The position numbers were made by a program, and so were the translations under genes. This document shows, piece by piece, positions 1 through 64,000 of a DNA stretch of 64,000 nt. Position 1 is the stretch's first letter; each line of letters opens with the position of its first letter. The DNA is from an uncultured Gemmatimonadales bacterium (GTDB taxonomy: Bacteria > Gemmatimonadota > Gemmatimonadetes > Gemmatimonadales > GWC2-71-9), in contig CAVVKJ010000010.1 in assembly GCA_963748815.1 (NCBI GenBank), positions 160,001 to 224,000 of the forward strand, written 5' to 3'. The notes beneath the pieces are model-generated. The model had not been told where the DNA came from. It did not search any database and saw nothing but the letters and a program-made list of their open reading frames with translations.

Positions 1-113
1 GTCGGTCTTGGAGATCGAGGAGGAGGGCCAACTGGCAGTGAGGGGGTGGGCGATTCTGGCGGATTGGGGGGAATTCTCGTGTTACGCACCCGTCCGGTCG
101 GGCCGGAATGCCC

Positions 114-464
114 TCATTTGCGGGGAGCCCGGCGGGGCTTCTTCCGCCGGGCAACGCTCAGCGCCGCCTCTACCCATGCCGGCAACTCCTCGGGGTCTTC
201 GAGCACGCCCTCCGGCACCGCGTAGTACTGCATGCTCCCACCGCCCGGCCCGTAGGGCTCGAACGGGCCCATCCCCTGGCGTTCGAACATCGCCCGGTTG
301 CCGTCGTCCACCTTGAAGTAGACGGTGTCCTCATCGATAAGCGCAAAGAACAGCTCCCCACTGTAGATCCCGACGCCGCCGAACATCGCCCGGGCACGAA
401 TGCCGGGTGTCGCGCGGCCGAGCTGCTCGAGCACGTAGGCACGGAATGAGGGTGTGATGGCCAT
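114..464 (-). CDS. TfoX/Sxy N-terminal domain protein
   Basis: Motif RAMFGGVGIY...FALIDEDTVYFKVD...M.YYAVP typical of TfoX_N. Confidence 0.85.
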   Translation of the reverse strand: MAITPSFRAYVLEQLGRATPGIRARAMFGGVGIYSGELFFALIDEDTVYFKVDDGNRAMFERQGMGPFEPYGPGGGSMQYYAVPEGVLEDPEELPAWVEAALSVARRKKPRRAPRK

Positions 465-470
465 GCGGGT

Positions 471-707
471 TCAGTCGGGGCGGCGGGGCCGCGCAGCGGA
501 GTCCCAGCCGTCGCGGCGTCGTGCGCGATGGGCAAGGACGCCCAAGGCAACCATGACGCCCAAGGCGACGCCGGCCGTGGCCGCCAGCGGCAGGCGGTCA
601 GCGGAGACCGCCGCGCCAAGAGCGACGACTGCGGCAGCCGCAACAAGAAAACGGAGCAACCCGGTCAATCCAATCGACCTCGCTGTGCCAGTCCGCGATT
701 CGTTCAT
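471..707 (-). CDS. Small membrane protein (2 TM)
   Basis: Start trimmed to ATG at 707 (MNESRT); two hydrophobic stretches; packed between neighbours. Confidence 0.55.
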   Translation of the reverse strand: MNESRTGTARSIGLTGLLRFLVAAAAVVALGAAVSADRLPLAATAGVALGVMVALGVLAHRARRRDGWDSAARPRRPD

Positions 708-711
708 GGTA

Positions 712-2109
712 TTACGACCCCTCGTGTGCCCGGAGTTGGGCAATCGCCGCCTCGAGGGCGGCGTCCCGGTTGCCCTGGAAGTCCTGCACCGTGCGGGGGA
801 CGAACTGGGTCGGCTGCACGCCGTGTCCGACAAGGTCGGTCCCGACGTTCGCCGAGGTGGAAACGCGGGCCGAGCCGCCGCCGGGAAGGCCAAAGCCCAC
901 CGGGTCGCCGGTGCTGCCGCCGGTCGGCTCGCCGATGATCGCGCCGCGATTCATCATCCGAAAGCTCTCGGCAAAGACGTCGGTCGCCGAGATTGACCGG
1001 GGGCCGATCAGCAGGACGACCGGCTTGGCGTAGTAGTCGGCTGGCTTCCCCTTCCAGGTTTGCGGGTCCGCCGTGTACCAGGCGCCGGCCGTCCCCCACG
1101 CCCGTCGCGTCGGAACATACTGGCGCGATTTCCACCGGGGCAGGGCGAAGGCCTCCGCGGAGAGGAAACCAAGCAGCTCGTACGCGATCATCCCGCTGCC
1201 ACCGTCATTCTGCCGCAGGTCCAGGATCAGCCCGTTGCTCCCCTGGATCTGGGGCCACGCGGCCATGAACGGCTTCTCAATCTCCGGGTCCCCGAACGAG
1301 TTGATGGCCACGTAGGCGAGGTTGCCCGGGAGCAGGCGGAACTCGAACGCGGGAAGGGTGCTGACGTCGGTGTATCCCGATCGAGGTAGCCGCCGGCTGA
1401 ACTCGGTGCCGTTGGGCCGCCGGAAACCCGCTGCGACCGGTTGCTCCCGGTTGCCGGAAAGCAGGCCGTAGGTGTATCGGAGCACCTCGGTGTGCTGGGG
1501 CGAATTGCTGCACTGGTACGGCGCTCGATTCCGTTCCACGTAGGTTGCCACCGGCGTGCCGTCGATCGACACCAGTTCGAGCCCCCGGGTAACGCCCAGG
1601 GAATCGAGCGAGGGGCTCTCGACCGCGGCGACAAACACCCGGTGTTCGATGACCTCGAGCCGCAGCGGCGGGGCGCCCTCGCGGTCGGCGAGCTGTTTGG
1701 GCAGGAAGACATCGGTGTGGCCGTCGCAGAGCAGCGCCACCATCGACTGCAGGATCTTGTAGTAGTCATACGTGCTCGTGGTGGCACGTACCTTGGGGAT
1801 GTAGTCGACGAATGTCTTGTCCCAGTCCAGGTCGGGCACCTGGGCGAAATTGGGAAAGTTGATCTTCACTTCCATCCACAGCCGGCTCAGCCCGGCAATC
1901 TTGTCATTCTCGGAGAGATTCTCGGCGAAGGGAGTTCCCCACGCGGCAGAACTGCCCCAGATGACACCGTCGCGTGCCAGCAGGGTCTGGCGCGAGGGAG
2001 CCGGAGCCTGCGCCGGAAGGGAGGTGGCTGACAGCGCGAGGGCCAGCGCGATAAGTGTCAGGCGTCGGGTCGGTATCGTGCCGGTGCCGGGCGCGAGCGT
2101 GGTCGTCAA
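712..2109 (-). CDS. S41 family peptidase (tail-specific protease-like), secreted
   Basis: Signal peptide; DGHT, LILDLRQNDGGS, SISATD, IIGEPTGG motifs. Confidence 0.88.
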   Translation of the reverse strand: MTTTLAPGTGTIPTRRLTLIALALALSATSLPAQAPAPSRQTLLARDGVIWGSSAAWGTPFAENLSENDKIAGLSRLWMEVKINFPNFAQVPDLDWDKTFVDYIPKVRATTSTYDYYKILQSMVALLCDGHTDVFLPKQLADREGAPPLRLEVIEHRVFVAAVESPSLDSLGVTRGLELVSIDGTPVATYVERNRAPYQCSNSPQHTEVLRYTYGLLSGNREQPVAAGFRRPNGTEFSRRLPRSGYTDVSTLPAFEFRLLPGNLAYVAINSFGDPEIEKPFMAAWPQIQGSNGLILDLRQNDGGSGMIAYELLGFLSAEAFALPRWKSRQYVPTRRAWGTAGAWYTADPQTWKGKPADYYAKPVVLLIGPRSISATDVFAESFRMMNRGAIIGEPTGGSTGDPVGFGLPGGGSARVSTSANVGTDLVGHGVQPTQFVPRTVQDFQGNRDAALEAAIAQLRAHEGS

Positions 2110-2631
2110 TCAGTCCTCCGTGGGGACGGGGTCGGTGCCGGGGCGATCGGTGGAGGCGATCGCGACGAGTTGCCAGGCGCCGCCTTCCTTTTCATACACT
2201 TCGAGCCACGCGTAGGTGGTGTGAGCCACCGCGGGGTCGGCGGTGGTGTCCGCTGCCCGCACGCGCACCTCCTTCTGCACGATGACATACGCCATGTGCC
2301 CGTCGGGGGAAATGCGCACCGCGGGAGGGACCAAGTCGTCCCAGGCCAGGAAGGTGGATCGATCGAAATAGGCCTGAAACCGCGCGCGGCTCATCGCCGC
2401 TGTGGGCGCCTCCACGGTGCCCCGCGAAATGCTCCGGAAGCTGTCGGCAAAGGTGGCCACAAGCAGGTCGGCCCGCCGCTGGAGGTGGGCCTCGTGATGG
2501 ACCTCATGAATCCTGAGGAGTTCGGCGCGGTCGGCCGCCAGGTCCGGCTGGGAGGCGCACGCCGCCAGCAACACCAGCGCCGCCAGCGGACGCGGCAACG
2601 CGCCCACCCCGATTCGGGCTACTGGCGGCAC
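2110..2631 (-). CDS. NTF2-like/DUF4440 lipoprotein
   Basis: Lipobox LAAC; C-terminal EVYEKEGGAWQLVA typical of NTF2-like folds; GTG start at 2631 inferred. Confidence 0.65.
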   Translation of the reverse strand: MPPVARIGVGALPRPLAALVLLAACASQPDLAADRAELLRIHEVHHEAHLQRRADLLVATFADSFRSISRGTVEAPTAAMSRARFQAYFDRSTFLAWDDLVPPAVRISPDGHMAYVIVQKEVRVRAADTTADPAVAHTTYAWLEVYEKEGGAWQLVAIASTDRPGTDPVPTED

Positions 2632-4298
2632 GGCGCGTTCGGATCCAGTCGGGGCCCGTTGAGCGCCGGACGCATATCGGCGTTGGCCACCTCGGAGGCG
2701 AAGAGGTAGACCAGGCTGGTGACCCGGGCGAGCGCGGCATAGTCGATGTACTGCGGTTCGTCGGTCACCTGGTGGTAGTCCAGGTGTTCCCCGCGCGAGA
2801 GCGCCACGGCGGGGATGCCGTAGCGGGCGTAGCTGTAGTGGTCGGCCCGGCAATAGTACTGCAGCGGGTGCCCTGGCTGGTCATAGGTCAGGTTGAAGAC
2901 GAACGGATCCGGGAGCTTGGCATTGGCCGCGGTGAGCATGTCGCCGAACTGGGTGGACAGCCGCCAGGCGCCAATCACCTCCAGGTACGCCGGCCCTCCC
3001 TCCGGCAGGTCGTCACTCCCTCCCCGGCCGATCATGTCCTGGTCGATTTCGGCGACGATCGAGTCGCGGGGCACCGTCGGATGCTCGGCGTACCAGAGCG
3101 AGCCGAGGAGGCCGTACTCCTCGCCGGTATGGGAAACGAAGAGCAGCGAGCGTCGGGGCTTCGTGGGCTGGGCCGAAAAGACCCGCGCGAGTTCGAGGAG
3201 CGACACGGTGCCGGTCCCGTCGTCGTCCGCCCCGTTCTGGATCGAATCGGGGCGGGGTGGGAACTTCGCCCGCAGGCTGTCCAGGATGGCCCGGATCCGT
3301 GCCCACTCGTCGGTCGTCGGGGTCCGATTGGGGGTGTCGGCCCCCATCGGGCGCATGACCCGGAGGTAGGCCCGCATCGAATCGTGGTCGACCGGCGCCG
3401 TTCCCGTCAGGCCGACGTGGTCATTGTGGGCGGAGAGCGCCACGTATTCGTGGCGCAACCGAGGGTCGGAGCCGGGAAGAATGGCCACCACGTTGCGCGC
3501 AGCATACGGGGTCGGGTCGCCGACCATGCTGGCGGAGCCGGAGACACGGTTGCCTGCGGCACCGGGGCTGAGTTGAGCGAGCGGGGTGCGGAAGAGGATC
3601 TGCGCACCCTGGGGGGTCACGAGAACGAGCGGGGGCAACTCGCCCACGGCGCCTTGCTGACTGACCGTCAATCGGCCATCGAGTGAGGCACGGCGATTGG
3701 CCACCGAGAGGAGATCGAGCTCGGCGAGAACGACCGCCGCGGCCGTCCGCCAGTGCGCCTCCGTGCCGATGACGCGCGTCCCGATGTAGCGGCGCTGCCC
3801 CGCTGCGTCGGGCTTGAGTGTGAGCACCACGACCTTGCCGGCGGCGGCTTCGGTGGGAATCCAACTGGCCGGATCGTTCGCGTCGCCGCCGTACACGGCC
3901 TCGACGTCGTTGAGCGCGAGCGGACGGTTGGGCAGCCAGGTAGCAGGGAGAAAGTCCTCGCCGAGCACGAGTGAGGCCCCGCCGGACTGGAGCGAGGTCG
4001 TGCTCGACAGGCGCTCGAAGACGAAGGGGACCCGCTGGAAGTAGGTCCCCGAATCACCGGCGGGCGTCAGCCCGAGCCGCTGAAATTCCGAGGCGATGTA
4101 TTCGGTGGCGAGGAAGTTGCCGCGTGACCCCGGTTCCCGCCCACCCATCGAGTCGTCCGCCAGGCGGAAGAGGTCCGCCCGGGAGCGATCCCCCTGCACC
4201 GGCGGCCACGCCAGCGGTGCCTGGGCGGTGGCGGAGTCGGGGAGGCTGGAAAGGAGGAGGCAACCGAGGAGAAGCAGGGATGGGCGGCAAGACGGCAT
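2619..4298 (-). CDS. M28 family metallopeptidase with PA-like insert, secreted
   Basis: SAHNDH, NGADDDGTG, GEEYGLLGS, DMIGR, DYHQVTD motifs; start trimmed to ATG 4298. Confidence 0.9.
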   Translation of the reverse strand: MPSCRPSLLLLGCLLLSSLPDSATAQAPLAWPPVQGDRSRADLFRLADDSMGGREPGSRGNFLATEYIASEFQRLGLTPAGDSGTYFQRVPFVFERLSSTTSLQSGGASLVLGEDFLPATWLPNRPLALNDVEAVYGGDANDPASWIPTEAAAGKVVVLTLKPDAAGQRRYIGTRVIGTEAHWRTAAAVVLAELDLLSVANRRASLDGRLTVSQQGAVGELPPLVLVTPQGAQILFRTPLAQLSPGAAGNRVSGSASMVGDPTPYAARNVVAILPGSDPRLRHEYVALSAHNDHVGLTGTAPVDHDSMRAYLRVMRPMGADTPNRTPTTDEWARIRAILDSLRAKFPPRPDSIQNGADDDGTGTVSLLELARVFSAQPTKPRRSLLFVSHTGEEYGLLGSLWYAEHPTVPRDSIVAEIDQDMIGRGGSDDLPEGGPAYLEVIGAWRLSTQFGDMLTAANAKLPDPFVFNLTYDQPGHPLQYYCRADHYSYARYGIPAVALSRGEHLDYHQVTDEPQYIDYAALARVTSLVYLFASEVANADMRPALNGPRLDPNAPCRQ

Positions 4299-4401
4299 CG
4301 TGGATGGCTCCCCCAGGGTGGCGACACGATCTGCTATCAGATGGTATCTCCTACGGGGATGGCGCTGAAAAGTGTCGGGGGGCCGGGCCTGATGGACCCG
4401 G

Positions 4402-7400
4402 CTAGAGCGGGCGCGCGGGGGCCTCCGACAGCACGCGATCGAGGGTCGAGAGCAGGTGATCGATGTCGGCGGCATCCACGGTCAGCGGCGGTCGGATCTT
4501 CAGGACGTTGTCGGCGGGTCCTTCGGTGCCGAGGAGGATGCGCTCCTGCCGCAACCGATTCTTGACGTACTGTGCCACGCGCGTGGCCGGTTCGCGGGTC
4601 GTTCGGTCGCCCACCAGGTCCACGCCGACGAACAGCCCAATGCCACGCACGTCGCCAATGATTCGATGGCGTTCCTGCAGCTCCCGCAACCCGGCGAGGA
4701 GGTATCCGCCGGTCGAGTCGGCGTTCTCCTGCAGCCCCTCCTCGTCCACGATCCGCAGCACTTCCGCTCCGATGCGGCAGGAAAGAGTGCTGCCACCGAA
4801 GGTCGAAAAGAACTCGATCCCATTGTCAAAGGAGCGCGCGATCTCCGTCGTGGTGACGACGGCCCCGATCGGGTGCCCGTTCCCGAGCGGCTTGCCGAGC
4901 ACGACGATGTCGGGCTCTGCCCGCTGTTCCTCGAATCCCCAGTAGTACGAGCCCAGGCGGCCCAGCCCGGTCTGGACTTCGTCGGCGATGCAGACCCCTC
5001 CGGCGGCGCGGATCCGCCGGTACACCGCATCGAGATAGCCGGCCGGAGGAATGATCTGTCCCGCGACGCTGGGAAAGCTCTCCGCGATGAAGCCGGCGAG
5101 TCGGCCCCCCCGGGCCGCGATTCGTGCGAGGGCAGCATCGACGGTGCCCGCATATCGATCCGCCGCATCCGCCCCGCGATGAATGCCGCGGTAGGTGTCC
5201 GGGACCGGCACGACATGAACCCACTCGGGTGCGCCCCCGCCACCCGGTTTGTCGAACTTGTACGCCGAGATATCGATGGCCCCGGTGGTGTTGCCGTGGT
5301 AGCCGTGGTCCACGACCACCATGTCCTTCCCGCCGGTGTGCGCGCGCGCCAGCCGGAGCGCCAATTCGTTGGCCTCGCTGCCGGAGTTGACCAGGAAGAC
5401 GTGGGTCATCTGGGCGGGCATCCTGGCCAGCAGCGCCTCGGCGAACTCGACCTGGGCCGGGTGCAGGTACCGGGTATTCGTGTTCAGGCGCGCCATCTGG
5501 TCGCGCGCGATGGCCGCGAGGCGGGGATGCGCGTGCCCCACATGGGGCACGTTGTTGTACGCGTCGAGGTGCGGCCGCCCCCACTGGTCATAGAGATGCG
5601 TCCGCCAACCGCGGACGAAGAGGCAGGGCTCCGCGTAGCTCAGCCGGAGGTTGGCGGCAAAATGGGCCGCGCGCTCCTTGCCGATGGCAGTGACATCGAG
5701 CGGGGAGTACGCCACCGGCTCATCGGGGAGGTTCAGCAGTGCGGCGGGGTTGGGACAGAGCGCCTCCCAAAGCGAACGGTCGTCCGGGTCGGCGACGCCG
5801 GGCCAGTTGGCAGGCATGGTATCGGGGGCGACCGCGAGCTGGAAATGGAGATGCGGCTGCCAGCCACCATTGTCCTCGGGCGTCCCGAAGGACGCGAATC
5901 GAGTACCCTTGCCGATGCGCTGGCCCGGTGAGAGGGCGCGAACCGAGGCCGGCGAGAGGTGGCCGTAGAGAGTCACGAATTCGTCGCCGGCCGGAGTCAT
6001 GTGGCGGAGCACGACCATCCCGCCGTAGTCGAGGTGTCCTTCCCGAACCTCGATGGTTTCAACGACGGCGTCGCACGGCGCGTGCACGGCGGTGCCGGCC
6101 TCCATGAAGATGTCGATGCCGAGATGCACCGTGCGCCGCGCGGAGCCGCGGTAGGAGGCGGCACGGAAGGCGGCGTCGGTGTAGACGCCGCGGGGTTCGC
6201 CGTAGCGGCCGATCCATGCCGTGCGGCCGCGGACCTCGGGCCCGAGCGACAGCGCCTCTGCCGCGTGCATCTGTTCGAGGTCTTGCGGCGCCGCCGAGTC
6301 GGACAGGGAGAGGGAGACGACCGGGGCGGAGGTGAGGTCGGCGGAAACCACCGGGGCAAAGCGCCCTCGCGAGGCCTGCAGCCACGACAGCACCCGCCCG
6401 GCGGCCTCCGTCGCGGGGAGGCCGCACGCGGTGCGGAGGCAAGCGGTGACGCGGGCCTCCGACATGCCTGCCGCGCGCTCAAGGAAGCGCCAGGCGGGAG
6501 CCTCCGAGACGACCACATAGGGATCGTCCGGCCGTTCCGCCTTCACCAGTGCCGAGTTGACGACGCTGAGGGCCAGTCGGGTCAGCAGGAGGGGCCAAAT
6601 GAGTGCGATCTGTTCGCCTGACAGCGGCGAATGGGCGTGGTAGCCGGCAACCAGCGCGGCGATCGCGCGTTCCGGGTGCGGATGATCGAGTGCGACATAC
6701 GCCGCGGCGATGGCCACCTCCGCCACGACGGGGCCGTCGATCATGTCGCCCAGGTCGAGGAGGCCGCTGACGAACGGCGTGCCGTCGTCACCCGACGCAA
6801 CGAGAATGTTGTAGTCGTTGACGTCGTTGTGAATGGGTGCCAGCGGCTGGCGGAGGAGCGCCGGCAGGATCTCGGCGTGACGCGCCAGCACGCCGCCGAG
6901 CAACGCCCGGCGGTCAGGATCCTCGACGAGGTCGACATGCGGGGCGATCCACCCGGCTTGCCGCAGGTCCCACTTCATGTCCCGCTGCAGTTGCGGGTGC
7001 GTGAAGCCGATCAGCGCGCGGTCCAGGCGGGCCACGCGGCCGCCGAGCTCGTGGATGAGTGGGAGGGGGTGGGGGAGGGTGGTGGCGTACACCTGTCCTG
7101 GCAGGGCGGCGAGCAGCCACAGGAAGCGGGGTTGCCCACGCTCGTCCGGCCGGGCACACCACAGCCGTCCCGACGGAAGCGGGATGACCGGCGGGACCGG
7201 GACCGCGTCGTCGTGCGCCCGGATGTGCGCGTGGGCCGTGCAGAGCAGGTCGACGAACGCCTCGTCGGACGACGCCCGCATGACCTTGAGCACGAACCGC
7301 CGTCCGTCGCCGGCGTCGACCCGAAAGTTCAGGTCGAACTCCCCGGGCAGGGGCGCCAGCTCGCCCGCGATGCCCCAGGCGTCGTGCAGCTGCGCGGCCC

Positions 7401-7422
7401 AGTAGGTCCTGCCGTCCGTCAT
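4402..7422 (-). CDS. Fusion: APH-type kinase + M23-like domain + class III PLP aminotransferase/phospho-lyase
   Basis: IHNDVNDYNIL and LDLGD (kinase); HLGIDI, LYGHL, PHLHFQ (M23); NNVPHVGH, SGSEANE, DEVQTG, GKPLGNG (class III). Confidence 0.9.
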   Translation of the reverse strand: MTDGRTYWAAQLHDAWGIAGELAPLPGEFDLNFRVDAGDGRRFVLKVMRASSDEAFVDLLCTAHAHIRAHDDAVPVPPVIPLPSGRLWCARPDERGQPRFLWLLAALPGQVYATTLPHPLPLIHELGGRVARLDRALIGFTHPQLQRDMKWDLRQAGWIAPHVDLVEDPDRRALLGGVLARHAEILPALLRQPLAPIHNDVNDYNILVASGDDGTPFVSGLLDLGDMIDGPVVAEVAIAAAYVALDHPHPERAIAALVAGYHAHSPLSGEQIALIWPLLLTRLALSVVNSALVKAERPDDPYVVVSEAPAWRFLERAAGMSEARVTACLRTACGLPATEAAGRVLSWLQASRGRFAPVVSADLTSAPVVSLSLSDSAAPQDLEQMHAAEALSLGPEVRGRTAWIGRYGEPRGVYTDAAFRAASYRGSARRTVHLGIDIFMEAGTAVHAPCDAVVETIEVREGHLDYGGMVVLRHMTPAGDEFVTLYGHLSPASVRALSPGQRIGKGTRFASFGTPEDNGGWQPHLHFQLAVAPDTMPANWPGVADPDDRSLWEALCPNPAALLNLPDEPVAYSPLDVTAIGKERAAHFAANLRLSYAEPCLFVRGWRTHLYDQWGRPHLDAYNNVPHVGHAHPRLAAIARDQMARLNTNTRYLHPAQVEFAEALLARMPAQMTHVFLVNSGSEANELALRLARAHTGGKDMVVVDHGYHGNTTGAIDISAYKFDKPGGGGAPEWVHVVPVPDTYRGIHRGADAADRYAGTVDAALARIAARGGRLAGFIAESFPSVAGQIIPPAGYLDAVYRRIRAAGGVCIADEVQTGLGRLGSYYWGFEEQRAEPDIVVLGKPLGNGHPIGAVVTTTEIARSFDNGIEFFSTFGGSTLSCRIGAEVLRIVDEEGLQENADSTGGYLLAGLRELQERHRIIGDVRGIGLFVGVDLVGDRTTREPATRVAQYVKNRLRQERILLGTEGPADNVLKIRPPLTVDAADIDHLLSTLDRVLSEAPARPL

Positions 7423-7884
7423 TTACGCGCCATCCGGAATCTCGGGCTCCACGAGGAGGGCCAGCAGGGTCAGCGACTCCTGCCACCCGAGGTAGCAGAA
7501 TTCCACGGGAATGGCCGCGGGAATCCCCTCCTGGACGACGGTGAGTTCGGTGCCGCAGGCGACCGGCGTGAACGCAATGGTGACCTGCATCTCGCCCGGG
7601 AGGTTCGGATCGTCGAAGCGGTCGGTGTAGCGGAGGCGCTCGTTCGGCGTCAGTTCGACGTACGTGCCCCCAAAGGAATGGCTCTTCCCAGTCCCGAAGT
7701 TGGTGAAGGACATCGTGTAGCCACCACCCACGCGGGCGTCCATCCGGTGGACCTTGCCGGTAAAGCCGTGCGGCGGCAGCCACTTCGCCATCGCGTCGGG
7801 GTCGAGAAAGGCCTTGTAGACCTTCGCTGGCGGCGCGCGGAGGACGCGATGCAGGCGGACGGTGTTTGCCGTGGGAGTCGTCAT
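7423..7884 (-). CDS. SRPBCC/AHSA1 family protein
   Basis: LHRVLRAPPAKVYKAFLDPDAMAKWLPP...GWQESL; start trimmed to ATG 7884. Confidence 0.88.
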   Translation of the reverse strand: MTTPTANTVRLHRVLRAPPAKVYKAFLDPDAMAKWLPPHGFTGKVHRMDARVGGGYTMSFTNFGTGKSHSFGGTYVELTPNERLRYTDRFDDPNLPGEMQVTIAFTPVACGTELTVVQEGIPAAIPVEFCYLGWQESLTLLALLVEPEIPDGA

Positions 7885-8048
7885 GGGTTGGGTGCTCGCA
7901 GGGAAGGGGTTCGGGTCCAAGCAGGTTCCAAAATGTCGCGCGAGTGCCGATCTTGGACAACCCCGTGCGACCAACGGCCTCTCTCCGGCATCCCGGGGGT
8001 GCACCAACACGACTGTCCCGCTGCCGGCCCCAACCCACTGGAGCACCC

Positions 8049-8516
8049 GTGATAATCCGCACCGTCTTGAGCCTGGCCCTCGTCTGCACCACCCCGCTCG
8101 CCGCCCAGCAGTCGTCCTTCGTCGGCGTCTGGACCGTCTCCTATCCCGGCGGCGCCATGATGGATAACGGCGTCATGACTCCGATCATGGCCACCGGTAC
8201 CCTGTCCATCGCGGTCCAGGCCGACTCACTCGTTGGCAGCCTGGTCATGGATCCCAATCCCGAGCTCGGTGCCCGGCCCGAGGTGAGGATGACAGCCGCC
8301 GCCGGGGCGGGGGCAGCCACGTTCATTTCGCGGTCGGAGGCGACGTTGAGCACGAACGGCGATACGCAGAAGGCGACCGTCATCAGCACCTGGAAGCTGG
8401 CCGTGGCGGGAGACAGCCTGAGCGGGACGGTGGAACGGTCGTTGGAGGGGTTCGAGATGGGAAACCAGCCGCCGCAGCCGGTGAAGGGGGCGCGTCAGCG
8501 GAATTCGAATCCGTAG
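8049..8516 (+). CDS. Secreted beta-rich hypothetical protein
   Basis: GTG at 8049 preceded by GGAG; signal peptide ending PLAAQ; FVGVW motif. Confidence 0.7.
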   Translation: MIIRTVLSLALVCTTPLAAQQSSFVGVWTVSYPGGAMMDNGVMTPIMATGTLSIAVQADSLVGSLVMDPNPELGARPEVRMTAAAGAGAATFISRSEATLSTNGDTQKATVISTWKLAVAGDSLSGTVERSLEGFEMGNQPPQPVKGARQRNSNP

Positions 8517-8560
8517 AGGGCGCACCGGCTCGCAGCACCGGCGCTCGTTGACGGCCGTCA

Positions 8561-9844
8561 TCAGGTCGGCGAGCCAATCCGATCCAGCAAGACGGCCACC
8601 ATGGCCCGTATCCCGACCAGGATCGCCGCGTCGTCGGCCACGTAGGCGGCTGAGTGCGGCATCCCGACGGTGCCGGTGGCCGGATTGCTCACGCCGAGAA
8701 AGTACATCACGCCGGGCACCTCACCCTGGAATGAGCCGAAGTCCTCGCTGAACACCGGCGGAACGCCCTGCACCAGGACGACGGCGCTGTCTCCCATGAC
8801 CCGCCGGATGCTCCGGTTCGCGGCGGAGACCAGCGCCGTGTCGTTGGTCACCCCGGCGATCGCGAGGTCCTGGTAAGAGATGGAAGCAGCGACCTCCCGC
8901 AGTCGGAGCGCCTTCACACCGGCCATGATGGCTGCTCTCGCGCTAGCGCGGGCCTCGGCGCTCGCCGTCGTGATCGTTGCGCCCACGGTCCACCCTGCGC
9001 CATCGGCGGTGCGCCCCGACCGCGGGAACGCCTGTGCCATGATGAAGCCGTCGGGCGGGGCCTGGGCCATCTGGTCCGGTGGAATTGTGTTCACGCGCCA
9101 GATGAGGGCCCGGACCGAATCGGCGGCGGCGGAGAGGTCTCCCGATCCGCTGAGGGTCACGGTGACCCGGGCGCGGCCCGCCATCATGCCGCCGGGCGCG
9201 GTGCCGAGGGTGCCGACGTTATACGGCGCGGTATGCACTGCGTAGATGGCGTCGGGGCGCGTGGCGGCAAACACCCCACCTGCCAGCATCGCCTTGGCCC
9301 CGGTGGCATTCTCCTCGGCGGGCTGGAAGATGAGCATGACGGACCCCGCCAGGTCGGCGCGGACCGCCGCGAACGCTGCGGCGATGCCGAGGCCGATGGT
9401 GACGTGCACATCATGGCCGCAGATGTGGCGCACCCCGGGGTTGAGCGATCGGTACGCCACCGGATCGGGCGCGGCGGAGGGCACGGCGTCCATGTCGGCG
9501 CGAAACGCCACCATCGGGCCGGGCAGACCGCCGCGCAGGATCCCGACCACACCATGCCCCCCAACCCCCGCGGTCACCTCGTATCCGAGCGCCCGCAGTC
9601 GCGAGGCGACCAGTCCGGCGGTGCGCGCCTCGTTGGTCGAGGTTTCGGGGTGCTGATGGATGTCGTGGCGTACTTCGATGAGCGCGGCCTCTTCGGCGCG
9701 GACGGCGTTGACCATCCGGGTGTAGAGGGCCTGTGAGTCAACCGACTGGGCGACGGCAGGGGACCCGAGGCCCAGGCAGATGCTCGTGACAAGCGTGAGG
9801 CTGGCGAGCGTAGCGGACGTCCGGCGGCGGAGTGTCGTGAGCAC
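8561..9844 (-). CDS. M20D family amidohydrolase, secreted
   Basis: HQHPE, RADMDA, HICGHDVH, FQPAEE, SEDF motifs. Confidence 0.9.
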   Translation of the reverse strand: MLTTLRRRTSATLASLTLVTSICLGLGSPAVAQSVDSQALYTRMVNAVRAEEAALIEVRHDIHQHPETSTNEARTAGLVASRLRALGYEVTAGVGGHGVVGILRGGLPGPMVAFRADMDAVPSAAPDPVAYRSLNPGVRHICGHDVHVTIGLGIAAAFAAVRADLAGSVMLIFQPAEENATGAKAMLAGGVFAATRPDAIYAVHTAPYNVGTLGTAPGGMMAGRARVTVTLSGSGDLSAAADSVRALIWRVNTIPPDQMAQAPPDGFIMAQAFPRSGRTADGAGWTVGATITTASAEARASARAAIMAGVKALRLREVAASISYQDLAIAGVTNDTALVSAANRSIRRVMGDSAVVLVQGVPPVFSEDFGSFQGEVPGVMYFLGVSNPATGTVGMPHSAAYVADDAAILVGIRAMVAVLLDRIGSPT

Positions 9845-9877
9845 GGCTCGGCCTTGTGTGGCGGGGAATGGTCCTCC

Positions 9878-10468
9878 TTACGGCGATGTCCGGGGGCAGG
9901 TTTCCGCTCCCGGCGGGTCCGGCGCTCCGTAGCTGGCCCGCAGGAGCCGGGGCGGCAGGTCGTTGGGCAATTCGAGGACGAAGAGCGTGGCGTGCTCGCC
10001 GCCGCAGAGCTCGGGGACCTCGGGGCCACCGAGTGCGGCGATGATCACGCCGAGCGTGTTGGAATGGCCGATGACGAGCGCGGCGCTGCCGGGAGGCATC
10101 CCGCGGACCGCCGAGGCGATGCCGGCGGCCTGGGCGAGTTTGTTCCCCTGGATCGGGACGACGGTGGGGGTCAGGTGAAACGCGCCGGCGGTTGGCGCGG
10201 CGGTCGCGGACGTCCGGGGGTATTCCGAGACGAAGATGGCCTGCAGGGGGAAGCCGGCGAGGACGGCCCGCAATGCCTCAGCGCGCAGTTGCCCCGCCTC
10301 AGTGAGCCCGGAATTGCGGGTGGTGTCGACCTTTTCGGCGTGGCGGACGAGGACCACGGTGGAGGCCTGGGCGCCGGCCGTGGCGGGACGGGCCATGGCA
10401 GCGATGCACAGCGGAACCAGGCACCGCCATCGGCCCATCCGACGCGGCAGTACCGACCGCAGGGTCAC
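9878..10468 (-). CDS. Histidine phosphatase (phosphoglycerate mutase/SixA-like), secreted
   Basis: LVRHAEK and VIGHSNT motifs; GTG start overlapping the upstream stop (GTGA) inferred. Confidence 0.8.
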   Translation of the reverse strand: MTLRSVLPRRMGRWRCLVPLCIAAMARPATAGAQASTVVLVRHAEKVDTTRNSGLTEAGQLRAEALRAVLAGFPLQAIFVSEYPRTSATAAPTAGAFHLTPTVVPIQGNKLAQAAGIASAVRGMPPGSAALVIGHSNTLGVIIAALGGPEVPELCGGEHATLFVLELPNDLPPRLLRASYGAPDPPGAETCPRTSP

Positions 10469-10953
10469 TGTTCCGCCACCGTATCCAGGTGCCATCCCGT
10501 GTGAATCCAGCGTCCATGGCGGCGGACGAAGAACTCCGTGCCTCGACCGCGGGTCTCCTCTGGCTTGCCATCCGCGTCCACGAGGACCAGGCGAAAGGTC
10601 GTATAGAGGATCACGACGTCTCCGTAGTCTTGGAAGACAGTGCGGGGAAACTCAAGCGACTGGAGGCGCTGTCCCCCCTTGGCGAAGTCGCTCATCTGCG
10701 CGAGTGTCCCCTTCCGGTCGTCCCAGGGGCCGCCGCCCCATCCCATGGCCACGAGCTCATCCGGGACGACGCGCTGGAATCCCGCCTGGTCGTTGGCAAA
10801 CCAGGTCCGCCATGCCGTCTCCCGCAGGCTCAGGATTTCCGCACGCGTCGCGGAGTCGGGCTGGGGCCCATAGTCCTGCGCGGAGAGGGCACGGGCTGGG
10901 AGCAGGAGGAGGGCGATCAGGCCAAGGCCAAGGGTACGCACTGGGGCGCTCAC
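10465..10953 (-). CDS. NTF2-like/DUF4440 protein, secreted
   Basis: Signal peptide; GRGTEFFVRRHGRWIHTGWH C-terminus. Confidence 0.75.
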   Translation of the reverse strand: MSAPVRTLGLGLIALLLLPARALSAQDYGPQPDSATRAEILSLRETAWRTWFANDQAGFQRVVPDELVAMGWGGGPWDDRKGTLAQMSDFAKGGQRLQSLEFPRTVFQDYGDVVILYTTFRLVLVDADGKPEETRGRGTEFFVRRHGRWIHTGWHLDTVAEQ

Positions 10954-11041
10954 GGTTGAGTGTCGAAGGGAAGGGGACGCCGCTCGCGTGCACTACAGCA
11001 TCCGAGCCGCGCCATGGCCGTGGCTGCCGGCACCATGAGAA

Positions 11042-11629
11042 TCACCAGGTCGCCCCGGCGGGCGGCCAACCTCCAAGATCGTCCAACACACGTCCCATCC
11101 GAACAAACATTGCTTCCTCACCGCCGGGGAGGGAATAGGCCACCGATGCGAGCGCCGCATAGCCCACGGCCGCGTACAGCGGCACGCCGGGGAGGGTGGC
11201 CATCAGCTCCGCCCGGCGAAAACCCGCCGCTCGTGCCGCCGCCTCGCAGTGCGCCAGCAGTCGGCGGCCCAGTCCCTGCCGCGCACACTCGGGGTGAACG
11301 AAGAACGCGCGAATCCGCGCCGCCTCGGTGGCGGGATCGAGAAGCGGGTCGTCGTCCGCCTTGGCCTGGTCGCCGCCGAACAGGGTGCGCCGGGCGCTCC
11401 ACCCTCCGCAGGCCAGCAGCGCTCCCTCCCGTTCGATCACGTAGTAGCTCTGATCCCCCAGCAGTTGTGTATCGACGCCGAACACGTGCGTGATCAACCC
11501 CTCGATCTGCGCCGGGGTGTAGTGCGCCCGGCTGAGCCCCCGCGCGGACGCAGCGATCAGCGAATTGAGGGCGGCAACCTCCGTGGGTCGGGCCGGCCGA
11601 ATCCGATCCTCGAGTGCGTCCCCCGTCAT
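11042..11629 (-). CDS. GNAT family acetyltransferase
   Basis: FFVHPECARQGLGRRLL acetyl-CoA motif; start trimmed to ATG 11629. Confidence 0.88.
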   Translation of the reverse strand: MTGDALEDRIRPARPTEVAALNSLIAASARGLSRAHYTPAQIEGLITHVFGVDTQLLGDQSYYVIEREGALLACGGWSARRTLFGGDQAKADDDPLLDPATEAARIRAFFVHPECARQGLGRRLLAHCEAAARAAGFRRAELMATLPGVPLYAAVGYAALASVAYSLPGGEEAMFVRMGRVLDDLGGWPPAGATW

Positions 11630-11642
11630 CGTGGAGACCTCG

Positions 11643-12149
11643 TCAGTGGGCCATGCTGGTCGAGTCATGCGCCATCGCATGGTGGGCATGTCGCTGGTAG
11701 GCAAGAAACTCGTGCACTGCCGCCACGGCGGTCGAATCGCGCGATTGGATCACGACCTCGCCGCCGCGCGGCAGCGTGTCCATGGTGTAGGTGATCTCGG
11801 CGCGCCGCGCCGCCATGACGTCGGTGCCGGGTACGGTCTCGCCATGCACGAACCCCGGGACGGCGAAGTCCCCTGCAGCGAACGAACGGGCGATCGAGGC
11901 CAGGTGCGCCCGGATCGTCCCGGTGCCCGCCGTGTCGGGGGCGTCTCGTTGCAGGACGATCCGGCCCCCGTCCGGGAACGGCTCGAAGATGTGGGAGGAG
12001 GTGTATTGGTCGACGCCCATCGCCATCTGCCCGCGCTCCTGCATCGCAGCATGGCTGGTGTCCGCCGTTGCCGGGGCCTGGTCGACCTGCGTGGAATGGG
12101 CGCACGCTGCGAGGGCCAGGGCTCCCAGGGCCACGGCGGACCCGCGCAT
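11643..12149 (-). CDS. Lipoprotein, His-rich C-terminus, function unknown
   Basis: Lipobox LAAC after ATG 12149; MGVDQ..HIFEP.PDGG, AVHEFLAYQR. Confidence 0.7.
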   Translation of the reverse strand: MRGSAVALGALALAACAHSTQVDQAPATADTSHAAMQERGQMAMGVDQYTSSHIFEPFPDGGRIVLQRDAPDTAGTGTIRAHLASIARSFAAGDFAVPGFVHGETVPGTDVMAARRAEITYTMDTLPRGGEVVIQSRDSTAVAAVHEFLAYQRHAHHAMAHDSTSMAH

Positions 12150-12154
12150 CGAGC

Positions 12155-12616
12155 TCACCCGTCGCCCAGGCGACGGGGTTCGTCGCCGGACTTCAGGGTC
12201 GGCTTCGCGCGGCGGGCGAGAAGCAGGACCGAGGTGGCCGATCCCGCGCCCAACCCGAGGAAGACCGTGAGATTGACGAGTGCGGCGGCCGGGGACCAGG
12301 CATGCCACGCATTCGCCGCGAGCACGCCGTAGAGCAGCAGCCCGCCTCCCGCCCCGAGCGCAGCCATCCGCGGGAGGGTGAGCTTTTCGAATGCCCGACC
12401 ACGTGCGGTCAGCGCCAGGAATCCGGCGAAGGCCATGCCGATCGGGAACGCCCAGATGGCGCTCGCGACGACCACCCGGATTCGCTCGGGGTCCCGGTCC
12501 ATGCCCGTGAGGAGCCACGCCACTCCGGCAATCACCGACGCCACCACGCCGACGCCCGCGGAGAAGATCAGGCCTGTCCCGACCATCCCGCGCAGGATTC
12601 TAAGCCAACGGGGCAT
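12155..12616 (-). CDS. Membrane protein (4 TM)
   Basis: Four hydrophobic segments; GGAG RBS upstream. Confidence 0.7.
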   Translation of the reverse strand: MPRWLRILRGMVGTGLIFSAGVGVVASVIAGVAWLLTGMDRDPERIRVVVASAIWAFPIGMAFAGFLALTARGRAFEKLTLPRMAALGAGGGLLLYGVLAANAWHAWSPAAALVNLTVFLGLGAGSATSVLLLARRAKPTLKSGDEPRRLGDG

Positions 12617-12648
12617 CTCTCACCTCCTGATATCGGGTCGCCGCCCGG

Positions 12649-13194
12649 CTACACCGCCAGGCGGACGCGAAATCCCCGGCCGGCGTAATAGGACTCAGCC
12701 CCGTTGTGGTAGGTAAAGACGGTATCGAACCGACGGTCACAGAAGAGCGCACCGCCGAGGTCCCGGATCCTGATGGGCGTTCGTATCCAGCTCGACGTCT
12801 TCTGGTCGAACTCTCCCATCTCCTGCAATGCGCGATACTGCGGTTCGGTGAGCAATTCGACCCCCAGTGTGGACGCCATGTCCACGGCACTGCCACGCGG
12901 CTTGTTCGCCTTGCGCGAGGCGAGTGCCTTCTGGTCATAGCAGAGGCTGCGCCGACCCGCCGGACTTTCCGGCGAACAGTCGACGAACACGATGGCGCCC
13001 GTTCCCTCGTCCCGGCCGACCACGTCGGGCTCACCGCCGGTCCGTTCCAGCTCGGCGAGCACCTCAAGCGCTGACGGGTTCGCGTCCAGCCGCGCTTGCA
13101 CGGCGGCCCAGCTCATGCCCGGGTGGCGGCGCGGGTTGGCCGAGAAACGATCCGTGAGCGTCTTGAGCAACTTGCCCCGCGAGGCAGTGGTCAT
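12649..13194 (-). CDS. DUF4256 family protein
   Basis: ERTGGEPDVV, GRRSLCYD, KTSSW, YHNGAESYYAGRGFR; ATG 13194 with GGAG RBS. Confidence 0.85.
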   Translation of the reverse strand: MTTASRGKLLKTLTDRFSANPRRHPGMSWAAVQARLDANPSALEVLAELERTGGEPDVVGRDEGTGAIVFVDCSPESPAGRRSLCYDQKALASRKANKPRGSAVDMASTLGVELLTEPQYRALQEMGEFDQKTSSWIRTPIRIRDLGGALFCDRRFDTVFTYHNGAESYYAGRGFRVRLAV

Positions 13195-13241
13195 GTCGTC
13201 ATCTCCGATGCTCAATCAACAGTCGCGTCGCGTCGCTTCAA

Positions 13242-13300
13242 CGCCCCGCGGCCTTCCAGTCAGTATCGGGCGCATCGCTCGCCGTCGCAAGGGCGCGCCC
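13242..13300 (-). promoter_or_regulatory. Decayed attC-family remnant retaining a TTGCGA-N17-GATACT promoter-like motif upstream of DUF4256
   Basis: 47/59 identical by hand alignment to 26551-26608 of the attC at 26508; -35 at 13290-13285, -10 at 13267-13262. Confidence 0.6.
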
Positions 13301-13315
13301 GCCGCCCCCGCCATG

Positions 13316-13351
13316 ACAAACCCCGACCAGCGGAAAGCCGCTGGTCGGGGT
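13316..13351 (-). terminator. Probable intrinsic terminator
   Basis: Perfect 14-bp stem ACCCCGACCAGCGG/CCGCTGGTCGGGGT followed by a short T run on the minus strand, just after the SEC-C gene stop. Confidence 0.65.
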
Positions 13352-13358
13352 GTGTGGG

Positions 13359-13610
13359 TCAGCGCGTGTAGTAGTCGCGATCGACTCCGTCGAAGTGACC
13401 GCCCTGCATGCAGCACTTCTTGAAACCGGCGTCCGGAGCCGCAGGGGCAGAGGTCGTTACGGCCGAGCTTCTCGTGGAAGCAACTCCTTGTGACCGTGGA
13501 CGATCCGATCGCCGCGCTTCACCCGGCTTTCGGAGGGGTAGCCCTTGCGACGCTTGCTGGTGACCTCAAAAGCAGGGGAGGTCGTCGAACTCTTCGTTGC
13601 GGTGTGCCAT
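13359..13610 (-). pseudogene. SEC-C (SecA C-terminal zinc-binding motif) small protein split over frames; pseudogene, error or recoded gene
   Basis: Fragments [17 protein letters not shown]..., [16 protein letters not shown] and FKKCCMQGG lie in successive +1 frames; ATG 13610 with GGAG. Confidence 0.7.
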
Positions 13611-13716
13611 ACGACGCTCCTGTGAGGGGAAAACTCTGCGGCCTCAGGGGCCCGTCAGCCCGGAAGCGGGAGAATGGTACCGCGGTGGCGCCCGGAACAC
13701 CAGACGGGCGTCGAGC

Positions 13717-14169
13717 CTATTTCGCAAACAGCTGGGACGGGTCCTTGAACGCCTTGAACTCGAGGGCATTGCCCGACGGGTCGAGGAAGAACATCGTCGC
13801 CTGCTCACCGACCTGGCCCTTGAACCGGATGTAGGGTTCGATGACGAAATGGATGCCGGCCTCGCGCAGCCGGTCGGCAAGCAGGTGCCAGGTGTCCCAG
13901 GGCAGCACCACCCCGAAGTGGGGAATCGGGACGGCGTGGCCGTCGACTGCGTTGTGATGCGCCGGACCGGTCGGGGCCTCGTTCGGGGTGGCCGCTTGGT
14001 GGTGCGCCACCAGCTGGTGACCGAAGAAGTCGAAGTCGACCCACTCCGAGTCGCTCCGCCCCTCGGCGCACCCGAGTACGCCGCCGTAGAACCGGCGCGC
14101 CTCCTCGACGTCCCGCACGGGGAAGGCGAGGTGGAAGGGTGTCAGTGGAGAATCATCTGGCTGGCTCAT
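13717..14169 (-). CDS. VOC family (glyoxalase/dioxygenase) protein
   Basis: [37 protein letters not shown]. Confidence 0.9.
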
Positions 14170-14210
14170 CGGAGCTTCCTCGGGCGGAGGGGTCGGACGG
14201 GATGCCGGGG

Positions 14211-14714
14211 TCACTCAGGCCGTTCGGGCCAGTGCGCATCGGGGCTGGCCGGCGCCGCCTGATCGACGCCGAGCCGGTGCGGCGCCACTTCCGCGTGAAT
14301 GAAGTTTTCAGGGGGGACGGGACTCCCCGCAAGCCGCCGAAGCAGTGCCAGCTGGCCGACATGCGTCATCGTGTCCGCCAGCGGCCCCTGCAACAGTTGC
14401 TCCGTGGAGATGCTGCAGGGAGGGGTGCCGGCCCTGATCAGCTCCCCGACCGCTTCAAGCTGGGTGTGGAAGCGGAGGACTTCGGCCGCGAAAGTGGGGA
14501 GCGGTTCCGGAATCCGTGGATAGGCACCCCCCCGAAAGAGGGTCTCGGTGTAGCCGAGGACGCTGGTCATGTGGCGAAGCAGTTCGACGGGAGTCCGGGC
14601 CTGCTGACCGGCAGAAAAGTTGAAATATGAGTCCGGGGCGCCTCGCAGCGCCTTCTGGCTCCGGTAGGCGATGGCAGCGAGGAAGTGGAGCAGCAGGTCA
14701 CGATCCCGATCCAT
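14211..14714 (-). CDS. DinB-like protein
   Basis: TPVELLRHM and [17 protein letters not shown] motifs; ATG 14714 with GGAG RBS. Confidence 0.75.
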
Positions 14715-14734
14715 GGCCAGGTCTCCCGAGGGGA

Positions 14735-14821
14735 AGTGAACGAATCTGTCGCCCAGCGGAGCGGCGCTCGGTTCGGCTGCCACCGCGCACGCCTGCTCCG
14801 TCGACAGCAAGCTGGTTAAGC
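14735..14821 (-). repeat. Degenerate attC site
   Basis: Minus strand GCTTAAC-CAGC...CTGTCG...CGACAG-ATTC-GTTCACT; TAA stop of the 14816 ORF lies inside R''; R' decayed. Confidence 0.55.
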
Positions 14822-15232
14822 CGCGCTTCCAGGGAGCCCCGATAGGGTGACCAACTCGTAGGACCCCTGGGTGGCCTCGATGTGAATCTTGAGAACGTGA
14901 GGCGTCCCGTCGAGCCGGACGTGCAGTTCGCCCTCCTGGACAGGCACGCGGCCGATATCGAGCGCCGACATGACCTTCAGCCGGTTGATGAAGGCACCGA
15001 ACACCTGCCCTGGAAGCTGGGCGACGACAACCCATTGGGAAGCGATTTCATATTCAACATCGCCGAGCTGGGGGTCTGTCGGCACCAGGCGGACCCTCCG
15101 CGCCTGGCTTCGGAAGGCGTCCGCGAGGAGGGCATTGCAGAGATTGGCGATCGCGGGGAGGCCCTCAAGGGGCGTGTCGAGATCGTATTCGCGCCGGAAG
15201 AGGTGTGCCCCGGCCTCGCGGGCTGGACGCAT
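14816..15232 (-). CDS. Stand-alone PilB/GspE N2-domain-like protein (no ATPase domain)
   Basis: NALLADAF..., FINRLKVMSALDIGRVPVQEG resembles SRLKVM..LDI.E.R.PQDG of secretion ATPases. Confidence 0.7.
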   Translation of the reverse strand: MRPAREAGAHLFRREYDLDTPLEGLPAIANLCNALLADAFRSQARRVRLVPTDPQLGDVEYEIASQWVVVAQLPGQVFGAFINRLKVMSALDIGRVPVQEGELHVRLDGTPHVLKIHIEATQGSYELVTLSGLPGSAA

Positions 15233-15252
15233 GGATCACTCCTGGAAACGCA

Positions 15253-15363
15253 AGAGAATGAATGGCGAACCCGCTGCGAGGGCGCTCACGGCAGCCGCCG
15301 CGCGACTGAGCAGTAAAGGCGGCGGCGGACGGCGCCCTCGACGGCGGCATGCGCTGGTTAGGC
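15253..15363 (-). repeat. Degenerate attC site (long family, R' lost)
   Basis: Homologous to family (GAATGGCG...GCTGCGAGGGCGCTC...CATGCGCTGGTTAGGC) but shortened and without the GTT core at 15253-15259. Confidence 0.8.
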
Positions 15364-15387
15364 AGCGACCATGGCGGACCATGACTG

Positions 15388-15939
15388 TCACTCCATGACC
15401 AGTTCGTCGAGCAATTTACGGCCGGCTGGACGGGTGAGTACGTGCGCCACATCGTAGCCTGTACTGGTCCCTTGCCACCGGAGATCGCCGCGCTTGTCGA
15501 TCACATAGCTGGTTGGAATGCCGGTTACCACGTAGCTCCGTCCGAACTCACCGCCCTGGTCCATGGCCACGTCGATGCCAGTTACACCGACATCGGCTAG
15601 GAATGCCCTCACCTGAGAGCTATCTGCCATCTCTTCAAGGGCGACGTGGAGCACTTCGAGACCTCGGCCTCGGTAGGCATCGGCCAGTGTCTCGAGGGCC
15701 GGCATGGAGCTTCGGCAATTCGCACAAGAACGGGCCCACGCCTCGATGATTAACACATGTCCACGATACTTCGCGAGGCCGACAGTCTCGTGTGGGGCGG
15801 CCAGAAGAGGCAGGGCGAAAGAGGGCGCGGTGGCATCCTCTTCGAGTGGGTGAGCGTTCTGGTAACTCCGGACTTGGAGGTACACGATGCCGCTCGCGAC
15901 AATGAGGAGGGTTGTAGCCAGAGGGGATGGCATGCGCAT
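15388..15939 (-). CDS. TlpA/ResA-like thioredoxin (cassette)
   Basis: WARSCANC CxxC motif, MPALE, GIPTSYVIDKRG; N-terminal TM; start ATG 15939. Confidence 0.88.
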   Translation of the reverse strand: MRMPSPLATTLLIVASGIVYLQVRSYQNAHPLEEDATAPSFALPLLAAPHETVGLAKYRGHVLIIEAWARSCANCRSSMPALETLADAYRGRGLEVLHVALEEMADSSQVRAFLADVGVTGIDVAMDQGGEFGRSYVVTGIPTSYVIDKRGDLRWQGTSTGYDVAHVLTRPAGRKLLDELVME

Positions 15940-15957
15940 TGGCTCTCCCTTGTCGCT

Positions 15958-16085
15958 GCCTAACGAATGGCGAATCAGCTGCGAGGGCGCTCGCGGCAGC
16001 CGCCGCGCGACCTCGGACTCAGTATAAGGCGCGGCGGCTGCCGCAGATAGAGCGCGCCCTCGTCTGCTGCATGCGCTGGTTAGGA
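15958..16085 (-). repeat. attC site (128 bp family)
   Basis: GCCTAAC...GTTAGGA, long imperfect palindrome. Confidence 0.92.
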
Positions 16086-16100
16086 CGGTGCGGTCCACCA

Positions 16101-16409
16101 TTACCCGGCCTTCTCGTAGACCGGTACCTCACGCTCCAGCCGTGAGCCCAGGCGGTCCCGCTCGACATCCAGGTCATAGGCCGCCTGCAGGTTTAGCCAA
16201 AACCGGTCAGACGTACCAAAGAAGCGAGCGAGGCGGAGGGCGGTATCCGCGCTCACCCCACGCGTTCCGTGTACGATCTCATTGATCCGCCGCGCCGGCA
16301 CCGAGAGGCTCTTCGCCAAGCGATACTGCGTCAGCTCCAGCGGCGCCAGAAACTCCTCGGCGAGCACCTCGCCGGGGTGGACGGCAGCCAGTCGCTTGCG
16401 AGTTGTCAT
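16101..16409 (-). CDS. higA: HigA antitoxin (XRE HTH)
   Basis: HPGEVLAEEFL, RINEIVHG.RGVSADTALRLARFFGTS..FWLNLQ. Confidence 0.95.
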   Translation of the reverse strand: MTTRKRLAAVHPGEVLAEEFLAPLELTQYRLAKSLSVPARRINEIVHGTRGVSADTALRLARFFGTSDRFWLNLQAAYDLDVERDRLGSRLEREVPVYEKAG

Positions 16410-16418
16410 CAGGCCCTC

Positions 16419-16700
16419 CTAGTGATAATCGACCATCTCGACCTGGCGCGCTTCCCCGTCTTTCCAGGTGAAGCAGAGCCGCCATTGGTCATTGACCCGA
16501 ATGCTCCATTGGCCGGCGCGATTCCCGCTGAGCTTCTCGAGCCGGTTGCCGGGGGGTACCCGCAGGTCGTCGACCCGAGTGGCGGCATCCAGCATCCGGA
16601 GCTTCCGTAGGCCGGCGCGCTGGACATCCGGGCCCCATCGCTTGACGGGCTCCCGGGCAAATAGCCGCTCGGTGTCCTTGTCACGGAAGCTGCGGATCAC
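16419..16700 (-). CDS. higB: HigB toxin (RelE/ParE superfamily)
   Basis: MIRSFRDK.TE, PPGNRLEKL.G.RAGQWSIRVNDQWRLCF, VDYH. Confidence 0.95.
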   Translation of the reverse strand: MIRSFRDKDTERLFAREPVKRWGPDVQRAGLRKLRMLDAATRVDDLRVPPGNRLEKLSGNRAGQWSIRVNDQWRLCFTWKDGEARQVEMVDYH

Positions 16701-16735
16701 GGATGCATAGTAACGCGGCGCGTTACTAGTGTCAA
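16701..16735 (-). promoter_or_regulatory. higBA promoter with overlapping operator; probably leaderless mRNA
   Basis: TTGACA(16735-16730)-N17-TACTAT(16712-16707)-6 nt-GTG; palindrome TAGTAACGCG-G-CGCGTTACTA at 16708-16728. Confidence 0.85.
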
Positions 16736-16752
16736 GAGGGAGGAATGGCGCA

Positions 16753-16824
16753 GCCTAACGAATGGCGCATCAGCGGCTGCCGCAACTAGAGCGCGCCCTC
16801 GCCAGCTGCATGCGCTGGTTAGAC
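16753..16824 (-). repeat. attC site with internal deletion (72 bp)
   Basis: Both R boxes kept; one inner arm and the loop missing; toxin stop TAA inside R'' GTCTAAC. Confidence 0.85.
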
Positions 16825-17121
16825 GCCTTCCGGCGCCTCGGGCTCAGTGGCCAATTGGGCGCTGTGCCATACGCCCACAACCCAAACCGTGGTGCCTTGG
16901 ACTCGGTAGAAAAACCGATAGGGTCGGACGATCACCTCGCGGTAGGGCAGGCCACGAAACTCGGGAATGCGCCGTCCTGACTCGGGGAACTTCTCCAGCC
17001 GACTCAGCGACTTACGTGCCCGAGTGTGAAAGCGACGCGCGGCAGCGGGGCGATCGGCGAGGATGTAGGCGATGACATCGAGGAACTGCCGGTCGCCCGA
17101 CGGGGTGAAGCGCACCTTCAC
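16819..17121 (-). CDS. RelE/ParE family toxin
   Basis: MKVRFTPS, LEKFPESGRRIPE, YREVIVRPYRFFYRV. Confidence 0.9.
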   Translation of the reverse strand: MKVRFTPSGDRQFLDVIAYILADRPAAARRFHTRARKSLSRLEKFPESGRRIPEFRGLPYREVIVRPYRFFYRVQGTTVWVVGVWHSAQLATEPEAPEGV

Positions 17122-17399
17122 GCGTTGGCGTCCCGCAGCATCTGCTCGGCCTCGGCAAAGACAGTCGCGAGCTCACGGCCCTTACCCTTGGCGATCTCCC
17201 GCTCTCCAGACGCGAGGATACGAAGAATCTCGCGCTCCCGCTCACCCAACTCGTAGGCTTCCATGCTGAGCATGACGGCGGCGGCCCGACCACGCTGGGT
17301 GATCACCACGGGCTCGCGGGACCGGCGGACGCGATCGAGAGCACCGGCCGCATCCTGGCGGAGGTCGGTAATCGGAATGATGTCGGGCATCTTGGGCAT
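17118..17399 (-). CDS. Phd/YefM family antitoxin
   Basis: IPITDLRQ, EPVVITQRGRAAAVMLSMEAYE; GTGA overlap with the toxin. Confidence 0.92.
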   Translation of the reverse strand: MPKMPDIIPITDLRQDAAGALDRVRRSREPVVITQRGRAAAVMLSMEAYELGEREREILRILASGEREIAKGKGRELATVFAEAEQMLRDANA

Positions 17400-17410
17400 G
17401 GCGGTGGCAC

Positions 17411-17457
17411 CTGTTAGATGTACGTCTAACAGTACTACACGACGATCGGAGGCGCAA
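17411..17457 (-). promoter_or_regulatory. TA promoter and operator palindrome
   Basis: TTGCGC(17457-17452)-N17-TACTGT(17434-17429); palindrome CTGTTAGA-N6-TCTAACAG at 17411-17432. Confidence 0.7.
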
Positions 17458-17505
17458 GAAGGAAAGTGGGGAAGCCCGGGCGGGTTGGGAACTGGACGGA
17501 AGTGC

Positions 17506-17633
17506 GCCTAACGAATGGCGCATCAGCTGCGAGGGCGCTCGCGGCAGCCGCCGCGCATCCTCGTAGTCAGTATAAAGCGCGGCGGCTGCCGCAGATAGAG
17601 CGCGCCCTCGACTGCTGCATGCGCTGGTTAGGC
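17506..17633 (-). repeat. attC site (128 bp family)
   Basis: GCCTAAC...GTTAGGC. Confidence 0.93.
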
Positions 17634-17653
17634 GGCAATCTGCCAGTGAGGAA

Positions 17654-18454
17654 TCAAGGTAGGTCCCACCGTGCTGGGTTCTCGACCGGCAAAACCCCCG
17701 GCTGTCGCAGATCAACATTTTGGCGAAGAAGTAGCCAGGTGGTCGCAGCACCACGAGGGTCCGATGCCCCCCGGACATTAAGTGTGTACACCGCCGTAGG
17801 TAGGCTCGACAAAACCGCCCGCCAATAGAGGCAGCTTGTCGCGTTGCCGATCAATTCCTGGTTCTTATTAATGATATCCAACACAATTCCTGACCCAACT
17901 CGGTACGCACGGCCATTCGCCTCGACCGGCGTCACACCGCTCGACCAGTACCCAGTGACGGTGATGCTGGTCGGAGATGCTATGACCGAATCAACTCCTC
18001 CACAGGATGCACGCTGAGGCGGGGCGCTGGTCTCGAAGCGAAGGACTACGGGAGAAGAATCCTTCTCGGCAGGCGCTCTCCCGATAAGGATGAGAGTCCA
18101 GGCGTCAAGGCGCATGGTTACGGCGATTGAATCGCGGCGCCCCGAGACAATGGTCACAGTGTCGGTTGTACGGGAGAAGTAGGGATACTGTGCTACCAGG
18201 AGCACTGTAGTTGGCGGTAGGGCGGTTAGGAGAAACGACCCATCCGCCGCAGTATTCGTCTGCAGGATCAGGCGATTGGGGTCGTGCGGAAGACGAACCG
18301 TGACATACACGTTGGCGAGAGGCGCTCCGGTGGTATCTCGGACCACGCCGGCGAGGCTCCCCGGAGGCTGCCCATCGAGCGAAGTGCTCTGGCAGATGGC
18401 GGCGTGAGGAGATAGCGTTGCCAGCGCGAACAGGAGTTTCACAATGTGGCGCAA
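17654..18454 (-). CDS. Secreted protein with carboxypeptidase-regulatory-like domain (cassette)
   Basis: Signal peptide; GSLAGVVRDTTGAPLANVYV...TNTAADGSFLL. Confidence 0.75.
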   Translation of the reverse strand: MRHIVKLLFALATLSPHAAICQSTSLDGQPPGSLAGVVRDTTGAPLANVYVTVRLPHDPNRLILQTNTAADGSFLLTALPPTTVLLVAQYPYFSRTTDTVTIVSGRRDSIAVTMRLDAWTLILIGRAPAEKDSSPVVLRFETSAPPQRASCGGVDSVIASPTSITVTGYWSSGVTPVEANGRAYRVGSGIVLDIINKNQELIGNATSCLYWRAVLSSLPTAVYTLNVRGASDPRGAATTWLLLRQNVDLRQPGVLPVENPARWDLP

Positions 18455-18473
18455 GAATAGTTCCTCGATTGCC

Positions 18474-18602
18474 GCCTAACGAATGGCGCATCAGCTGCGA
18501 GGGCGCTCGCGGCAGCCGCCGCGCGACCTCGCTATTCAGTATAAAGCGCGGCGGCTGCCGCAGATAGAGCGCGCCCTCGTCTGCTGCATGCGCTGGTTAG
18601 GC
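18474..18602 (-). repeat. attC site (128 bp family)
   Basis: GCCTAAC...GTTAGGC, 129 bp. Confidence 0.93.
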
Positions 18603-19097
18603 GGCAGCGTCACCAGTCGAGGTCACGGAGCGCGCAAGTCCGGACGATCAGAGTACGCCCAGATCAGCGACGGGCACGGCGATAAGCGACGATGCGCCAG
18701 TCCCTCAGAGCTGGCCCGATTCTGAACGCGAGTCGACGTCCACGAGGCGGCAAGCGCGACTCGACAGGTGTCGCACTTGGGGGCCGACTGATGACGGCAC
18801 GCCGACGAACTCATCCTCGGTCCACGCAACGGCCGATGGAGGCGTCACGTCTGCTCATGCGTGCCGACACGTGTGACTGTGCTGCTACTGGTGCAGAGCG
18901 TGTGCGGAAGCGGCGCGCTGCACGCGGGACCAATGACGCAGGCCGGCGATCCATGGCGCCGACGCGAAGGCGCAGATCCTGGCGAGCATCGCGAGGAACG
19001 AGCCGCAGGCATGCCGACCGCACAGCTGAAGCCCTGATGCGTCGGGTCGCGGCATGCGATGTGCATCGCGTTCGGCATGTCAGTCGGTGCGCTGTCC
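18603..19097. other. Apparently gene-less cassette body
   Basis: About 495 bp between two intact attC sites; only short, unconvincing ORFs. Confidence 0.6.
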
Positions 19098-19225
19098 GCC
19101 TAACGAATGGCGCATCAGCTGCGAGGGCGCTCGCGGCAGCCGCCGCGCGACCTCGCAGTCAGTATAAAGCGCGGCGGCTGCCGCAGATAGAGCGCGCCCT
19201 CGACAGCTGCATGCGCTGGTTAGGC
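19098..19225 (-). repeat. attC site (128 bp family)
   Basis: GCCTAAC...GTTAGGC. Confidence 0.93.
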
Positions 19226-19577
19226 GGCACGGCGACCGGGCATAGACTCAACCAGCGGGACCCAGGAGGACCGTGCTCCTAGGTCGAGCGGGTTGATGCA
19301 ACCTTCGAACGTTGGGGTCGGCTTTGTGCTTTCACTCTGGCTAAGCGGAGAGCTGCCAGCTACTGCCTTCCGCGATTGGCCGTCAGGAGTCAATCGCAAG
19401 ACGGGCATGGGGCAGCTGGGCAGCGGTGGCGAAGATCCTTCGGGCCAGCGAGTCGAGCGCGAAGGGAGTCATTCCCGAAGTGGGGCGAGAGGATCTTGGG
19501 GTGCAGCCTGAGCAGCAAGTCGTGAGGTCCCAAGGACGGCCAGCGCTACGAACGGTTGCGATGAATGGCGAATGCAT
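19220..19577 (-). pseudogene. Disrupted small secreted-protein gene (cassette)
   Basis: Frame ending in R'' reads FVALAVLGTSRLAAQA...*...CPMPV...GCINPL; internal TGA at 19471-19469; ATG 19577 out of frame. Confidence 0.5.
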
Positions 19578-19731
19578 ATTCAGGTCCTCACCGAGGAGGG
19601 TACTGCAGTGGCGCAAGAGCGCGGACTCAGTCAAGGGCCTTGATGCGCAACGGCCTTGGCTCGTCGCAGTCGTTGTTGAGGCACTGAAGCGTGGTCGAAG
19701 CAATATGACATCACATGAAGCCGTTGTGTCC

Positions 19732-19859
19732 GCCTAACGTACTGCGCATCAGCTGCGAGGGCGCTCGCGGCAGCCGCCGCGCGACCTCGCCAGTAGTATC
19801 AGGCGCGGCGGCTGCCGCCGCAAGAGCGCGCCCTCGACAGCTGCATGCGCTGGTTAGGC
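19732..19859 (-). repeat. attC site (128 bp family, GATACT-loop variant)
   Basis: GCCTAAC...GTTAGGC; stop of the upstream ORF in R''. Confidence 0.93.
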
Positions 19860-20198
19860 GGTACCTGTTGGCAACCCCTTGGGTCGGAGCCGCCGTTCAT
19901 TCACCAGAAATGCGATATTGACGAGCGACATCACGGTGATCCCGGTGGATACACTAACGGGGATCAGATTGAGCATGGCGAGACCGCAGAAGATGTCGGC
20001 CAGTGTCGGAAAAAGCATCCTCGTGGCGGGTACCGAGCCGCGGAGGAGAAACATGGCAATGCCACAGAGCAATACGACCGCGCCCAAGAACATCGTGGCC
20101 TCCGTGGCACGCCCGCTCGTATAGAGGTATCGCGCCAGCAGCAACGGCACGGCCAGTAGAACGACAAGAAGCGCGAGTCGACCGGCAGTGGATCTCAT
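19854..20198 (-). CDS. Small membrane protein (about 4 TM; cassette)
   Basis: Hydrophobic; GGAG RBS; TAA overlaps R''. Confidence 0.7.
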   Translation of the reverse strand: MRSTAGRLALLVVLLAVPLLLARYLYTSGRATEATMFLGAVVLLCGIAMFLLRGSVPATRMLFPTLADIFCGLAMLNLIPVSVSTGITVMSLVNIAFLVNERRLRPKGLPTGTA

Positions 20199-20254
20199 GG
20201 ACGTCTCCCCATACGAGGGTAGGCCTGCGCGAGCAACCCTTTGCGCGGCCCCGA

Positions 20255-20473
20255 CTACAGCACTTCCCTAGCCCCTGAGCCCTTCTTCGTACGAGCAGTG
20301 AGCCATCCCGCAATTGCGAGCGCCAACAATCCTTGTCCGATAACCGCGTAGATCCGCGTTGCGCTGGCCTCAGGATGGCTATCGGGTGTGATCAGCCAGT
20401 AGACCGCCTGGGCCGCCATCATCAACAGCATGCCGACCAGTACTCCAGACTTGAAGCCATTCCGAGTCTGCAT
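20255..20473 (-). CDS. Small membrane protein (2 TM; cassette)
   Basis: AAGGAG RBS directly after R'; two hydrophobic helices. Confidence 0.72.
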   Translation of the reverse strand: MQTRNGFKSGVLVGMLLMMAAQAVYWLITPDSHPEASATRIYAVIGQGLLALAIAGWLTARTKKGSGAREVL

Positions 20474-20492
20474 GACGCTCTCCTTGGTATCC

Positions 20493-20552
20493 GCCTAACG
20501 CTCCGGTTCAGTGGCGGCGCGCAGCGCCGTCCACTGCAACCGGTTGTTAGCT
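20493..20552 (-). repeat. Short 60-bp attC (59-be-like), different family
   Basis: Minus strand AGCTAAC-AACCG-GTTGCAGT...ACTGAAC-CGGAGC-GTTAGGC with two unpaired bases in the R''/L'' arm. Confidence 0.9.
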
Positions 20553-20577
20553 GGCGCATAAAGTGATAGGCGTTCGT

Positions 20578-21825
20578 TTAGTTAGTAGGAACCAGAGACA
20601 AGGCGCCCAAAGATTCGAGGCAGCCGCGATGAGCGTCTTCGGAGCGGCCGCGTCCTCTGCGAGATTGTCTGCGACCCTCCTCAACTCTTCGAGTCGCTCG
20701 GTTACGATACGTCTCGCGATACCTGGAATCTGATGGAAGGGGAACATGCCTTGACATTGCGAACGACGGTCCCGCCCGCTCACCATGCCCGCTCTCGCCT
20801 GCCGGAAGAAGGGTCAGCGCCTCACCCAGTGGTTTCACCACGACGGGCATTCCGACGACCGCCACGTGAGCAAACCACTCCACTTGCGCGCGGCTGGCCG
20901 TTGGGTTACTAAATACATACTGCAGCATTCGCAGTAAGAGCATGTAAATCTCATCAAACAGCTCCGACACAGCGCACGCATACGGATCCGTAAGACGCGT
21001 GGTCACGCACAAGGGATCATTGCCATAGTCGCCGCGCGCGCGCGCAATCGGGTTGATCACAGCTAGCCTCGCCGGCTCGAATACGGCGGGCTCTTCTGCA
21101 ACCGCAGCCATTTCGTCCTCGTACTCTTTGAGTACTTCGATGAAGGCGCCGTAGTGGGAGTTCACAGGGTCAGCAGGATTTCCTTCACCCTGCTCAATGA
21201 TCATGTCTATCGCTGCAAATGCGCTCTCGCGATCGACGACGCTGATGACGTCAGGAAAATCGACCAGATCACGGCCGACTTGCAGGTCGGGGTTGCCGAT
21301 GAACAGCGCGTCCGATGCTATGGTCTCAAACCCCCTGCGAATGAGCGAGTACAGTTCGCCGACGCTCGTATACGTGGGGTTTGACATTTCGGTCTGCGGG
21401 ATCCCCAAATCTGTTCCGCATGCCTCCTCCGCTGGCAGGGTCTGCGGTCGTTCGTAGAACACGAACCTGCGCATGGCGTGTAGCCCAAAGGGTTCCAGCG
21501 ACAGATTCGCTTGAATAGGATAGTACTTAGCGTTCTGAGGGAAGTTCGGGCGGAGGTAGTACGGAGTGCCACCAATAGCCGACAACAAGTTCCACGCCTG
21601 GCCAAGGTGCAGCATCTCCTCGGACGCGACGAAGTAGATTTGAGCTGCCCACTTCCGCACCAACTGAACCTGCTTCCAAGTGATATTGCCCTCACTTAGG
21701 TCCTGCTTCAGTGTAAACGCACTGTAGAGATAGGAACACGTCAGCCCGTGCTCCAACTCGCATGCTTCTGAGAGCAGGCTAAGCAAGTCGGAGCGAGTAC
21801 TCGGCACGCGCAGACGTCGACTCAT
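20578..21825 (-). CDS. Ferritin-like domain protein (type related to the VioB/RebD C-terminal domain); likely frameshift near 20725
   Basis: EACELEH...YLYSAFTLK, EEMLHL, IIEQGEG, SHY motifs; ATG 21825 overlaps the GMC stop (ATGA). Confidence 0.82.
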   Translation of the reverse strand: MSRRLRVPSTRSDLLSLLSEACELEHGLTCSYLYSAFTLKQDLSEGNITWKQVQLVRKWAAQIYFVASEEMLHLGQAWNLLSAIGGTPYYLRPNFPQNAKYYPIQANLSLEPFGLHAMRRFVFYERPQTLPAEEACGTDLGIPQTEMSNPTYTSVGELYSLIRRGFETIASDALFIGNPDLQVGRDLVDFPDVISVVDRESAFAAIDMIIEQGEGNPADPVNSHYGAFIEVLKEYEDEMAAVAEEPAVFEPARLAVINPIARARGDYGNDPLCVTTRLTDPYACAVSELFDEIYMLLLRMLQYVFSNPTASRAQVEWFAHVAVVGMPVVVKPLGEALTLLPAGESGHGERAGPSFAMSRHVPLPSDSRYRETYRNRATRRVEEGRRQSRRGRGRSEDAHRGCLESLGALSLVPTN

Positions 21826-23504
21826 GGCGACCCTCGCTTCAAGTCTTGGAGAGACCTTTCGATGGTCGAAAGACTTCTCAGTAGGACTGCAATGGCGGTA
21901 AGTGTGGGATTCGCGGTCCCAGACGTGGGAAAGACCGATGACCCCACAATGTAAAGGTTTCGATGATCGTGGCTTTGACACATCGGCGTGACAACCGAGC
22001 TTCTTGCATCGTTGCCCATGCGGCACGTGCCGATGATGTGATTGGCGCTCGAATACGCGCTCGGGTCTGGTGGAAAGACCGTTTCAAGTGCTCCAAGTCG
22101 TTGGAACATCTCTCTGATCACTCGCTGTGCTATTGCAAATGAGTCTGTCTGGTAGGAAGACGGCCTGAAAGCGATCTTCGGTTTTGGGATGCCCATCTCA
22201 TCCAGATCGTTTGAGAGCGTTACCTTATTGTCCCGCCCGGGGAGTGTCTCGGTCGAATAGCTGATTCGAAATTGGGCCGACAGCCTACTCCGTATTCTCT
22301 CCCGGAGTACGCGGCCGAAGAGAGGGGGCGCGTTGCCGCCCTGACGCACGAGTCTCGTCAGTGTATCGTAGGGTCCTCGCACCAGCCCCCAGCCATCATT
22401 ACCAATCGACATGCGGAACGCTGAGTGGCGCGCCCGAAACGCACCGTCGCGGAATGAATCGATACCTGATGTCGTCGGTGGCCCGCGAAACGGGTAAACG
22501 GGAAACGGCAGTATTGCCGCAGCTTGCCCTTGCAGATGATCCATCAGGCATTGGCCGACATACCCGCTTGAGTTGGCGACACCGGTAGGTGAATTGATGC
22601 CGGCTGATAGCAGTAAGATCTTCGGCGTTTCTATGGCGTGTGCAGCCAGAACGACGAGCCGCGCTCGGATAGTTGCCCGCGCTAGATCGGGCCAGCGTAG
22701 GTACTCAACCGCCTGGATCAGTCTGTCTTCGCCCACTAGGAGCTTTGTGACAACACAACGTTCCATCAACACGGCACCTGCAGCCACCGCCTTCTTAACA
22801 TGCACCGTTGCGTCATACTTCGCTCCGATTGGGCAGATCGGGTCGCAAGTGGAATTGCCAGCACAGGGAGGCCTCCCATCGTATGGCTGTGAATTGCGCG
22901 CCTGTGGTGTCCCCATTATTCGGAGTGGGACCCCTTCGACAATCAAGCCATTGATGCCGTCCGCTACCCGGCCGTCCCCATAGCTCGCCCACACCTCGGA
23001 CATGGGAAACGGTTTGCTCCTAAATGCACCAAAGTAGTTTTGCCACTCTTCATGGTTGCCCGAAACGCCCAACTCGTGTTCAGCCTCGCCGTAATACTCC
23101 TCTAGATCTCCATACCCGATCGGCCAATCGACCCCAATCCCGTAAGTTGAGTGCAGCAGAAAGTCGCTAGGAATAAACCTCGGAACATTTCCCCTCCAAT
23201 GCCATGTCGATCCGCCAGTTCGCCTCGTGTACGTGGACTTGAAAGCGGCGTCTGGCTGGTCGTAGTAAGGATCACTACCGCCATCTGGGCTCGGGACCCA
23301 CTTCGACGCTTCCGTTCCTCTGTACGGGGAGTTCATCGTCTTCTTTGACGCCGTAACGTAGTTGGCTACGAGCGTCGCGCGCGCTGGACCCGTCTCGCCC
23401 GCTTCCACGATTACAACTCGGTGACCTCTCGACGCGAACCGGTGCGCGGCAATAGCACCGCACACACCCGAGCCGATCACGACTATGTCAGTTTCTTCGA
23501 TCAT
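21822..23504 (-). CDS. GMC oxidoreductase (FAD sugar dehydrogenase large-subunit type)
   Basis: IGSGVCG, GGSTWHW, CAGNSTCDPICP Cys cluster, VGQCLMDH, NHIIGTCRMG, TANPTLT. Confidence 0.92.
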   Translation of the reverse strand: MIEETDIVVIGSGVCGAIAAHRFASRGHRVVIVEAGETGPARATLVANYVTASKKTMNSPYRGTEASKWVPSPDGGSDPYYDQPDAAFKSTYTRRTGGSTWHWRGNVPRFIPSDFLLHSTYGIGVDWPIGYGDLEEYYGEAEHELGVSGNHEEWQNYFGAFRSKPFPMSEVWASYGDGRVADGINGLIVEGVPLRIMGTPQARNSQPYDGRPPCAGNSTCDPICPIGAKYDATVHVKKAVAAGAVLMERCVVTKLLVGEDRLIQAVEYLRWPDLARATIRARLVVLAAHAIETPKILLLSAGINSPTGVANSSGYVGQCLMDHLQGQAAAILPFPVYPFRGPPTTSGIDSFRDGAFRARHSAFRMSIGNDGWGLVRGPYDTLTRLVRQGGNAPPLFGRVLRERIRSRLSAQFRISYSTETLPGRDNKVTLSNDLDEMGIPKPKIAFRPSSYQTDSFAIAQRVIREMFQRLGALETVFPPDPSAYSSANHIIGTCRMGNDARSSVVTPMCQSHDHRNLYIVGSSVFPTSGTANPTLTAIAVLLRSLSTIERSLQDLKRGSP

Positions 23505-23509
23505 CTCGA

Positions 23510-23923
23510 TCAGTTCTCCGGCGGGTAATGCCAGTACCCAAAGTAGCCGCCCGACAACGCTGGCGGATGGGCCCCGATGACGTCCCAGAGCAGTGCCCGG
23601 AAGTGATGCTCGGGCTTCCCGAATATCAACTCGATTTGCCCCTTGTCATCAAATGCCATGGTCGCAGAGCTGTACCAAAGGACGATGATCTGCTCCGCTA
23701 GGCTTCTTAGGACTGGGTCAGAGGCAAGGGTCGCCGCTATCGACTCATCATCGATCGTGCCTAGTGCCTTTAGCTCGCCGTAAGAGGCAAGAAGTCGATT
23801 TAGCACCCTCTCCAACCCGAGACTGCGCAGTCGCTCCTCATACTCCGAGGCAAGGTCGGCGGGAAGGTCATCAACGCCCGTAAACGCTGTGGACAATTCG
23901 ATGAAGAGAGATCTAGTCGACAT
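23510..23923 (-). CDS. Sugar dehydrogenase small (gamma) subunit-like protein, no Tat signal
   Basis: FIELSTAFTG...IIVLWYS...ALLWDVIGAHPPALSGGYFGYWHYPP; directly upstream of the GMC gene. Confidence 0.75.
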   Translation of the reverse strand: MSTRSLFIELSTAFTGVDDLPADLASEYEERLRSLGLERVLNRLLASYGELKALGTIDDESIAATLASDPVLRSLAEQIIVLWYSSATMAFDDKGQIELIFGKPEHHFRALLWDVIGAHPPALSGGYFGYWHYPPEN

Positions 23924-25616
23924 CGAAAAGCTCCCAGAAGCTATATGCGGTCATGCCGGTAGGAGGTGCTTCACCTGGTATGGCGATTCGCACGCGGGGG
24001 CGCGGGCGAGCATCATCTAGTTTTGCCGACTCATCCGCAATTCTCCAGTCGTGCTCGAATAGCTGTTGGTAATAGGCGGCTACATCTTCGTGCTCGACGA
24101 CAAGGCTCGCATCTCTATTCGATGTCATTCCGGCGTTAGTAAAGTTGTGACTGCCAATCAGGACCGTCCGGCCATCGGCGATGATTCCCTTGTTATGGCA
24201 TCCGGGCTGAAAACGAATCTTGTCGACGTCGAATCCTTTGGCGCGATACACGTCGAGCCGATCTTCGACATTGTCGAATGGAAACACGCGTAGAAGCAGC
24301 CTAAAGTCTCTGATTTCGCGAGACTTCGCCGCAAGAAGCCGAGTGAACTCTGTGTAGTTATTGTCCTGATCTTCCTCACTCTTCAGGAAGGCAAGACTCT
24401 GATTCTGGACCAACAACTGGCTCTGTGCCTGCTGTACCAGCGTCATTACCGCTTCGATGTACGCATCCCCTGGCGTAAGCAGTGGCACGACTCGGTGTTG
24501 CCTATCTGCTGTAAAGAAGAATTCCGCCGGTGCGACGAACGTGTCATACGGGAACTCCTTCGGCGGCTGGTCGAGGAAGATCATGGGCCCCGCTGCCGCG
24601 ATGACGAACCTCGCGGGCGCGGCTTCACTCTGGGCAGCTCGGAGGTCTCTTTCGATGATCTCCGCCAAAGCGTCTGATGCGGCGGCGTGGTCACAGATCA
24701 CATGCCATTCACGGTTGCACTTTGGTAGACGCTCATTGGTGCGGTCAGCCCCTAGGGGATCGAGGTTTGGCTGATTCGAGGACTGCCAACTTCCGCTTGA
24801 AAGCCAGAAGGAACCACGGTCACGAACCGCCAACTTGATGTGGTAGTGAAATCCGCCGCGCATTGACGCGAACGAGTGATCGAAGCCGCTGCCAAAGCAC
24901 CTAGCAAATCTCTGCACATGCTCAGCCTCTGTGCGATCGAACTCCTTCATGCTCCCCTTTCCGCCGATCACCAGCCTGCTATCGAGTGTCAGCTTGAAAG
25001 TCTGTACACGACGGGCGACGTCCTGGCACAGCAGATCGCCAACGTGCGGAGCTGTTAACTCGTACATCCCAACAACTAATTCTTGTTGGGCGTTTCGGAG
25101 GAATTCGCGCAACCCCCTCCATCCTGCATCAGGGCTCGCGTGGCAAAGGAGCCTCAAGGGTCCTTGCAGTGGTTGCAGCGTTCCGTTGCCTCGCATCCGA
25201 TCGGCTAGCTCAGCGCGGCGTTCGCGCGCCGCGCGCGTAGCGCTCCTTGATCGCGGCGCGGGGACCCCAATCGCCTCCGGCAAGAACGGATACCCAAGCA
25301 GCGTCTCCAGTTCGGATAGCATTTCCTCATGTATGCCGTATTTGGCCGGCTGCGCAAACAGCGCCTTAAGGGGGCTCGCTTCGACCACGTCCACGTTCTC
25401 AGCTCCGAACAGGGTTTGCAGATCCTCTTCCGGCGCCAAAGAGCTCTGGCTAACCTTCCGCTCCACGGTGACCACGACAGTCGGCGTGTCCGCCACTGCG
25501 CGGCCACCTTGCTTTCGCACGCCTGGCTCCAAAGCAAGAACACCCGGCAAGCTCAGCGCGCGCGCCGCCTTGTCTCGCACGAGCGACCGCACGTAATCCG
25601 CCGTCCTAATCGTCAT
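23913..25616 (-). CDS. Phospholipase D superfamily protein (two HKD motifs; possible nuclease)
   Basis: YHIKLAVRD...SSGSWQSSN and CHNKGIIAD...IGSHN...NRDAS; extra N-terminal domain; no signal peptide. Confidence 0.88.
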   Translation of the reverse strand: MTIRTADYVRSLVRDKAARALSLPGVLALEPGVRKQGGRAVADTPTVVVTVERKVSQSSLAPEEDLQTLFGAENVDVVEASPLKALFAQPAKYGIHEEMLSELETLLGYPFLPEAIGVPAPRSRSATRAARERRAELADRMRGNGTLQPLQGPLRLLCHASPDAGWRGLREFLRNAQQELVVGMYELTAPHVGDLLCQDVARRVQTFKLTLDSRLVIGGKGSMKEFDRTEAEHVQRFARCFGSGFDHSFASMRGGFHYHIKLAVRDRGSFWLSSGSWQSSNQPNLDPLGADRTNERLPKCNREWHVICDHAAASDALAEIIERDLRAAQSEAAPARFVIAAAGPMIFLDQPPKEFPYDTFVAPAEFFFTADRQHRVVPLLTPGDAYIEAVMTLVQQAQSQLLVQNQSLAFLKSEEDQDNNYTEFTRLLAAKSREIRDFRLLLRVFPFDNVEDRLDVYRAKGFDVDKIRFQPGCHNKGIIADGRTVLIGSHNFTNAGMTSNRDASLVVEHEDVAAYYQQLFEHDWRIADESAKLDDARPRPRVRIAIPGEAPPTGMTAYSFWELFDVD

Positions 25617-26476
25617 GGCCGCATCCTCGATGGGATTAGGTCATCCTGTCCGAGCTTCAGAGCCGTCAACGCGTCACGCAAGACGTCATAGAACTCAGTC
25701 GTGGTAGGCTCAAGGCCCTGCGTGTTTCCCCAGAAGATCTTTAACGCCTCAACCCCATCGGCGGTGTTCCCTGCGGTAACAATTGCTTCTTGAAGTATTC
25801 TGCGTTCTTCTACGTCGCGAATGGTGACTACAATTGGATCGCTCGGGATAGGCTTTGATCGAGCGACCCGGACTAAGACATCCTCGGCGTCTCCGTAACC
25901 AGGTTGTCTTGCGAGATCGATGATTACCCCGTCGTGGCCTGCTCCTAGATCGACCTTTCCTTCGTATACCGCCCGCGCTACTGTTTCGTGGCCCTTCAGG
26001 AACTCTATCCGGTTGAATGCGAATATCGGATGCATAGCAGCCTCCTTCAACATGAAGGCCGGAATCAGGAAGTTCGACGTTGAGTACGAGTGGCCGTAGC
26101 CGACAGACCGCCCAGCCGCATCCTGTAGGCTTCGAATCGCACTCTTCTTGTGCGCATAAAGCTGAGCAAAGTAGACCACGCCGACTTTGCCGTCGATAAT
26201 GCGCTTAGCGATCGCCACCGCTTCAGCATCCCCCGTTCGATTCCGCGCAAAGACGAATCCCAGAGGATTCATGAGCGCTATGTCCACCGCCCGTTCAGCA
26301 ACTTGATTAATCTGCTCTGGCACGTCGACGGGCGGCAGGAGACGGATCTCAGGGTTGTTTTGGCCGAGTCTTCTCAACTCGACCTCGACGAGTCGCGCAA
26401 ACTTTGCAATTTGGTCAGCGATCACGGTTTGCGGGACGTTCTGCGTTAACCATGGGTAGTAACTCAATCGGTACAT
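25613..26476 (-). CDS. PhnD/phosphate-phosphonate binding-protein fold, lacking a signal peptide
   Basis: VDIALMNP, IRSLQDAAG, STSNFLIP, GHETVARAVYEGKVDLG, IPSDPI; GGAGG RBS. Confidence 0.85.
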   Translation of the reverse strand: MYRLSYYPWLTQNVPQTVIADQIAKFARLVEVELRRLGQNNPEIRLLPPVDVPEQINQVAERAVDIALMNPLGFVFARNRTGDAEAVAIAKRIIDGKVGVVYFAQLYAHKKSAIRSLQDAAGRSVGYGHSYSTSNFLIPAFMLKEAAMHPIFAFNRIEFLKGHETVARAVYEGKVDLGAGHDGVIIDLARQPGYGDAEDVLVRVARSKPIPSDPIVVTIRDVEERRILQEAIVTAGNTADGVEALKIFWGNTQGLEPTTTEFYDVLRDALTALKLGQDDLIPSRMRP

Positions 26477-26507
26477 GATGTCCTCCAGATTGCGAGTCCG
26501 TTGTGCC

Positions 26508-26634
26508 AGCTAACGACTGGCGCATCAGCTGCGAGGGCGCTCGCGGCAGCCGCCGCGCGACCTCCCAGCAGTATCAGGCGCGGCGGCTGCCGCCGCAAGA
26601 GCGCGCCCTCGACTGCTGCATGCGCTGGTTAGGC
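26508..26634 (-). repeat. attC site (128 bp family, GATACT-loop variant)
   Basis: AGCTAAC...GTTAGGC, 127 bp. Confidence 0.93.
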
Positions 26635-26641
26635 GGCTGGT

Positions 26642-27106
26642 TCACTGAGGAAGCGGCTTCCCAGGACCTAACAGGGCTCGAACCGCCTCGCCCTGACCTG
26701 ACTCAAATATCGGGGAGCACCAACCGATTGGAATGCTGTCGGCGTCGTCGGGCACCAGGAGCAAATAGGTCTTGCCTGTAAGGAGGGTTCGATCGCAGGA
26801 ATCGCCCGGCGTGTGATTGGCGTCATACACAACAATTGTGGCTCGCGGCGCCCCCTTCCAGACTCGGCTGACGAGCATGACGGCATGGTCGAAGCCTGAA
26901 AACGTATGGACCCTCCCAAACACGATTGCCTCGCCAGAGAGTAGGTAATGCGCGACGATGGTGCCTTCCACGATCAACCCGGCCGAGTCAATGAGCGCCT
27001 GAGGCGGTAGGCGGCGGTCACAAACACAGCGCCCGCCATCGGCGCATTCGGCGGACGGCGAAGCGCCGGCGAGCAAGAGTGGGATGAGCAGGAGTGTGTG
27101 CTTCAT
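26642..27106 (-). CDS. Secreted protein, bacterial TIMP/NTR-like (cassette)
   Basis: Signal peptide; CVC, LIVEGTIV, VSRVWKG, SC, GKTYLL, CS pattern. Confidence 0.65.
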   Translation of the reverse strand: MKHTLLLIPLLLAGASPSAECADGGRCVCDRRLPPQALIDSAGLIVEGTIVAHYLLSGEAIVFGRVHTFSGFDHAVMLVSRVWKGAPRATIVVYDANHTPGDSCDRTLLTGKTYLLLVPDDADSIPIGWCSPIFESGQGEAVRALLGPGKPLPQ

Positions 27107-27119
27107 GTTGTGCCAGTCC

Positions 27120-27248
27120 GCCTAACGAATGGCGCATCAGCTGCGAGGGCGCTCGCGGCAGCCGCCGCGCGACCTCGCATCTAGTATAAAGCGCGGCGGC
27201 TGCCGCAGACTAGAGCGCGCCCTCGACAGCTGCATGCGCTGGTTAGAC
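27120..27248 (-). repeat. attC site (128 bp family)
   Basis: GCCTAAC...GTTAGAC, 129 bp. Confidence 0.93.
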
Positions 27249-27260
27249 AGCGACGGCCAC

Positions 27261-27959
27261 CTATCTGGTCAACTGCCATCTAGTACAAACGTCGACGCTC
27301 ACTCTGACCTCGCCCGGCGTAAGATCTGCGATTGAGGAGCGCACCGACGAAGCACCGACCACCGTAATCTCAGAAACATTGACATTGCCGAAACGATCGA
27401 CAGTACACCGAGCCGTCGAGACGTCGAGCAGCAGCCCAAGCTGGCCTCCAGCAGCTTTTGCGAGCACAAGCGCATCTCGCCGGGCCGCATCGACTGCCTC
27501 AGCAAGTAGGCGCTCGCGTGCCACGGCGGCGCTATCAGATTCGAAGTCGATTCTGCTCACCTCGGTCGCGCCTGCCGCGAGGGCCGAATCGATCACCAGC
27601 CCTAGTCTGTCGAGTGGTTGGACAACGATAGTAATTGCTGCGGACGCCTGGTAGAAGAGCAGCTTTTGTGTTTCATAGTCTGAGTTACCACGAACCATGA
27701 ATGACACCAATTGAACTTGAGTGTCACTGAGGCCTTGCCGACGCATCGACTCCATGATCCGGCGCTGCCGCAGCCCATTCTCTGCGGATGCCTCGGAGGC
27801 TGAAGAGCCGCGCGTCTCAACCTCTAGGTGGACCTCAGCCCAACTTGGAGGCAGACTCGCTTGGCGGCTGCCCATCGTGGTGATGACGCTGGTCGGGACC
27901 TCCTGGGCCTGGGCACCAGCGGGGAGAAGCGTGGCCAGAATTAGAAGGGCGCTTCGCAT
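27261..27959 (-). CDS. SIMPL (DUF541) domain protein (cassette)
   Basis: Signal peptide; LGLVIDSALAAGATEV, LAEAVDAARRDA..LAKAAG..LG, LTPGEVRVSVDV. Confidence 0.88.
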   Translation of the reverse strand: MRSALLILATLLPAGAQAQEVPTSVITTMGSRQASLPPSWAEVHLEVETRGSSASEASAENGLRQRRIMESMRRQGLSDTQVQLVSFMVRGNSDYETQKLLFYQASAAITIVVQPLDRLGLVIDSALAAGATEVSRIDFESDSAAVARERLLAEAVDAARRDALVLAKAAGGQLGLLLDVSTARCTVDRFGNVNVSEITVVGASSVRSSIADLTPGEVRVSVDVCTRWQLTR

Positions 27960-27984
27960 AGTGGCTCGAGGTGATGAGGTCGCT

Positions 27985-28112
27985 GTCTAACGAATGGCGC
28001 ATCAGCTGCGAGGGCGCTCGCGGCAGCCGCCGCGCAGCCTCGCATCTAGTATAAAGCGCGGCGGCTGCCGCAGATAGAGCGCGCCCTCGACAGCTGCATG
28101 CGCTGGTTAGGT
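27985..28112 (-). repeat. attC site (128 bp family)
   Basis: GTCTAAC...GTTAGGT. Confidence 0.93.
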
Positions 28113-28152
28113 GGCGGGGCCGAACACTGAGCCGACTATCCCCGCCCCAGGG

Positions 28153-28632
28153 CTAGGGGGCGGCGCCCTGTGTGACAACATAGGAATTCGATGTCACTGT
28201 ACGCGGTGTGGATTCATAGAGGTACTGCCATTCCATCTTGATCCGATACGTCCCCGGCGCATCTGCCGCGTCCAAGGGAACCGGCGGCACGAGAGTGGAA
28301 CTCAGGGACTGGAGCACAAAGGGCTCATGCTCCGTCGGTTCGCAGACGACCGGGGGGAACGGTCCTGGCGCCCAACTCCCATCCAGCTGTTGCTGCTCCC
28401 ATCGAAGCACAGCGCTAAACGGGAACACATCCGAGAGGCAGAGCTGGAACTGAATGTCCACCGGAGTGGCATTCTGAAGTGTCAACTGCAAGGGCGTGTT
28501 GGGAGCACCTGGGACCATCACGTAGGTCTTGGCGTCCGTGGCGAGCGTAACGGTCCCCGAGGGATCCGTTGATGAACAGGCCACTTGGAAGCCCAGCAAC
28601 AGCAGAGAGGATGCTAGGTGGAATGGGCGCAT
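28153..28632 (-). CDS. Lipoprotein with Ig-like domain (first cassette)
   Basis: Lipobox QVAC; TLATDAKTY, PGTYRI, VTSNSYVV. Confidence 0.72.
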   Translation of the reverse strand: MRPFHLASSLLLLGFQVACSSTDPSGTVTLATDAKTYVMVPGAPNTPLQLTLQNATPVDIQFQLCLSDVFPFSAVLRWEQQQLDGSWAPGPFPPVVCEPTEHEPFVLQSLSSTLVPPVPLDAADAPGTYRIKMEWQYLYESTPRTVTSNSYVVTQGAAP

Positions 28633-28743
28633 GGGGGCAGCCTCTCGCGGTCGATGTTTGATGGCCTAGTGTCGGGGTCGGGGCAGATGCCGGCGAAGCG
28701 GGGATATCTGTACCACACCCACACGTCGGCAACGGGCCACGCC

Positions 28744-28870
28744 ACCTAACGTACATTGGACTGCAACCACTCAGAGGACGCCCCCGAGCAACCACTGCGG
28801 CCCGTTGCAGTCCAATCCAATGGTATGTGAAGGGGCGCGGTTTGGAAAGACTGCAACGACTGCAGCCTAA
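28744..28870 (-). other. Candidate attI-like site heading the array
   Basis: G/TTAGGT core at 28750-28744 matches the first cassette's R''; upstream sequence is not the attC family; GACTGCAAC occurs three times (two direct, one inverted). Confidence 0.5.
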
Positions 28871-28955
28871 TACGTAAACGCTGCAGCGGCCGAGTACCCA
28901 AATAACGGCGAAGCGACCGCCGCCTGCCGACCCGACTCCCCGACCCATCAAAAGG

Positions 28956-29345
28956 TCAATCGGCCTCGGCCAGCTGATACTCAAACTGGTAGCTGTGCTT
29001 CCCACCCTCGACAATAATCTGCATCGATCCTGACAACCCCACCAACCCGCCGGTCCCCGAGTCAGGCACCACCGTCAGCACGAGGCTCGGTTCCCCCCGG
29101 GTCATCGTCCCGCTGTGCTGCAGGACAAACGACCCGTCGCGCCCGCCGAGCGTCCCGGTGACCTGCTCCATGGCCACATACCCCGCCGAGCCCTTCACCG
29201 TCGTATTGAACGCCAGCATGTGCCCCTTGCTGGTGGCCTCGAGGTCGCCGTGAAACGTCTTGTCGAGGGCCAGGCTCCCGATGGGGGAGTCCTCGGCGAG
29301 CGGCTGCGGGGTCATCTTGACATTAAAGGGACCGCTGGCGGTCAT
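28956..29345 (-). CDS. DUF3224 family protein
   Basis: KTFHGDL, SAGYVAME, GSFVLQH, VVPDSGTG.L.GLSG. Confidence 0.9.
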   Translation of the reverse strand: MTASGPFNVKMTPQPLAEDSPIGSLALDKTFHGDLEATSKGHMLAFNTTVKGSAGYVAMEQVTGTLGGRDGSFVLQHSGTMTRGEPSLVLTVVPDSGTGGLVGLSGSMQIIVEGGKHSYQFEYQLAEAD

Positions 29346-29397
29346 AGGGCCTCACCGCGTTGAGTGAATCGTGGGAAGACCCGGGAAGACTAATGTC

Positions 29398-29433
29398 ACG
29401 CCCCGACCAGCGGAAACCAGCGAGTCGGGGCGT
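29398..29433 (-). terminator. GC hairpin, possible terminator
   Basis: ACGCCCCGAC...GTCGGGGCGT; shares 16 bp with the hairpin at 13321. Confidence 0.4.
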
Positions 29434-29537
29434 CACGGCCAGTGGATCTGACTTTCGCGAGCGACGCCATGGAAAATGCCGTCGTATACCGGGTCCGTCT
29501 TGCAACTGATATTCTGCGCATCGGCGCAGGCGATGGC

Positions 29538-30053
29538 TCAGATTGCCGTCTTGCGATGGGTGACCAGGCGCAGCGCCGCGTTCACCCCGGCGTGGAGCAG
29601 CATGTAGACCAGGATCGCGATTGCGACCGGGATGGCGAGCGTGAACCCCTCCGCGCTCGGACTGGCGACGATGCCCCGAAACGGCTGGTACAGCGGATAG
29701 GTCACGCCGTTGATGAACTGCACGAAGCCGCTGCTCGACCGGGCGGCGATGAGCGCCAGCGCCATCCGCAGTCCGAGCAGCGCGTAGACGAGGTAAAACG
29801 CGTAATCCACGTACTGGGAGATGCGCGCCGCGCCCCGGGAGCGACTCACCTGGTGCTCCGTTGCCAGTGTCTCGTCCAGCGCTCGGCCTCGGAACTCGTC
29901 GGCCGCCTTTCCGACGCGGTCGGCCTGGGTCGCGGTCGCGGTGCGGGCGTGTCCCTCGATCTCGGCGTTCACTTCGCGTTCGATGTGCGTCTTGACCGAT
30001 CCATGCTGTGCCACGCGACGGGCTTCGTCGGCGGCCACGTTGTCATTGGACAT
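29538..30053 (-). CDS. YggT-like membrane protein
   Basis: LLGLRMALALIAA..GFVQFINGVTYPLYQPFRGI; start ATG 30053. Confidence 0.72.
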   Translation of the reverse strand: MSNDNVAADEARRVAQHGSVKTHIEREVNAEIEGHARTATATQADRVGKAADEFRGRALDETLATEHQVSRSRGAARISQYVDYAFYLVYALLGLRMALALIAARSSSGFVQFINGVTYPLYQPFRGIVASPSAEGFTLAIPVAIAILVYMLLHAGVNAALRLVTHRKTAI

Positions 30054-30421
30054 CGCTGTCTCCGGGGTTGAACCTGTGCGTCCCTCACATCGGCACTCTT
30101 CCCGATGCGCGTGAGACGCTAGTCCCGAACAGTCTCCGGTTCGATGCGAGGTGACAATCCCTCGTTGGATGGGCGTGACTCGCTCCAAGGAGCGAGTCAC
30201 GGCGGCACCATATCTTCCGGCATTGGTTGCCGACCGCCGTCCTGCGCCGTATTTTGCCTGAATCACCGTGGGCATCCTCCCACCGATGCCGTCCCGAGGA
30301 GAGACAGTATGGCTGTGGGTTGCTCCGTCTGCACGTCACCAACTTCTCAAGGCTGCAGTCTTCCCGACCACCCGCAGGGGCGGTCGGTCCTCGCGCGCCT
30401 GTTGTCGCCAACGGTGTTCCT

Positions 30422-31150
30422 GTGAAGCAACGCCCGCAGCGGAAGCCAGCCAAGAAGCGTGCCCGTCCCGCGGCGCCACCTCGCCCCCCGATTTCGCTGG
30501 TGCTCATCGACGACAACCGGCTCCTCCGTGAGGGGCTGACCGCGATGATCCACGCCCAGCCAGGCTTCCGCGTGCTGGCCGCGTCGGCAGACGTCGAGGA
30601 GGCGCTCGCCCGCGTGCGCGAAGCGCGGCCGGACGTCGTCCTCCTGGATTTCGGGCTCGCCGATCATGACAGTCTTGGCCTGACCGCCACGGTCCGCGCC
30701 GAGGTCCCTTCCGCCCGGGTAATCGTGATGGGCCTCCTGCCGCTGCAGGAGTACGTGGCGGACTACGTGCGCGCGGGGGCCTCCGGGTTCATCATGCTGG
30801 ACGCCTCATTCGACGAATTCTTCGAGACCATCCGGGCCGTGGCGGACGGGGCCGAGGTGCTGCCCAGGGCGCTCACAAATTCGCTCTTCACCCAGATTGT
30901 CCGAAATGTGCCGATGCCCACCAAGGCGCGTGCGCTGGAATCGGTGCGCCTGACCGTGCGGGAGCAGGAGATCGTCGCCCTGCTCGGGGAGGGGCTGAGC
31001 AACAAGGAAATCGCCGCCCGCATGGGGGTCGCGCTGCACACCGTCAAGAGCCACGTCCACAATGTGCTCGAAAAGCTGGCTCTGAACAGTCGCCTCGAGG
31101 TGGCGGCATTCTCGCACGGCCGGGACCGGACCGAACCGCCCCTCGAGTAG
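30422..31150 (+). CDS. NarL/LuxR family response regulator
   Basis: LIDDN, PDVVLLD, LTVREQEI..L.EGLSNKEIA, TVKSHVHNVLEKL; GTG start inferred. Confidence 0.92.
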   Translation: MKQRPQRKPAKKRARPAAPPRPPISLVLIDDNRLLREGLTAMIHAQPGFRVLAASADVEEALARVREARPDVVLLDFGLADHDSLGLTATVRAEVPSARVIVMGLLPLQEYVADYVRAGASGFIMLDASFDEFFETIRAVADGAEVLPRALTNSLFTQIVRNVPMPTKARALESVRLTVREQEIVALLGEGLSNKEIAARMGVALHTVKSHVHNVLEKLALNSRLEVAAFSHGRDRTEPPLE

Positions 31151-31407
31151 CCTCCCCTCGGCCTCCCCTCGGCCTCCCGCGCGCCTCCCCCGTCCTTCGA
31201 ACTAGTCCCAAGTCCAGCACAACGAGCGATACCTCCGCCACGGCGGAATGCGTAGCGTTCCCTCGTACCGCTCGTCCCGACACTCCCAGGTTCGAGAGGA
31301 GTGGCGGGCAAGATCATCGGCGGAGGAGCCCCGGCACCTGCTGGAATTCCCATCCGAGGTCGAGTAGTGCCGGCGCGGACGCGCCGTTCCAGTCACTCGA
31401 GGTCACG

Positions 31408-32034
31408 ATGGCGAACATGATGATGGCCGGACTCGTTGCGATCAACTTCCTGGCCTGCGGGCAGGGCACCCCGGCGGGCACGGCCGGCACCACGGCCGCC
31501 AAGCCGACCCTGGCCAACGGCACCACCATCGACGTGACGACGTCACGGACGATCACGTCGCGGACCGACGAGGCAGGGCAGTCCCTGATGACCACGGTCG
31601 ACGCCGACGTCAAGAACAGCGCGGGACGCGTCGTCATCCCTGCCGGTTCCACCATCGAGCTGGTCATTTCGGAAATTTCGCCGGCCAAGACCAAGAGCGC
31701 GAAGGACGGCACCCTGACACTCCGTGTGGGCGACGTCACGGTCCATGGGAAGAGCTACCCCTTGGCCGCGGAGGTCACCGCGGTGTCGCATACCCTGAAG
31801 GGTCGGGGTGTGACGGTCGGTGAGGTGGAGAAGACCGCGGCGGGCACCGCCATCGGGGCGGTGGCGGGTCGCATCATCGGGGGCGACTCCAAGGGCACGA
31901 TCATCGGCGCCGCGGTCGGCACCGCGGGGGGTGCCATCGTGGCCAATGAGACGGCCAGCCGTGACGTGGTCATCGCGGCCGGATCGCCCATCACGCTGAC
32001 CCTGACCGGCCCGCTGACCGTGGCGGCACGATGA
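31408..32034 (+). CDS. Glycine-zipper lipoprotein
   Basis: FLAC lipobox; GTAIGAVAGRIIGG..KGTIIGAAVG. Confidence 0.8.
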   Translation: MANMMMAGLVAINFLACGQGTPAGTAGTTAAKPTLANGTTIDVTTSRTITSRTDEAGQSLMTTVDADVKNSAGRVVIPAGSTIELVISEISPAKTKSAKDGTLTLRVGDVTVHGKSYPLAAEVTAVSHTLKGRGVTVGEVEKTAAGTAIGAVAGRIIGGDSKGTIIGAAVGTAGGAIVANETASRDVVIAAGSPITLTLTGPLTVAAR

Positions 32035-32252
32035 ACCGCTCCGTGAGCCTGGCCGTCGGCGTCGCCCTCATCGTCCTCGGCGCGTTTGTCTTCTTCCGGG
32101 GCGCCAACGTCTCCTCCCGGAAGGATGTGCTGACCGTGGGCGATGTGAAGCTCACCGCCCAGGAATCGCGTGCAGTCCCCCCGTGGGCGGCGGGGATCGC
32201 CATCGCAGCCGGAGTCGTGCTGGTCGTGGCCGGCGCGCGGCAGCGGTCGTGA
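32031..32252 (+). CDS. Small 2-TM protein
   Basis: ATGA overlap; two hydrophobic helices. Confidence 0.75.
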   Translation: MNRSVSLAVGVALIVLGAFVFFRGANVSSRKDVLTVGDVKLTAQESRAVPPWAAGIAIAAGVVLVVAGARQRS

Positions 32253-32410
32253 AACCAGCCAAGCAGGCCAAGAAGGCACTCCGGACGGCGCGGAAAGCGG
32301 TGGCCCCTGCGGTGGAGCTGACGCGGAACGCGGCCCGCGAGGTCTTCAAGAAGGTCAAGGCGGCCCACAAGGCCTCCACGAAGGCCGTCAAGAAGGGGCT
32401 CGCCTCGTGA
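32249..32410 (+). CDS. Small Lys/Ala-rich basic protein (53 aa)
   Basis: GTGA overlap at both ends; host-like codon usage. Confidence 0.6.
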   Translation: MKPAKQAKKALRTARKAVAPAVELTRNAAREVFKKVKAAHKASTKAVKKGLAS

Positions 32411-32517
32411 TCGAGGGACCAGAGTGGAACCTCGGGTGGACCTGGACGTCGGTCGTCCTCGGCATCCTCGCGGTGCTCTTCCTGGTTCCGGTGATCGGCA
32501 AGCTGATCAAGAAGTAG
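32407..32517 (+). CDS. 36-aa single-TM protein
   Basis: GTGA overlap; MIEGPEWNLGWTWTSVVLGILAVLFLVPVIGKLIKK. Confidence 0.6.
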   Translation: MIEGPEWNLGWTWTSVVLGILAVLFLVPVIGKLIKK

Positions 32518-32551
32518 TCTCTCAACGCGGACTCCGGTCCGGGAGTGTCTC

Positions 32552-32809
32552 ATGGACATCGTCACCTGGCTGATCGTCGGCCTCATCGCTGGACTGCTCG
32601 CGAGTTTCGCCATCGGAGGTGTGGGGTACGGCATTCTCGGCGATATCGTGGTCGGCATTGTCGGTGCGGTCATCGGCGGGTGGTTGTTCGACCGCCTGGA
32701 CATCGCCGCCCCGTGGGGTGGCATGGCCGGCGTGATTTTCGTGGCGTTTATCGGCGCGGTGGTCCTGCTGCTCGGACTGCGTGCCATGCGTCCGATGCGA
32801 TCGCGATAG
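32552..32809 (+). CDS. GlsB/YeaQ/YmgE stress-response membrane protein
   Basis: WLIVGLIAGLLAS, DIVVGIVGAVIGGWLF, AFIGAVVLL. Confidence 0.92.
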   Translation: MDIVTWLIVGLIAGLLASFAIGGVGYGILGDIVVGIVGAVIGGWLFDRLDIAAPWGGMAGVIFVAFIGAVVLLLGLRAMRPMRSR

Positions 32810-32868
32810 ACAGCGCCGGCGGGTCCCGCCGGGCACACGCACAGCACTCATCTCGAAGGAACAGCCAC

Positions 32869-33324
32869 ATGACATCACGACGCACCACGCTGGCCCTGAG
32901 CCTCCTGTTCGGCCTCATCTTTGCCGGAGCCGCCGAGGCGCAAGACCACTCGCTGCACCTCGGTCCCCGGCTGTCCTACCAGTTCGACGCCGAAGAGCTT
33001 GGTGTGGGTGCGCAGTTCAGCGTGCCGATCGCCAAGCAACTGGAGTTCTACCCGTCGATCGACGTCTTCTTCACGAGTCCCAGTTCGCTCTGGAGCTTCA
33101 ACATCGACCTGAAGTGGCGGGTCGCGCCGGCGTCGGTAAGCTGGCTCTACCTCGGCACCGGGCTCAACGTGATGGACGGCGCCGGGGATTCGAACGCGGG
33201 GCTCAACCTGTTCGGCGGCATCCAATCGGTCACGGGCCGGATTCATCCCTTCGCCGAAATGCGGTTCGTGGTGAGCGACAACTCCACTGCCCAGCTCGCC
33301 GCCGGCCTCAACTTCACGCTCTAG
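32869..33324 (+). CDS. Small outer-membrane beta-barrel protein
   Basis: AAGGA RBS, signal peptide, alternating beta strands, C-terminal AGLNFTL. Confidence 0.8.
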   Translation: MTSRRTTLALSLLFGLIFAGAAEAQDHSLHLGPRLSYQFDAEELGVGAQFSVPIAKQLEFYPSIDVFFTSPSSLWSFNIDLKWRVAPASVSWLYLGTGLNVMDGAGDSNAGLNLFGGIQSVTGRIHPFAEMRFVVSDNSTAQLAAGLNFTL

Positions 33325-33354
33325 ACCGGTGTCGACCCCGCGGGCGACCGCCTC

Positions 33355-34398
33355 ATGACGACGCCCGGACTGCGGATGCCGACGAGCTTGCTCGTCGGCA
33401 TCTTCCTCATCCTCCTGACCGCGGCGCTGCGCCTCGGCGCGGGCCTCCTGATTCCGATTGCCATTGCCGGGATGTTTGCGATGCTGCTGAACCCCGCCGT
33501 CCGCGGCCTGCGGCGGTGGGGCGTGCCGACCGCTGTCGGGGCCTTCCTGGTGGTGTTTGGGACGGTGGGGGGACTGACGGGCGGGGCGGTCATGGTCGCG
33601 GGCCCGGCATCCGCTTGGGCGGCGTCGGCGCCCGCGGCCCTGACCAAAGCCCAGCGGAAGATCCGGCGCATGCTTCGGCCGATTCAGGAGACGGCACTCC
33701 AGGTCGAAAAGGCGACGGAGCCCGCCCCGCAGGCCGGCGCCCCCACGGTGCAAATCAAGACGCCCAGTTTGCTCCAACGCCTCCGGGTGAGCACCACCAA
33801 CCTCGTCGTCTCGATCGTGACGGTGGTATTCCTGACCTATTTCCTGCTGGCGATGCTGCCGCGATTCCGGAACAAGCTGGCAGACCTGATCGGGGACGTG
33901 GCCGGGAAAGAGAACATGGCGTCGGTCCTGGGAGAAATCGAAACCCAGATGTCGCGGTATCTGCTCCTGAACACGGCGACCAGCGCCGGGGTCGGGATGG
34001 CGACCTGGGCGCTGCTTGCGGCGGCGGGGCTGCCCAATGCCATCACGTGGGGCGTCGTGACCTTCGTCTTCAGCTTCATTCCGTACCTCGGCCCCGTGAT
34101 GGCCACGGTCTTGATCGGGCTCGCCGCCCTGGTCGCGTTCACCGAGACGAGTCAGGCGCTCCTAATCTTCTTCGGCTGTGGCGCGATTCACATGATCGAG
34201 GGGAATTTCGTGACGCCCCACCTGATGGGACGGCACCTCCCCCTGAATCCCGTGGCCGTGTTCCTGTGTTTGCTCTTCTGGGGTTGGGCCTGGGGACCGA
34301 TCGGCGCCATCCTGGCGGTGCCGATCACGGTCAGTTTGCAGGTCGTCTTCCTGCGCGTGGAGCGACTGCGTCCGCTCGCGGTCATGCTCGATCGCTGA
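33355..34398 (+). CDS. AI-2E family transporter
   Basis: FSFIPYLGP, EGNFVTPHLMG, LNPVAV, WGWAWGPIGAILAVP. Confidence 0.92.
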   Translation: MTTPGLRMPTSLLVGIFLILLTAALRLGAGLLIPIAIAGMFAMLLNPAVRGLRRWGVPTAVGAFLVVFGTVGGLTGGAVMVAGPASAWAASAPAALTKAQRKIRRMLRPIQETALQVEKATEPAPQAGAPTVQIKTPSLLQRLRVSTTNLVVSIVTVVFLTYFLLAMLPRFRNKLADLIGDVAGKENMASVLGEIETQMSRYLLLNTATSAGVGMATWALLAAAGLPNAITWGVVTFVFSFIPYLGPVMATVLIGLAALVAFTETSQALLIFFGCGAIHMIEGNFVTPHLMGRHLPLNPVAVFLCLLFWGWAWGPIGAILAVPITVSLQVVFLRVERLRPLAVMLDR

Positions 34399-34431
34399 GC
34401 GGACGTCGTCGAGTCCGCGGTGACGGCGGGC

Positions 34432-35688
34432 CTACACAAACTGCGCCGTTTCCGTGCTTCCCTCCAGCGCCAGCGTCGAGCTCTGGCCCGCCGACACGAC
34501 CTGCGCCACTGCATCGAAGTACCCGGCTCCCACCTCGCGCTGGTGCTTGGTGGCGGTGTAGCCGTGCGCTTCCGACGCGAACTCGGCCTGCTGCAGCTCG
34601 GAGTACGCCGTCATGGCCCGCTCCCGGTAATCCCGCGCCAGCTCGAACATCGAGTGGTTGATCGAGTGGAAGCCGGCCAGGGTCACGAACTGGAACTTGT
34701 AGCCCATTGCGGCCAGTTCCCGCTGGAACCTGGCGATCGTCGGCTTGTCGAGGTGCTTCTCCCAGTTGAAGGACGGGCTGCAGTTGTAGGCCATCAGCTT
34801 GCCCGGGAACTTCGCGTGCACTCCCTCCGCAAACTGCCGCGCCTCCTCGAGGTCCGGCGTGCTCGTCTCGCACCAGAGCAGGTCGGCGTATGGCGCGTAC
34901 TCGATGGCCCGCGCAATCGCCATGTCCACCCCATTCTTGATGTGATAGAAGCCCTCCGGCGTCCGCGGCTCGTCCTTGATGAACGGATGGTCGCGCGGGT
35001 CGGCGTCGCTGGTGATCAGGGTGGCCGAGTCCGCGTCGGTGCGCGCGATGATGAGCGTCGGCACGTCGGACACGTCCGCGGCCAGCCGCGCCGCCACCAG
35101 CGTCCGGATGAACTGGCTGGTCGGTACCAGCACCTTGCCGCCGAGGTGGCCGCACTTCTTCTCCGAACTGAGCTGGTCCTCGAAGTGCACCCCGGCCGCC
35201 CCCGCCTCGATCATCCCCTTCATCAGCTCGAAGGCGTTGAGCGGGCCACCGAACCCCGCCTCGGCGTCCGCCACGATCGGCGCGAACCAGTGCGTCTTGC
35301 TCGGCTTCCCCTCGGCGCTCTCGATCTGGTCGGCTCGCTGCAGCGCGTTATTGATCCGCCGCACCACCATCGGCACCGAATGCGCCGGATAGAGGCTCTG
35401 GTCGGGGTACATCGAGCAGGCGTCGTTGGCGTCCGCCGCCACCTGCCAGCCTGAGCAGTAGATGGCCGGCAAGCCTGCCCGCACCTGCTGCATCGCCTGG
35501 TTGCCGGTCAGCGCCCCCAGCGACTGCACATACTCCGTGGTGTGCAGCAGGTCCCAGAGCCGCTCCGCGCCGAGTCGGGCCAGGGTGTGCTCCACCCGCA
35601 CGCTGCCGCGAAGACGGGTGACGTCGGCGGGAGTGTAAGGGCGCTTGATGCCTGCCCAGCGGTTGCCGTTGCCATTGGTCGAAGACAT
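34432..35688 (-). CDS. aceA: Isocitrate lyase
   Basis: KKCGHLGGK signature; [18 protein letters not shown]. Confidence 0.98.
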
Positions 35689-35704
35689 GAGGGCTCTCAG
35701 TCGG

Positions 35705-37305
35705 TCAGGGGGTGTCGAGCATGGGATACGCCGGGAGCGTCAGGAATTCGACGAACACCCTGGCGGTGGACAGTTCTGTGAACAGGTCGCGCGCGTCGGG
35801 ATAGCGCGCCGCGGCGAAGCGCGACGCGCCAATCTCATTCTCGAGGCCGGCGTACTCCTCCGCCACCATTCGGCGGAATGCCGCGTCGGTGAGCGTGGCG
35901 GCCTTTCCATCGGCCATCGTGACATCCACTTCGTTGTGCAGCCACTGCCAGACCTGGGAGCGGCAGATCTCCGCCGTGGCGGCGTCCTCCATGAGGTCGT
36001 AGAGCGGCACGCAGCCGTTGCCTACCAGCCAGGCCGCCAGGTAGTGGATACCGACCCGGATGTTGTGCCGGAGCCCCGCCTCGGTGCGGGTGCCCTCGGG
36101 CACCGCGAGCAGGTCCGCCGCCGACACTTCGCACGTCCTCCCGCATGCACGTCGAGCTGGTTGCGCTTGGTGCCGAGGACGTTCGTGAACACCTCGAGCG
36201 CGATCGGGACCAGCCCCGGATGCGCCACCCAGGTGCCATCGTGCCCGTCTCCGGCCTCGCGTCGTTTGTCCGCGCGCACCTTCTCGAGCGCCGCTTCGTT
36301 CCGCGCGTCGTCGCCCTTGATCGGGATCTGGGCCGCCATCCCGCCCATCGCGAAAGCGCCTCGGCGGTGACAGGTCTTGATGAGCAGGGTGGTGTAGGAG
36401 CGCATGCAGTGCGCCGCCATCGTCACCTGCGCGCGGTCGGGGAGCACGCGCCCCGGGACCGCCTTGAGCGTCTTGATGACGGAGAAGATGTAGTCCCAGC
36501 GGCCGCAGTTGAGTCCCACGATGTGGTCGCGCAGCTCGTACAGGATCTCGTCCATCTCGAACGCCGCCGGCAGCGTCTCGATGAGAATGGTCGCCTTTGC
36601 CGTCCCGACCGGCAGGCCGAGCTTCGTCTCGGCGTGGGTCATGACCTCGTTCCACCACCGCGCCTCGAGATGCCCCTGCAGCTTCGGCAGGTAGTAGTAG
36701 GGGCCCGTCTTCCTCGCGAGCAGCTCCGCCGCGTTGTGGAAGAGGTAGAGCCCGAAGTCCACCAGTGGCGCCGGGGCAGGGGAGCCGTCGACCAGCAGGT
36801 GCCGCTCCTCGAGGTGCAGGCCGCGGGGCCGCACCAGCAGCACGGCAATCTTCTTGTCCAGGCGATAGGACTTGCCGCTGGTTGGGTCGACGTAGTCGAT
36901 CTTCCGCCGCACCGCGTCCATCAGGTTCGCCTGGCCGGAAATCACGTTCTCCCAGGTCGGCGCCAGCGAATCCTCGAAGTCGGCCATGAATACCTGCGCG
37001 CCGGAGTTGAGCGCGTTGATGACCATCTTGCGGTCCACCGGCCCGGTGATCTCCACCCGGCGGTCGAGCAGGTCGGCCGGAATCGGGGCCACCTTCCAGT
37101 TGCCCGCGCGGACCTCCGCCGTCTCCTCCAGGAAGTCGAGCGTCTCGGCGCCGGCATCCAGACGTGCCTGCCGCGCGGCGCGCGATGCCAGCAGCTCCTT
37201 GAGCGGAGCCCGAAAACGGCGGGTCAGCTCTTCAATGAACTCCAGCGCCTCAGGGGTGAGGACGCGATCGAGATCGGCGGGCGCGTGCGCGGCCTGCAGG
37301 GCCAT
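35705..37305 (-). CDS. aceB: Malate synthase A (frame break near 36130-36150, likely sequencing indel)
   Basis: [38 protein letters not shown] across two frames. Confidence 0.93.
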
Positions 37306-37559
37306 ATCGCGGGCTCCGGTAAGAGTCACTCAATAGTGGTATTGGACAGCCGAGGAGACCGTGGGTTTCTCGTGAAAATCCCGTTCGGTCTCCATATGTA
37401 GGAGAGGGGGCAAGAACCGGGCTTGTGGGGGAGGTAGATACAGCGATGGTAAGATCAAATAACCACAAATAGTTACAGAGATCCATCCACCGGGGCTGTT
37501 GCACAGAAGAAACGATTGAATTCAGTCCGATCGCGACATCGCCTGGTCCGCAAAGACCA

Positions 37560-37586
37560 TGGACCCCGGCTCTCGCCGGGGTGACG
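37560..37586 (-). repeat. REP-like palindrome (CGTC-tagged)
   Basis: Minus strand CGTCACCCCGGCGAGAGCCGGGGTCCA. Confidence 0.8.
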
Positions 37587-37596
37587 ACTTGTGCAG

Positions 37597-38664
37597 TTAC
37601 TGCCCCGCGGCTCCGCTGCCCCGCTGCCCCGCCAGTTGCCCACATGCTGCCTTGATGTCGAGTCCTCTGCTCCGCCGCACCACCGCCTCGACCCCGCGCG
37701 CCTGCAGTCGCCCCGCAAACAACTTGATCTTGTTCGACGGGGTCGGCTCCAGCCCCGGCGCTCCGCCCGGGTGCAGCGGCAGCAGGTTCACCAGCGCCCC
37801 ATGCCTGTTCGCCAGCGCAGCGAGCGCATCGGCGTCCTGGTCGCTGTCGTTCTTCCCGGCAATCATCACGTACTCGAAGGTGATCCGCTTCCGGAACGCC
37901 GTCGCCGCGGCCAGCACCGCCTCGAGGTCGTACTTCTTCTCGATCGGCATGATGGCCAGCCGCCGCTCCGCCGTCGGCGCATGCAGCGAGATGGCCAGCC
38001 GGAACTGTTCCGGCCTCGCCGCGAGCTGCTTCATGCCGGGAATGATGCCGACGGTGCTCACCGTGATATGCCGGGCGCCGATGCCCAGCCCTTCGGGATG
38101 GTTGAGAATGCTGAGGGAGACATCCACACCCGGCCAGTTGAGCAGCGGCTCCCCCATCCCCATGAAGACGATGTTGCTCGGCTTGTCGGTCGGGTCGCGC
38201 AGCATCACCTCGCGGACCTGCCCGGCAATCTCAAACGGGCTCAGGTTCCGACGGAACCCCATCAGTCCCGTTGCGCAGAAGACACAACCGAGCGCGCAGC
38301 CGGCCTGCGAGGAAATGCAGAGGGTGCGGCGGCTGCCGGAGGGAATCAGCACCGACTCCACCGCCTCGCCGTCGTCGAGCCGCCAGAGGAACTTCCGGGT
38401 GCCGTCCTGGGAAAGCTCGGACAACTCCTCCTTGAGGCGGCGGAGCGGGAGCGCCGCATCCAGTTCGGCGCGCAGGGGGGCGGGCAGCTCGGTCGCCTCG
38501 CTCCACGCCGCGATCGGCTGGACCCAGAGGCGCCGGTGGAGCTGCTCGGTGCGGTAGCGCGGGAGGCCTCGTCCCTCGACCCACTTCGCGAGGCGTTCGC
38601 GCGCGGCGTCGGGGGTGAGGTCGAGAATCGAATCTGCGGGCGGAGCGACGCGAGGAGATGCCAT
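37597..38664 (-). CDS. rlmN: 23S rRNA m2A2503 methyltransferase RlmN
   Basis: CISSQAGCALGCVFCATG, FMGMGEP, SLHA, RG.DI.AACGQL. Confidence 0.96.
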   Translation of the reverse strand: MASPRVAPPADSILDLTPDAARERLAKWVEGRGLPRYRTEQLHRRLWVQPIAAWSEATELPAPLRAELDAALPLRRLKEELSELSQDGTRKFLWRLDDGEAVESVLIPSGSRRTLCISSQAGCALGCVFCATGLMGFRRNLSPFEIAGQVREVMLRDPTDKPSNIVFMGMGEPLLNWPGVDVSLSILNHPEGLGIGARHITVSTVGIIPGMKQLAARPEQFRLAISLHAPTAERRLAIMPIEKKYDLEAVLAAATAFRKRITFEYVMIAGKNDSDQDADALAALANRHGALVNLLPLHPGGAPGLEPTPSNKIKLFAGRLQARGVEAVVRRSRGLDIKAACGQLAGQRGSGAAGQ

Positions 38665-38839
38665 GGGGCAAAGATAGTCCTGCTGTCCTTGCGAGGCGTC
38701 CCCGCACGGGGCCGCCGAAGCAATCACTGGCCACCTAAGCCCTTTTGTTTGAATTACTTGCCCCTCCCCCGGGCGGCGGTTACGTTTCCCGTAGCCGCGG
38801 CTTTCGGCCGCCCTCCCGACTCCGCAAGGAAATCGCCGC

Positions 38840-41570
<2,731 letters not shown>

Positions 41571-41585
41571 GGGTGGACGGGCAGC

Positions 41586-42011
41586 GTGGCCGCGGCCGCT
41601 GAGGTGACGGTGCACGGGCGCGTGATCCCGGTGCCGGCCGCCGCCGTGCGCCGGGCGGTGCGCACGGTGCTCACCGGGGAGCGCCGCCACGCCGCGGTGT
41701 CGGTCACCTTCCTCGGGCGCGAGGCGATGCGCCAGATGAACCTCCGGCACAAGGGGCACGACTTCCCGACCGACGTGATCAGTTTCGCCCTCCCCGATCC
41801 GCGCGGCGGACTGCTCGGCGATCTCTACATCTGCCGCTGGCAGGCGGAGCGCGAGGCCCGCCGTCGCGGGCTGCCGGTGCGCGAGGAACTGCTCCGGCTG
41901 GTCGTGCACGGCACGCTGCACATCCTCGGGTGGGATCACGACGACGGCGCCGGCCGGGAAGCATCCGCGATGTGGGTCCGGCAAGAGCGCTACCTCCGGA
42001 AGATCGCGTGA
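41586..42011 (+). CDS. ybeY: rRNA maturation RNase YbeY
   Basis: PTDVISF, LGDLYI, HGTLHILGWDH. Confidence 0.95.
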   Translation: MAAAAEVTVHGRVIPVPAAAVRRAVRTVLTGERRHAAVSVTFLGREAMRQMNLRHKGHDFPTDVISFALPDPRGGLLGDLYICRWQAEREARRRGLPVREELLRLVVHGTLHILGWDHDDGAGREASAMWVRQERYLRKIA

Positions 42012-43179
42012 GCGCCTTCTTCCACGGCCTCCTCTCTCCGGCGGCGCTGGTCGGCTTCACCTTCTGGGCGGCGTGGCTCGCCCTCGCCGCGGAGTCGGAA
42101 GGCGACCTGCCCCGGGCCGACGGCGACGCGGCCCTGCCGCTCGCCCGACGTCTCCACATCGCGCACCTCGCGTTGCTCGTCATCGCGGGCGCCGCGGCCG
42201 CGACCTCCGTCGTCTGGTGGGCGTGGCCCCCGCTCCGGGGCGGCCTCTATCTCGCGCTGGCGGTGACGGTGGTGTGGGTGGTCGGCGACCTCCTGCCCCG
42301 GCTCCTCGCCGCCATCGCGCCGGATCTCGCCCGGCTGGTGCGTCCGGGCGCGGCGCGGTCGCTCGCCCTCTTTCGTCCCCTCTTCCACCTGGTGACCCTG
42401 GTCGACCAGCGCGGCATGCGACAGAGCCTCGCCCCGTCGCGCCCGGGGGCGCGGACCCCGCGCGACGCGATGATCGGCGTCTTCTCTCTCGCCGACATGA
42501 CCGTCGCCGAGGTGATGACGCCGCGGATCGACATCGTCGCCGTGGACGTCGCGGACTCGCGGGAAGAGGTGGTGTCCACGCTCAGCCGCGCCGAACACGC
42601 GCGGCTCCCGGTCTTCGAGGGACAGCCCGACGCCGTGGCGGGGGTCGTCTACGCCAAGGACATGCTGGCGCATCTCGACGACGACGCGACCGCCGCGCGG
42701 TGGACCGCGCTGATCCGCCCGGTGCCGTTCGTCCCCGAGGGCAAGACCCTCGACCGCCAGCTCCGCGACTTCCAGCGGGGTCCCAGCCACCTCGCGGTGG
42801 TGGTGGACGAGTTCGGCGGCACGGCGGGGCTCATCACCCTCGAGGACATTCTCGAGCAGGTGGTCGGCGAAATCCACGACGAGTACGACGTCGATGAAGT
42901 GGACCCGGTCGTCGCCGTGGAGGGAAACGCCTTCCGCGTCCTCGGCGGGGTGGCGCTCACCGAGCTCGAGGCCCTCTTCCACCAGGACCTCGGCCACGAG
43001 GATGTGAGCACCGTCGGCGGCCTGGTCCTGGCCCAGCTCGGCCGGGTCCCGCGCGCCGGCGACCAGGTCCGGGTCGGGGAACTCGTGCTGCAGGTGGAAC
43101 AGGTCAGCCGTCGACGCGTACGCCGGGTGCTGGCGCGGCGGGTGCAGGTCGACGACGATCCTGCGCCGGGGGAGGCGGC

Positions 43180-43183
<4 letters not shown>
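42008..43183 (+). CDS. Hemolysin/CorC-HlyC family CBS-domain membrane protein
   Basis: EVMTPRID, VVDEFGGTAGLITLEDILEQVVGEI. Confidence 0.9.
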
Positions 43184-45717
<2,534 letters not shown>

Positions 45718-45752
45718 CTTGCCCCGGTTCCTCTTCCGGGTGACTTTCCATC

Positions 45753-46796
45753 ATGGATCGTGACGCCCTGCTCGCCGGTCTCCGCGCGCGCCAACCCGCC
45801 GCCCTGGCACGCGCCATTTCGGTGGTCGAAAACGGCCGGGAGGGGTTCGAGCCGCTCCTCAGCGCGCTGCATCCGCAGCCTCGGCCGGGCCCACCGGATC
45901 GGCATCACCGGGCCGCCGGGCGCCGGCAAGTCCACGCTGACCGAACGGCTCGTCGCCGCGCTGCGGGCCCAGGGGCACACGGTGGCGGTGGTGGCGGTGG
46001 ACCCGACCAGCCCCTTCTCCGGCGGCGCCCTGCTCGGCGACCGGATCCGGATGGAGAGCATCGCGCTCGATCCGGGGGTGTTCATCCGCTCGATGGCGAC
46101 ACGCGGCTCGCTCGGCGGCCTCGCCACCTCGACACGCGAGGTGTGCGACGTCCTCGACGCGGCCGGCTTCGACCGGATCCTGGTGGAGACGGTGGGCGTC
46201 GGGCAGTCGGAGCTGGCCGTGTCACGCATGGCGGACACCAGCCTGCTGCTGCTGGTGCCCGAGTCGGGCGACGGCATCCAGACGCTCAAGTCGGGCGTGA
46301 TGGAGGTCGGCCGACCTCTTCGTGGTGAACAAGGCGGACCGGCCGGGGCGCCGACAAGCTGCGGCAGGAAATCGAGATCACCCTCGGCATTCGCCGCGGC
46401 AACGCCTTCCGCCACGTCCCGGCCCACCACGGCTTCAAGGCGCGCGCCAAGGCGGAGGCCGCTGCCGACGCGGCCGAGTCGGGCGAGGCGTGGAAGCACC
46501 CTGTCCTGGCCACGATCGCGGCGAAGGGCGAGGGGGTGGGCGAGGTGGTGGAGGCGCTCGAAGCCCATCGCGCCTGGCTCGAGGCCTCCGGAACGATGCG
46601 GGAACGCCGCCGCCGCCGGCTCGAGGAGCGCACCCGGGAAGTGGTGGACCGCGCGCTGGTCCGCTGGGTCTGGGACGAGACCGCCGCGGAGCAGTCCATC
46701 CGCGATCGGCTGGACGACCTCGAGACGGGGCAGGTGAGCCCGTACGAGCTGGCGGCACAGATACTGGACGCCCTCAAGCAGGGAGCACGCCCATGA
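45753..46796 (+). CDS. meaB: Methylmalonyl-CoA mutase-associated GTPase MeaB (frameshifted)
   Basis: GITGPPGAGKST, DPTSPFSGGALLGDRIRM, ETVGVGQSE, VNKAD. Confidence 0.9.
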
Positions 46797-48500
46797 GTTC
46801 ATCCGAGACGAACGGCTCACCCGACCGCCTGGCCGCCCAGGAGCGCGAACTCGCCGCGCCTCCGTTCCGAGGTCGCGGCCTGGCGCGAACGCTTTGCCAG
46901 GCTGCCGAAGCGCGACGACACCGATTTCACCTCGGTGTCCGGCCGCAGCGTGGATCCGGTGTACACCCCGCTCGACCTCGCACCGGACCTGCTCGGCCAG
47001 GGCATTCTGCCGGGGCAGTACCCCTACACCCGCGGCATCCACCCCAGCGGCGTACCGCGGCAAGCTCTGGACCATGCGGCAGTTCGCCGGCTTCGGCACG
47101 GCCCAGGACACCAACGAGCGCTACAAGTTCCTGCTCTCGCGCGGGCAGACCGGCCTCTCGGTGGCCTTCGACTTCCCGACGCTGATGGGGTACGACGGCG
47201 ACCACCCGCGCTCGGAGGGGGAGGTCGGCAAGTGCGGCGTGGCCATCTCGTCGCTGGCGGACATGGAGACGCTCTTCGACGGGATTCCGCTCGACCAGGT
47301 CTCCACCTCGATGACCATCAACGGCCCCGCGGCGATCATCTTCTGCTTCTACGTGGCCGCCGCGGAGAAGCAGGGGGTGTCCGATCGAGCAGCTGCAGGG
47401 GACGATCCAGAACGACATCCTCAAGGAGTACATGGCGCAGCACGCCTGGATCTTCCCGGCGGAACCGGCGCTCAAGGTCATCGTCGACATGTTCGAGTGG
47501 GCGGCGGAACACACGCCGAAGTGGAACACCATCTCCATCTCCGGGCTATCACATCCGGGAGGCGGGGGCCACGGCGGTGCAGGAGCTGGCGTTCACGCTG
47601 GCCAACGGCTTCTGCTACGTCGAACACGGGATCGCAGCGCGGGCTCGACGTGGACACCTTTGCGCCCCGGCTGTCGTTCTTCTGGGACGTGCACAACGAT
47701 TTCTTCGAGGAAATCGCCAAGATGCGGGCCGCCCGCCGGATCTGGGCCCGCCACCTGCGCGAGCGCTACGGGCCCGCGACCCGCGCAGCTGGATCATGCG
47801 GTTCCACTGCCAGACGGCCGGCGTCACGCTGACGGCGCAGCAGCCGCTCAACAACGTCGTCCGGGTGGCCTACCAGGCGATGGCCGCCGTCCTCGGCGGC
47901 ACCCAGTCGCTGCACACCAACGCCTTCGACGAGACGCTGGCGCTTCCCACCGAGGAGTCGGTGCGGATCGCCCTGCGCACCCAGCAGATCCTCGCCTACG
48001 AGACCGGCGTGCCGAACGTGACCGATCCGCTGGGCGGCAGCTATTACGTCGAGGCGCTGACCGACCAGCTGGAGCGGGAGGCGGAGGCCATCTTCGCGGA
48101 GATCGACGCGCAGGGCGGCGTGGTCAAGGCGATCGAGGCGGGGTGGTCGCAGCGGCAAATCGCGCGCGCCGCGGCGCGGTTCCAGCACGAAGTGGAGCAG
48201 CACCAGCGCACCATCGTCGGCGTCAACGAGTTTGTCGAGGACGACGAGACGGCGGTGGAAATCCTGAAGATCGGCGACGAGGCGGAGGCGTCCCAGCGGG
48301 AGCGGCTCGCCCGGCTGCGCGCCACCCGCGACCAGGCGCTCGTGGACCAGCGACTCGAGGCGCTGCGCCAGGCCGCCGCCGAGGACCGAAACGTGATGCC
48401 CGCCATGCTGGATTGCGCGCGGGCCTATTGCACTCTCTTTGAAATCCGCCACGTGCTCGAAGGGGTCTTCGGAACCTACCGGGAACCGGTGTTCTTCTGA
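46793..48500 (+). CDS. Methylmalonyl-CoA mutase family large subunit (frameshifted)
   Basis: [54 protein letters not shown]. Confidence 0.9.
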
Positions 48501-48528
48501 CCCCTCGGCCGATGGCCAGGAGGAAGTC

Positions 48529-49701
48529 ATGGCACGCAACAGCAAACCCGCCACCGGCAGCATCGTGGCGCAACTCGACCGTCTCAACACGTTCCGTCCC
48601 GGGAAGCATCGCGTCGTCACCTGCTACCTGAAGATCGAGCCGCGCGACCGCGCCCGCGGGAAGTACCTCATCAAGGTGAAGAACCGGGTCCGCGACCTCG
48701 AAGCCGCGCTGCCCGAGCTTGCCCTCGAGCGCGCGACGGTGGAGGCGGTCCGCGCCGACTTCGCCCGCGTCCTCGACTTCCTCAAGCAGCCCGGCAACCT
48801 CCCGCCGTCCCAGGGGCTCGCCATCTTCGCCTGTGGCCCGGAGAAGCTCTGGGAAGTGGTGGCGCTCCCGTTCGTGCACCGCTCCCGGCTGGCGGTGGAC
48901 CGCACCCCGCTGGTGCGCGAGTTGGCGGCCGCCGACGACGAGTTCGGCCGCATCCTGACCGCGGTGCTCGACCGGACCGCCGCCCGCTTCTTCCAGGTCA
49001 CCGCCTTCGGTGCCACGGAGGTGGCCGACCTCACCGCGGACGCCACGCGCGGTGGCCGCTTCACCGGCCCGCAGGACGGCCGCCCAGGCTGGGGGGAGCA
49101 CAACTACAACAACCGCCTCCGGACCGAACGGCAGCGGCATCTCGAGGCGGCGGCGCTGGAACTCCAGGCCCTCGACAAGAAGGAGCCGGTGCGCGGCATC
49201 GTGCTGGCGGGGAACGGCACCGACGCCGGTGTGCTGCAGCCGTACCTGCATCCCTACCTGCTCGATCGCGTCATGGGTGCCGTGCGGCTCAACGCCAAGA
49301 AGGTGACGCCGGCGGAGGTGCTCGAGGCCACGCTGGCGGTCCGCGCCGACTGGGAGCGCACCTCCGAATTGCTGCTGATGCACGATCTCGAGGAGGGACT
49401 CGGGACCGGGTGGGCGGTGGACGGCGTGCACGAGACGCTCAAGGCGCTCGGCCGCGGGCAGGTGCGCACCCTGCTGGTCGATCCCGATGTCGCCGAGTCG
49501 GGGTTCCGGGGCCTCGCGTCCGGCCGGCTGGCGCTGATGGAGGCCGATCTGCGCGGTGAAAGCGACGTGGTGCCCGTCCTGGACGTGATCGACGACGCCA
49601 TTGAAGAGGCGCTCCGGCAGCGCGTCACCGTCAACGTGGTGTTCGAGCCGGCAGCCAAGCAGGCGATCCACGGCCTGGCGGCGCTGCTGCGGTTCCGGTA
49701 G
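48529..49701 (+). CDS. Bacterial archaeo-eukaryotic release factor (baeRF/eRF1-like) protein
   Basis: [60 protein letters not shown]. Confidence 0.82.
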
Positions 49702-49733
49702 CCTCGCATCCTCTCAGACAGGAGCTCGCGCGC

Positions 49734-50159
49734 ATGACACGCACCAAGTCGCTGTCCCGGCCCATCCGGGTCCTCGTGGCCAAGCCCGGCCTCGATGGGC
49801 ACGACCGCGGCGCCAAGGTGGTCGCCGCGGCGCTGCGGGATGCCGGGATGGAGGTCATCTACACCGGGCTGCATCAGACTCCGGAGATGATCGCCGCCGC
49901 GGCGGTGCAGGAGGACGTCGATGTGGTGGGGCTGTCGATCCTTTCCGGCGCCCACATGACGCTCTTTCCCCGCGTCCGTCAGATGCTGGACGCCCAGGGC
50001 CGGAAGGATGTCCTCCTCACCGGCGGCGGCATCCTGCCCACGGAAGACGTCGCGGCGCTGGAAAAGCAGGGAACCGGCCGCCTCTTCGGGCCGGGCACGC
50101 CGACCTCCGATCTGGTGGAGTACATCCAGGCGTGGGCCGCCGAACACCTGAAGGACTGA
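49734..50159 (+). CDS. Cobalamin-binding subunit of the mutase
   Basis: [23 protein letters not shown]. Confidence 0.95.
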
Positions 50160-50160
50160 C

Positions 50161-51813
50161 GTGACGCCCTCCCGCAAGGATCCCCCCGCCGGCCGGCTCC
50201 GCACCCTGACCGGCGAATACCTCGAGCTGGCCCGCCGGCTGGAGCAGGGCGGCGGCGCCAAGCGCGTCGCCAAGATGCACGGCAAGGGCCAGCTCTCTCC
50301 CCGCGAACGCGTCGAGCAGCTCCGCGATCCCGGTACGCCCTGGGTGGAGATCGGGCTGCTGATCGCCTACGACCAGTATGACGGCCAGGCGCCGGGTGCC
50401 GGGGTCATCACCGGCGTCGGCGTCGTCGAGGGGCGGGAGGTCGTGATCGTGTCGAACGACGCCACCGTCAAGGCGGGGTCGTGGTGGCCGGAGACGATCA
50501 AGAAGATCCTGCGGGCGCAGGAGGTCGCCATGCGCCAGCGGATCCCGATCATCTATCTGGTGGACAGCGCCGGCGTGAACCTCCCCTACCAGGGCGGGGT
50601 GTTTCCGGGGCAGTACGGGGCGGCGCGGATCTTCTACTACAACTCGATCATGCGTCGCTACCTGCACGTGCCGCAGGTCAGCGCCGTGATGGGGAGCTGT
50701 GTGGCGGGCGGGGCGTACCTGCCGGCGCTGTCCGACGTGATCTTCATGGTGGACGGCACCAGCTTCATGGGGCTCGGCGGCCCGAACCTCGTGAAGGGCG
50801 CCACCGGTCAGACCGTGGATGGCGAGTCCCTGGGCGGGGCGCGCACCCACACCGAGGTCAGCGCCGTGGCGCACTATCGCGCCGCCACCGACGCCGAGTG
50901 CCTGCAGCGCATTCGCGAGTACGTGGGCCGGCTCCCGCGGCTCGACGGCGTGCGGCACAGCCGTGCGCCGCGTCACGCGCGACGCCGAAACGCGATCCCG
51001 GCGGAGCTGTACGACGTCCTCCCGCAGGATCACCGGATGTCGTACGACATGCAGCACCTCCTCGACTGCCTGCTCGACGACGGCGCGCTGGACGAGTTCC
51101 AGCCCGATGTGGCCAAGGAGATGATCTGCGGGCACGCCCACCTCGAGGGGTGGCCGGTGGCGGTCATCGTCAACCGGCGCGGCCTCGTGAAGGGGGCGCC
51201 GGGGACGCGGCCGAAGTTCGGCGGCATCGTCTATACCGAGAGCGCCGAAAAGGTCGCCTACTTCATCGAGACGGCCAGCCGGGAGCGGATCCCGCTCCTC
51301 TTCGTCCAGGACGTCAGCGGGTTCATGGTCGGCCCGGAGGCCGAACACTCCGGCATCATCCGCGCGGGGGCGCGCTTCGTCGAGGCCATGGCCACCGCCG
51401 TCGTCCCGAAGCTCGTGCTGACGGTGAACCACGCCTCTGGTGCCGGGTACTACGCCATGGCGGGGCAGGGGTTCGACCCCGACTTCATCCTCTCCTGGCC
51501 CACCGGCCGCATGGCCGTGATGGAAGGGGAGTCGGCCGTCACGGCGGTGCACGGCCCCGACATCGAGAAGGCCCGGCAGGCCGGGGGTGAGCCTTCCCCC
51601 GCGGTGCAGGCCTCGATGGATTCGATGCGCGAGGACTACGAACACCAGCTCGACGCCAAGTTCGCCGCCGCCCGCGGCTACGTCGACGCGATCATCACCC
51701 CGGAGGAGACCCGCGACCAGCTCGCCTTCCTCCTCCGGACGGTCTCGAACTATGGCGGGCCACACCTCGGTCCGTTCGTCCTTCCCCCGCTTGATTCGGT
51801 CGCCCAGCGCTAA
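50161..51813 (+). CDS. Acyl-CoA carboxylase beta (carboxyltransferase) subunit
   Basis: NDATVKAG, LVDSAG, GSCVAGGAYLPA, GFMVG, GAGYYAM. Confidence 0.93.
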   Translation: MTPSRKDPPAGRLRTLTGEYLELARRLEQGGGAKRVAKMHGKGQLSPRERVEQLRDPGTPWVEIGLLIAYDQYDGQAPGAGVITGVGVVEGREVVIVSNDATVKAGSWWPETIKKILRAQEVAMRQRIPIIYLVDSAGVNLPYQGGVFPGQYGAARIFYYNSIMRRYLHVPQVSAVMGSCVAGGAYLPALSDVIFMVDGTSFMGLGGPNLVKGATGQTVDGESLGGARTHTEVSAVAHYRAATDAECLQRIREYVGRLPRLDGVRHSRAPRHARRRNAIPAELYDVLPQDHRMSYDMQHLLDCLLDDGALDEFQPDVAKEMICGHAHLEGWPVAVIVNRRGLVKGAPGTRPKFGGIVYTESAEKVAYFIETASRERIPLLFVQDVSGFMVGPEAEHSGIIRAGARFVEAMATAVVPKLVLTVNHASGAGYYAMAGQGFDPDFILSWPTGRMAVMEGESAVTAVHGPDIEKARQAGGEPSPAVQASMDSMREDYEHQLDAKFAAARGYVDAIITPEETRDQLAFLLRTVSNYGGPHLGPFVLPPLDSVAQR

Positions 51814-54644
51814 TGCATACTCGCCCAGCCCTGCTCCTCGCCGGCCTCGTCCTCGGCTGCGCGCCGACTGTCCAGCAGCCCGCGCCGAACGTCGACCCCG
51901 GCCGCATGGATCCGCCCGCCGCCACGGTGCCGGCCACGCCGCCGCCGACCATCCCGCTGGCGCCCGCGGATGCCGCCTACGCCAAGGGGTGGATGCCGCT
52001 CGCGGCCACCGGCGTCCCCGATTTCCTGGCGCTCCATCCGGAGTGGGACGGACGCGGGGTGTTGATCGGCATTCTCGACAGCGGAATCGACGCCGGCGTG
52101 CCGGGGCTGCAGCGGACGCCGAACGGGAGCGCCAAGCTTCTCGACCTCAGGGACTTCTCCGGCGAGGGCGCCGTGGCGCTTGCCGTCCTCACGCCCGTGG
52201 GAGACTCGGTTCGCATCGGAGACCTGGACCTCGGCGGGATGAGCCGGGTGCGGACCGTGAGCGCCGCCGGCCCCTGGTATGGTGGCACGCTGCATGAGCG
52301 TCCGCTCGGCGACCTCCCCGCGTCGGACGTCAACGGCGACGGCGACAACGCCGACCGCCTGGCGGTGCTGGTGACGCGGGCCAGCGACGGCTGGATCGTG
52401 ATGGTGGATGCCGACGGCGACGGCTCGTTCACCGGCGAGCGCGCGGTGCGCGATTACCTCCACGGGCGCGACACCTTCGGCTGGGCGCAGCCCGGCCAGC
52501 CGTCGCCGTTGACGGTGGTGGCGAACATCACGGATCGCGGCGGGGTGCCGAGCCTCGACCTCTTCTTCGACACCAGCGGCCACGGGACCCACGTGGCGGG
52601 CATTGCGGCCGGCAACGACATGTACGGCGTCGGGGGCTTCGACGGCGTGGCGCCCGGCGCCCAGTTGCTCGGGCTCAAGATCGCGAATAACGCGCACGGC
52701 GGGGTCACCGTGACCGGCAGCATGCTGGCCGCGATGGACTACGCGATTCGTTTCGCCAGGGCGCGGAACATCCCCCTGGTGCTGAACATGAGCTTCGGCG
52801 TGGGGAACGAAGTCGAGGGCACCGCGCGGATGGACCAGATCGTGGACTCGGTGCTCTCGGCCAACCCCGACCTGGCCATGGCCATCAGCGCCGGCAATGA
52901 CGGCCCCGGCCTCTCGACCGTGGGGTTCCCCGGATCGGCGGAACGCGCGCTCACCGTCGGCGCCACCTTCCCGCTCCCCTTCCTGGCGGGCGCGCCGGAA
53001 GATGGGCGTCCCGACCCGGTGGCCTATTTCTCCTCGCGCGGCGGCGAGCTGGCCAAGCCGGATCTCGTGACCCCCGGCGTGGCCTTCTCGACGGTGCCGC
53101 GGTGGAACACCGGCGACGAACGGAAGGGGGGCACCAGCATGGCCTCGCCCTACGCCGCCGGGCTGCTGGCCCTTCTCCGGTCGGCGGCCGCCGCCGAAAA
53201 GCTCCCCGTCAACGCACGGCAATTGAAGCAGGCGCTCATGGTGACGGCCCGCCCGCTCGCCGATGCGACCTATCTCGACCAGGGCACGGGCGTGCCCGAC
53301 ATCGGCGCCGGTTGGACTTGGCTGCAGGGTGGGCATGCCGTGCCGGATGTCTCAGTGCACCAATTGAACAGAGGCGGAAGTACCGCAGCGTTTGGCGTGG
53401 AGCGCGATGCGCAACGCCAGTTCTTCGTAAGCATCGGCAAAGAACGCCTCACCATGCCCATCACGCTGCGAAGTGATAGCCCGTGGCTGGTGGCGCCCTC
53501 GAGGATTGACAGCACGCACATCGTCGTCTCCGGGCCGTTAGGGGCCGGGTATCTCGTAGGACTCCGCTACCGAGCGACGGACTTGTCTGCCCCCGGAATA
53601 CACGTCGGCGTTGTCACGGGTTGGGGCCCGGATACCCTGGCCGGCCCGATCTTTCGCCTGGTCAATACGGTGCTCGTGCCAGTGCCCGCCGACACGGCGC
53701 TGGGACCGATCACGCTCGCGGCCGGCGCGACCGACCGGGTGTTCTTCGCGGTGGACTCGGGCCGGCCGTTCTCCGCGCGCCTGACCGCGGAGACCGAAGG
53801 GCCGACCCTCCTCGCCGCGCTCCACGCGCCGCACGGTCGGCCCGGCCCCGATGAGAACATTCTCGGCGCCGGCCCCGGTGCCCCCGCTGACTTTTCCATC
53901 GACGCCGCCGACGCCACACAGGGACTCTGGGAGGTCGACGCCCTCGGGTCGCCGGTGGCCGAGGGGACGGCGGGCATCGCGCTCCAGACGTCGCCGGCGC
54001 GCCTCGGGCTCTCCCGCAACCCGAAGGGCGTCGATCTCTCCCTGGAAAATCTCTCGAACCGGGCGGCCGACCTCCAGGTGGGCGCCGCCCTCATCGGCGC
54101 CGAGCGTGGGGCGGTGGTGCCCGGGTTGGGGAGCCGTGAGGAGTTCCTCGCCTTTGTCGTGCCCGCCTGGGCTCGCGAGCTCGTCATCGACGCGAGCATG
54201 CCGGCGGAGGCCTGGTCCCGCTTTACCGACTTTGCCTTCACCCTCTACGACGCTGCGGGGAACATCGTCGCCGAGGAGCCGTTGAACTACGCCGATGTCC
54301 GCCTGCGAGTCGAGCTGCCGGAGTCGCTCGCGGGAGAGACGCTGACGCTGCGCCTGACCCCGGCGTTTGCCGACAGCACCGACACCGGAGTCTGGACCCT
54401 CACGGCGCGGATCCGATTCCTCGCCGAGGAGGCCTTCCCGCTGGACGTCGCAAGCGACGAGGAGCACCGCACGGTGCACCTGGAGCCGCGCGCGAAGGTC
54501 TCCGTGCGGTTCCTGATGGCCGATGCTCCCTGGACGCTCCCCGACGGGTTCTTCCCGCTCGGGCAGGGCGTCGTGATGGAGGGCGCAACCCGCTGGACAC
54601 GGACGGCGGGACTTCCCGCTCCGATTGGACCGGTGATGCGATGA
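51813..54644 (+). CDS. S8 subtilase lipoprotein (TPP-II-like)
   Basis: [25 protein letters not shown]; lipobox VLGC. Confidence 0.92.
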
Positions 54645-56017
54645 GTGGCAAGACGGTACGGATCGCGGGGGGGCAGGGGTTCTGGGGCGACTGGCTCGAG
54701 GCGCCGGTGCGCCAGGTACGGGACGGCCCGATCGACTACCTGATGATGGACTACCTCGCCGAGGTCACGATGTCCATCATGCAGAAGCAGCGGTCGCGGA
54801 ACCCGCGCGCCGGATATGCGCGCGACTTCGTGCCGCTCATGGAGCGCATCCTCCCCGACATCGTCGAGAAAGGCATCCGGGTCACCTCCAACGCCGGCGG
54901 CGTCAATCCGCGCGGCTGCGCGGAGGCGGTGCTCGAGACGGCGCGTAAGCTGGGACTCGGGGGGAAACTCAAGGTCGGGCTCGTCACCGGCGACGACCTC
55001 CTGCCCGACCTGGACGACCTCATCGCGAAGGGTCACGAGCTCCGTGACATGGAGACCGGCCGTCCACTCTCCGACATCCGCGACAAGGTCCTCTCCGCCA
55101 ACGCCTACCTCGGCATGCAGCCAATGGTCGAGGCGCTGGGCCGAGGCGCACAAGTCGTGATCACCGGCCGGGTCACCGACACCGGGCTCACCCTGGCGCC
55201 GATGTTCCACGAGTTCGGATGGGACTTCGAGGACTGGGACAAGGTCGCCGCCGGCACGGTGGCGGGTCACATCATCGAGTGCGGGGCCCAGAGCTCCGGG
55301 GGGAACCTCCTCAAGGACTGGCGCAAGGTGAAGGGGCTCGCGAACCCGGGCTTCCCGATCGTCGAGGCGTCGGCCGACGGCTCGTTCGTCATCACCAAGC
55401 ATCCCGGCACCGGCGGCGTCGTTTCCATTCCCTCGGTCACCGAACAGCTGGTCTACGAGATGGGCGATCCGCACGAGTACATCACGCCGGACGGGGTGGC
55501 GGACTTCACCTCGATCCAGTTGAAGAAGGCGGGGAAGGACCGGGTGCATGTCAGCGGAATCCGGGGCGGGCCCCGCACCGCCATGCTGAAGGTGTCCATC
55601 GCCTACTTCTACGGCTACAAGGCGGTGGGCACGCTGGTCTACGGCTGGCCCGATGCCCACGACAAGGCCCGCGCCGCCGATGCCATCCTCCGGCAGCGGC
55701 TCAAGGACCTCGGCCTCGAGTTCGAACAGATCCTGACCGAGTACGTCGGGGTGGACGCCACCCACGGCAAACTCGCCGGACCGGCCAGTCCCGACCTCCC
55801 CGAGGTCCAGCTCCGGGTGGGCGTCCGGTCGACCGACAAGGCGGCCGTCGAGCGATTCACCCGTGAGATTGCCCCGCTCGTCCTGACCGGGCCGCCCAGC
55901 GTCACCGGCTTCGCGGGCGGACGCCCCCAGGTCGAGGAAATCGTGGCCTACTGGCCCGCCCTCATCGACCGGACCGCCGTCGAACCCGGCGTGCGCGTCG
56001 AAATCCTGGAGGCATGA
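54641..56017 (+). CDS. Acyclic terpene utilization AtuA family protein
   Basis: [38 protein letters not shown]. Confidence 0.92.
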
Positions 56018-56382
56018 TGCCCACCCAGAAGACGGTCCCGATGCAGCTCAGGTACCTCGCCCACGCGCGCTCGGGCGACAAGGGGAACACTGCGAATGTC
56101 GGCTTGATAGCACTTGAACCAGAATGGTATGATGTTCTGGTAAAACAAGTTACGATGGCACGTGTGAGAAAGCACTTTAAGGGAATGGTCAGCGATGTGG
56201 AAAGATTCGAGCTGCCGAATCTCCACGCCCTGAACTTCCTCCTGCACGATGCGCTCGACGGGGGTGGCACGATTTCGCTCAAGACCGATGCGCAGGGCAA
56301 GGTCTATTCGACGGCACTGCTGCGGATGGAAATCCCGGTGCCGGCTGCCGTGGCACGACAGGCGAAGAAGAGGGCCAGGTGA
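56014..56382 (+). CDS. AtuA-related small protein
   Basis: [36 protein letters not shown]. Confidence 0.9.
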
Positions 56383-57138
56383 GCGAATCCCTGCTGGTGG
56401 CGCTCGACGCAGGGGTCCTGAGCCTCACGCTCAATCGGCCCGAGAAGCGGAATGCGCTGGACACCCCGACGCTCGATGCCCTCCATACCCAGATCGAGCG
56501 CGCCGATCTCGATGCCCAGGTCCGGGTGGTCGCCATCCGAGGGGCGGGGAAGGACTTCTGTGCCGGGGCCGATCTCGCCGAGCTGCTCGCCAGCGCGGGG
56601 CAGACCGCCGAGGAGAATGAGCGGACCGCCCTCCACCTCGGCGGGCTCTTCGTGAAAATCCGCGAACTGCCCAAGCCGGTGGTCGCCGTGGTGCACGGCC
56701 GCGCCCTGGCCGGCGGCGCGGGGCTGGCCACCGCCTGCGATCTCGTCCTCTCCACCGCCAGCGCGAAGTTCGGCTACCCCGAGATCCAGCGCGGCTTCGT
56801 CCCCGCCATGGTGATGACGCTCCTCCGCCGCCTCACTGGCGAGAAGCTCGCCTTCGACCTGGCCGCGACCGGTCGGATCCTTTCGGCGGCGGAGGCGTGC
56901 GCCGCCGGCCTCGTCTCCCGCGTCATCGCCGATGCCCAGTTCGAGGCGGAGACGGCCGGCATCCTGGCCGGGCTCTCCTCCGCCAGCGGTTCGGCGCTCG
57001 CGCTCACCAAGCGCCAGTTCTACCAGCTCGACGGGATGAGCTTCGGGGAGGGCATCGCCCTCGGGCGCGCAGGTCAACGCCCTCGCCCGCAGTACGCCGG
57101 ACTTCAAGCAGGCCATCGCGGCGTTCCTCGACAAATGA
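56379..57138 (+). CDS. Enoyl-CoA hydratase/isomerase (frameshift near 57070)
   Basis: LNRPEKRNAL, FCAGADL, ALAGGAGL, FGYPE; true C-terminus DFKQAIAAFLDK* in a shifted frame. Confidence 0.88.
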
Positions 57139-57326
57139 ATCCGCTCAGGATCTTCACCGCCCTGATGGGGTTCCTGGTGGCTGTCCTCGCCATCGCGCGG
57201 GACGAGACCACCCTGGGCTGGGTCGCGATCGGCTTCCTCGGCTCCTCCGTCGGCGTCCGCCTCGTGCAGCGTTTCCTTGCCAGGCGGGACCAGGACGACA
57301 CCGACTCGACCGATCCCCGCCCCTGA
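57135..57326 (+). CDS. Small 2-TM protein
   Basis: ATGA overlap at 57135; hydrophobic. Confidence 0.6.
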   Translation: MNPLRIFTALMGFLVAVLAIARDETTLGWVAIGFLGSSVGVRLVQRFLARRDQDDTDSTDPRP

Positions 57327-57397
57327 TCCGCGCTTTCCTGCCCCGTCGCGCGGGGTTCGGGTGACGCTCCTGGCGCCCTGATTTCCCATCGTGCAGG

Positions 57398-58762
57398 GTG
57401 ACGAACCTTCTCCCCGCGCGCCTCGCCCTGGCTCGTTCGGCACTCCTCAAACACTTTGGCTTCCCCGACTTCCGTCCCGCCCAGCGGCGGGTCATCCAAT
57501 CGGTGCTCGCCGGCCGAGACACCCTTGCCGTCCTCCCGACGGGCGGGGGCAAGTCGGTCTGCTTCCAGGTTCCGGCGCTGGTGCTCGACGGGTTGACGGT
57601 CGTCGTCTCGCCGCTGCTTTCGCTGATGCAGGACCAGGTGGAGGCGGCGCGAAGGCGCGGCCTGGCTGCCGCGGCGCTCAACAGTGCCCAGGACGCCGAG
57701 GCGCAGCGCGCCGTGCTCGACGCGGTCCGGGCCGGCTCGCTGAAGCTGCTCTACGTATCTCCAGAGCGCCTCGAGCGGCTGGCGGGGAGGCTATCCGAAT
57801 TGGATGTGCGGGTCGGACTCCTCGCCGTGGATGAGGCGCACTGCATCAGCGAATGGGGGCACGACTTTCGGCCCAGCTACCGCCTCCTGCTCGCCGCCCG
57901 GATCCGCCTCGGCCGCCCCCCCGTGGTGGCTCTCACCGGCAGCGCCACGCCGGAGGTGCGGCAGGACATTGCCACCTCGCTCCGGCTCGGCGGGGCCGGG
58001 CGCTGGGACCTGCACCTCGATTCCTTCGACCGCACGAACCTCTGGTTCGCGGTCCAGCGGGTGAAGACGGATCGTGACCGGTTCCGCATCCTCCTGTCGC
58101 AACTGGCGCCGAGAGGGGGGACGGCCATCGTCTACGCTCCGACGCGACGCCTCACCGAGGGGCTGGCGCGGTCGATCCACTATGCCGGGTATCGCTGCGC
58201 CGCCTACCATGCGGGGCTGGATCGTGGGCGCCGGGAGCGGGAGCTGCATCGATTCCTGTCGGGCGAACTCGACGTGGTGACCGCCACCAGCGCGTTCGGC
58301 ATGGGCATCGACAAGCCGGACGTGCGGGTGGTCGTGCACTGGATGACGCCTCCCACGCCGGAGTCCTACTACCAGGAGGCGGGAAGGGCGGGGCGGGACG
58401 GGGCGCCGTCCCGCTGCGTGCTGCTCTTTGCGAAGGGAGACGCCAAACTGCACCGGCGGCAACTCGACGTCACCTTTCCGGCGGAGCGGGTCGTCGAAGA
58501 GGCGTGGAGGGATCCGTCGCGTCTCGCACGACTGCCATCAAATGTCAGGGCGTCGGTCGAGCGGCTGCGCAGGGAACTGGACCCGGGGGCTGGACCGGTC
58601 GACTGGGGCCGCGTGCGGATCAGGCGGAGGCGGGCGGAGGCGCGCATCGCGGCGATGGAACGGTATGCGACGACGTCACGCTGCCGTCGCGCCGAATTGC
58701 TGCACTACTTCGGCGAGCGGCTCGGTCAATGCGCCGGTTGTGACCGGCACCCGCGATCCTGA
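57398..58762 (+). CDS. recQ: RecQ family DNA helicase
   Basis: PTGGGKS, DEAHCISEWGHDFRP, AFGMGIDK, YYQEAGRAGRDG, C-terminal Cys motif. Confidence 0.93.
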   Translation: MTNLLPARLALARSALLKHFGFPDFRPAQRRVIQSVLAGRDTLAVLPTGGGKSVCFQVPALVLDGLTVVVSPLLSLMQDQVEAARRRGLAAAALNSAQDAEAQRAVLDAVRAGSLKLLYVSPERLERLAGRLSELDVRVGLLAVDEAHCISEWGHDFRPSYRLLLAARIRLGRPPVVALTGSATPEVRQDIATSLRLGGAGRWDLHLDSFDRTNLWFAVQRVKTDRDRFRILLSQLAPRGGTAIVYAPTRRLTEGLARSIHYAGYRCAAYHAGLDRGRRERELHRFLSGELDVVTATSAFGMGIDKPDVRVVVHWMTPPTPESYYQEAGRAGRDGAPSRCVLLFAKGDAKLHRRQLDVTFPAERVVEEAWRDPSRLARLPSNVRASVERLRRELDPGAGPVDWGRVRIRRRRAEARIAAMERYATTSRCRRAELLHYFGERLGQCAGCDRHPRS

Positions 58763-58763
58763 T

Positions 58764-58790
58764 CGTCACCCCGGCGAAAGCCGGGGTCCA
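58764..58790 (+). repeat. REP-like palindrome (CGTC-tagged)
   Basis: CGTCACCCCGGCGAAAGCCGGGGTCCA. Confidence 0.8.
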
Positions 58791-58826
58791 TCGTCCTTCG
58801 AGCCAGGTGGGTCCCAGTTGCCCCGC

Positions 58827-59303
58827 CTACTTCAGCGTCAGGGCCACCGAATCCACGCCGCTCGCCAGGAAGACCCCTCGTGCGTCGGTGCCGCCGAGTC
58901 GGACCTGCAGGGTCGTCGCGTCGTCCGGCGTCCGCATCCGGAGCGACGGCGCGCCGCTGCTCTGCAGGTTGAGGGTGACGACCGGTTGGGCGACGGTGTC
59001 AAACAGGAATACCGACGGCCGGCCCATCATGTCCAGCAGGAATCCCGCGCGCCAGCGCCCGGCTTCGTCCTGCAGGTTCAAGCCGATACCGCTCTGGTCG
59101 TAGGCCAGGCTGCCCCGTGCCTTGCCGGATTCGTCGGTCACCACGAACCCCCGCGCCTCGATGACGCCGTTCCGTGGCCACACCCGTCCCCACATCAGGC
59201 TGAGCAGCGACAGCGCCAGCGTGAGGATGACGGTCCACCGCAGGCTGCGGTTGTGTTTTTCCAGCACGCGCACTCGTTGTTCAATCACCTCAAGTTCCGA
59301 CAC
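58827..59303 (-). CDS. Hypothetical membrane-anchored protein
   Basis: Coiled N-terminus, TM, IEARGFVVTDESGKARG beta repeats. Confidence 0.7.
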   Translation of the reverse strand: MSELEVIEQRVRVLEKHNRSLRWTVILTLALSLLSLMWGRVWPRNGVIEARGFVVTDESGKARGSLAYDQSGIGLNLQDEAGRWRAGFLLDMMGRPSVFLFDTVAQPVVTLNLQSSGAPSLRMRTPDDATTLQVRLGGTDARGVFLASGVDSVALTLK

Positions 59304-59344
59304 GTTGCCCCCTTTGGATCTGATGTCATGCCTGCCGTTGGCGG

Positions 59345-59413
59345 GTCACCCCGGCGAAAGCCGGGGTCTATTGGCCGACCCCAAAATGGATCCCGGCTTT
59401 CGCCGGGATGACG
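59345..59413. repeat. Inverted REP doublet
   Basis: GTCACCCCGGCGAAAGCCGGGGTCTA ... TGGATCCCGGCTTTCGCCGGGATGACG. Confidence 0.82.
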
Positions 59414-59474
59414 GCCCTAGCACCTTTGGCCCCGCTTCCCCGCTTCCCCGTTCGATCCCCGCTTCCCCGCTACG

Positions 59475-61031
59475 CTACCCCCAGATCACTCCCTCTCGCT
59501 GCACCAGTGCCCGCAGGTCGACCCGTGGTTTCCGGCACACCCAGATCGGGACTTCCTGCTCCTCGTCCACACCCCACGGATTGCGCGACCACGGCTGCCT
59601 CGGTCGACCTCGTCGAAGATCGCATCGAGCCCGTCGCGCGAGCCGCCGACCACGATCGTCGTGCCCCTCGCCCAGGTTGCCCCATCCCCAGGCGAAGAAA
59701 TCGCCGTGGCGGCTCACGGGATAGGGCAGTCCGAGGCCGGGACCGTAGACCGCCAACGCGCCCGTGCGACCATAGTTGATGCCGAAGATCGTGGTGGTGG
59801 CCCGCTCGCCATCGGGCAGGGAGTGGTAGACCGCCGCGACACCTTGGACCATCTCTTCCCAGCCGGTCATGTCGGCATAGTCCTGCGGGAGTGGAAGCAC
59901 CGTCCCGTAGTTCGTCTCGGTGGCGCGTGTCGCGCCGAGACGGGCTGCGTATTGTGCCATCTGCGGGGGCGGCAGCAGGGGCACTCCAATCGGCAGAAGG
60001 GCAATGCCGAGCAGGGCGAACGCTCCCAGGGTTGCGACGAAGACCGGGCGCGGGATGGGGCGGGCAATCATGGCGGCCATGTAGGCGCACGCTGCGGCGA
60101 GCAGCGCCGGGTGGACCGGGTCGAAGTAGTACGGCTTGCCTCCCACCACGAGGAAGGCGCCGAAGATGGTGCACGCCAGAATTCCGAGTGGCCGGAAGGG
60201 CCGGAGCCGGCGCGAAAGGAGGAGGGCCCCGATCCCGATCAGCCAGAGCAGCGCACCGGGTCCCAACGAGTGAAACTGACCGGTGAAGAACTCCAGGCGG
60301 CTCACGCGCGCCAGTTGCCCGGCCTGCAGCGCCGGCGTCTGGGCCAGGAACGGCCACCCGTTCGCCACCTGCCCGGTCAGGCTCGGCAGGGCCAGCACGC
60401 CGCCGATCGCCGCGGCGAGCCAGGGCCAGCGGGTGGCGAGGTCGCGCCGGAGCGGGGAACAGACGACCGCGACGACCACCCCGAGCCCGAGAAAGGCGAC
60501 GCTGAACTTCGTCATCGCCCCCAGCCCGACTCCGACGCCGAGCGCCAGCCACCAGCGTCGGTCACGGCCGGCGAGCAGCTTCGTCAGGGCCAGCAGCGCG
60601 AGCCCCCACCAGGCTCGCTCGAACACGACCGGCTGGAAGAGCGTCCCCCCTCGCTCGAAGGTGGGCGCGAAGAGAATGGCCGCGGCGGTGAAGAGCTGCG
60701 CGCGTTGGCTCCCGCCGAGTTCGCGGCAGATGAGCGCTGCCACGAGCGTGAGCGAGGCGCCGGCGAGTGACGCCAGCAGGTTGACGGCGGCGAGGAGCGG
60801 CAGCGGAAGCGCGCGGGCCAGTTCCGCCAGGATGGCGATCAGCGGAGGGAACTGCATCCGGAAGAGGTCGAGGTGATCGCCCATCGAGAGATAGAGGAGC
60901 GAGTCCCGGTTGAATCCATACCCCGGCCGGGGCAGGAGGTGCACCGCCATGAAGGCGAGCGCCACGATCCAGACCCCGACCGGCAGGCGTGCCTTTTGGG
61001 CGGCTCGCGTCGCTGCTACGAAATCGGCCAT
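59475..61031 (-). CDS. Glycosyltransferase family 39 (GT-C/ArnT-like) membrane protein
   Basis: YGFNRDSLLY, PPLI, GAMTKFS, GKPYY, DYADMTGW, NYG; probable local frameshift near 59600-59670. Confidence 0.82.
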   Translation of the reverse strand: MADFVAATRAAQKARLPVGVWIVALAFMAVHLLPRPGYGFNRDSLLYLSMGDHLDLFRMQFPPLIAILAELARALPLPLLAAVNLLASLAGASLTLVAALICRELGGSQRAQLFTAAAILFAPTFERGGTLFQPVVFERAWWGLALLALTKLLAGRDRRWWLALGVGVGLGAMTKFSVAFLGLGVVVAVVCSPLRRDLATRWPWLAAAIGGVLALPSLTGQVANGWPFLAQTPALQAGQLARVSRLEFFTGQFHSLGPGALLWLIGIGALLLSRRLRPFRPLGILACTIFGAFLVVGGKPYYFDPVHPALLAAACAYMAAMIARPIPRPVFVATLGAFALLGIALLPIGVPLLPPPQMAQYAARLGATRATETNYGTVLPLPQDYADMTGWEEMVQGVAAVYHSLPDGERATTTIFGINYGRTGALAVYGPGLGLPYPVSRHGDFFAWGWGNLGEGHDDRGRRLARRARCDLRRGRPRQPWSRNPWGVDEEQEVPIWVCRKPRVDLRALVQREGVIWG

Positions 61032-61107
61032 TGCATCAACGCTTCCCCTTTCGTGCCTTCGCTGCCCCGATCGCGACTCCGATCACCACGCCGATCACCA
61101 CGCCGAT

Positions 61108-61177
61108 CGTCACCCCGGCGAAAGCCGGGGTCCATCGCCTTCGGTCAACATGGATCCCGGCTTGCGCCGGGATGACG
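61108..61177. repeat. Inverted REP doublet
   Basis: CGTCACCCCGGCGAAAGCCGGGGTCCA ... TGGATCCCGGCTTGCGCCGGGATGACG. Confidence 0.82.
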
Positions 61178-61190
61178 GCTGTTTGATCGT

Positions 61191-61235
61191 CCCACTTCCC
61201 CGCTTCCCCACTTCCCCGCTTCCCCGCTTCCCCGC
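61191..61235. repeat. Octamer tandem repeat (CCCCRCTT)n
   Basis: About 5.5 units; similar tracts at 59430-59471 and 37602-37633. Confidence 0.8.
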
Positions 61236-62426
61236 CTACTCCGCCACTACCTTGTACACCCGCCCACTCGCCATCGCGATGTACACCTCGCCGTCTGCAT
61301 CCTCACCGAAGCCGGCCAGGTTGTCCGCCGGAATGGTCGGCGCCCACACCGTCACGTCGCTCACGGTGCCGGACGACGATCGGGTCAGGCTCCGAAAGGT
61401 GTTGCGGCAGAAGTCGCCGAAGAGGTAGGTCCCCTGCCGCCCGGGAATCGCCGAGCCGCGGTAGACGACGCCGCCGATGACCGAGCACCCCTCGCTGTGC
61501 GAATATTCATGGACGGGCGGTGTGAGCCCCGCCGAAGGGCAGCCGGTCGCCGGGATCCAGCAGGCGTTCCCCTCGCGATACGGCCAGCCGTAATTGAGCC
61601 CGCCTGTACCGGCCGCGGAGAAGTTGATTTCCTCCCAGCTGTCCTCGCCGACGTCGCCCCACCAGAGGTCGCCGGTCTGCCGGTCCACACTCCAACGGTA
61701 CGGATTGCGGAGGCCGACGTGGTAGATCTCGCCTCGCCATCCCGGCCGGCCGACGAATGGGTTGCTGCCCGGGATCGCGTACGGTGCGGCGCCGTCCACG
61801 CCGATGCGCAGCATCTTCCCGAGGAGCGAGGTGCTGTCCTGCGCGGGGCTCGTCGGGACGGCGCCCGTCTCGCCGTCGCCAGTCGCAAGGTAGAGGAGGC
61901 CATCCCGCCCGAAGGTGACCGTCCCGCCGTAGTGAATCGCGTAGCTCGGCTGCGAGAACTGGAGAATCGTACGGACCGGCACCGGGCTCGCGTGATCGAA
62001 GCTCGGCGTGGCGGTCAGCTCGATCAGCCGCGTGTCCTCGTTCTGGTCGATGAGGTAGGCGAAGAGCCGCCGGTTGGTGGCGTACTGCGGATGAAAGGCG
62101 ATGCTGAGCACGCCGTACTCCCGCGCCACGCCCGGGGCGCCGGTCAACCCGGTCAGGTTCACAAAGGCGGAATCGAGCCGGACGCCGTTCTTGCGGAGCA
62201 CCACGCGGCCGCCCCGTTCGAGGACCATGAGCCGGCTGGTGTCGCCCGGCGGCGCGATGACCTGGATGGGAAAGTCGTATCCGCTGTCGATCGCCGCGAG
62301 CGACAGGTTGGGCGGCGGTGCGGACGGACCCGCGGCATCGCTGCCGCAGCCGAGGGCGACTGCCACGAGGCAGGGGAGCGCCAGGTGAAACGCCCGGCGG
62401 GCTGGCTGCTGGGGACCTGCCGACAT
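61236..62426 (-). CDS. PQQ-dependent sugar dehydrogenase (GSDH family) lipoprotein
   Basis: HYGG..FGRDGLLY..GDG, LGKMLRI, GLRNPYR, DVGE..WEEIN, NYGWP; start ATG 62426. Confidence 0.88.
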   Translation of the reverse strand: MSAGPQQPARRAFHLALPCLVAVALGCGSDAAGPSAPPPNLSLAAIDSGYDFPIQVIAPPGDTSRLMVLERGGRVVLRKNGVRLDSAFVNLTGLTGAPGVAREYGVLSIAFHPQYATNRRLFAYLIDQNEDTRLIELTATPSFDHASPVPVRTILQFSQPSYAIHYGGTVTFGRDGLLYLATGDGETGAVPTSPAQDSTSLLGKMLRIGVDGAAPYAIPGSNPFVGRPGWRGEIYHVGLRNPYRWSVDRQTGDLWWGDVGEDSWEEINFSAAGTGGLNYGWPYREGNACWIPATGCPSAGLTPPVHEYSHSEGCSVIGGVVYRGSAIPGRQGTYLFGDFCRNTFRSLTRSSSGTVSDVTVWAPTIPADNLAGFGEDADGEVYIAMASGRVYKVVAE

Positions 62427-62555
62427 CGACACTCCGGCTTCGCGGTGTTGGGGGAGCGCCCGCAGGCGCCGACGGTAATCTAATGGGAGGGCGGGGTGAA
62501 ACCTTGCGCGTCCGGTGGTAGATTGGGGGGAATATTCCTCATGCCGGGACGGCCC

Positions 62556-63773
62556 ATGGACTTGCCCTTCTACTTTGGCGAACAGCATCTGCAGGTGCGC
62601 GACATGGTGCGGGAATTCGCCCGGACCGAGGTCGCTCCTGTCGCCAAGGAACTCGACCGCACCTCCGAATTTCTCTGGGACAGCGTCGCCAAGATGGGGC
62701 CGCTCGGGCTCCTCGGTGTGCCCTGGCCGGAGGAGCTCGGCGGGGCCGGCATGGACCAGCTCTCCTACTACATCGTGCTCCATGAGCTCGCCAAGGTCGA
62801 CGCCAGCCACGCCCTGACCGTCAGCGCCCACACCAACCTCGGCACCTCCCCGATCGTCGAGTTCGGCACCCAGGCCCAGCGGGAGCGCTACGTGCCGCTG
62901 CTCGCGTCCGGCAGGGTGCTCGGCGGGTTTGGCCTGACCGAGCCCGGCGCCGGGAGCGACGCCGGCGGCACCGCGACCACCGCCGTTGACAAGGGCGACC
63001 ACTACGTCCTGAACGGATCGAAGGTCTTCATTACCCACGCCGGGGTCGGCGAGATCTTCTCCGTCACCGCGCGCACCTCGCCCGGCTCGGGGCATCGCGG
63101 AATCACCAGCTTCATCGTCACGAAGGATGCGGTGGACCTGGCCCGATGCAACGCCGTCGGCGTCGGGCACGCGGCCGACCTGCCGAAGACCAAGGGGGTG
63201 CGGGCGGGCAAGAAGGAAGACAAGATGGGGTGGAAGTCCTCCGACACCCGTGAGCTGATTCTCGAGGACGCCATCGTCCCGAAGGAAAACGTGCTCGGCA
63301 CCGTCGGCGAGGGCTTCGTCAACTTTCTCAAGACGCTCGATGCCGGCCGGATCGGGATTGCCGCCGTGTCGCTGGGCATCGCGGAGGGCGCGTACGAGGA
63401 GGCGCTCCGCTACGCCTCGGTCCGGAAGCAGTTCGGGAAGACGATCTCCAGCTTCCAGGGCATCAGCTTCCAGCTGGCCGACATGGCCACGGAAATCCAG
63501 GCGGGCACTCACCTCCTGTATCACGCCGCCTGGCTCAAGCAGAACGGCCGCCCGTTCAAGCAGGAGGCGGCCATGGCCAAGCTCTACTGCTCCGAACTCG
63601 CCATGCGGGCCACCACCAAGGCGGTCCAGATCTTCGGCGGATACGGGTACACGACCGATTATCCGGTCGAGCGGATGATGCGCGACGCCAAGGTCTGCGA
63701 GATCGGCGAAGGGACCAGCGAAATCCAGCGTATCGTCATTGCCAGGAACATCTTGGCTGGCCTGGAAGGGTAG
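62556..63773 (+). CDS. Acyl-CoA dehydrogenase
   Basis: [42 protein letters not shown]. Confidence 0.95.
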
Positions 63774-63787
63774 CCCCCGCCGCTCTA

Positions 63788-63825
63788 TTGCCGGAACCGG
63801 GGCCATGTCCTATGATTGTGACATG
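63788..63825 (+). promoter_or_regulatory. Sigma70-like promoter before a possibly leaderless ATG
   Basis: TTGCCG-N17-TATGAT-6 nt-ATG(63823); the frame stays open to the window end. Confidence 0.5.
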
Positions 63826-64000
63826 AAGTCTGCTTCACTCACGCCTATTGCGGTCTTTTTCGCCTCCCGGGTCCGAGCCTGGGGGGCGACTGTGTTTGGT
63901 CTGATGTCTCGGTTGTCCGGCCGTACCTCTCCCCACGATTGCCCCTCACCGGCCGGTCCGGTTGGGCACTCGGGGCAGGGGAGGCCGGAGCTGCATTTTC

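Follow-up and report, generated by a model that had tools for sequence, protein, structure and literature searches.

Does an integron array that carries no integrase gene still capture and express genes? The question is raised by a locus in an uncultured Gemmatimonadales genome (assembly GCA_963748815.1; 19 contigs, 3.16 Mb, 86% complete) that offers a well-delimited head of 160 nt together with a cognate IntI, the main attI being available for use as a control. In the window, the 64,000-nt stretch analysed here (contig C10, CAVVKJ010000010.1, positions 160001 to 224000), we mapped 12 minus-strand cassettes between positions 14741 and 28749 (Table 1), the number that a previous sequence-only reading had estimated. 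Profile searches of the window gave neither a PF00589 nor a TIGR02249 match, in agreement with that reading, which had recognised no IntI-like ORF in 64 kb. With 12 attC sites and no intI nearby, the array falls under the definition of a CALIN (at least two attC sites, no intI nearby) and not under that of a complete integron, in which intI adjoins the array; the sole intact IntI of the genome is encoded on another contig, C8. It is not a plain CALIN, however: although rightly described as integrase-less, the array is not headless and begins with an attI-like site and a promoter-like element that had been missed. Our preferred reading, to which we assign a probability of about 0.7, is that the window holds a satellite platform for cassette capture and expression that would be served in trans by this single IntI.

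Table 1. Features of the array and its flanks (positions in the window)
Feature	Position	Strand	Description
DinB/MST-like gene and glyoxalase gene	13717..14714	-	Downstream flank
Cassette 12	14741..15263	-	T2SSE N-terminal-like ORF 14816-15232; decayed attC; fixed array tail
Decayed attC	about 14741-14820	-	z -1.5
Cassette 11	15264..15963	-	TlpA/ResA-like thioredoxin 15388-15939; degenerate attC 15258-15363
attC with broken R', 106 nt	15258-15363	-	z -2.4
Cassette 10	15964..16758	-	HigB-HigA toxin-antitoxin pair; attC 15958-16085
Cassette 9	16759..17511	-	Phd-ParE toxin-antitoxin pair; 72-nt deleted attC 16753-16824
Internally deleted attC, 72 nt	16753-16824	-	z -0.9
Cassette 8	17512..18479	-	Secreted protein with carboxypeptidase-regulatory-like domain 17654-18454; attC 17506-17633
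Cassette 7	18480..19103	-	No clear intact ORF; attC 18474-18602
Cassette 6	19104..19737	-	Broken ORF, tail ends at 19220; attC 19098-19225
Cassette 5	19738..20498	-	Two small membrane ORFs 20255-20473, 19854-20198; attC 19732-19859
Cassette 4	20499..26513	-	6015-nt five-gene unit; closed by foreign 60-nt attC 20493-20552
Foreign short attC, 60 nt	20493-20552	-	z -7.2
Cassette 3	26514..27125	-	154-aa secreted protein 26642-27106; attC 26508-26634
Cassette 2	27126..27990	-	SIMPL/DUF541 protein 27261-27959; attC 27120-27248
Cassette 1	27991..28749	-	159-aa lipoprotein-like ORF 28153-28632; attC 27985-28112
Integrase-less head	28744..28901	-	Promoter-like pair and attI-like site with repeated GCAGYCYAAT-type boxes; motif search, alignments, model R2
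attI simple site (attI-like)	28744..28764	-	L box GTCCAAT, 4-nt spacer, G/TTAGGT crossover at 28750/28749
Box ATTGGACTGC	28807..28816	-	About -57; candidate IntI-binding half-site
Putative Pc	28820..28848	-	-35 TTTCCA 28848-28843, 17 nt, -10 TACCAT 28825-28820
Upstream box ATTAGGCTGC	28862..28871	-	About -112; candidate IntI-binding half-site by R-box likeness
Terminator-like hairpin	28907..28924	-	Between DUF3224 and head; pattern match only
DUF3224 gene	28956..29345	-	Upstream flank; Pfam PF11528, E 1e-40; synteny

The eight near-identical attC sites reported earlier are all present, with lengths, in order of increasing start position, of 128, 128, 129, 128, 128, 127, 129 and 128 nt and pairwise identities of 88 to 97% (mean 93%). 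The window sites carry R'' (RYYYAAC), R' (GTTRRRY) and the L''/L' inverted repeats within the size range of 55 to 141 nt, the size and spacer limits being those given in PMC7370490. The bottom strands of the eight sites are predicted to fold into hairpins of -50 to -58.5 kcal/mol (z -5.3 to -9.3 against 60 dinucleotide shuffles), and 11 of 32 stem pairs are changed on both sides, compared with 0 of 500 shuffles, in a set of 20 sequences whose structure was taken from one member and is biased that way. The first extrahelical base of the family is C; in attC sites this base is usually G. All eight sites have an L'-R' spacer of 8 nt (CGCCATTC in six, CGCCAGTC and CGCAGTAC in the remaining two). 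It had been singled out as longer than usual, and the length stands, but published spacers reach 10 nt (PMC7370490); we therefore regard it as a lineage trait inside the published range and reject it as a novelty. The deleted, short and decayed variants described before are likewise real. A search of the window against Rfam returned no match. At least nine contiguous bases of the cassette start are complementary to its own R'' in 9 of the 12 cassettes (11 contiguous nt in cassette 1). Stops overlap R'' at 14816, 16819, 19854 and 19220, as had been noticed, but the frame ending at 19220 is merely the tail of a broken ORF.

A hydrophobic N terminus is present in five of the six single-gene cassettes with an intact ORF, which bears out the earlier statement that most of them encode secreted or membrane proteins. 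The five-gene cassette 4 encodes a PhnD-like binding protein, PLD, an FAD-SLDH-like small subunit, a GMC oxidoreductase and a ferritin-like protein, and the same five genes occur in identical order at a metagenome locus (L243). In the genome-contig search, the PLD had no relatives and the ferritin-like gene matched one short contig; a defence role was considered for this unit and dropped, its support being generic PLD matches below the cut-off. Cassette 4 has almost no coverage in the four runs examined, an observation that is not used as evidence. Cassette 8 recurs in contigs of all four runs with 0 to 11 differences. Among relatives, cassette 6 has a 76% homologue in the main array of G008, cassette 11 a 95.5% copy in the main array of G003, and cassette 9 is 98.4% identical to a copy in G016; a homologue of cassette 12 lies near DUF3224 in G008, where a search for an attC detected none.

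An integrase acting in trans had been suggested, and the whole-genome profile search supplies a candidate in the single intact IntI on C8 (342 aa; TIGR02249, 421.6 bits against a cut-off of 265). Its catalytic motifs are intact (R146, K171, H277, R280, G302 and Y312, which we take to correspond to those of IntI1 numbering). The gene is co-oriented with its own array, being transcribed towards attI, and the locus is common to 11 of the 12 relatives that have an intI. The C8 array contains 53 attC matches of the window family, as expected of the lineage-specific system that had been proposed. Upstream of this intI lies a 3.2-kb tandem duplication (98.9%), which could be an assembly artefact.

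Recent activity, also proposed before, is supported by four window cassettes (3, 5, 9 and 10) that have 95 to 99.8% copies in the C8 array in a different order. Cassette bodies 3 and 5 match those of main-array ranks 14 and 13 at 99.2% and 99.8% identity, their order being reversed between the two arrays, and the neighbouring cassettes 9 and 10 correspond to ranks 2 (95.4%) and 52 (96.6%). All four shared cassettes are internal and are accounted for with no need of attI, either by attC x attC insertion or by homologous exchange between repeats of 128 nt.

The sharing could have another origin, the window array being a fragment that a rearrangement separated from the main array, or a mosaic of assembly or strains having placed C8 cassettes on C10. 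The incompleteness of the 19-contig assembly, the suspect duplication on C8 and the fact that no single public contig was found to span the whole array would all fit such an origin, yet we consider it very improbable. The array is embedded in a contig of 1.18 Mb, at a distance of 175 kb from the contig start, and both array junctions are bridged in other runs, the DUF3224-head junction by an independent contig of run X2 (28764-29189) and the left junction by contigs of runs X1 and X5. Eight of the 12 cassette bodies have no copy elsewhere in the genome at E 1e-10, and two other species carry a head and cassettes at the DUF3224 locus. In addition, the array does not follow the order of the main array as an unbroken block starting at an attC or a broken cassette would, and it has its own head.

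The head is assigned as an attI-like site by its homology to the intI-adjoining attI of 12 genomes of the genus and by the anatomy of its junction. The crossover motif occurs at only two places in the 3.16-Mb genome, one in the main attI and one in the window head, and across 17 genomes the reversed pattern gave 1 match compared with 23 for the real one. The two sites differ in the L box (GCAGTCCAAT in the window head, GCCGCCGAAT in the main attI) and share the same promoter spacing. The promoter pair TTTCCR-17-TAnnnT is conserved, 17 of the 18 heads having TAnnnT at a spacing of 17 nt, compared with 7 of 2152 in the genome background; a sigma-70 scan did not call the putative Pc of the window head (8/12 matches). 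Over about 150 nt, the head is collinear with heads at an unrelated tRNA-Leu locus in G008 and G012. These features bear on the view that the array was seeded by IntI insertion at a chance site (attG), later cassettes piling up on its attC behind an accidental look-alike of a head. Experiments have demonstrated insertion at attG, which has also been put forward for small CALINs (10.1101/2022.09.11.507474), and the genome holds lone decayed attC sites with no detected head (C8:139.5k, C10:853k, C14:154-155k). For the window array, this view appears largely refuted by the rarity of the crossover motif, the collinearity with the tRNA-Leu-locus heads and the main-attI promoter spacing, the first junction lying at a head homologous to attI and not at an attI-unrelated genomic site.

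Heads without intI are found in 9 of the 17 genus genomes, at eight loci, and also in other families; a degenerate candidate (G006:C124) is outside this count. The window-type head directly follows DUF3224 in the source genome (G000), G002 and G013 (whose aceA genes are 89% and 84% identical to that of G000), with different first cassettes and no intI there. Single full IntIs accompany one to three remote heads in each of G303, G069, G049 and G129, and G049 has two heads with a partly deleted intI. Frameshifts interrupt the intI of G001 and G013, and no intI was found in G002 (90% complete), though heads are present. Of the 56 family-level pattern matches, 20 were fetched, picked for attI likeness, so that we give no frequency for the family. 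Among these 20, G149:C117 and G150:C64 yielded nothing convincing. The genus-level pattern matches G002:C2:382 and G006:C210:2468 were discarded, being ends of decayed attC sites within arrays.

One head type is an intI with an internal deletion of about 830 nt, and the model of the long head type (R1) matches complete integrons at both the 5' and 3' ends of intI; it gave no match to the window head at E 0.001. The window head type may likewise derive from a once complete integron. No intI remnant was detected upstream of it by tblastn, blastn or local alignment (scores within the shuffled range), a weak tblastn match 3 kb upstream in L044 (E 1e-4) being taken as chance similarity because it lies in host sequence that is conserved. 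Among 151 genomes of the order, model R2 detected no complete integron in which an intact intI accompanies precisely this type of head. Weak R2 matches in family f2 represent a different attI.

The window array might be no more than the decaying remnant of a second, once complete integron whose intI disappeared long ago, with an attI and promoter that are now inert and with cassettes recently shared through attC x attC insertion or RecA exchange between attC repeats. Such a history is consistent with the deleted intI derivatives, with the internal position of the shared cassettes, with the eroding array tail (two broken ORFs, three damaged attC sites) and with satellites in decay elsewhere (G002:C3:172k, G016:C1 and G003:C6, with R boxes damaged or lost), and the literature already describes intI loss as one way in which CALINs arise (PMC4889954). 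We nevertheless judge it unlikely. The different first cassettes at the integrase-less heads of G000, G002 and G013 indicate that captures postdate the loss of the integrase, and the junctions are clean in two of these three species. As the attI side has no attC homology, a clean first junction needs site-specific recombination; in 5 of the 10 other heads with a first attC found, junction complementarity is 13/13, with clean G/TT crossovers. Copies of cassette 1 itself, at about 99% identity, lie on contigs that diverge from the window sequence at the crossover (within 7 nt of it in three of four runs). Furthermore, conservation is concentrated in the boxes and promoter (129 of 156 matches, compared with 213 of 468 in the rest of the head, over four heads; circular-shift p 0.007, an optimistic value because the box positions were chosen partly from inspecting these same alignments).

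Under the preferred reading of a satellite served in trans, a Pc-attI module following DUF3224 would head the 12 cassettes without an integrase gene of its own. The IntI made from C8 would diffuse to it, bind the candidate half-sites and insert circular cassettes at the window head (attC x attI); it may also excise or reorder window cassettes (attC x attC), giving rise to cassette traffic between the two arrays. The putative Pc would provide a second site for first-position cassette expression, and the two toxin-antitoxin cassettes (9 and 10) near the tail may stabilise the array. Pc-attI can outlive intI because intI faces the array and Pc-attI lies at and beyond the intI 3' end, so that deletion of intI spares both; co-oriented integrases are thus suggested to leave working satellites behind. 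We tentatively extend this reading, as a possibility, to a multi-locus integron of Gemmatimonadales, in which one integrase would serve a number of Pc-attI satellites that lack intI and are under selection. Some of these would be mini-integrons that arose by one old internal intI deletion and have since spread to new loci, and each satellite would add an extra first position for parallel capture and strong expression.

CALINs, activity in trans, co-oriented integrases and spacers of up to 10 nt are already known, while descriptions of integrons usually give them one docking site, in contrast to the several satellite sites of bacteria related to the source organism. Class 2 integrons are served in trans by another IntI. 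Like the window array, CALINs are attC arrays without a nearby intI in genomes whose IntI lies elsewhere, and cassette exchange in trans has been proposed for them (PMC4889954; PMC9024848); unlike them, it begins with an attI-like site and a promoter-like element of its own, and heads of this sort are found again at many loci. The C8 integron resembles the sedentary chromosomal integrons of Treponema, with an inverted, co-oriented integrase, a long array of homogeneous attC sites and toxin-antitoxin cassettes; for these, one attI per integron is stated (PMC3607928), whereas the source genome combines one intI with two attI-like sites, and G013 and G303 have up to four. Xanthomonas CALINs away from ilvD, too, are found repeatedly at particular conserved loci in different species, whose genomes have a single, often inactivated, intI locus, but the account of these CALINs considered here describes neither attI nor promoter (10.1101/2025.06.18.660453). 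An attI and Pc that persist without a working cognate integrase gene are seen in class 2 integrons, where intI2* is truncated and Pc promoters lie inside attI2 (PMC8876359), and in delta-attI cassettes (PMC12901181). Those are mobile clinical elements with intI in place or attI fragments inside the array, whereas the Gemmatimonadales modules sit at dispersed chromosomal loci, with most or all of intI missing. Insertion at attG likewise involves IntI acting at a distant chromosomal site, but attG sites are described as scattered and unlike attI in sequence and structure (10.1101/2022.09.11.507474), in contrast to a reused head homologous to the attI of the lineage. No description of dispersed attI-Pc satellites was found in the literature searched.

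CALINs and complete integrons are about equally common (2961 and 2760; PMC9024848), and the expression and adaptive value of CALIN genes are stated as unknown in PMC4889954, where a split-off CALIN is regarded as beyond the reach of Pc. IntegronFinder tools find attI and Pc solely by exact match to classes 1 to 3 (PMC4889954; PMC9024848), and attI outside class 1 is, according to the latter, poorly described and missed. If the reading proposed here is true and general, many CALINs would be working capture-and-expression sites invisible to current tools, not silent remnants.

The insertion locus, in contrast, weighs against the preferred reading, since DUF3224 has no head in six of the nine genomes examined (G001, G005, G006, G007, G008 and G014). 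In G014 a glyoxalase gene lies about 200 nt past DUF3224.

The cassette array of the window is built on one homogeneous family of attC sites. All eight palindromic sites proposed by the sequence-only reading are present where it placed them; they are 127-129 nt long and 88-97% identical, and their bottom strands fold with z values of -5.3 to -9.3. Each is arranged as R'' (GCCTAAC), a 5-nt spacer, L'' (CATGCAGC), a stem-loop, L' (GCTGATG), the 8-nt L'-R' spacer that had been claimed, and R' (GTTAGGC); the two spacers partly pair, leaving a 3-nt bulge. The deleted, short and decayed variants also described there are borne out by four sites that complete the set, and sites and variants together delimit 12 cassettes, as had been estimated. 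Nine of the 12 cassettes start with a sequence complementary to their own R'' over at least 9 contiguous bases. Among 20 sequences from the source genome and relatives, 11 of 32 attC pairs are altered on both sides, against 0 of 500 shuffles, with the reference structure derived from a single member. GC content is about 0.69 in the flanks and drops to 0.55-0.65 within the array. By definition, the array is a CALIN and not a complete integron.

The array starts directly after a DUF3224 gene with a head, that is, an attI-like site without integrase gene. Its crossover-end motif matches two places in the genome, this head and the main attI on contig C8. Upstream of the motif lies TTTCCA, 17 nt and TACCAT; TAnnnT at exactly 17 nt occurs in 17 of 18 heads, themselves selected by the -35-like part, versus 7 of 2152 genomic TTTCCR sites. 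Because a sigma-70 scan makes no call at this pair, we infer a putative promoter from its conservation. Extra copies of the crossover box stand at about -57 and -112, and a hairpin resembling a terminator lies between the head and DUF3224. Compared with the window, four other heads of the same type are identical at 129 of 156 box and promoter positions versus 213 of 468 elsewhere (circular-shift p 0.007), the positions having been picked with the same alignments in view. In this head, as in all heads of the genus, only 4 nt separate the L and R boxes of the attI simple site.

Coordinates of features in the window and in other sequences
Feature	Sequence	Positions	Remark
Small accessory-type genes	window	7400-14714	minus strand
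Weak attC-like match	window	13235-13300	one
SEC-C gene	window	13346-13610	minus strand
Decayed attC site	window	near 14741-14820	
Deleted-form attC variant	window		72 nt
Foreign attC variant	window		60 nt
attC variant with broken R'	window		106 nt
Five-gene cassette	window	20499-26513	6015 nt
Crossover-end motif of head	window	28746-28764	
attI simple site	window	28750-28761	
DUF3224-head join on X2 contig	window	28764-29189	
REP-like palindromic repeats	window	58761, 59341, 61105	similar copy upstream of intI on C8
intI	C8	50253-51281	
Two attI-box copies, intI 5' end	C8	51142-51254	30 nt apart
Tandem duplication upstream of intI	C8	52330-58775	3.2 kb
attC-like site, lone or decayed	C8	139500-139624	no head detected
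attC-like site, lone or decayed	C10	853128-853234	no head detected
attC-like site, lone or decayed	C14	154488-155405	no head detected
Phage-type integrase ORF	L087 (G008:C3)	7678-9048	named from translation

The window is devoid of tyrosine recombinases, in agreement with the absence of an IntI-like ORF noted earlier, and the whole genome holds one IntI, on C8 (421 bits; cut-off 265). This protein has 342 aa and intact catalytic motifs, and its top match in the plasmid collection is on a Gemmatirosa replicon; the names in the 90% cluster of the isocitrate lyase likewise place the source organism in the Gemmatimonadales. The gene is transcribed in the direction of its own array, where the same attC family yields 53 profile matches over 45 kb; within the genus, attI lies downstream of the intI stop, at a distance of at most about 70 nt. 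Of 12 genomes from the same genus that match intI, 11 share the genes upstream of it; the contig of the twelfth is too short. The intI gene is 98.3% identical in nucleotides to that of relative G014 (neighbouring gene, 89.4%) and 77-80% identical to those of other relatives (neighbouring gene, 87-93%), and it seems from these identities to have been exchanged between species at the main locus. The attI boxes in its first codons are the best-preserved part of the deleted long modules, and the 5' end of intI may itself be a binding target of IntI, serving autoregulation or looping. The tandem duplication upstream (98.9% identity, single copy in relatives) is either genuine or an assembly artefact.

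The main array contains copies of four of the 12 cassette bodies of the window: cassettes 5 (99.8% identical, rank 13), 3 (99.2%, rank 14), 10 (96.6%, rank 52) and 9 (95.4%, rank 2), numbered from the head. Cassettes 3 and 5 flank the 6-kb cassette in the window and follow each other as 5 then 3 in the main array, and cassettes 9 and 10 are adjacent in the window. Such reordered copies rule out block duplication, and the sharing is, judging from these sequences, movement cassette by cassette. The main-array copy of cassette 9 is less similar to it than is a copy from another species (G016, 98.4%). The single IntI, the common attC family and the shared cassettes support the proposal of a lineage-specific, recently active system possibly served by an integrase in trans; the original observation is confirmed, and its interpretation supported and extended. 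The most likely mechanism is that the C8 integrase serves the main attI as well as the window head: it would excise cassettes at attC hairpins and insert them at either attI, and the head promoter would express the first few window cassettes.

Among nine genomes examined, a head follows DUF3224 in three (the source genome G000, plus G002 and G013), each time without intI and with a different first cassette, and is absent there in six. In G014, a glyoxalase gene lies about 200 nt beyond DUF3224; G001, the closest relative by aceA (91.6%), has a truncated DUF3224 and lacks an array. Independent sequence came from contigs of four runs, with no listed run above 0.48 of the sampled words. One contig (run X2) joins DUF3224 and the head, and two (X1, X5) bridge the left array end; none from the four runs spans the whole array. 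In X1, X2 and X6, the contig with cassette 1 ceases to match at most 7 nt from the crossover and then diverges, which fits a location of cassette 1 elsewhere in other strains. The principal rival explanation is an inert remnant that receives cassettes through attC x attC insertion or through homologous recombination; it explains the shared cassettes, which are internal, but it is hard to square with different, cleanly joined first cassettes, and we regard it as unlikely.

Pattern and model searches covering all 17 genus genomes turned up 15 integrase-less heads in 9 of them. These heads occupy eight loci, which lie after DUF3224, tRNA-Leu or aceA, before trxB, near a Ser/Thr kinase gene and at three further places (flanking genes other than DUF3224 were named from ORF translations, not a family scan). 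G013 has three. For two of the 15, which sit at contig ends, no cassette can be seen, and in three the crossover boxes are damaged. Among the 10 other heads for which a first attC was found, 5 show a first junction that is complementary at 13 of 13 bases. Outside the genus, one full IntI accompanies one to three remote heads in each of G129, G069 and G049 (same family) and in G303 (another family); in G270, heads occur in the absence of a full IntI, and G259 has the main site only. The phage-type integrase ORF 3.4 kb downstream of the tRNA-Leu head hints that some heads were brought in on an integrated island.

Two types of head exist. The long-type model (about 255 nt) has two matches in complete integrons, one at each end of intI (5' and 3'), and in local alignments long heads adjoin intI nt ~6-140 to nt ~975-end. 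Their 5' part is 60-65% identical to intI, and seven of nine long modules have best intI scores of 44-75 versus shuffled maxima of 30-39, those of G005 and G055 scoring weakly. Long heads are, as the alignments indicate, integrons minus about 830 nt of intI. The breakpoints resemble one another across several loci and across more than one genus; in G049, two heads carry different, partial intI deletions. The Pc-attI part reaches 90-94% identity to present-day main attI sites, which suggests that it is kept up to date. Given that intI is directed towards the array and that Pc lies at the 3' end of the gene, gene loss would spare docking site and promoter; therefore, satellites could form upon intI loss. 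Since the window's head type shows no intI trace and no intact integron of that type was found among 151 genomes of the order, we infer its derivation from a lost integron by analogy.

CALINs, their proposed mobilisation in trans and intI loss are already in print (PMC4889954), as are conserved-locus CALINs in Xanthomonas (10.1101/2025.06.18.660453), co-oriented integrases (PMC3607928), attG insertion (10.1101/2022.09.11.507474) and attC spacers up to 10 nt (PMC7370490); the comparison also drew on PMC8618304, PMC9668308, PMC8352920, PMC8876359, PMC9024848, PMC11551772 and PMC12901181. In the main texts of a mainly open literature, we found no description of dispersed chromosomal attI-Pc satellites or of internally deleted mini-integrons; the supplements of the Xanthomonas and attG preprints may bear on this.

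The five-gene cassette far exceeds the median spacing of the main array (740 nt). Metagenome locus L243 has the same genes in the same order and L273 in a different order, with no attC detected flanking them; the GMC gene adjoins the PLD gene in 12 of 80 loci. This cassette is a conserved operon without assigned role, captured whole. Beyond the array, the order of the accessory-type genes (DUF4256, glyoxalase, DinB-like and others) differs among relatives, and they are possibly old cassettes whose attC has since been lost. To read through the small SEC-C gene (CPCGSG...KKCC), the frame must change by +1 three times, at TTT-TGA, CTT-CCA-C and TTT-CAA. A limited literature search found nothing on such SEC-C frameshifting. 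All three frame changes recur in each of the 8 genus copies, whose segments all show synonymous substitutions, and they also occur in G117, from a different genus; G423, from a different order, retains the first and third, with the second in frame. The pattern resembles programmed +1 frameshifting at Phe/Leu codons and may act as a sensor of tRNA state.
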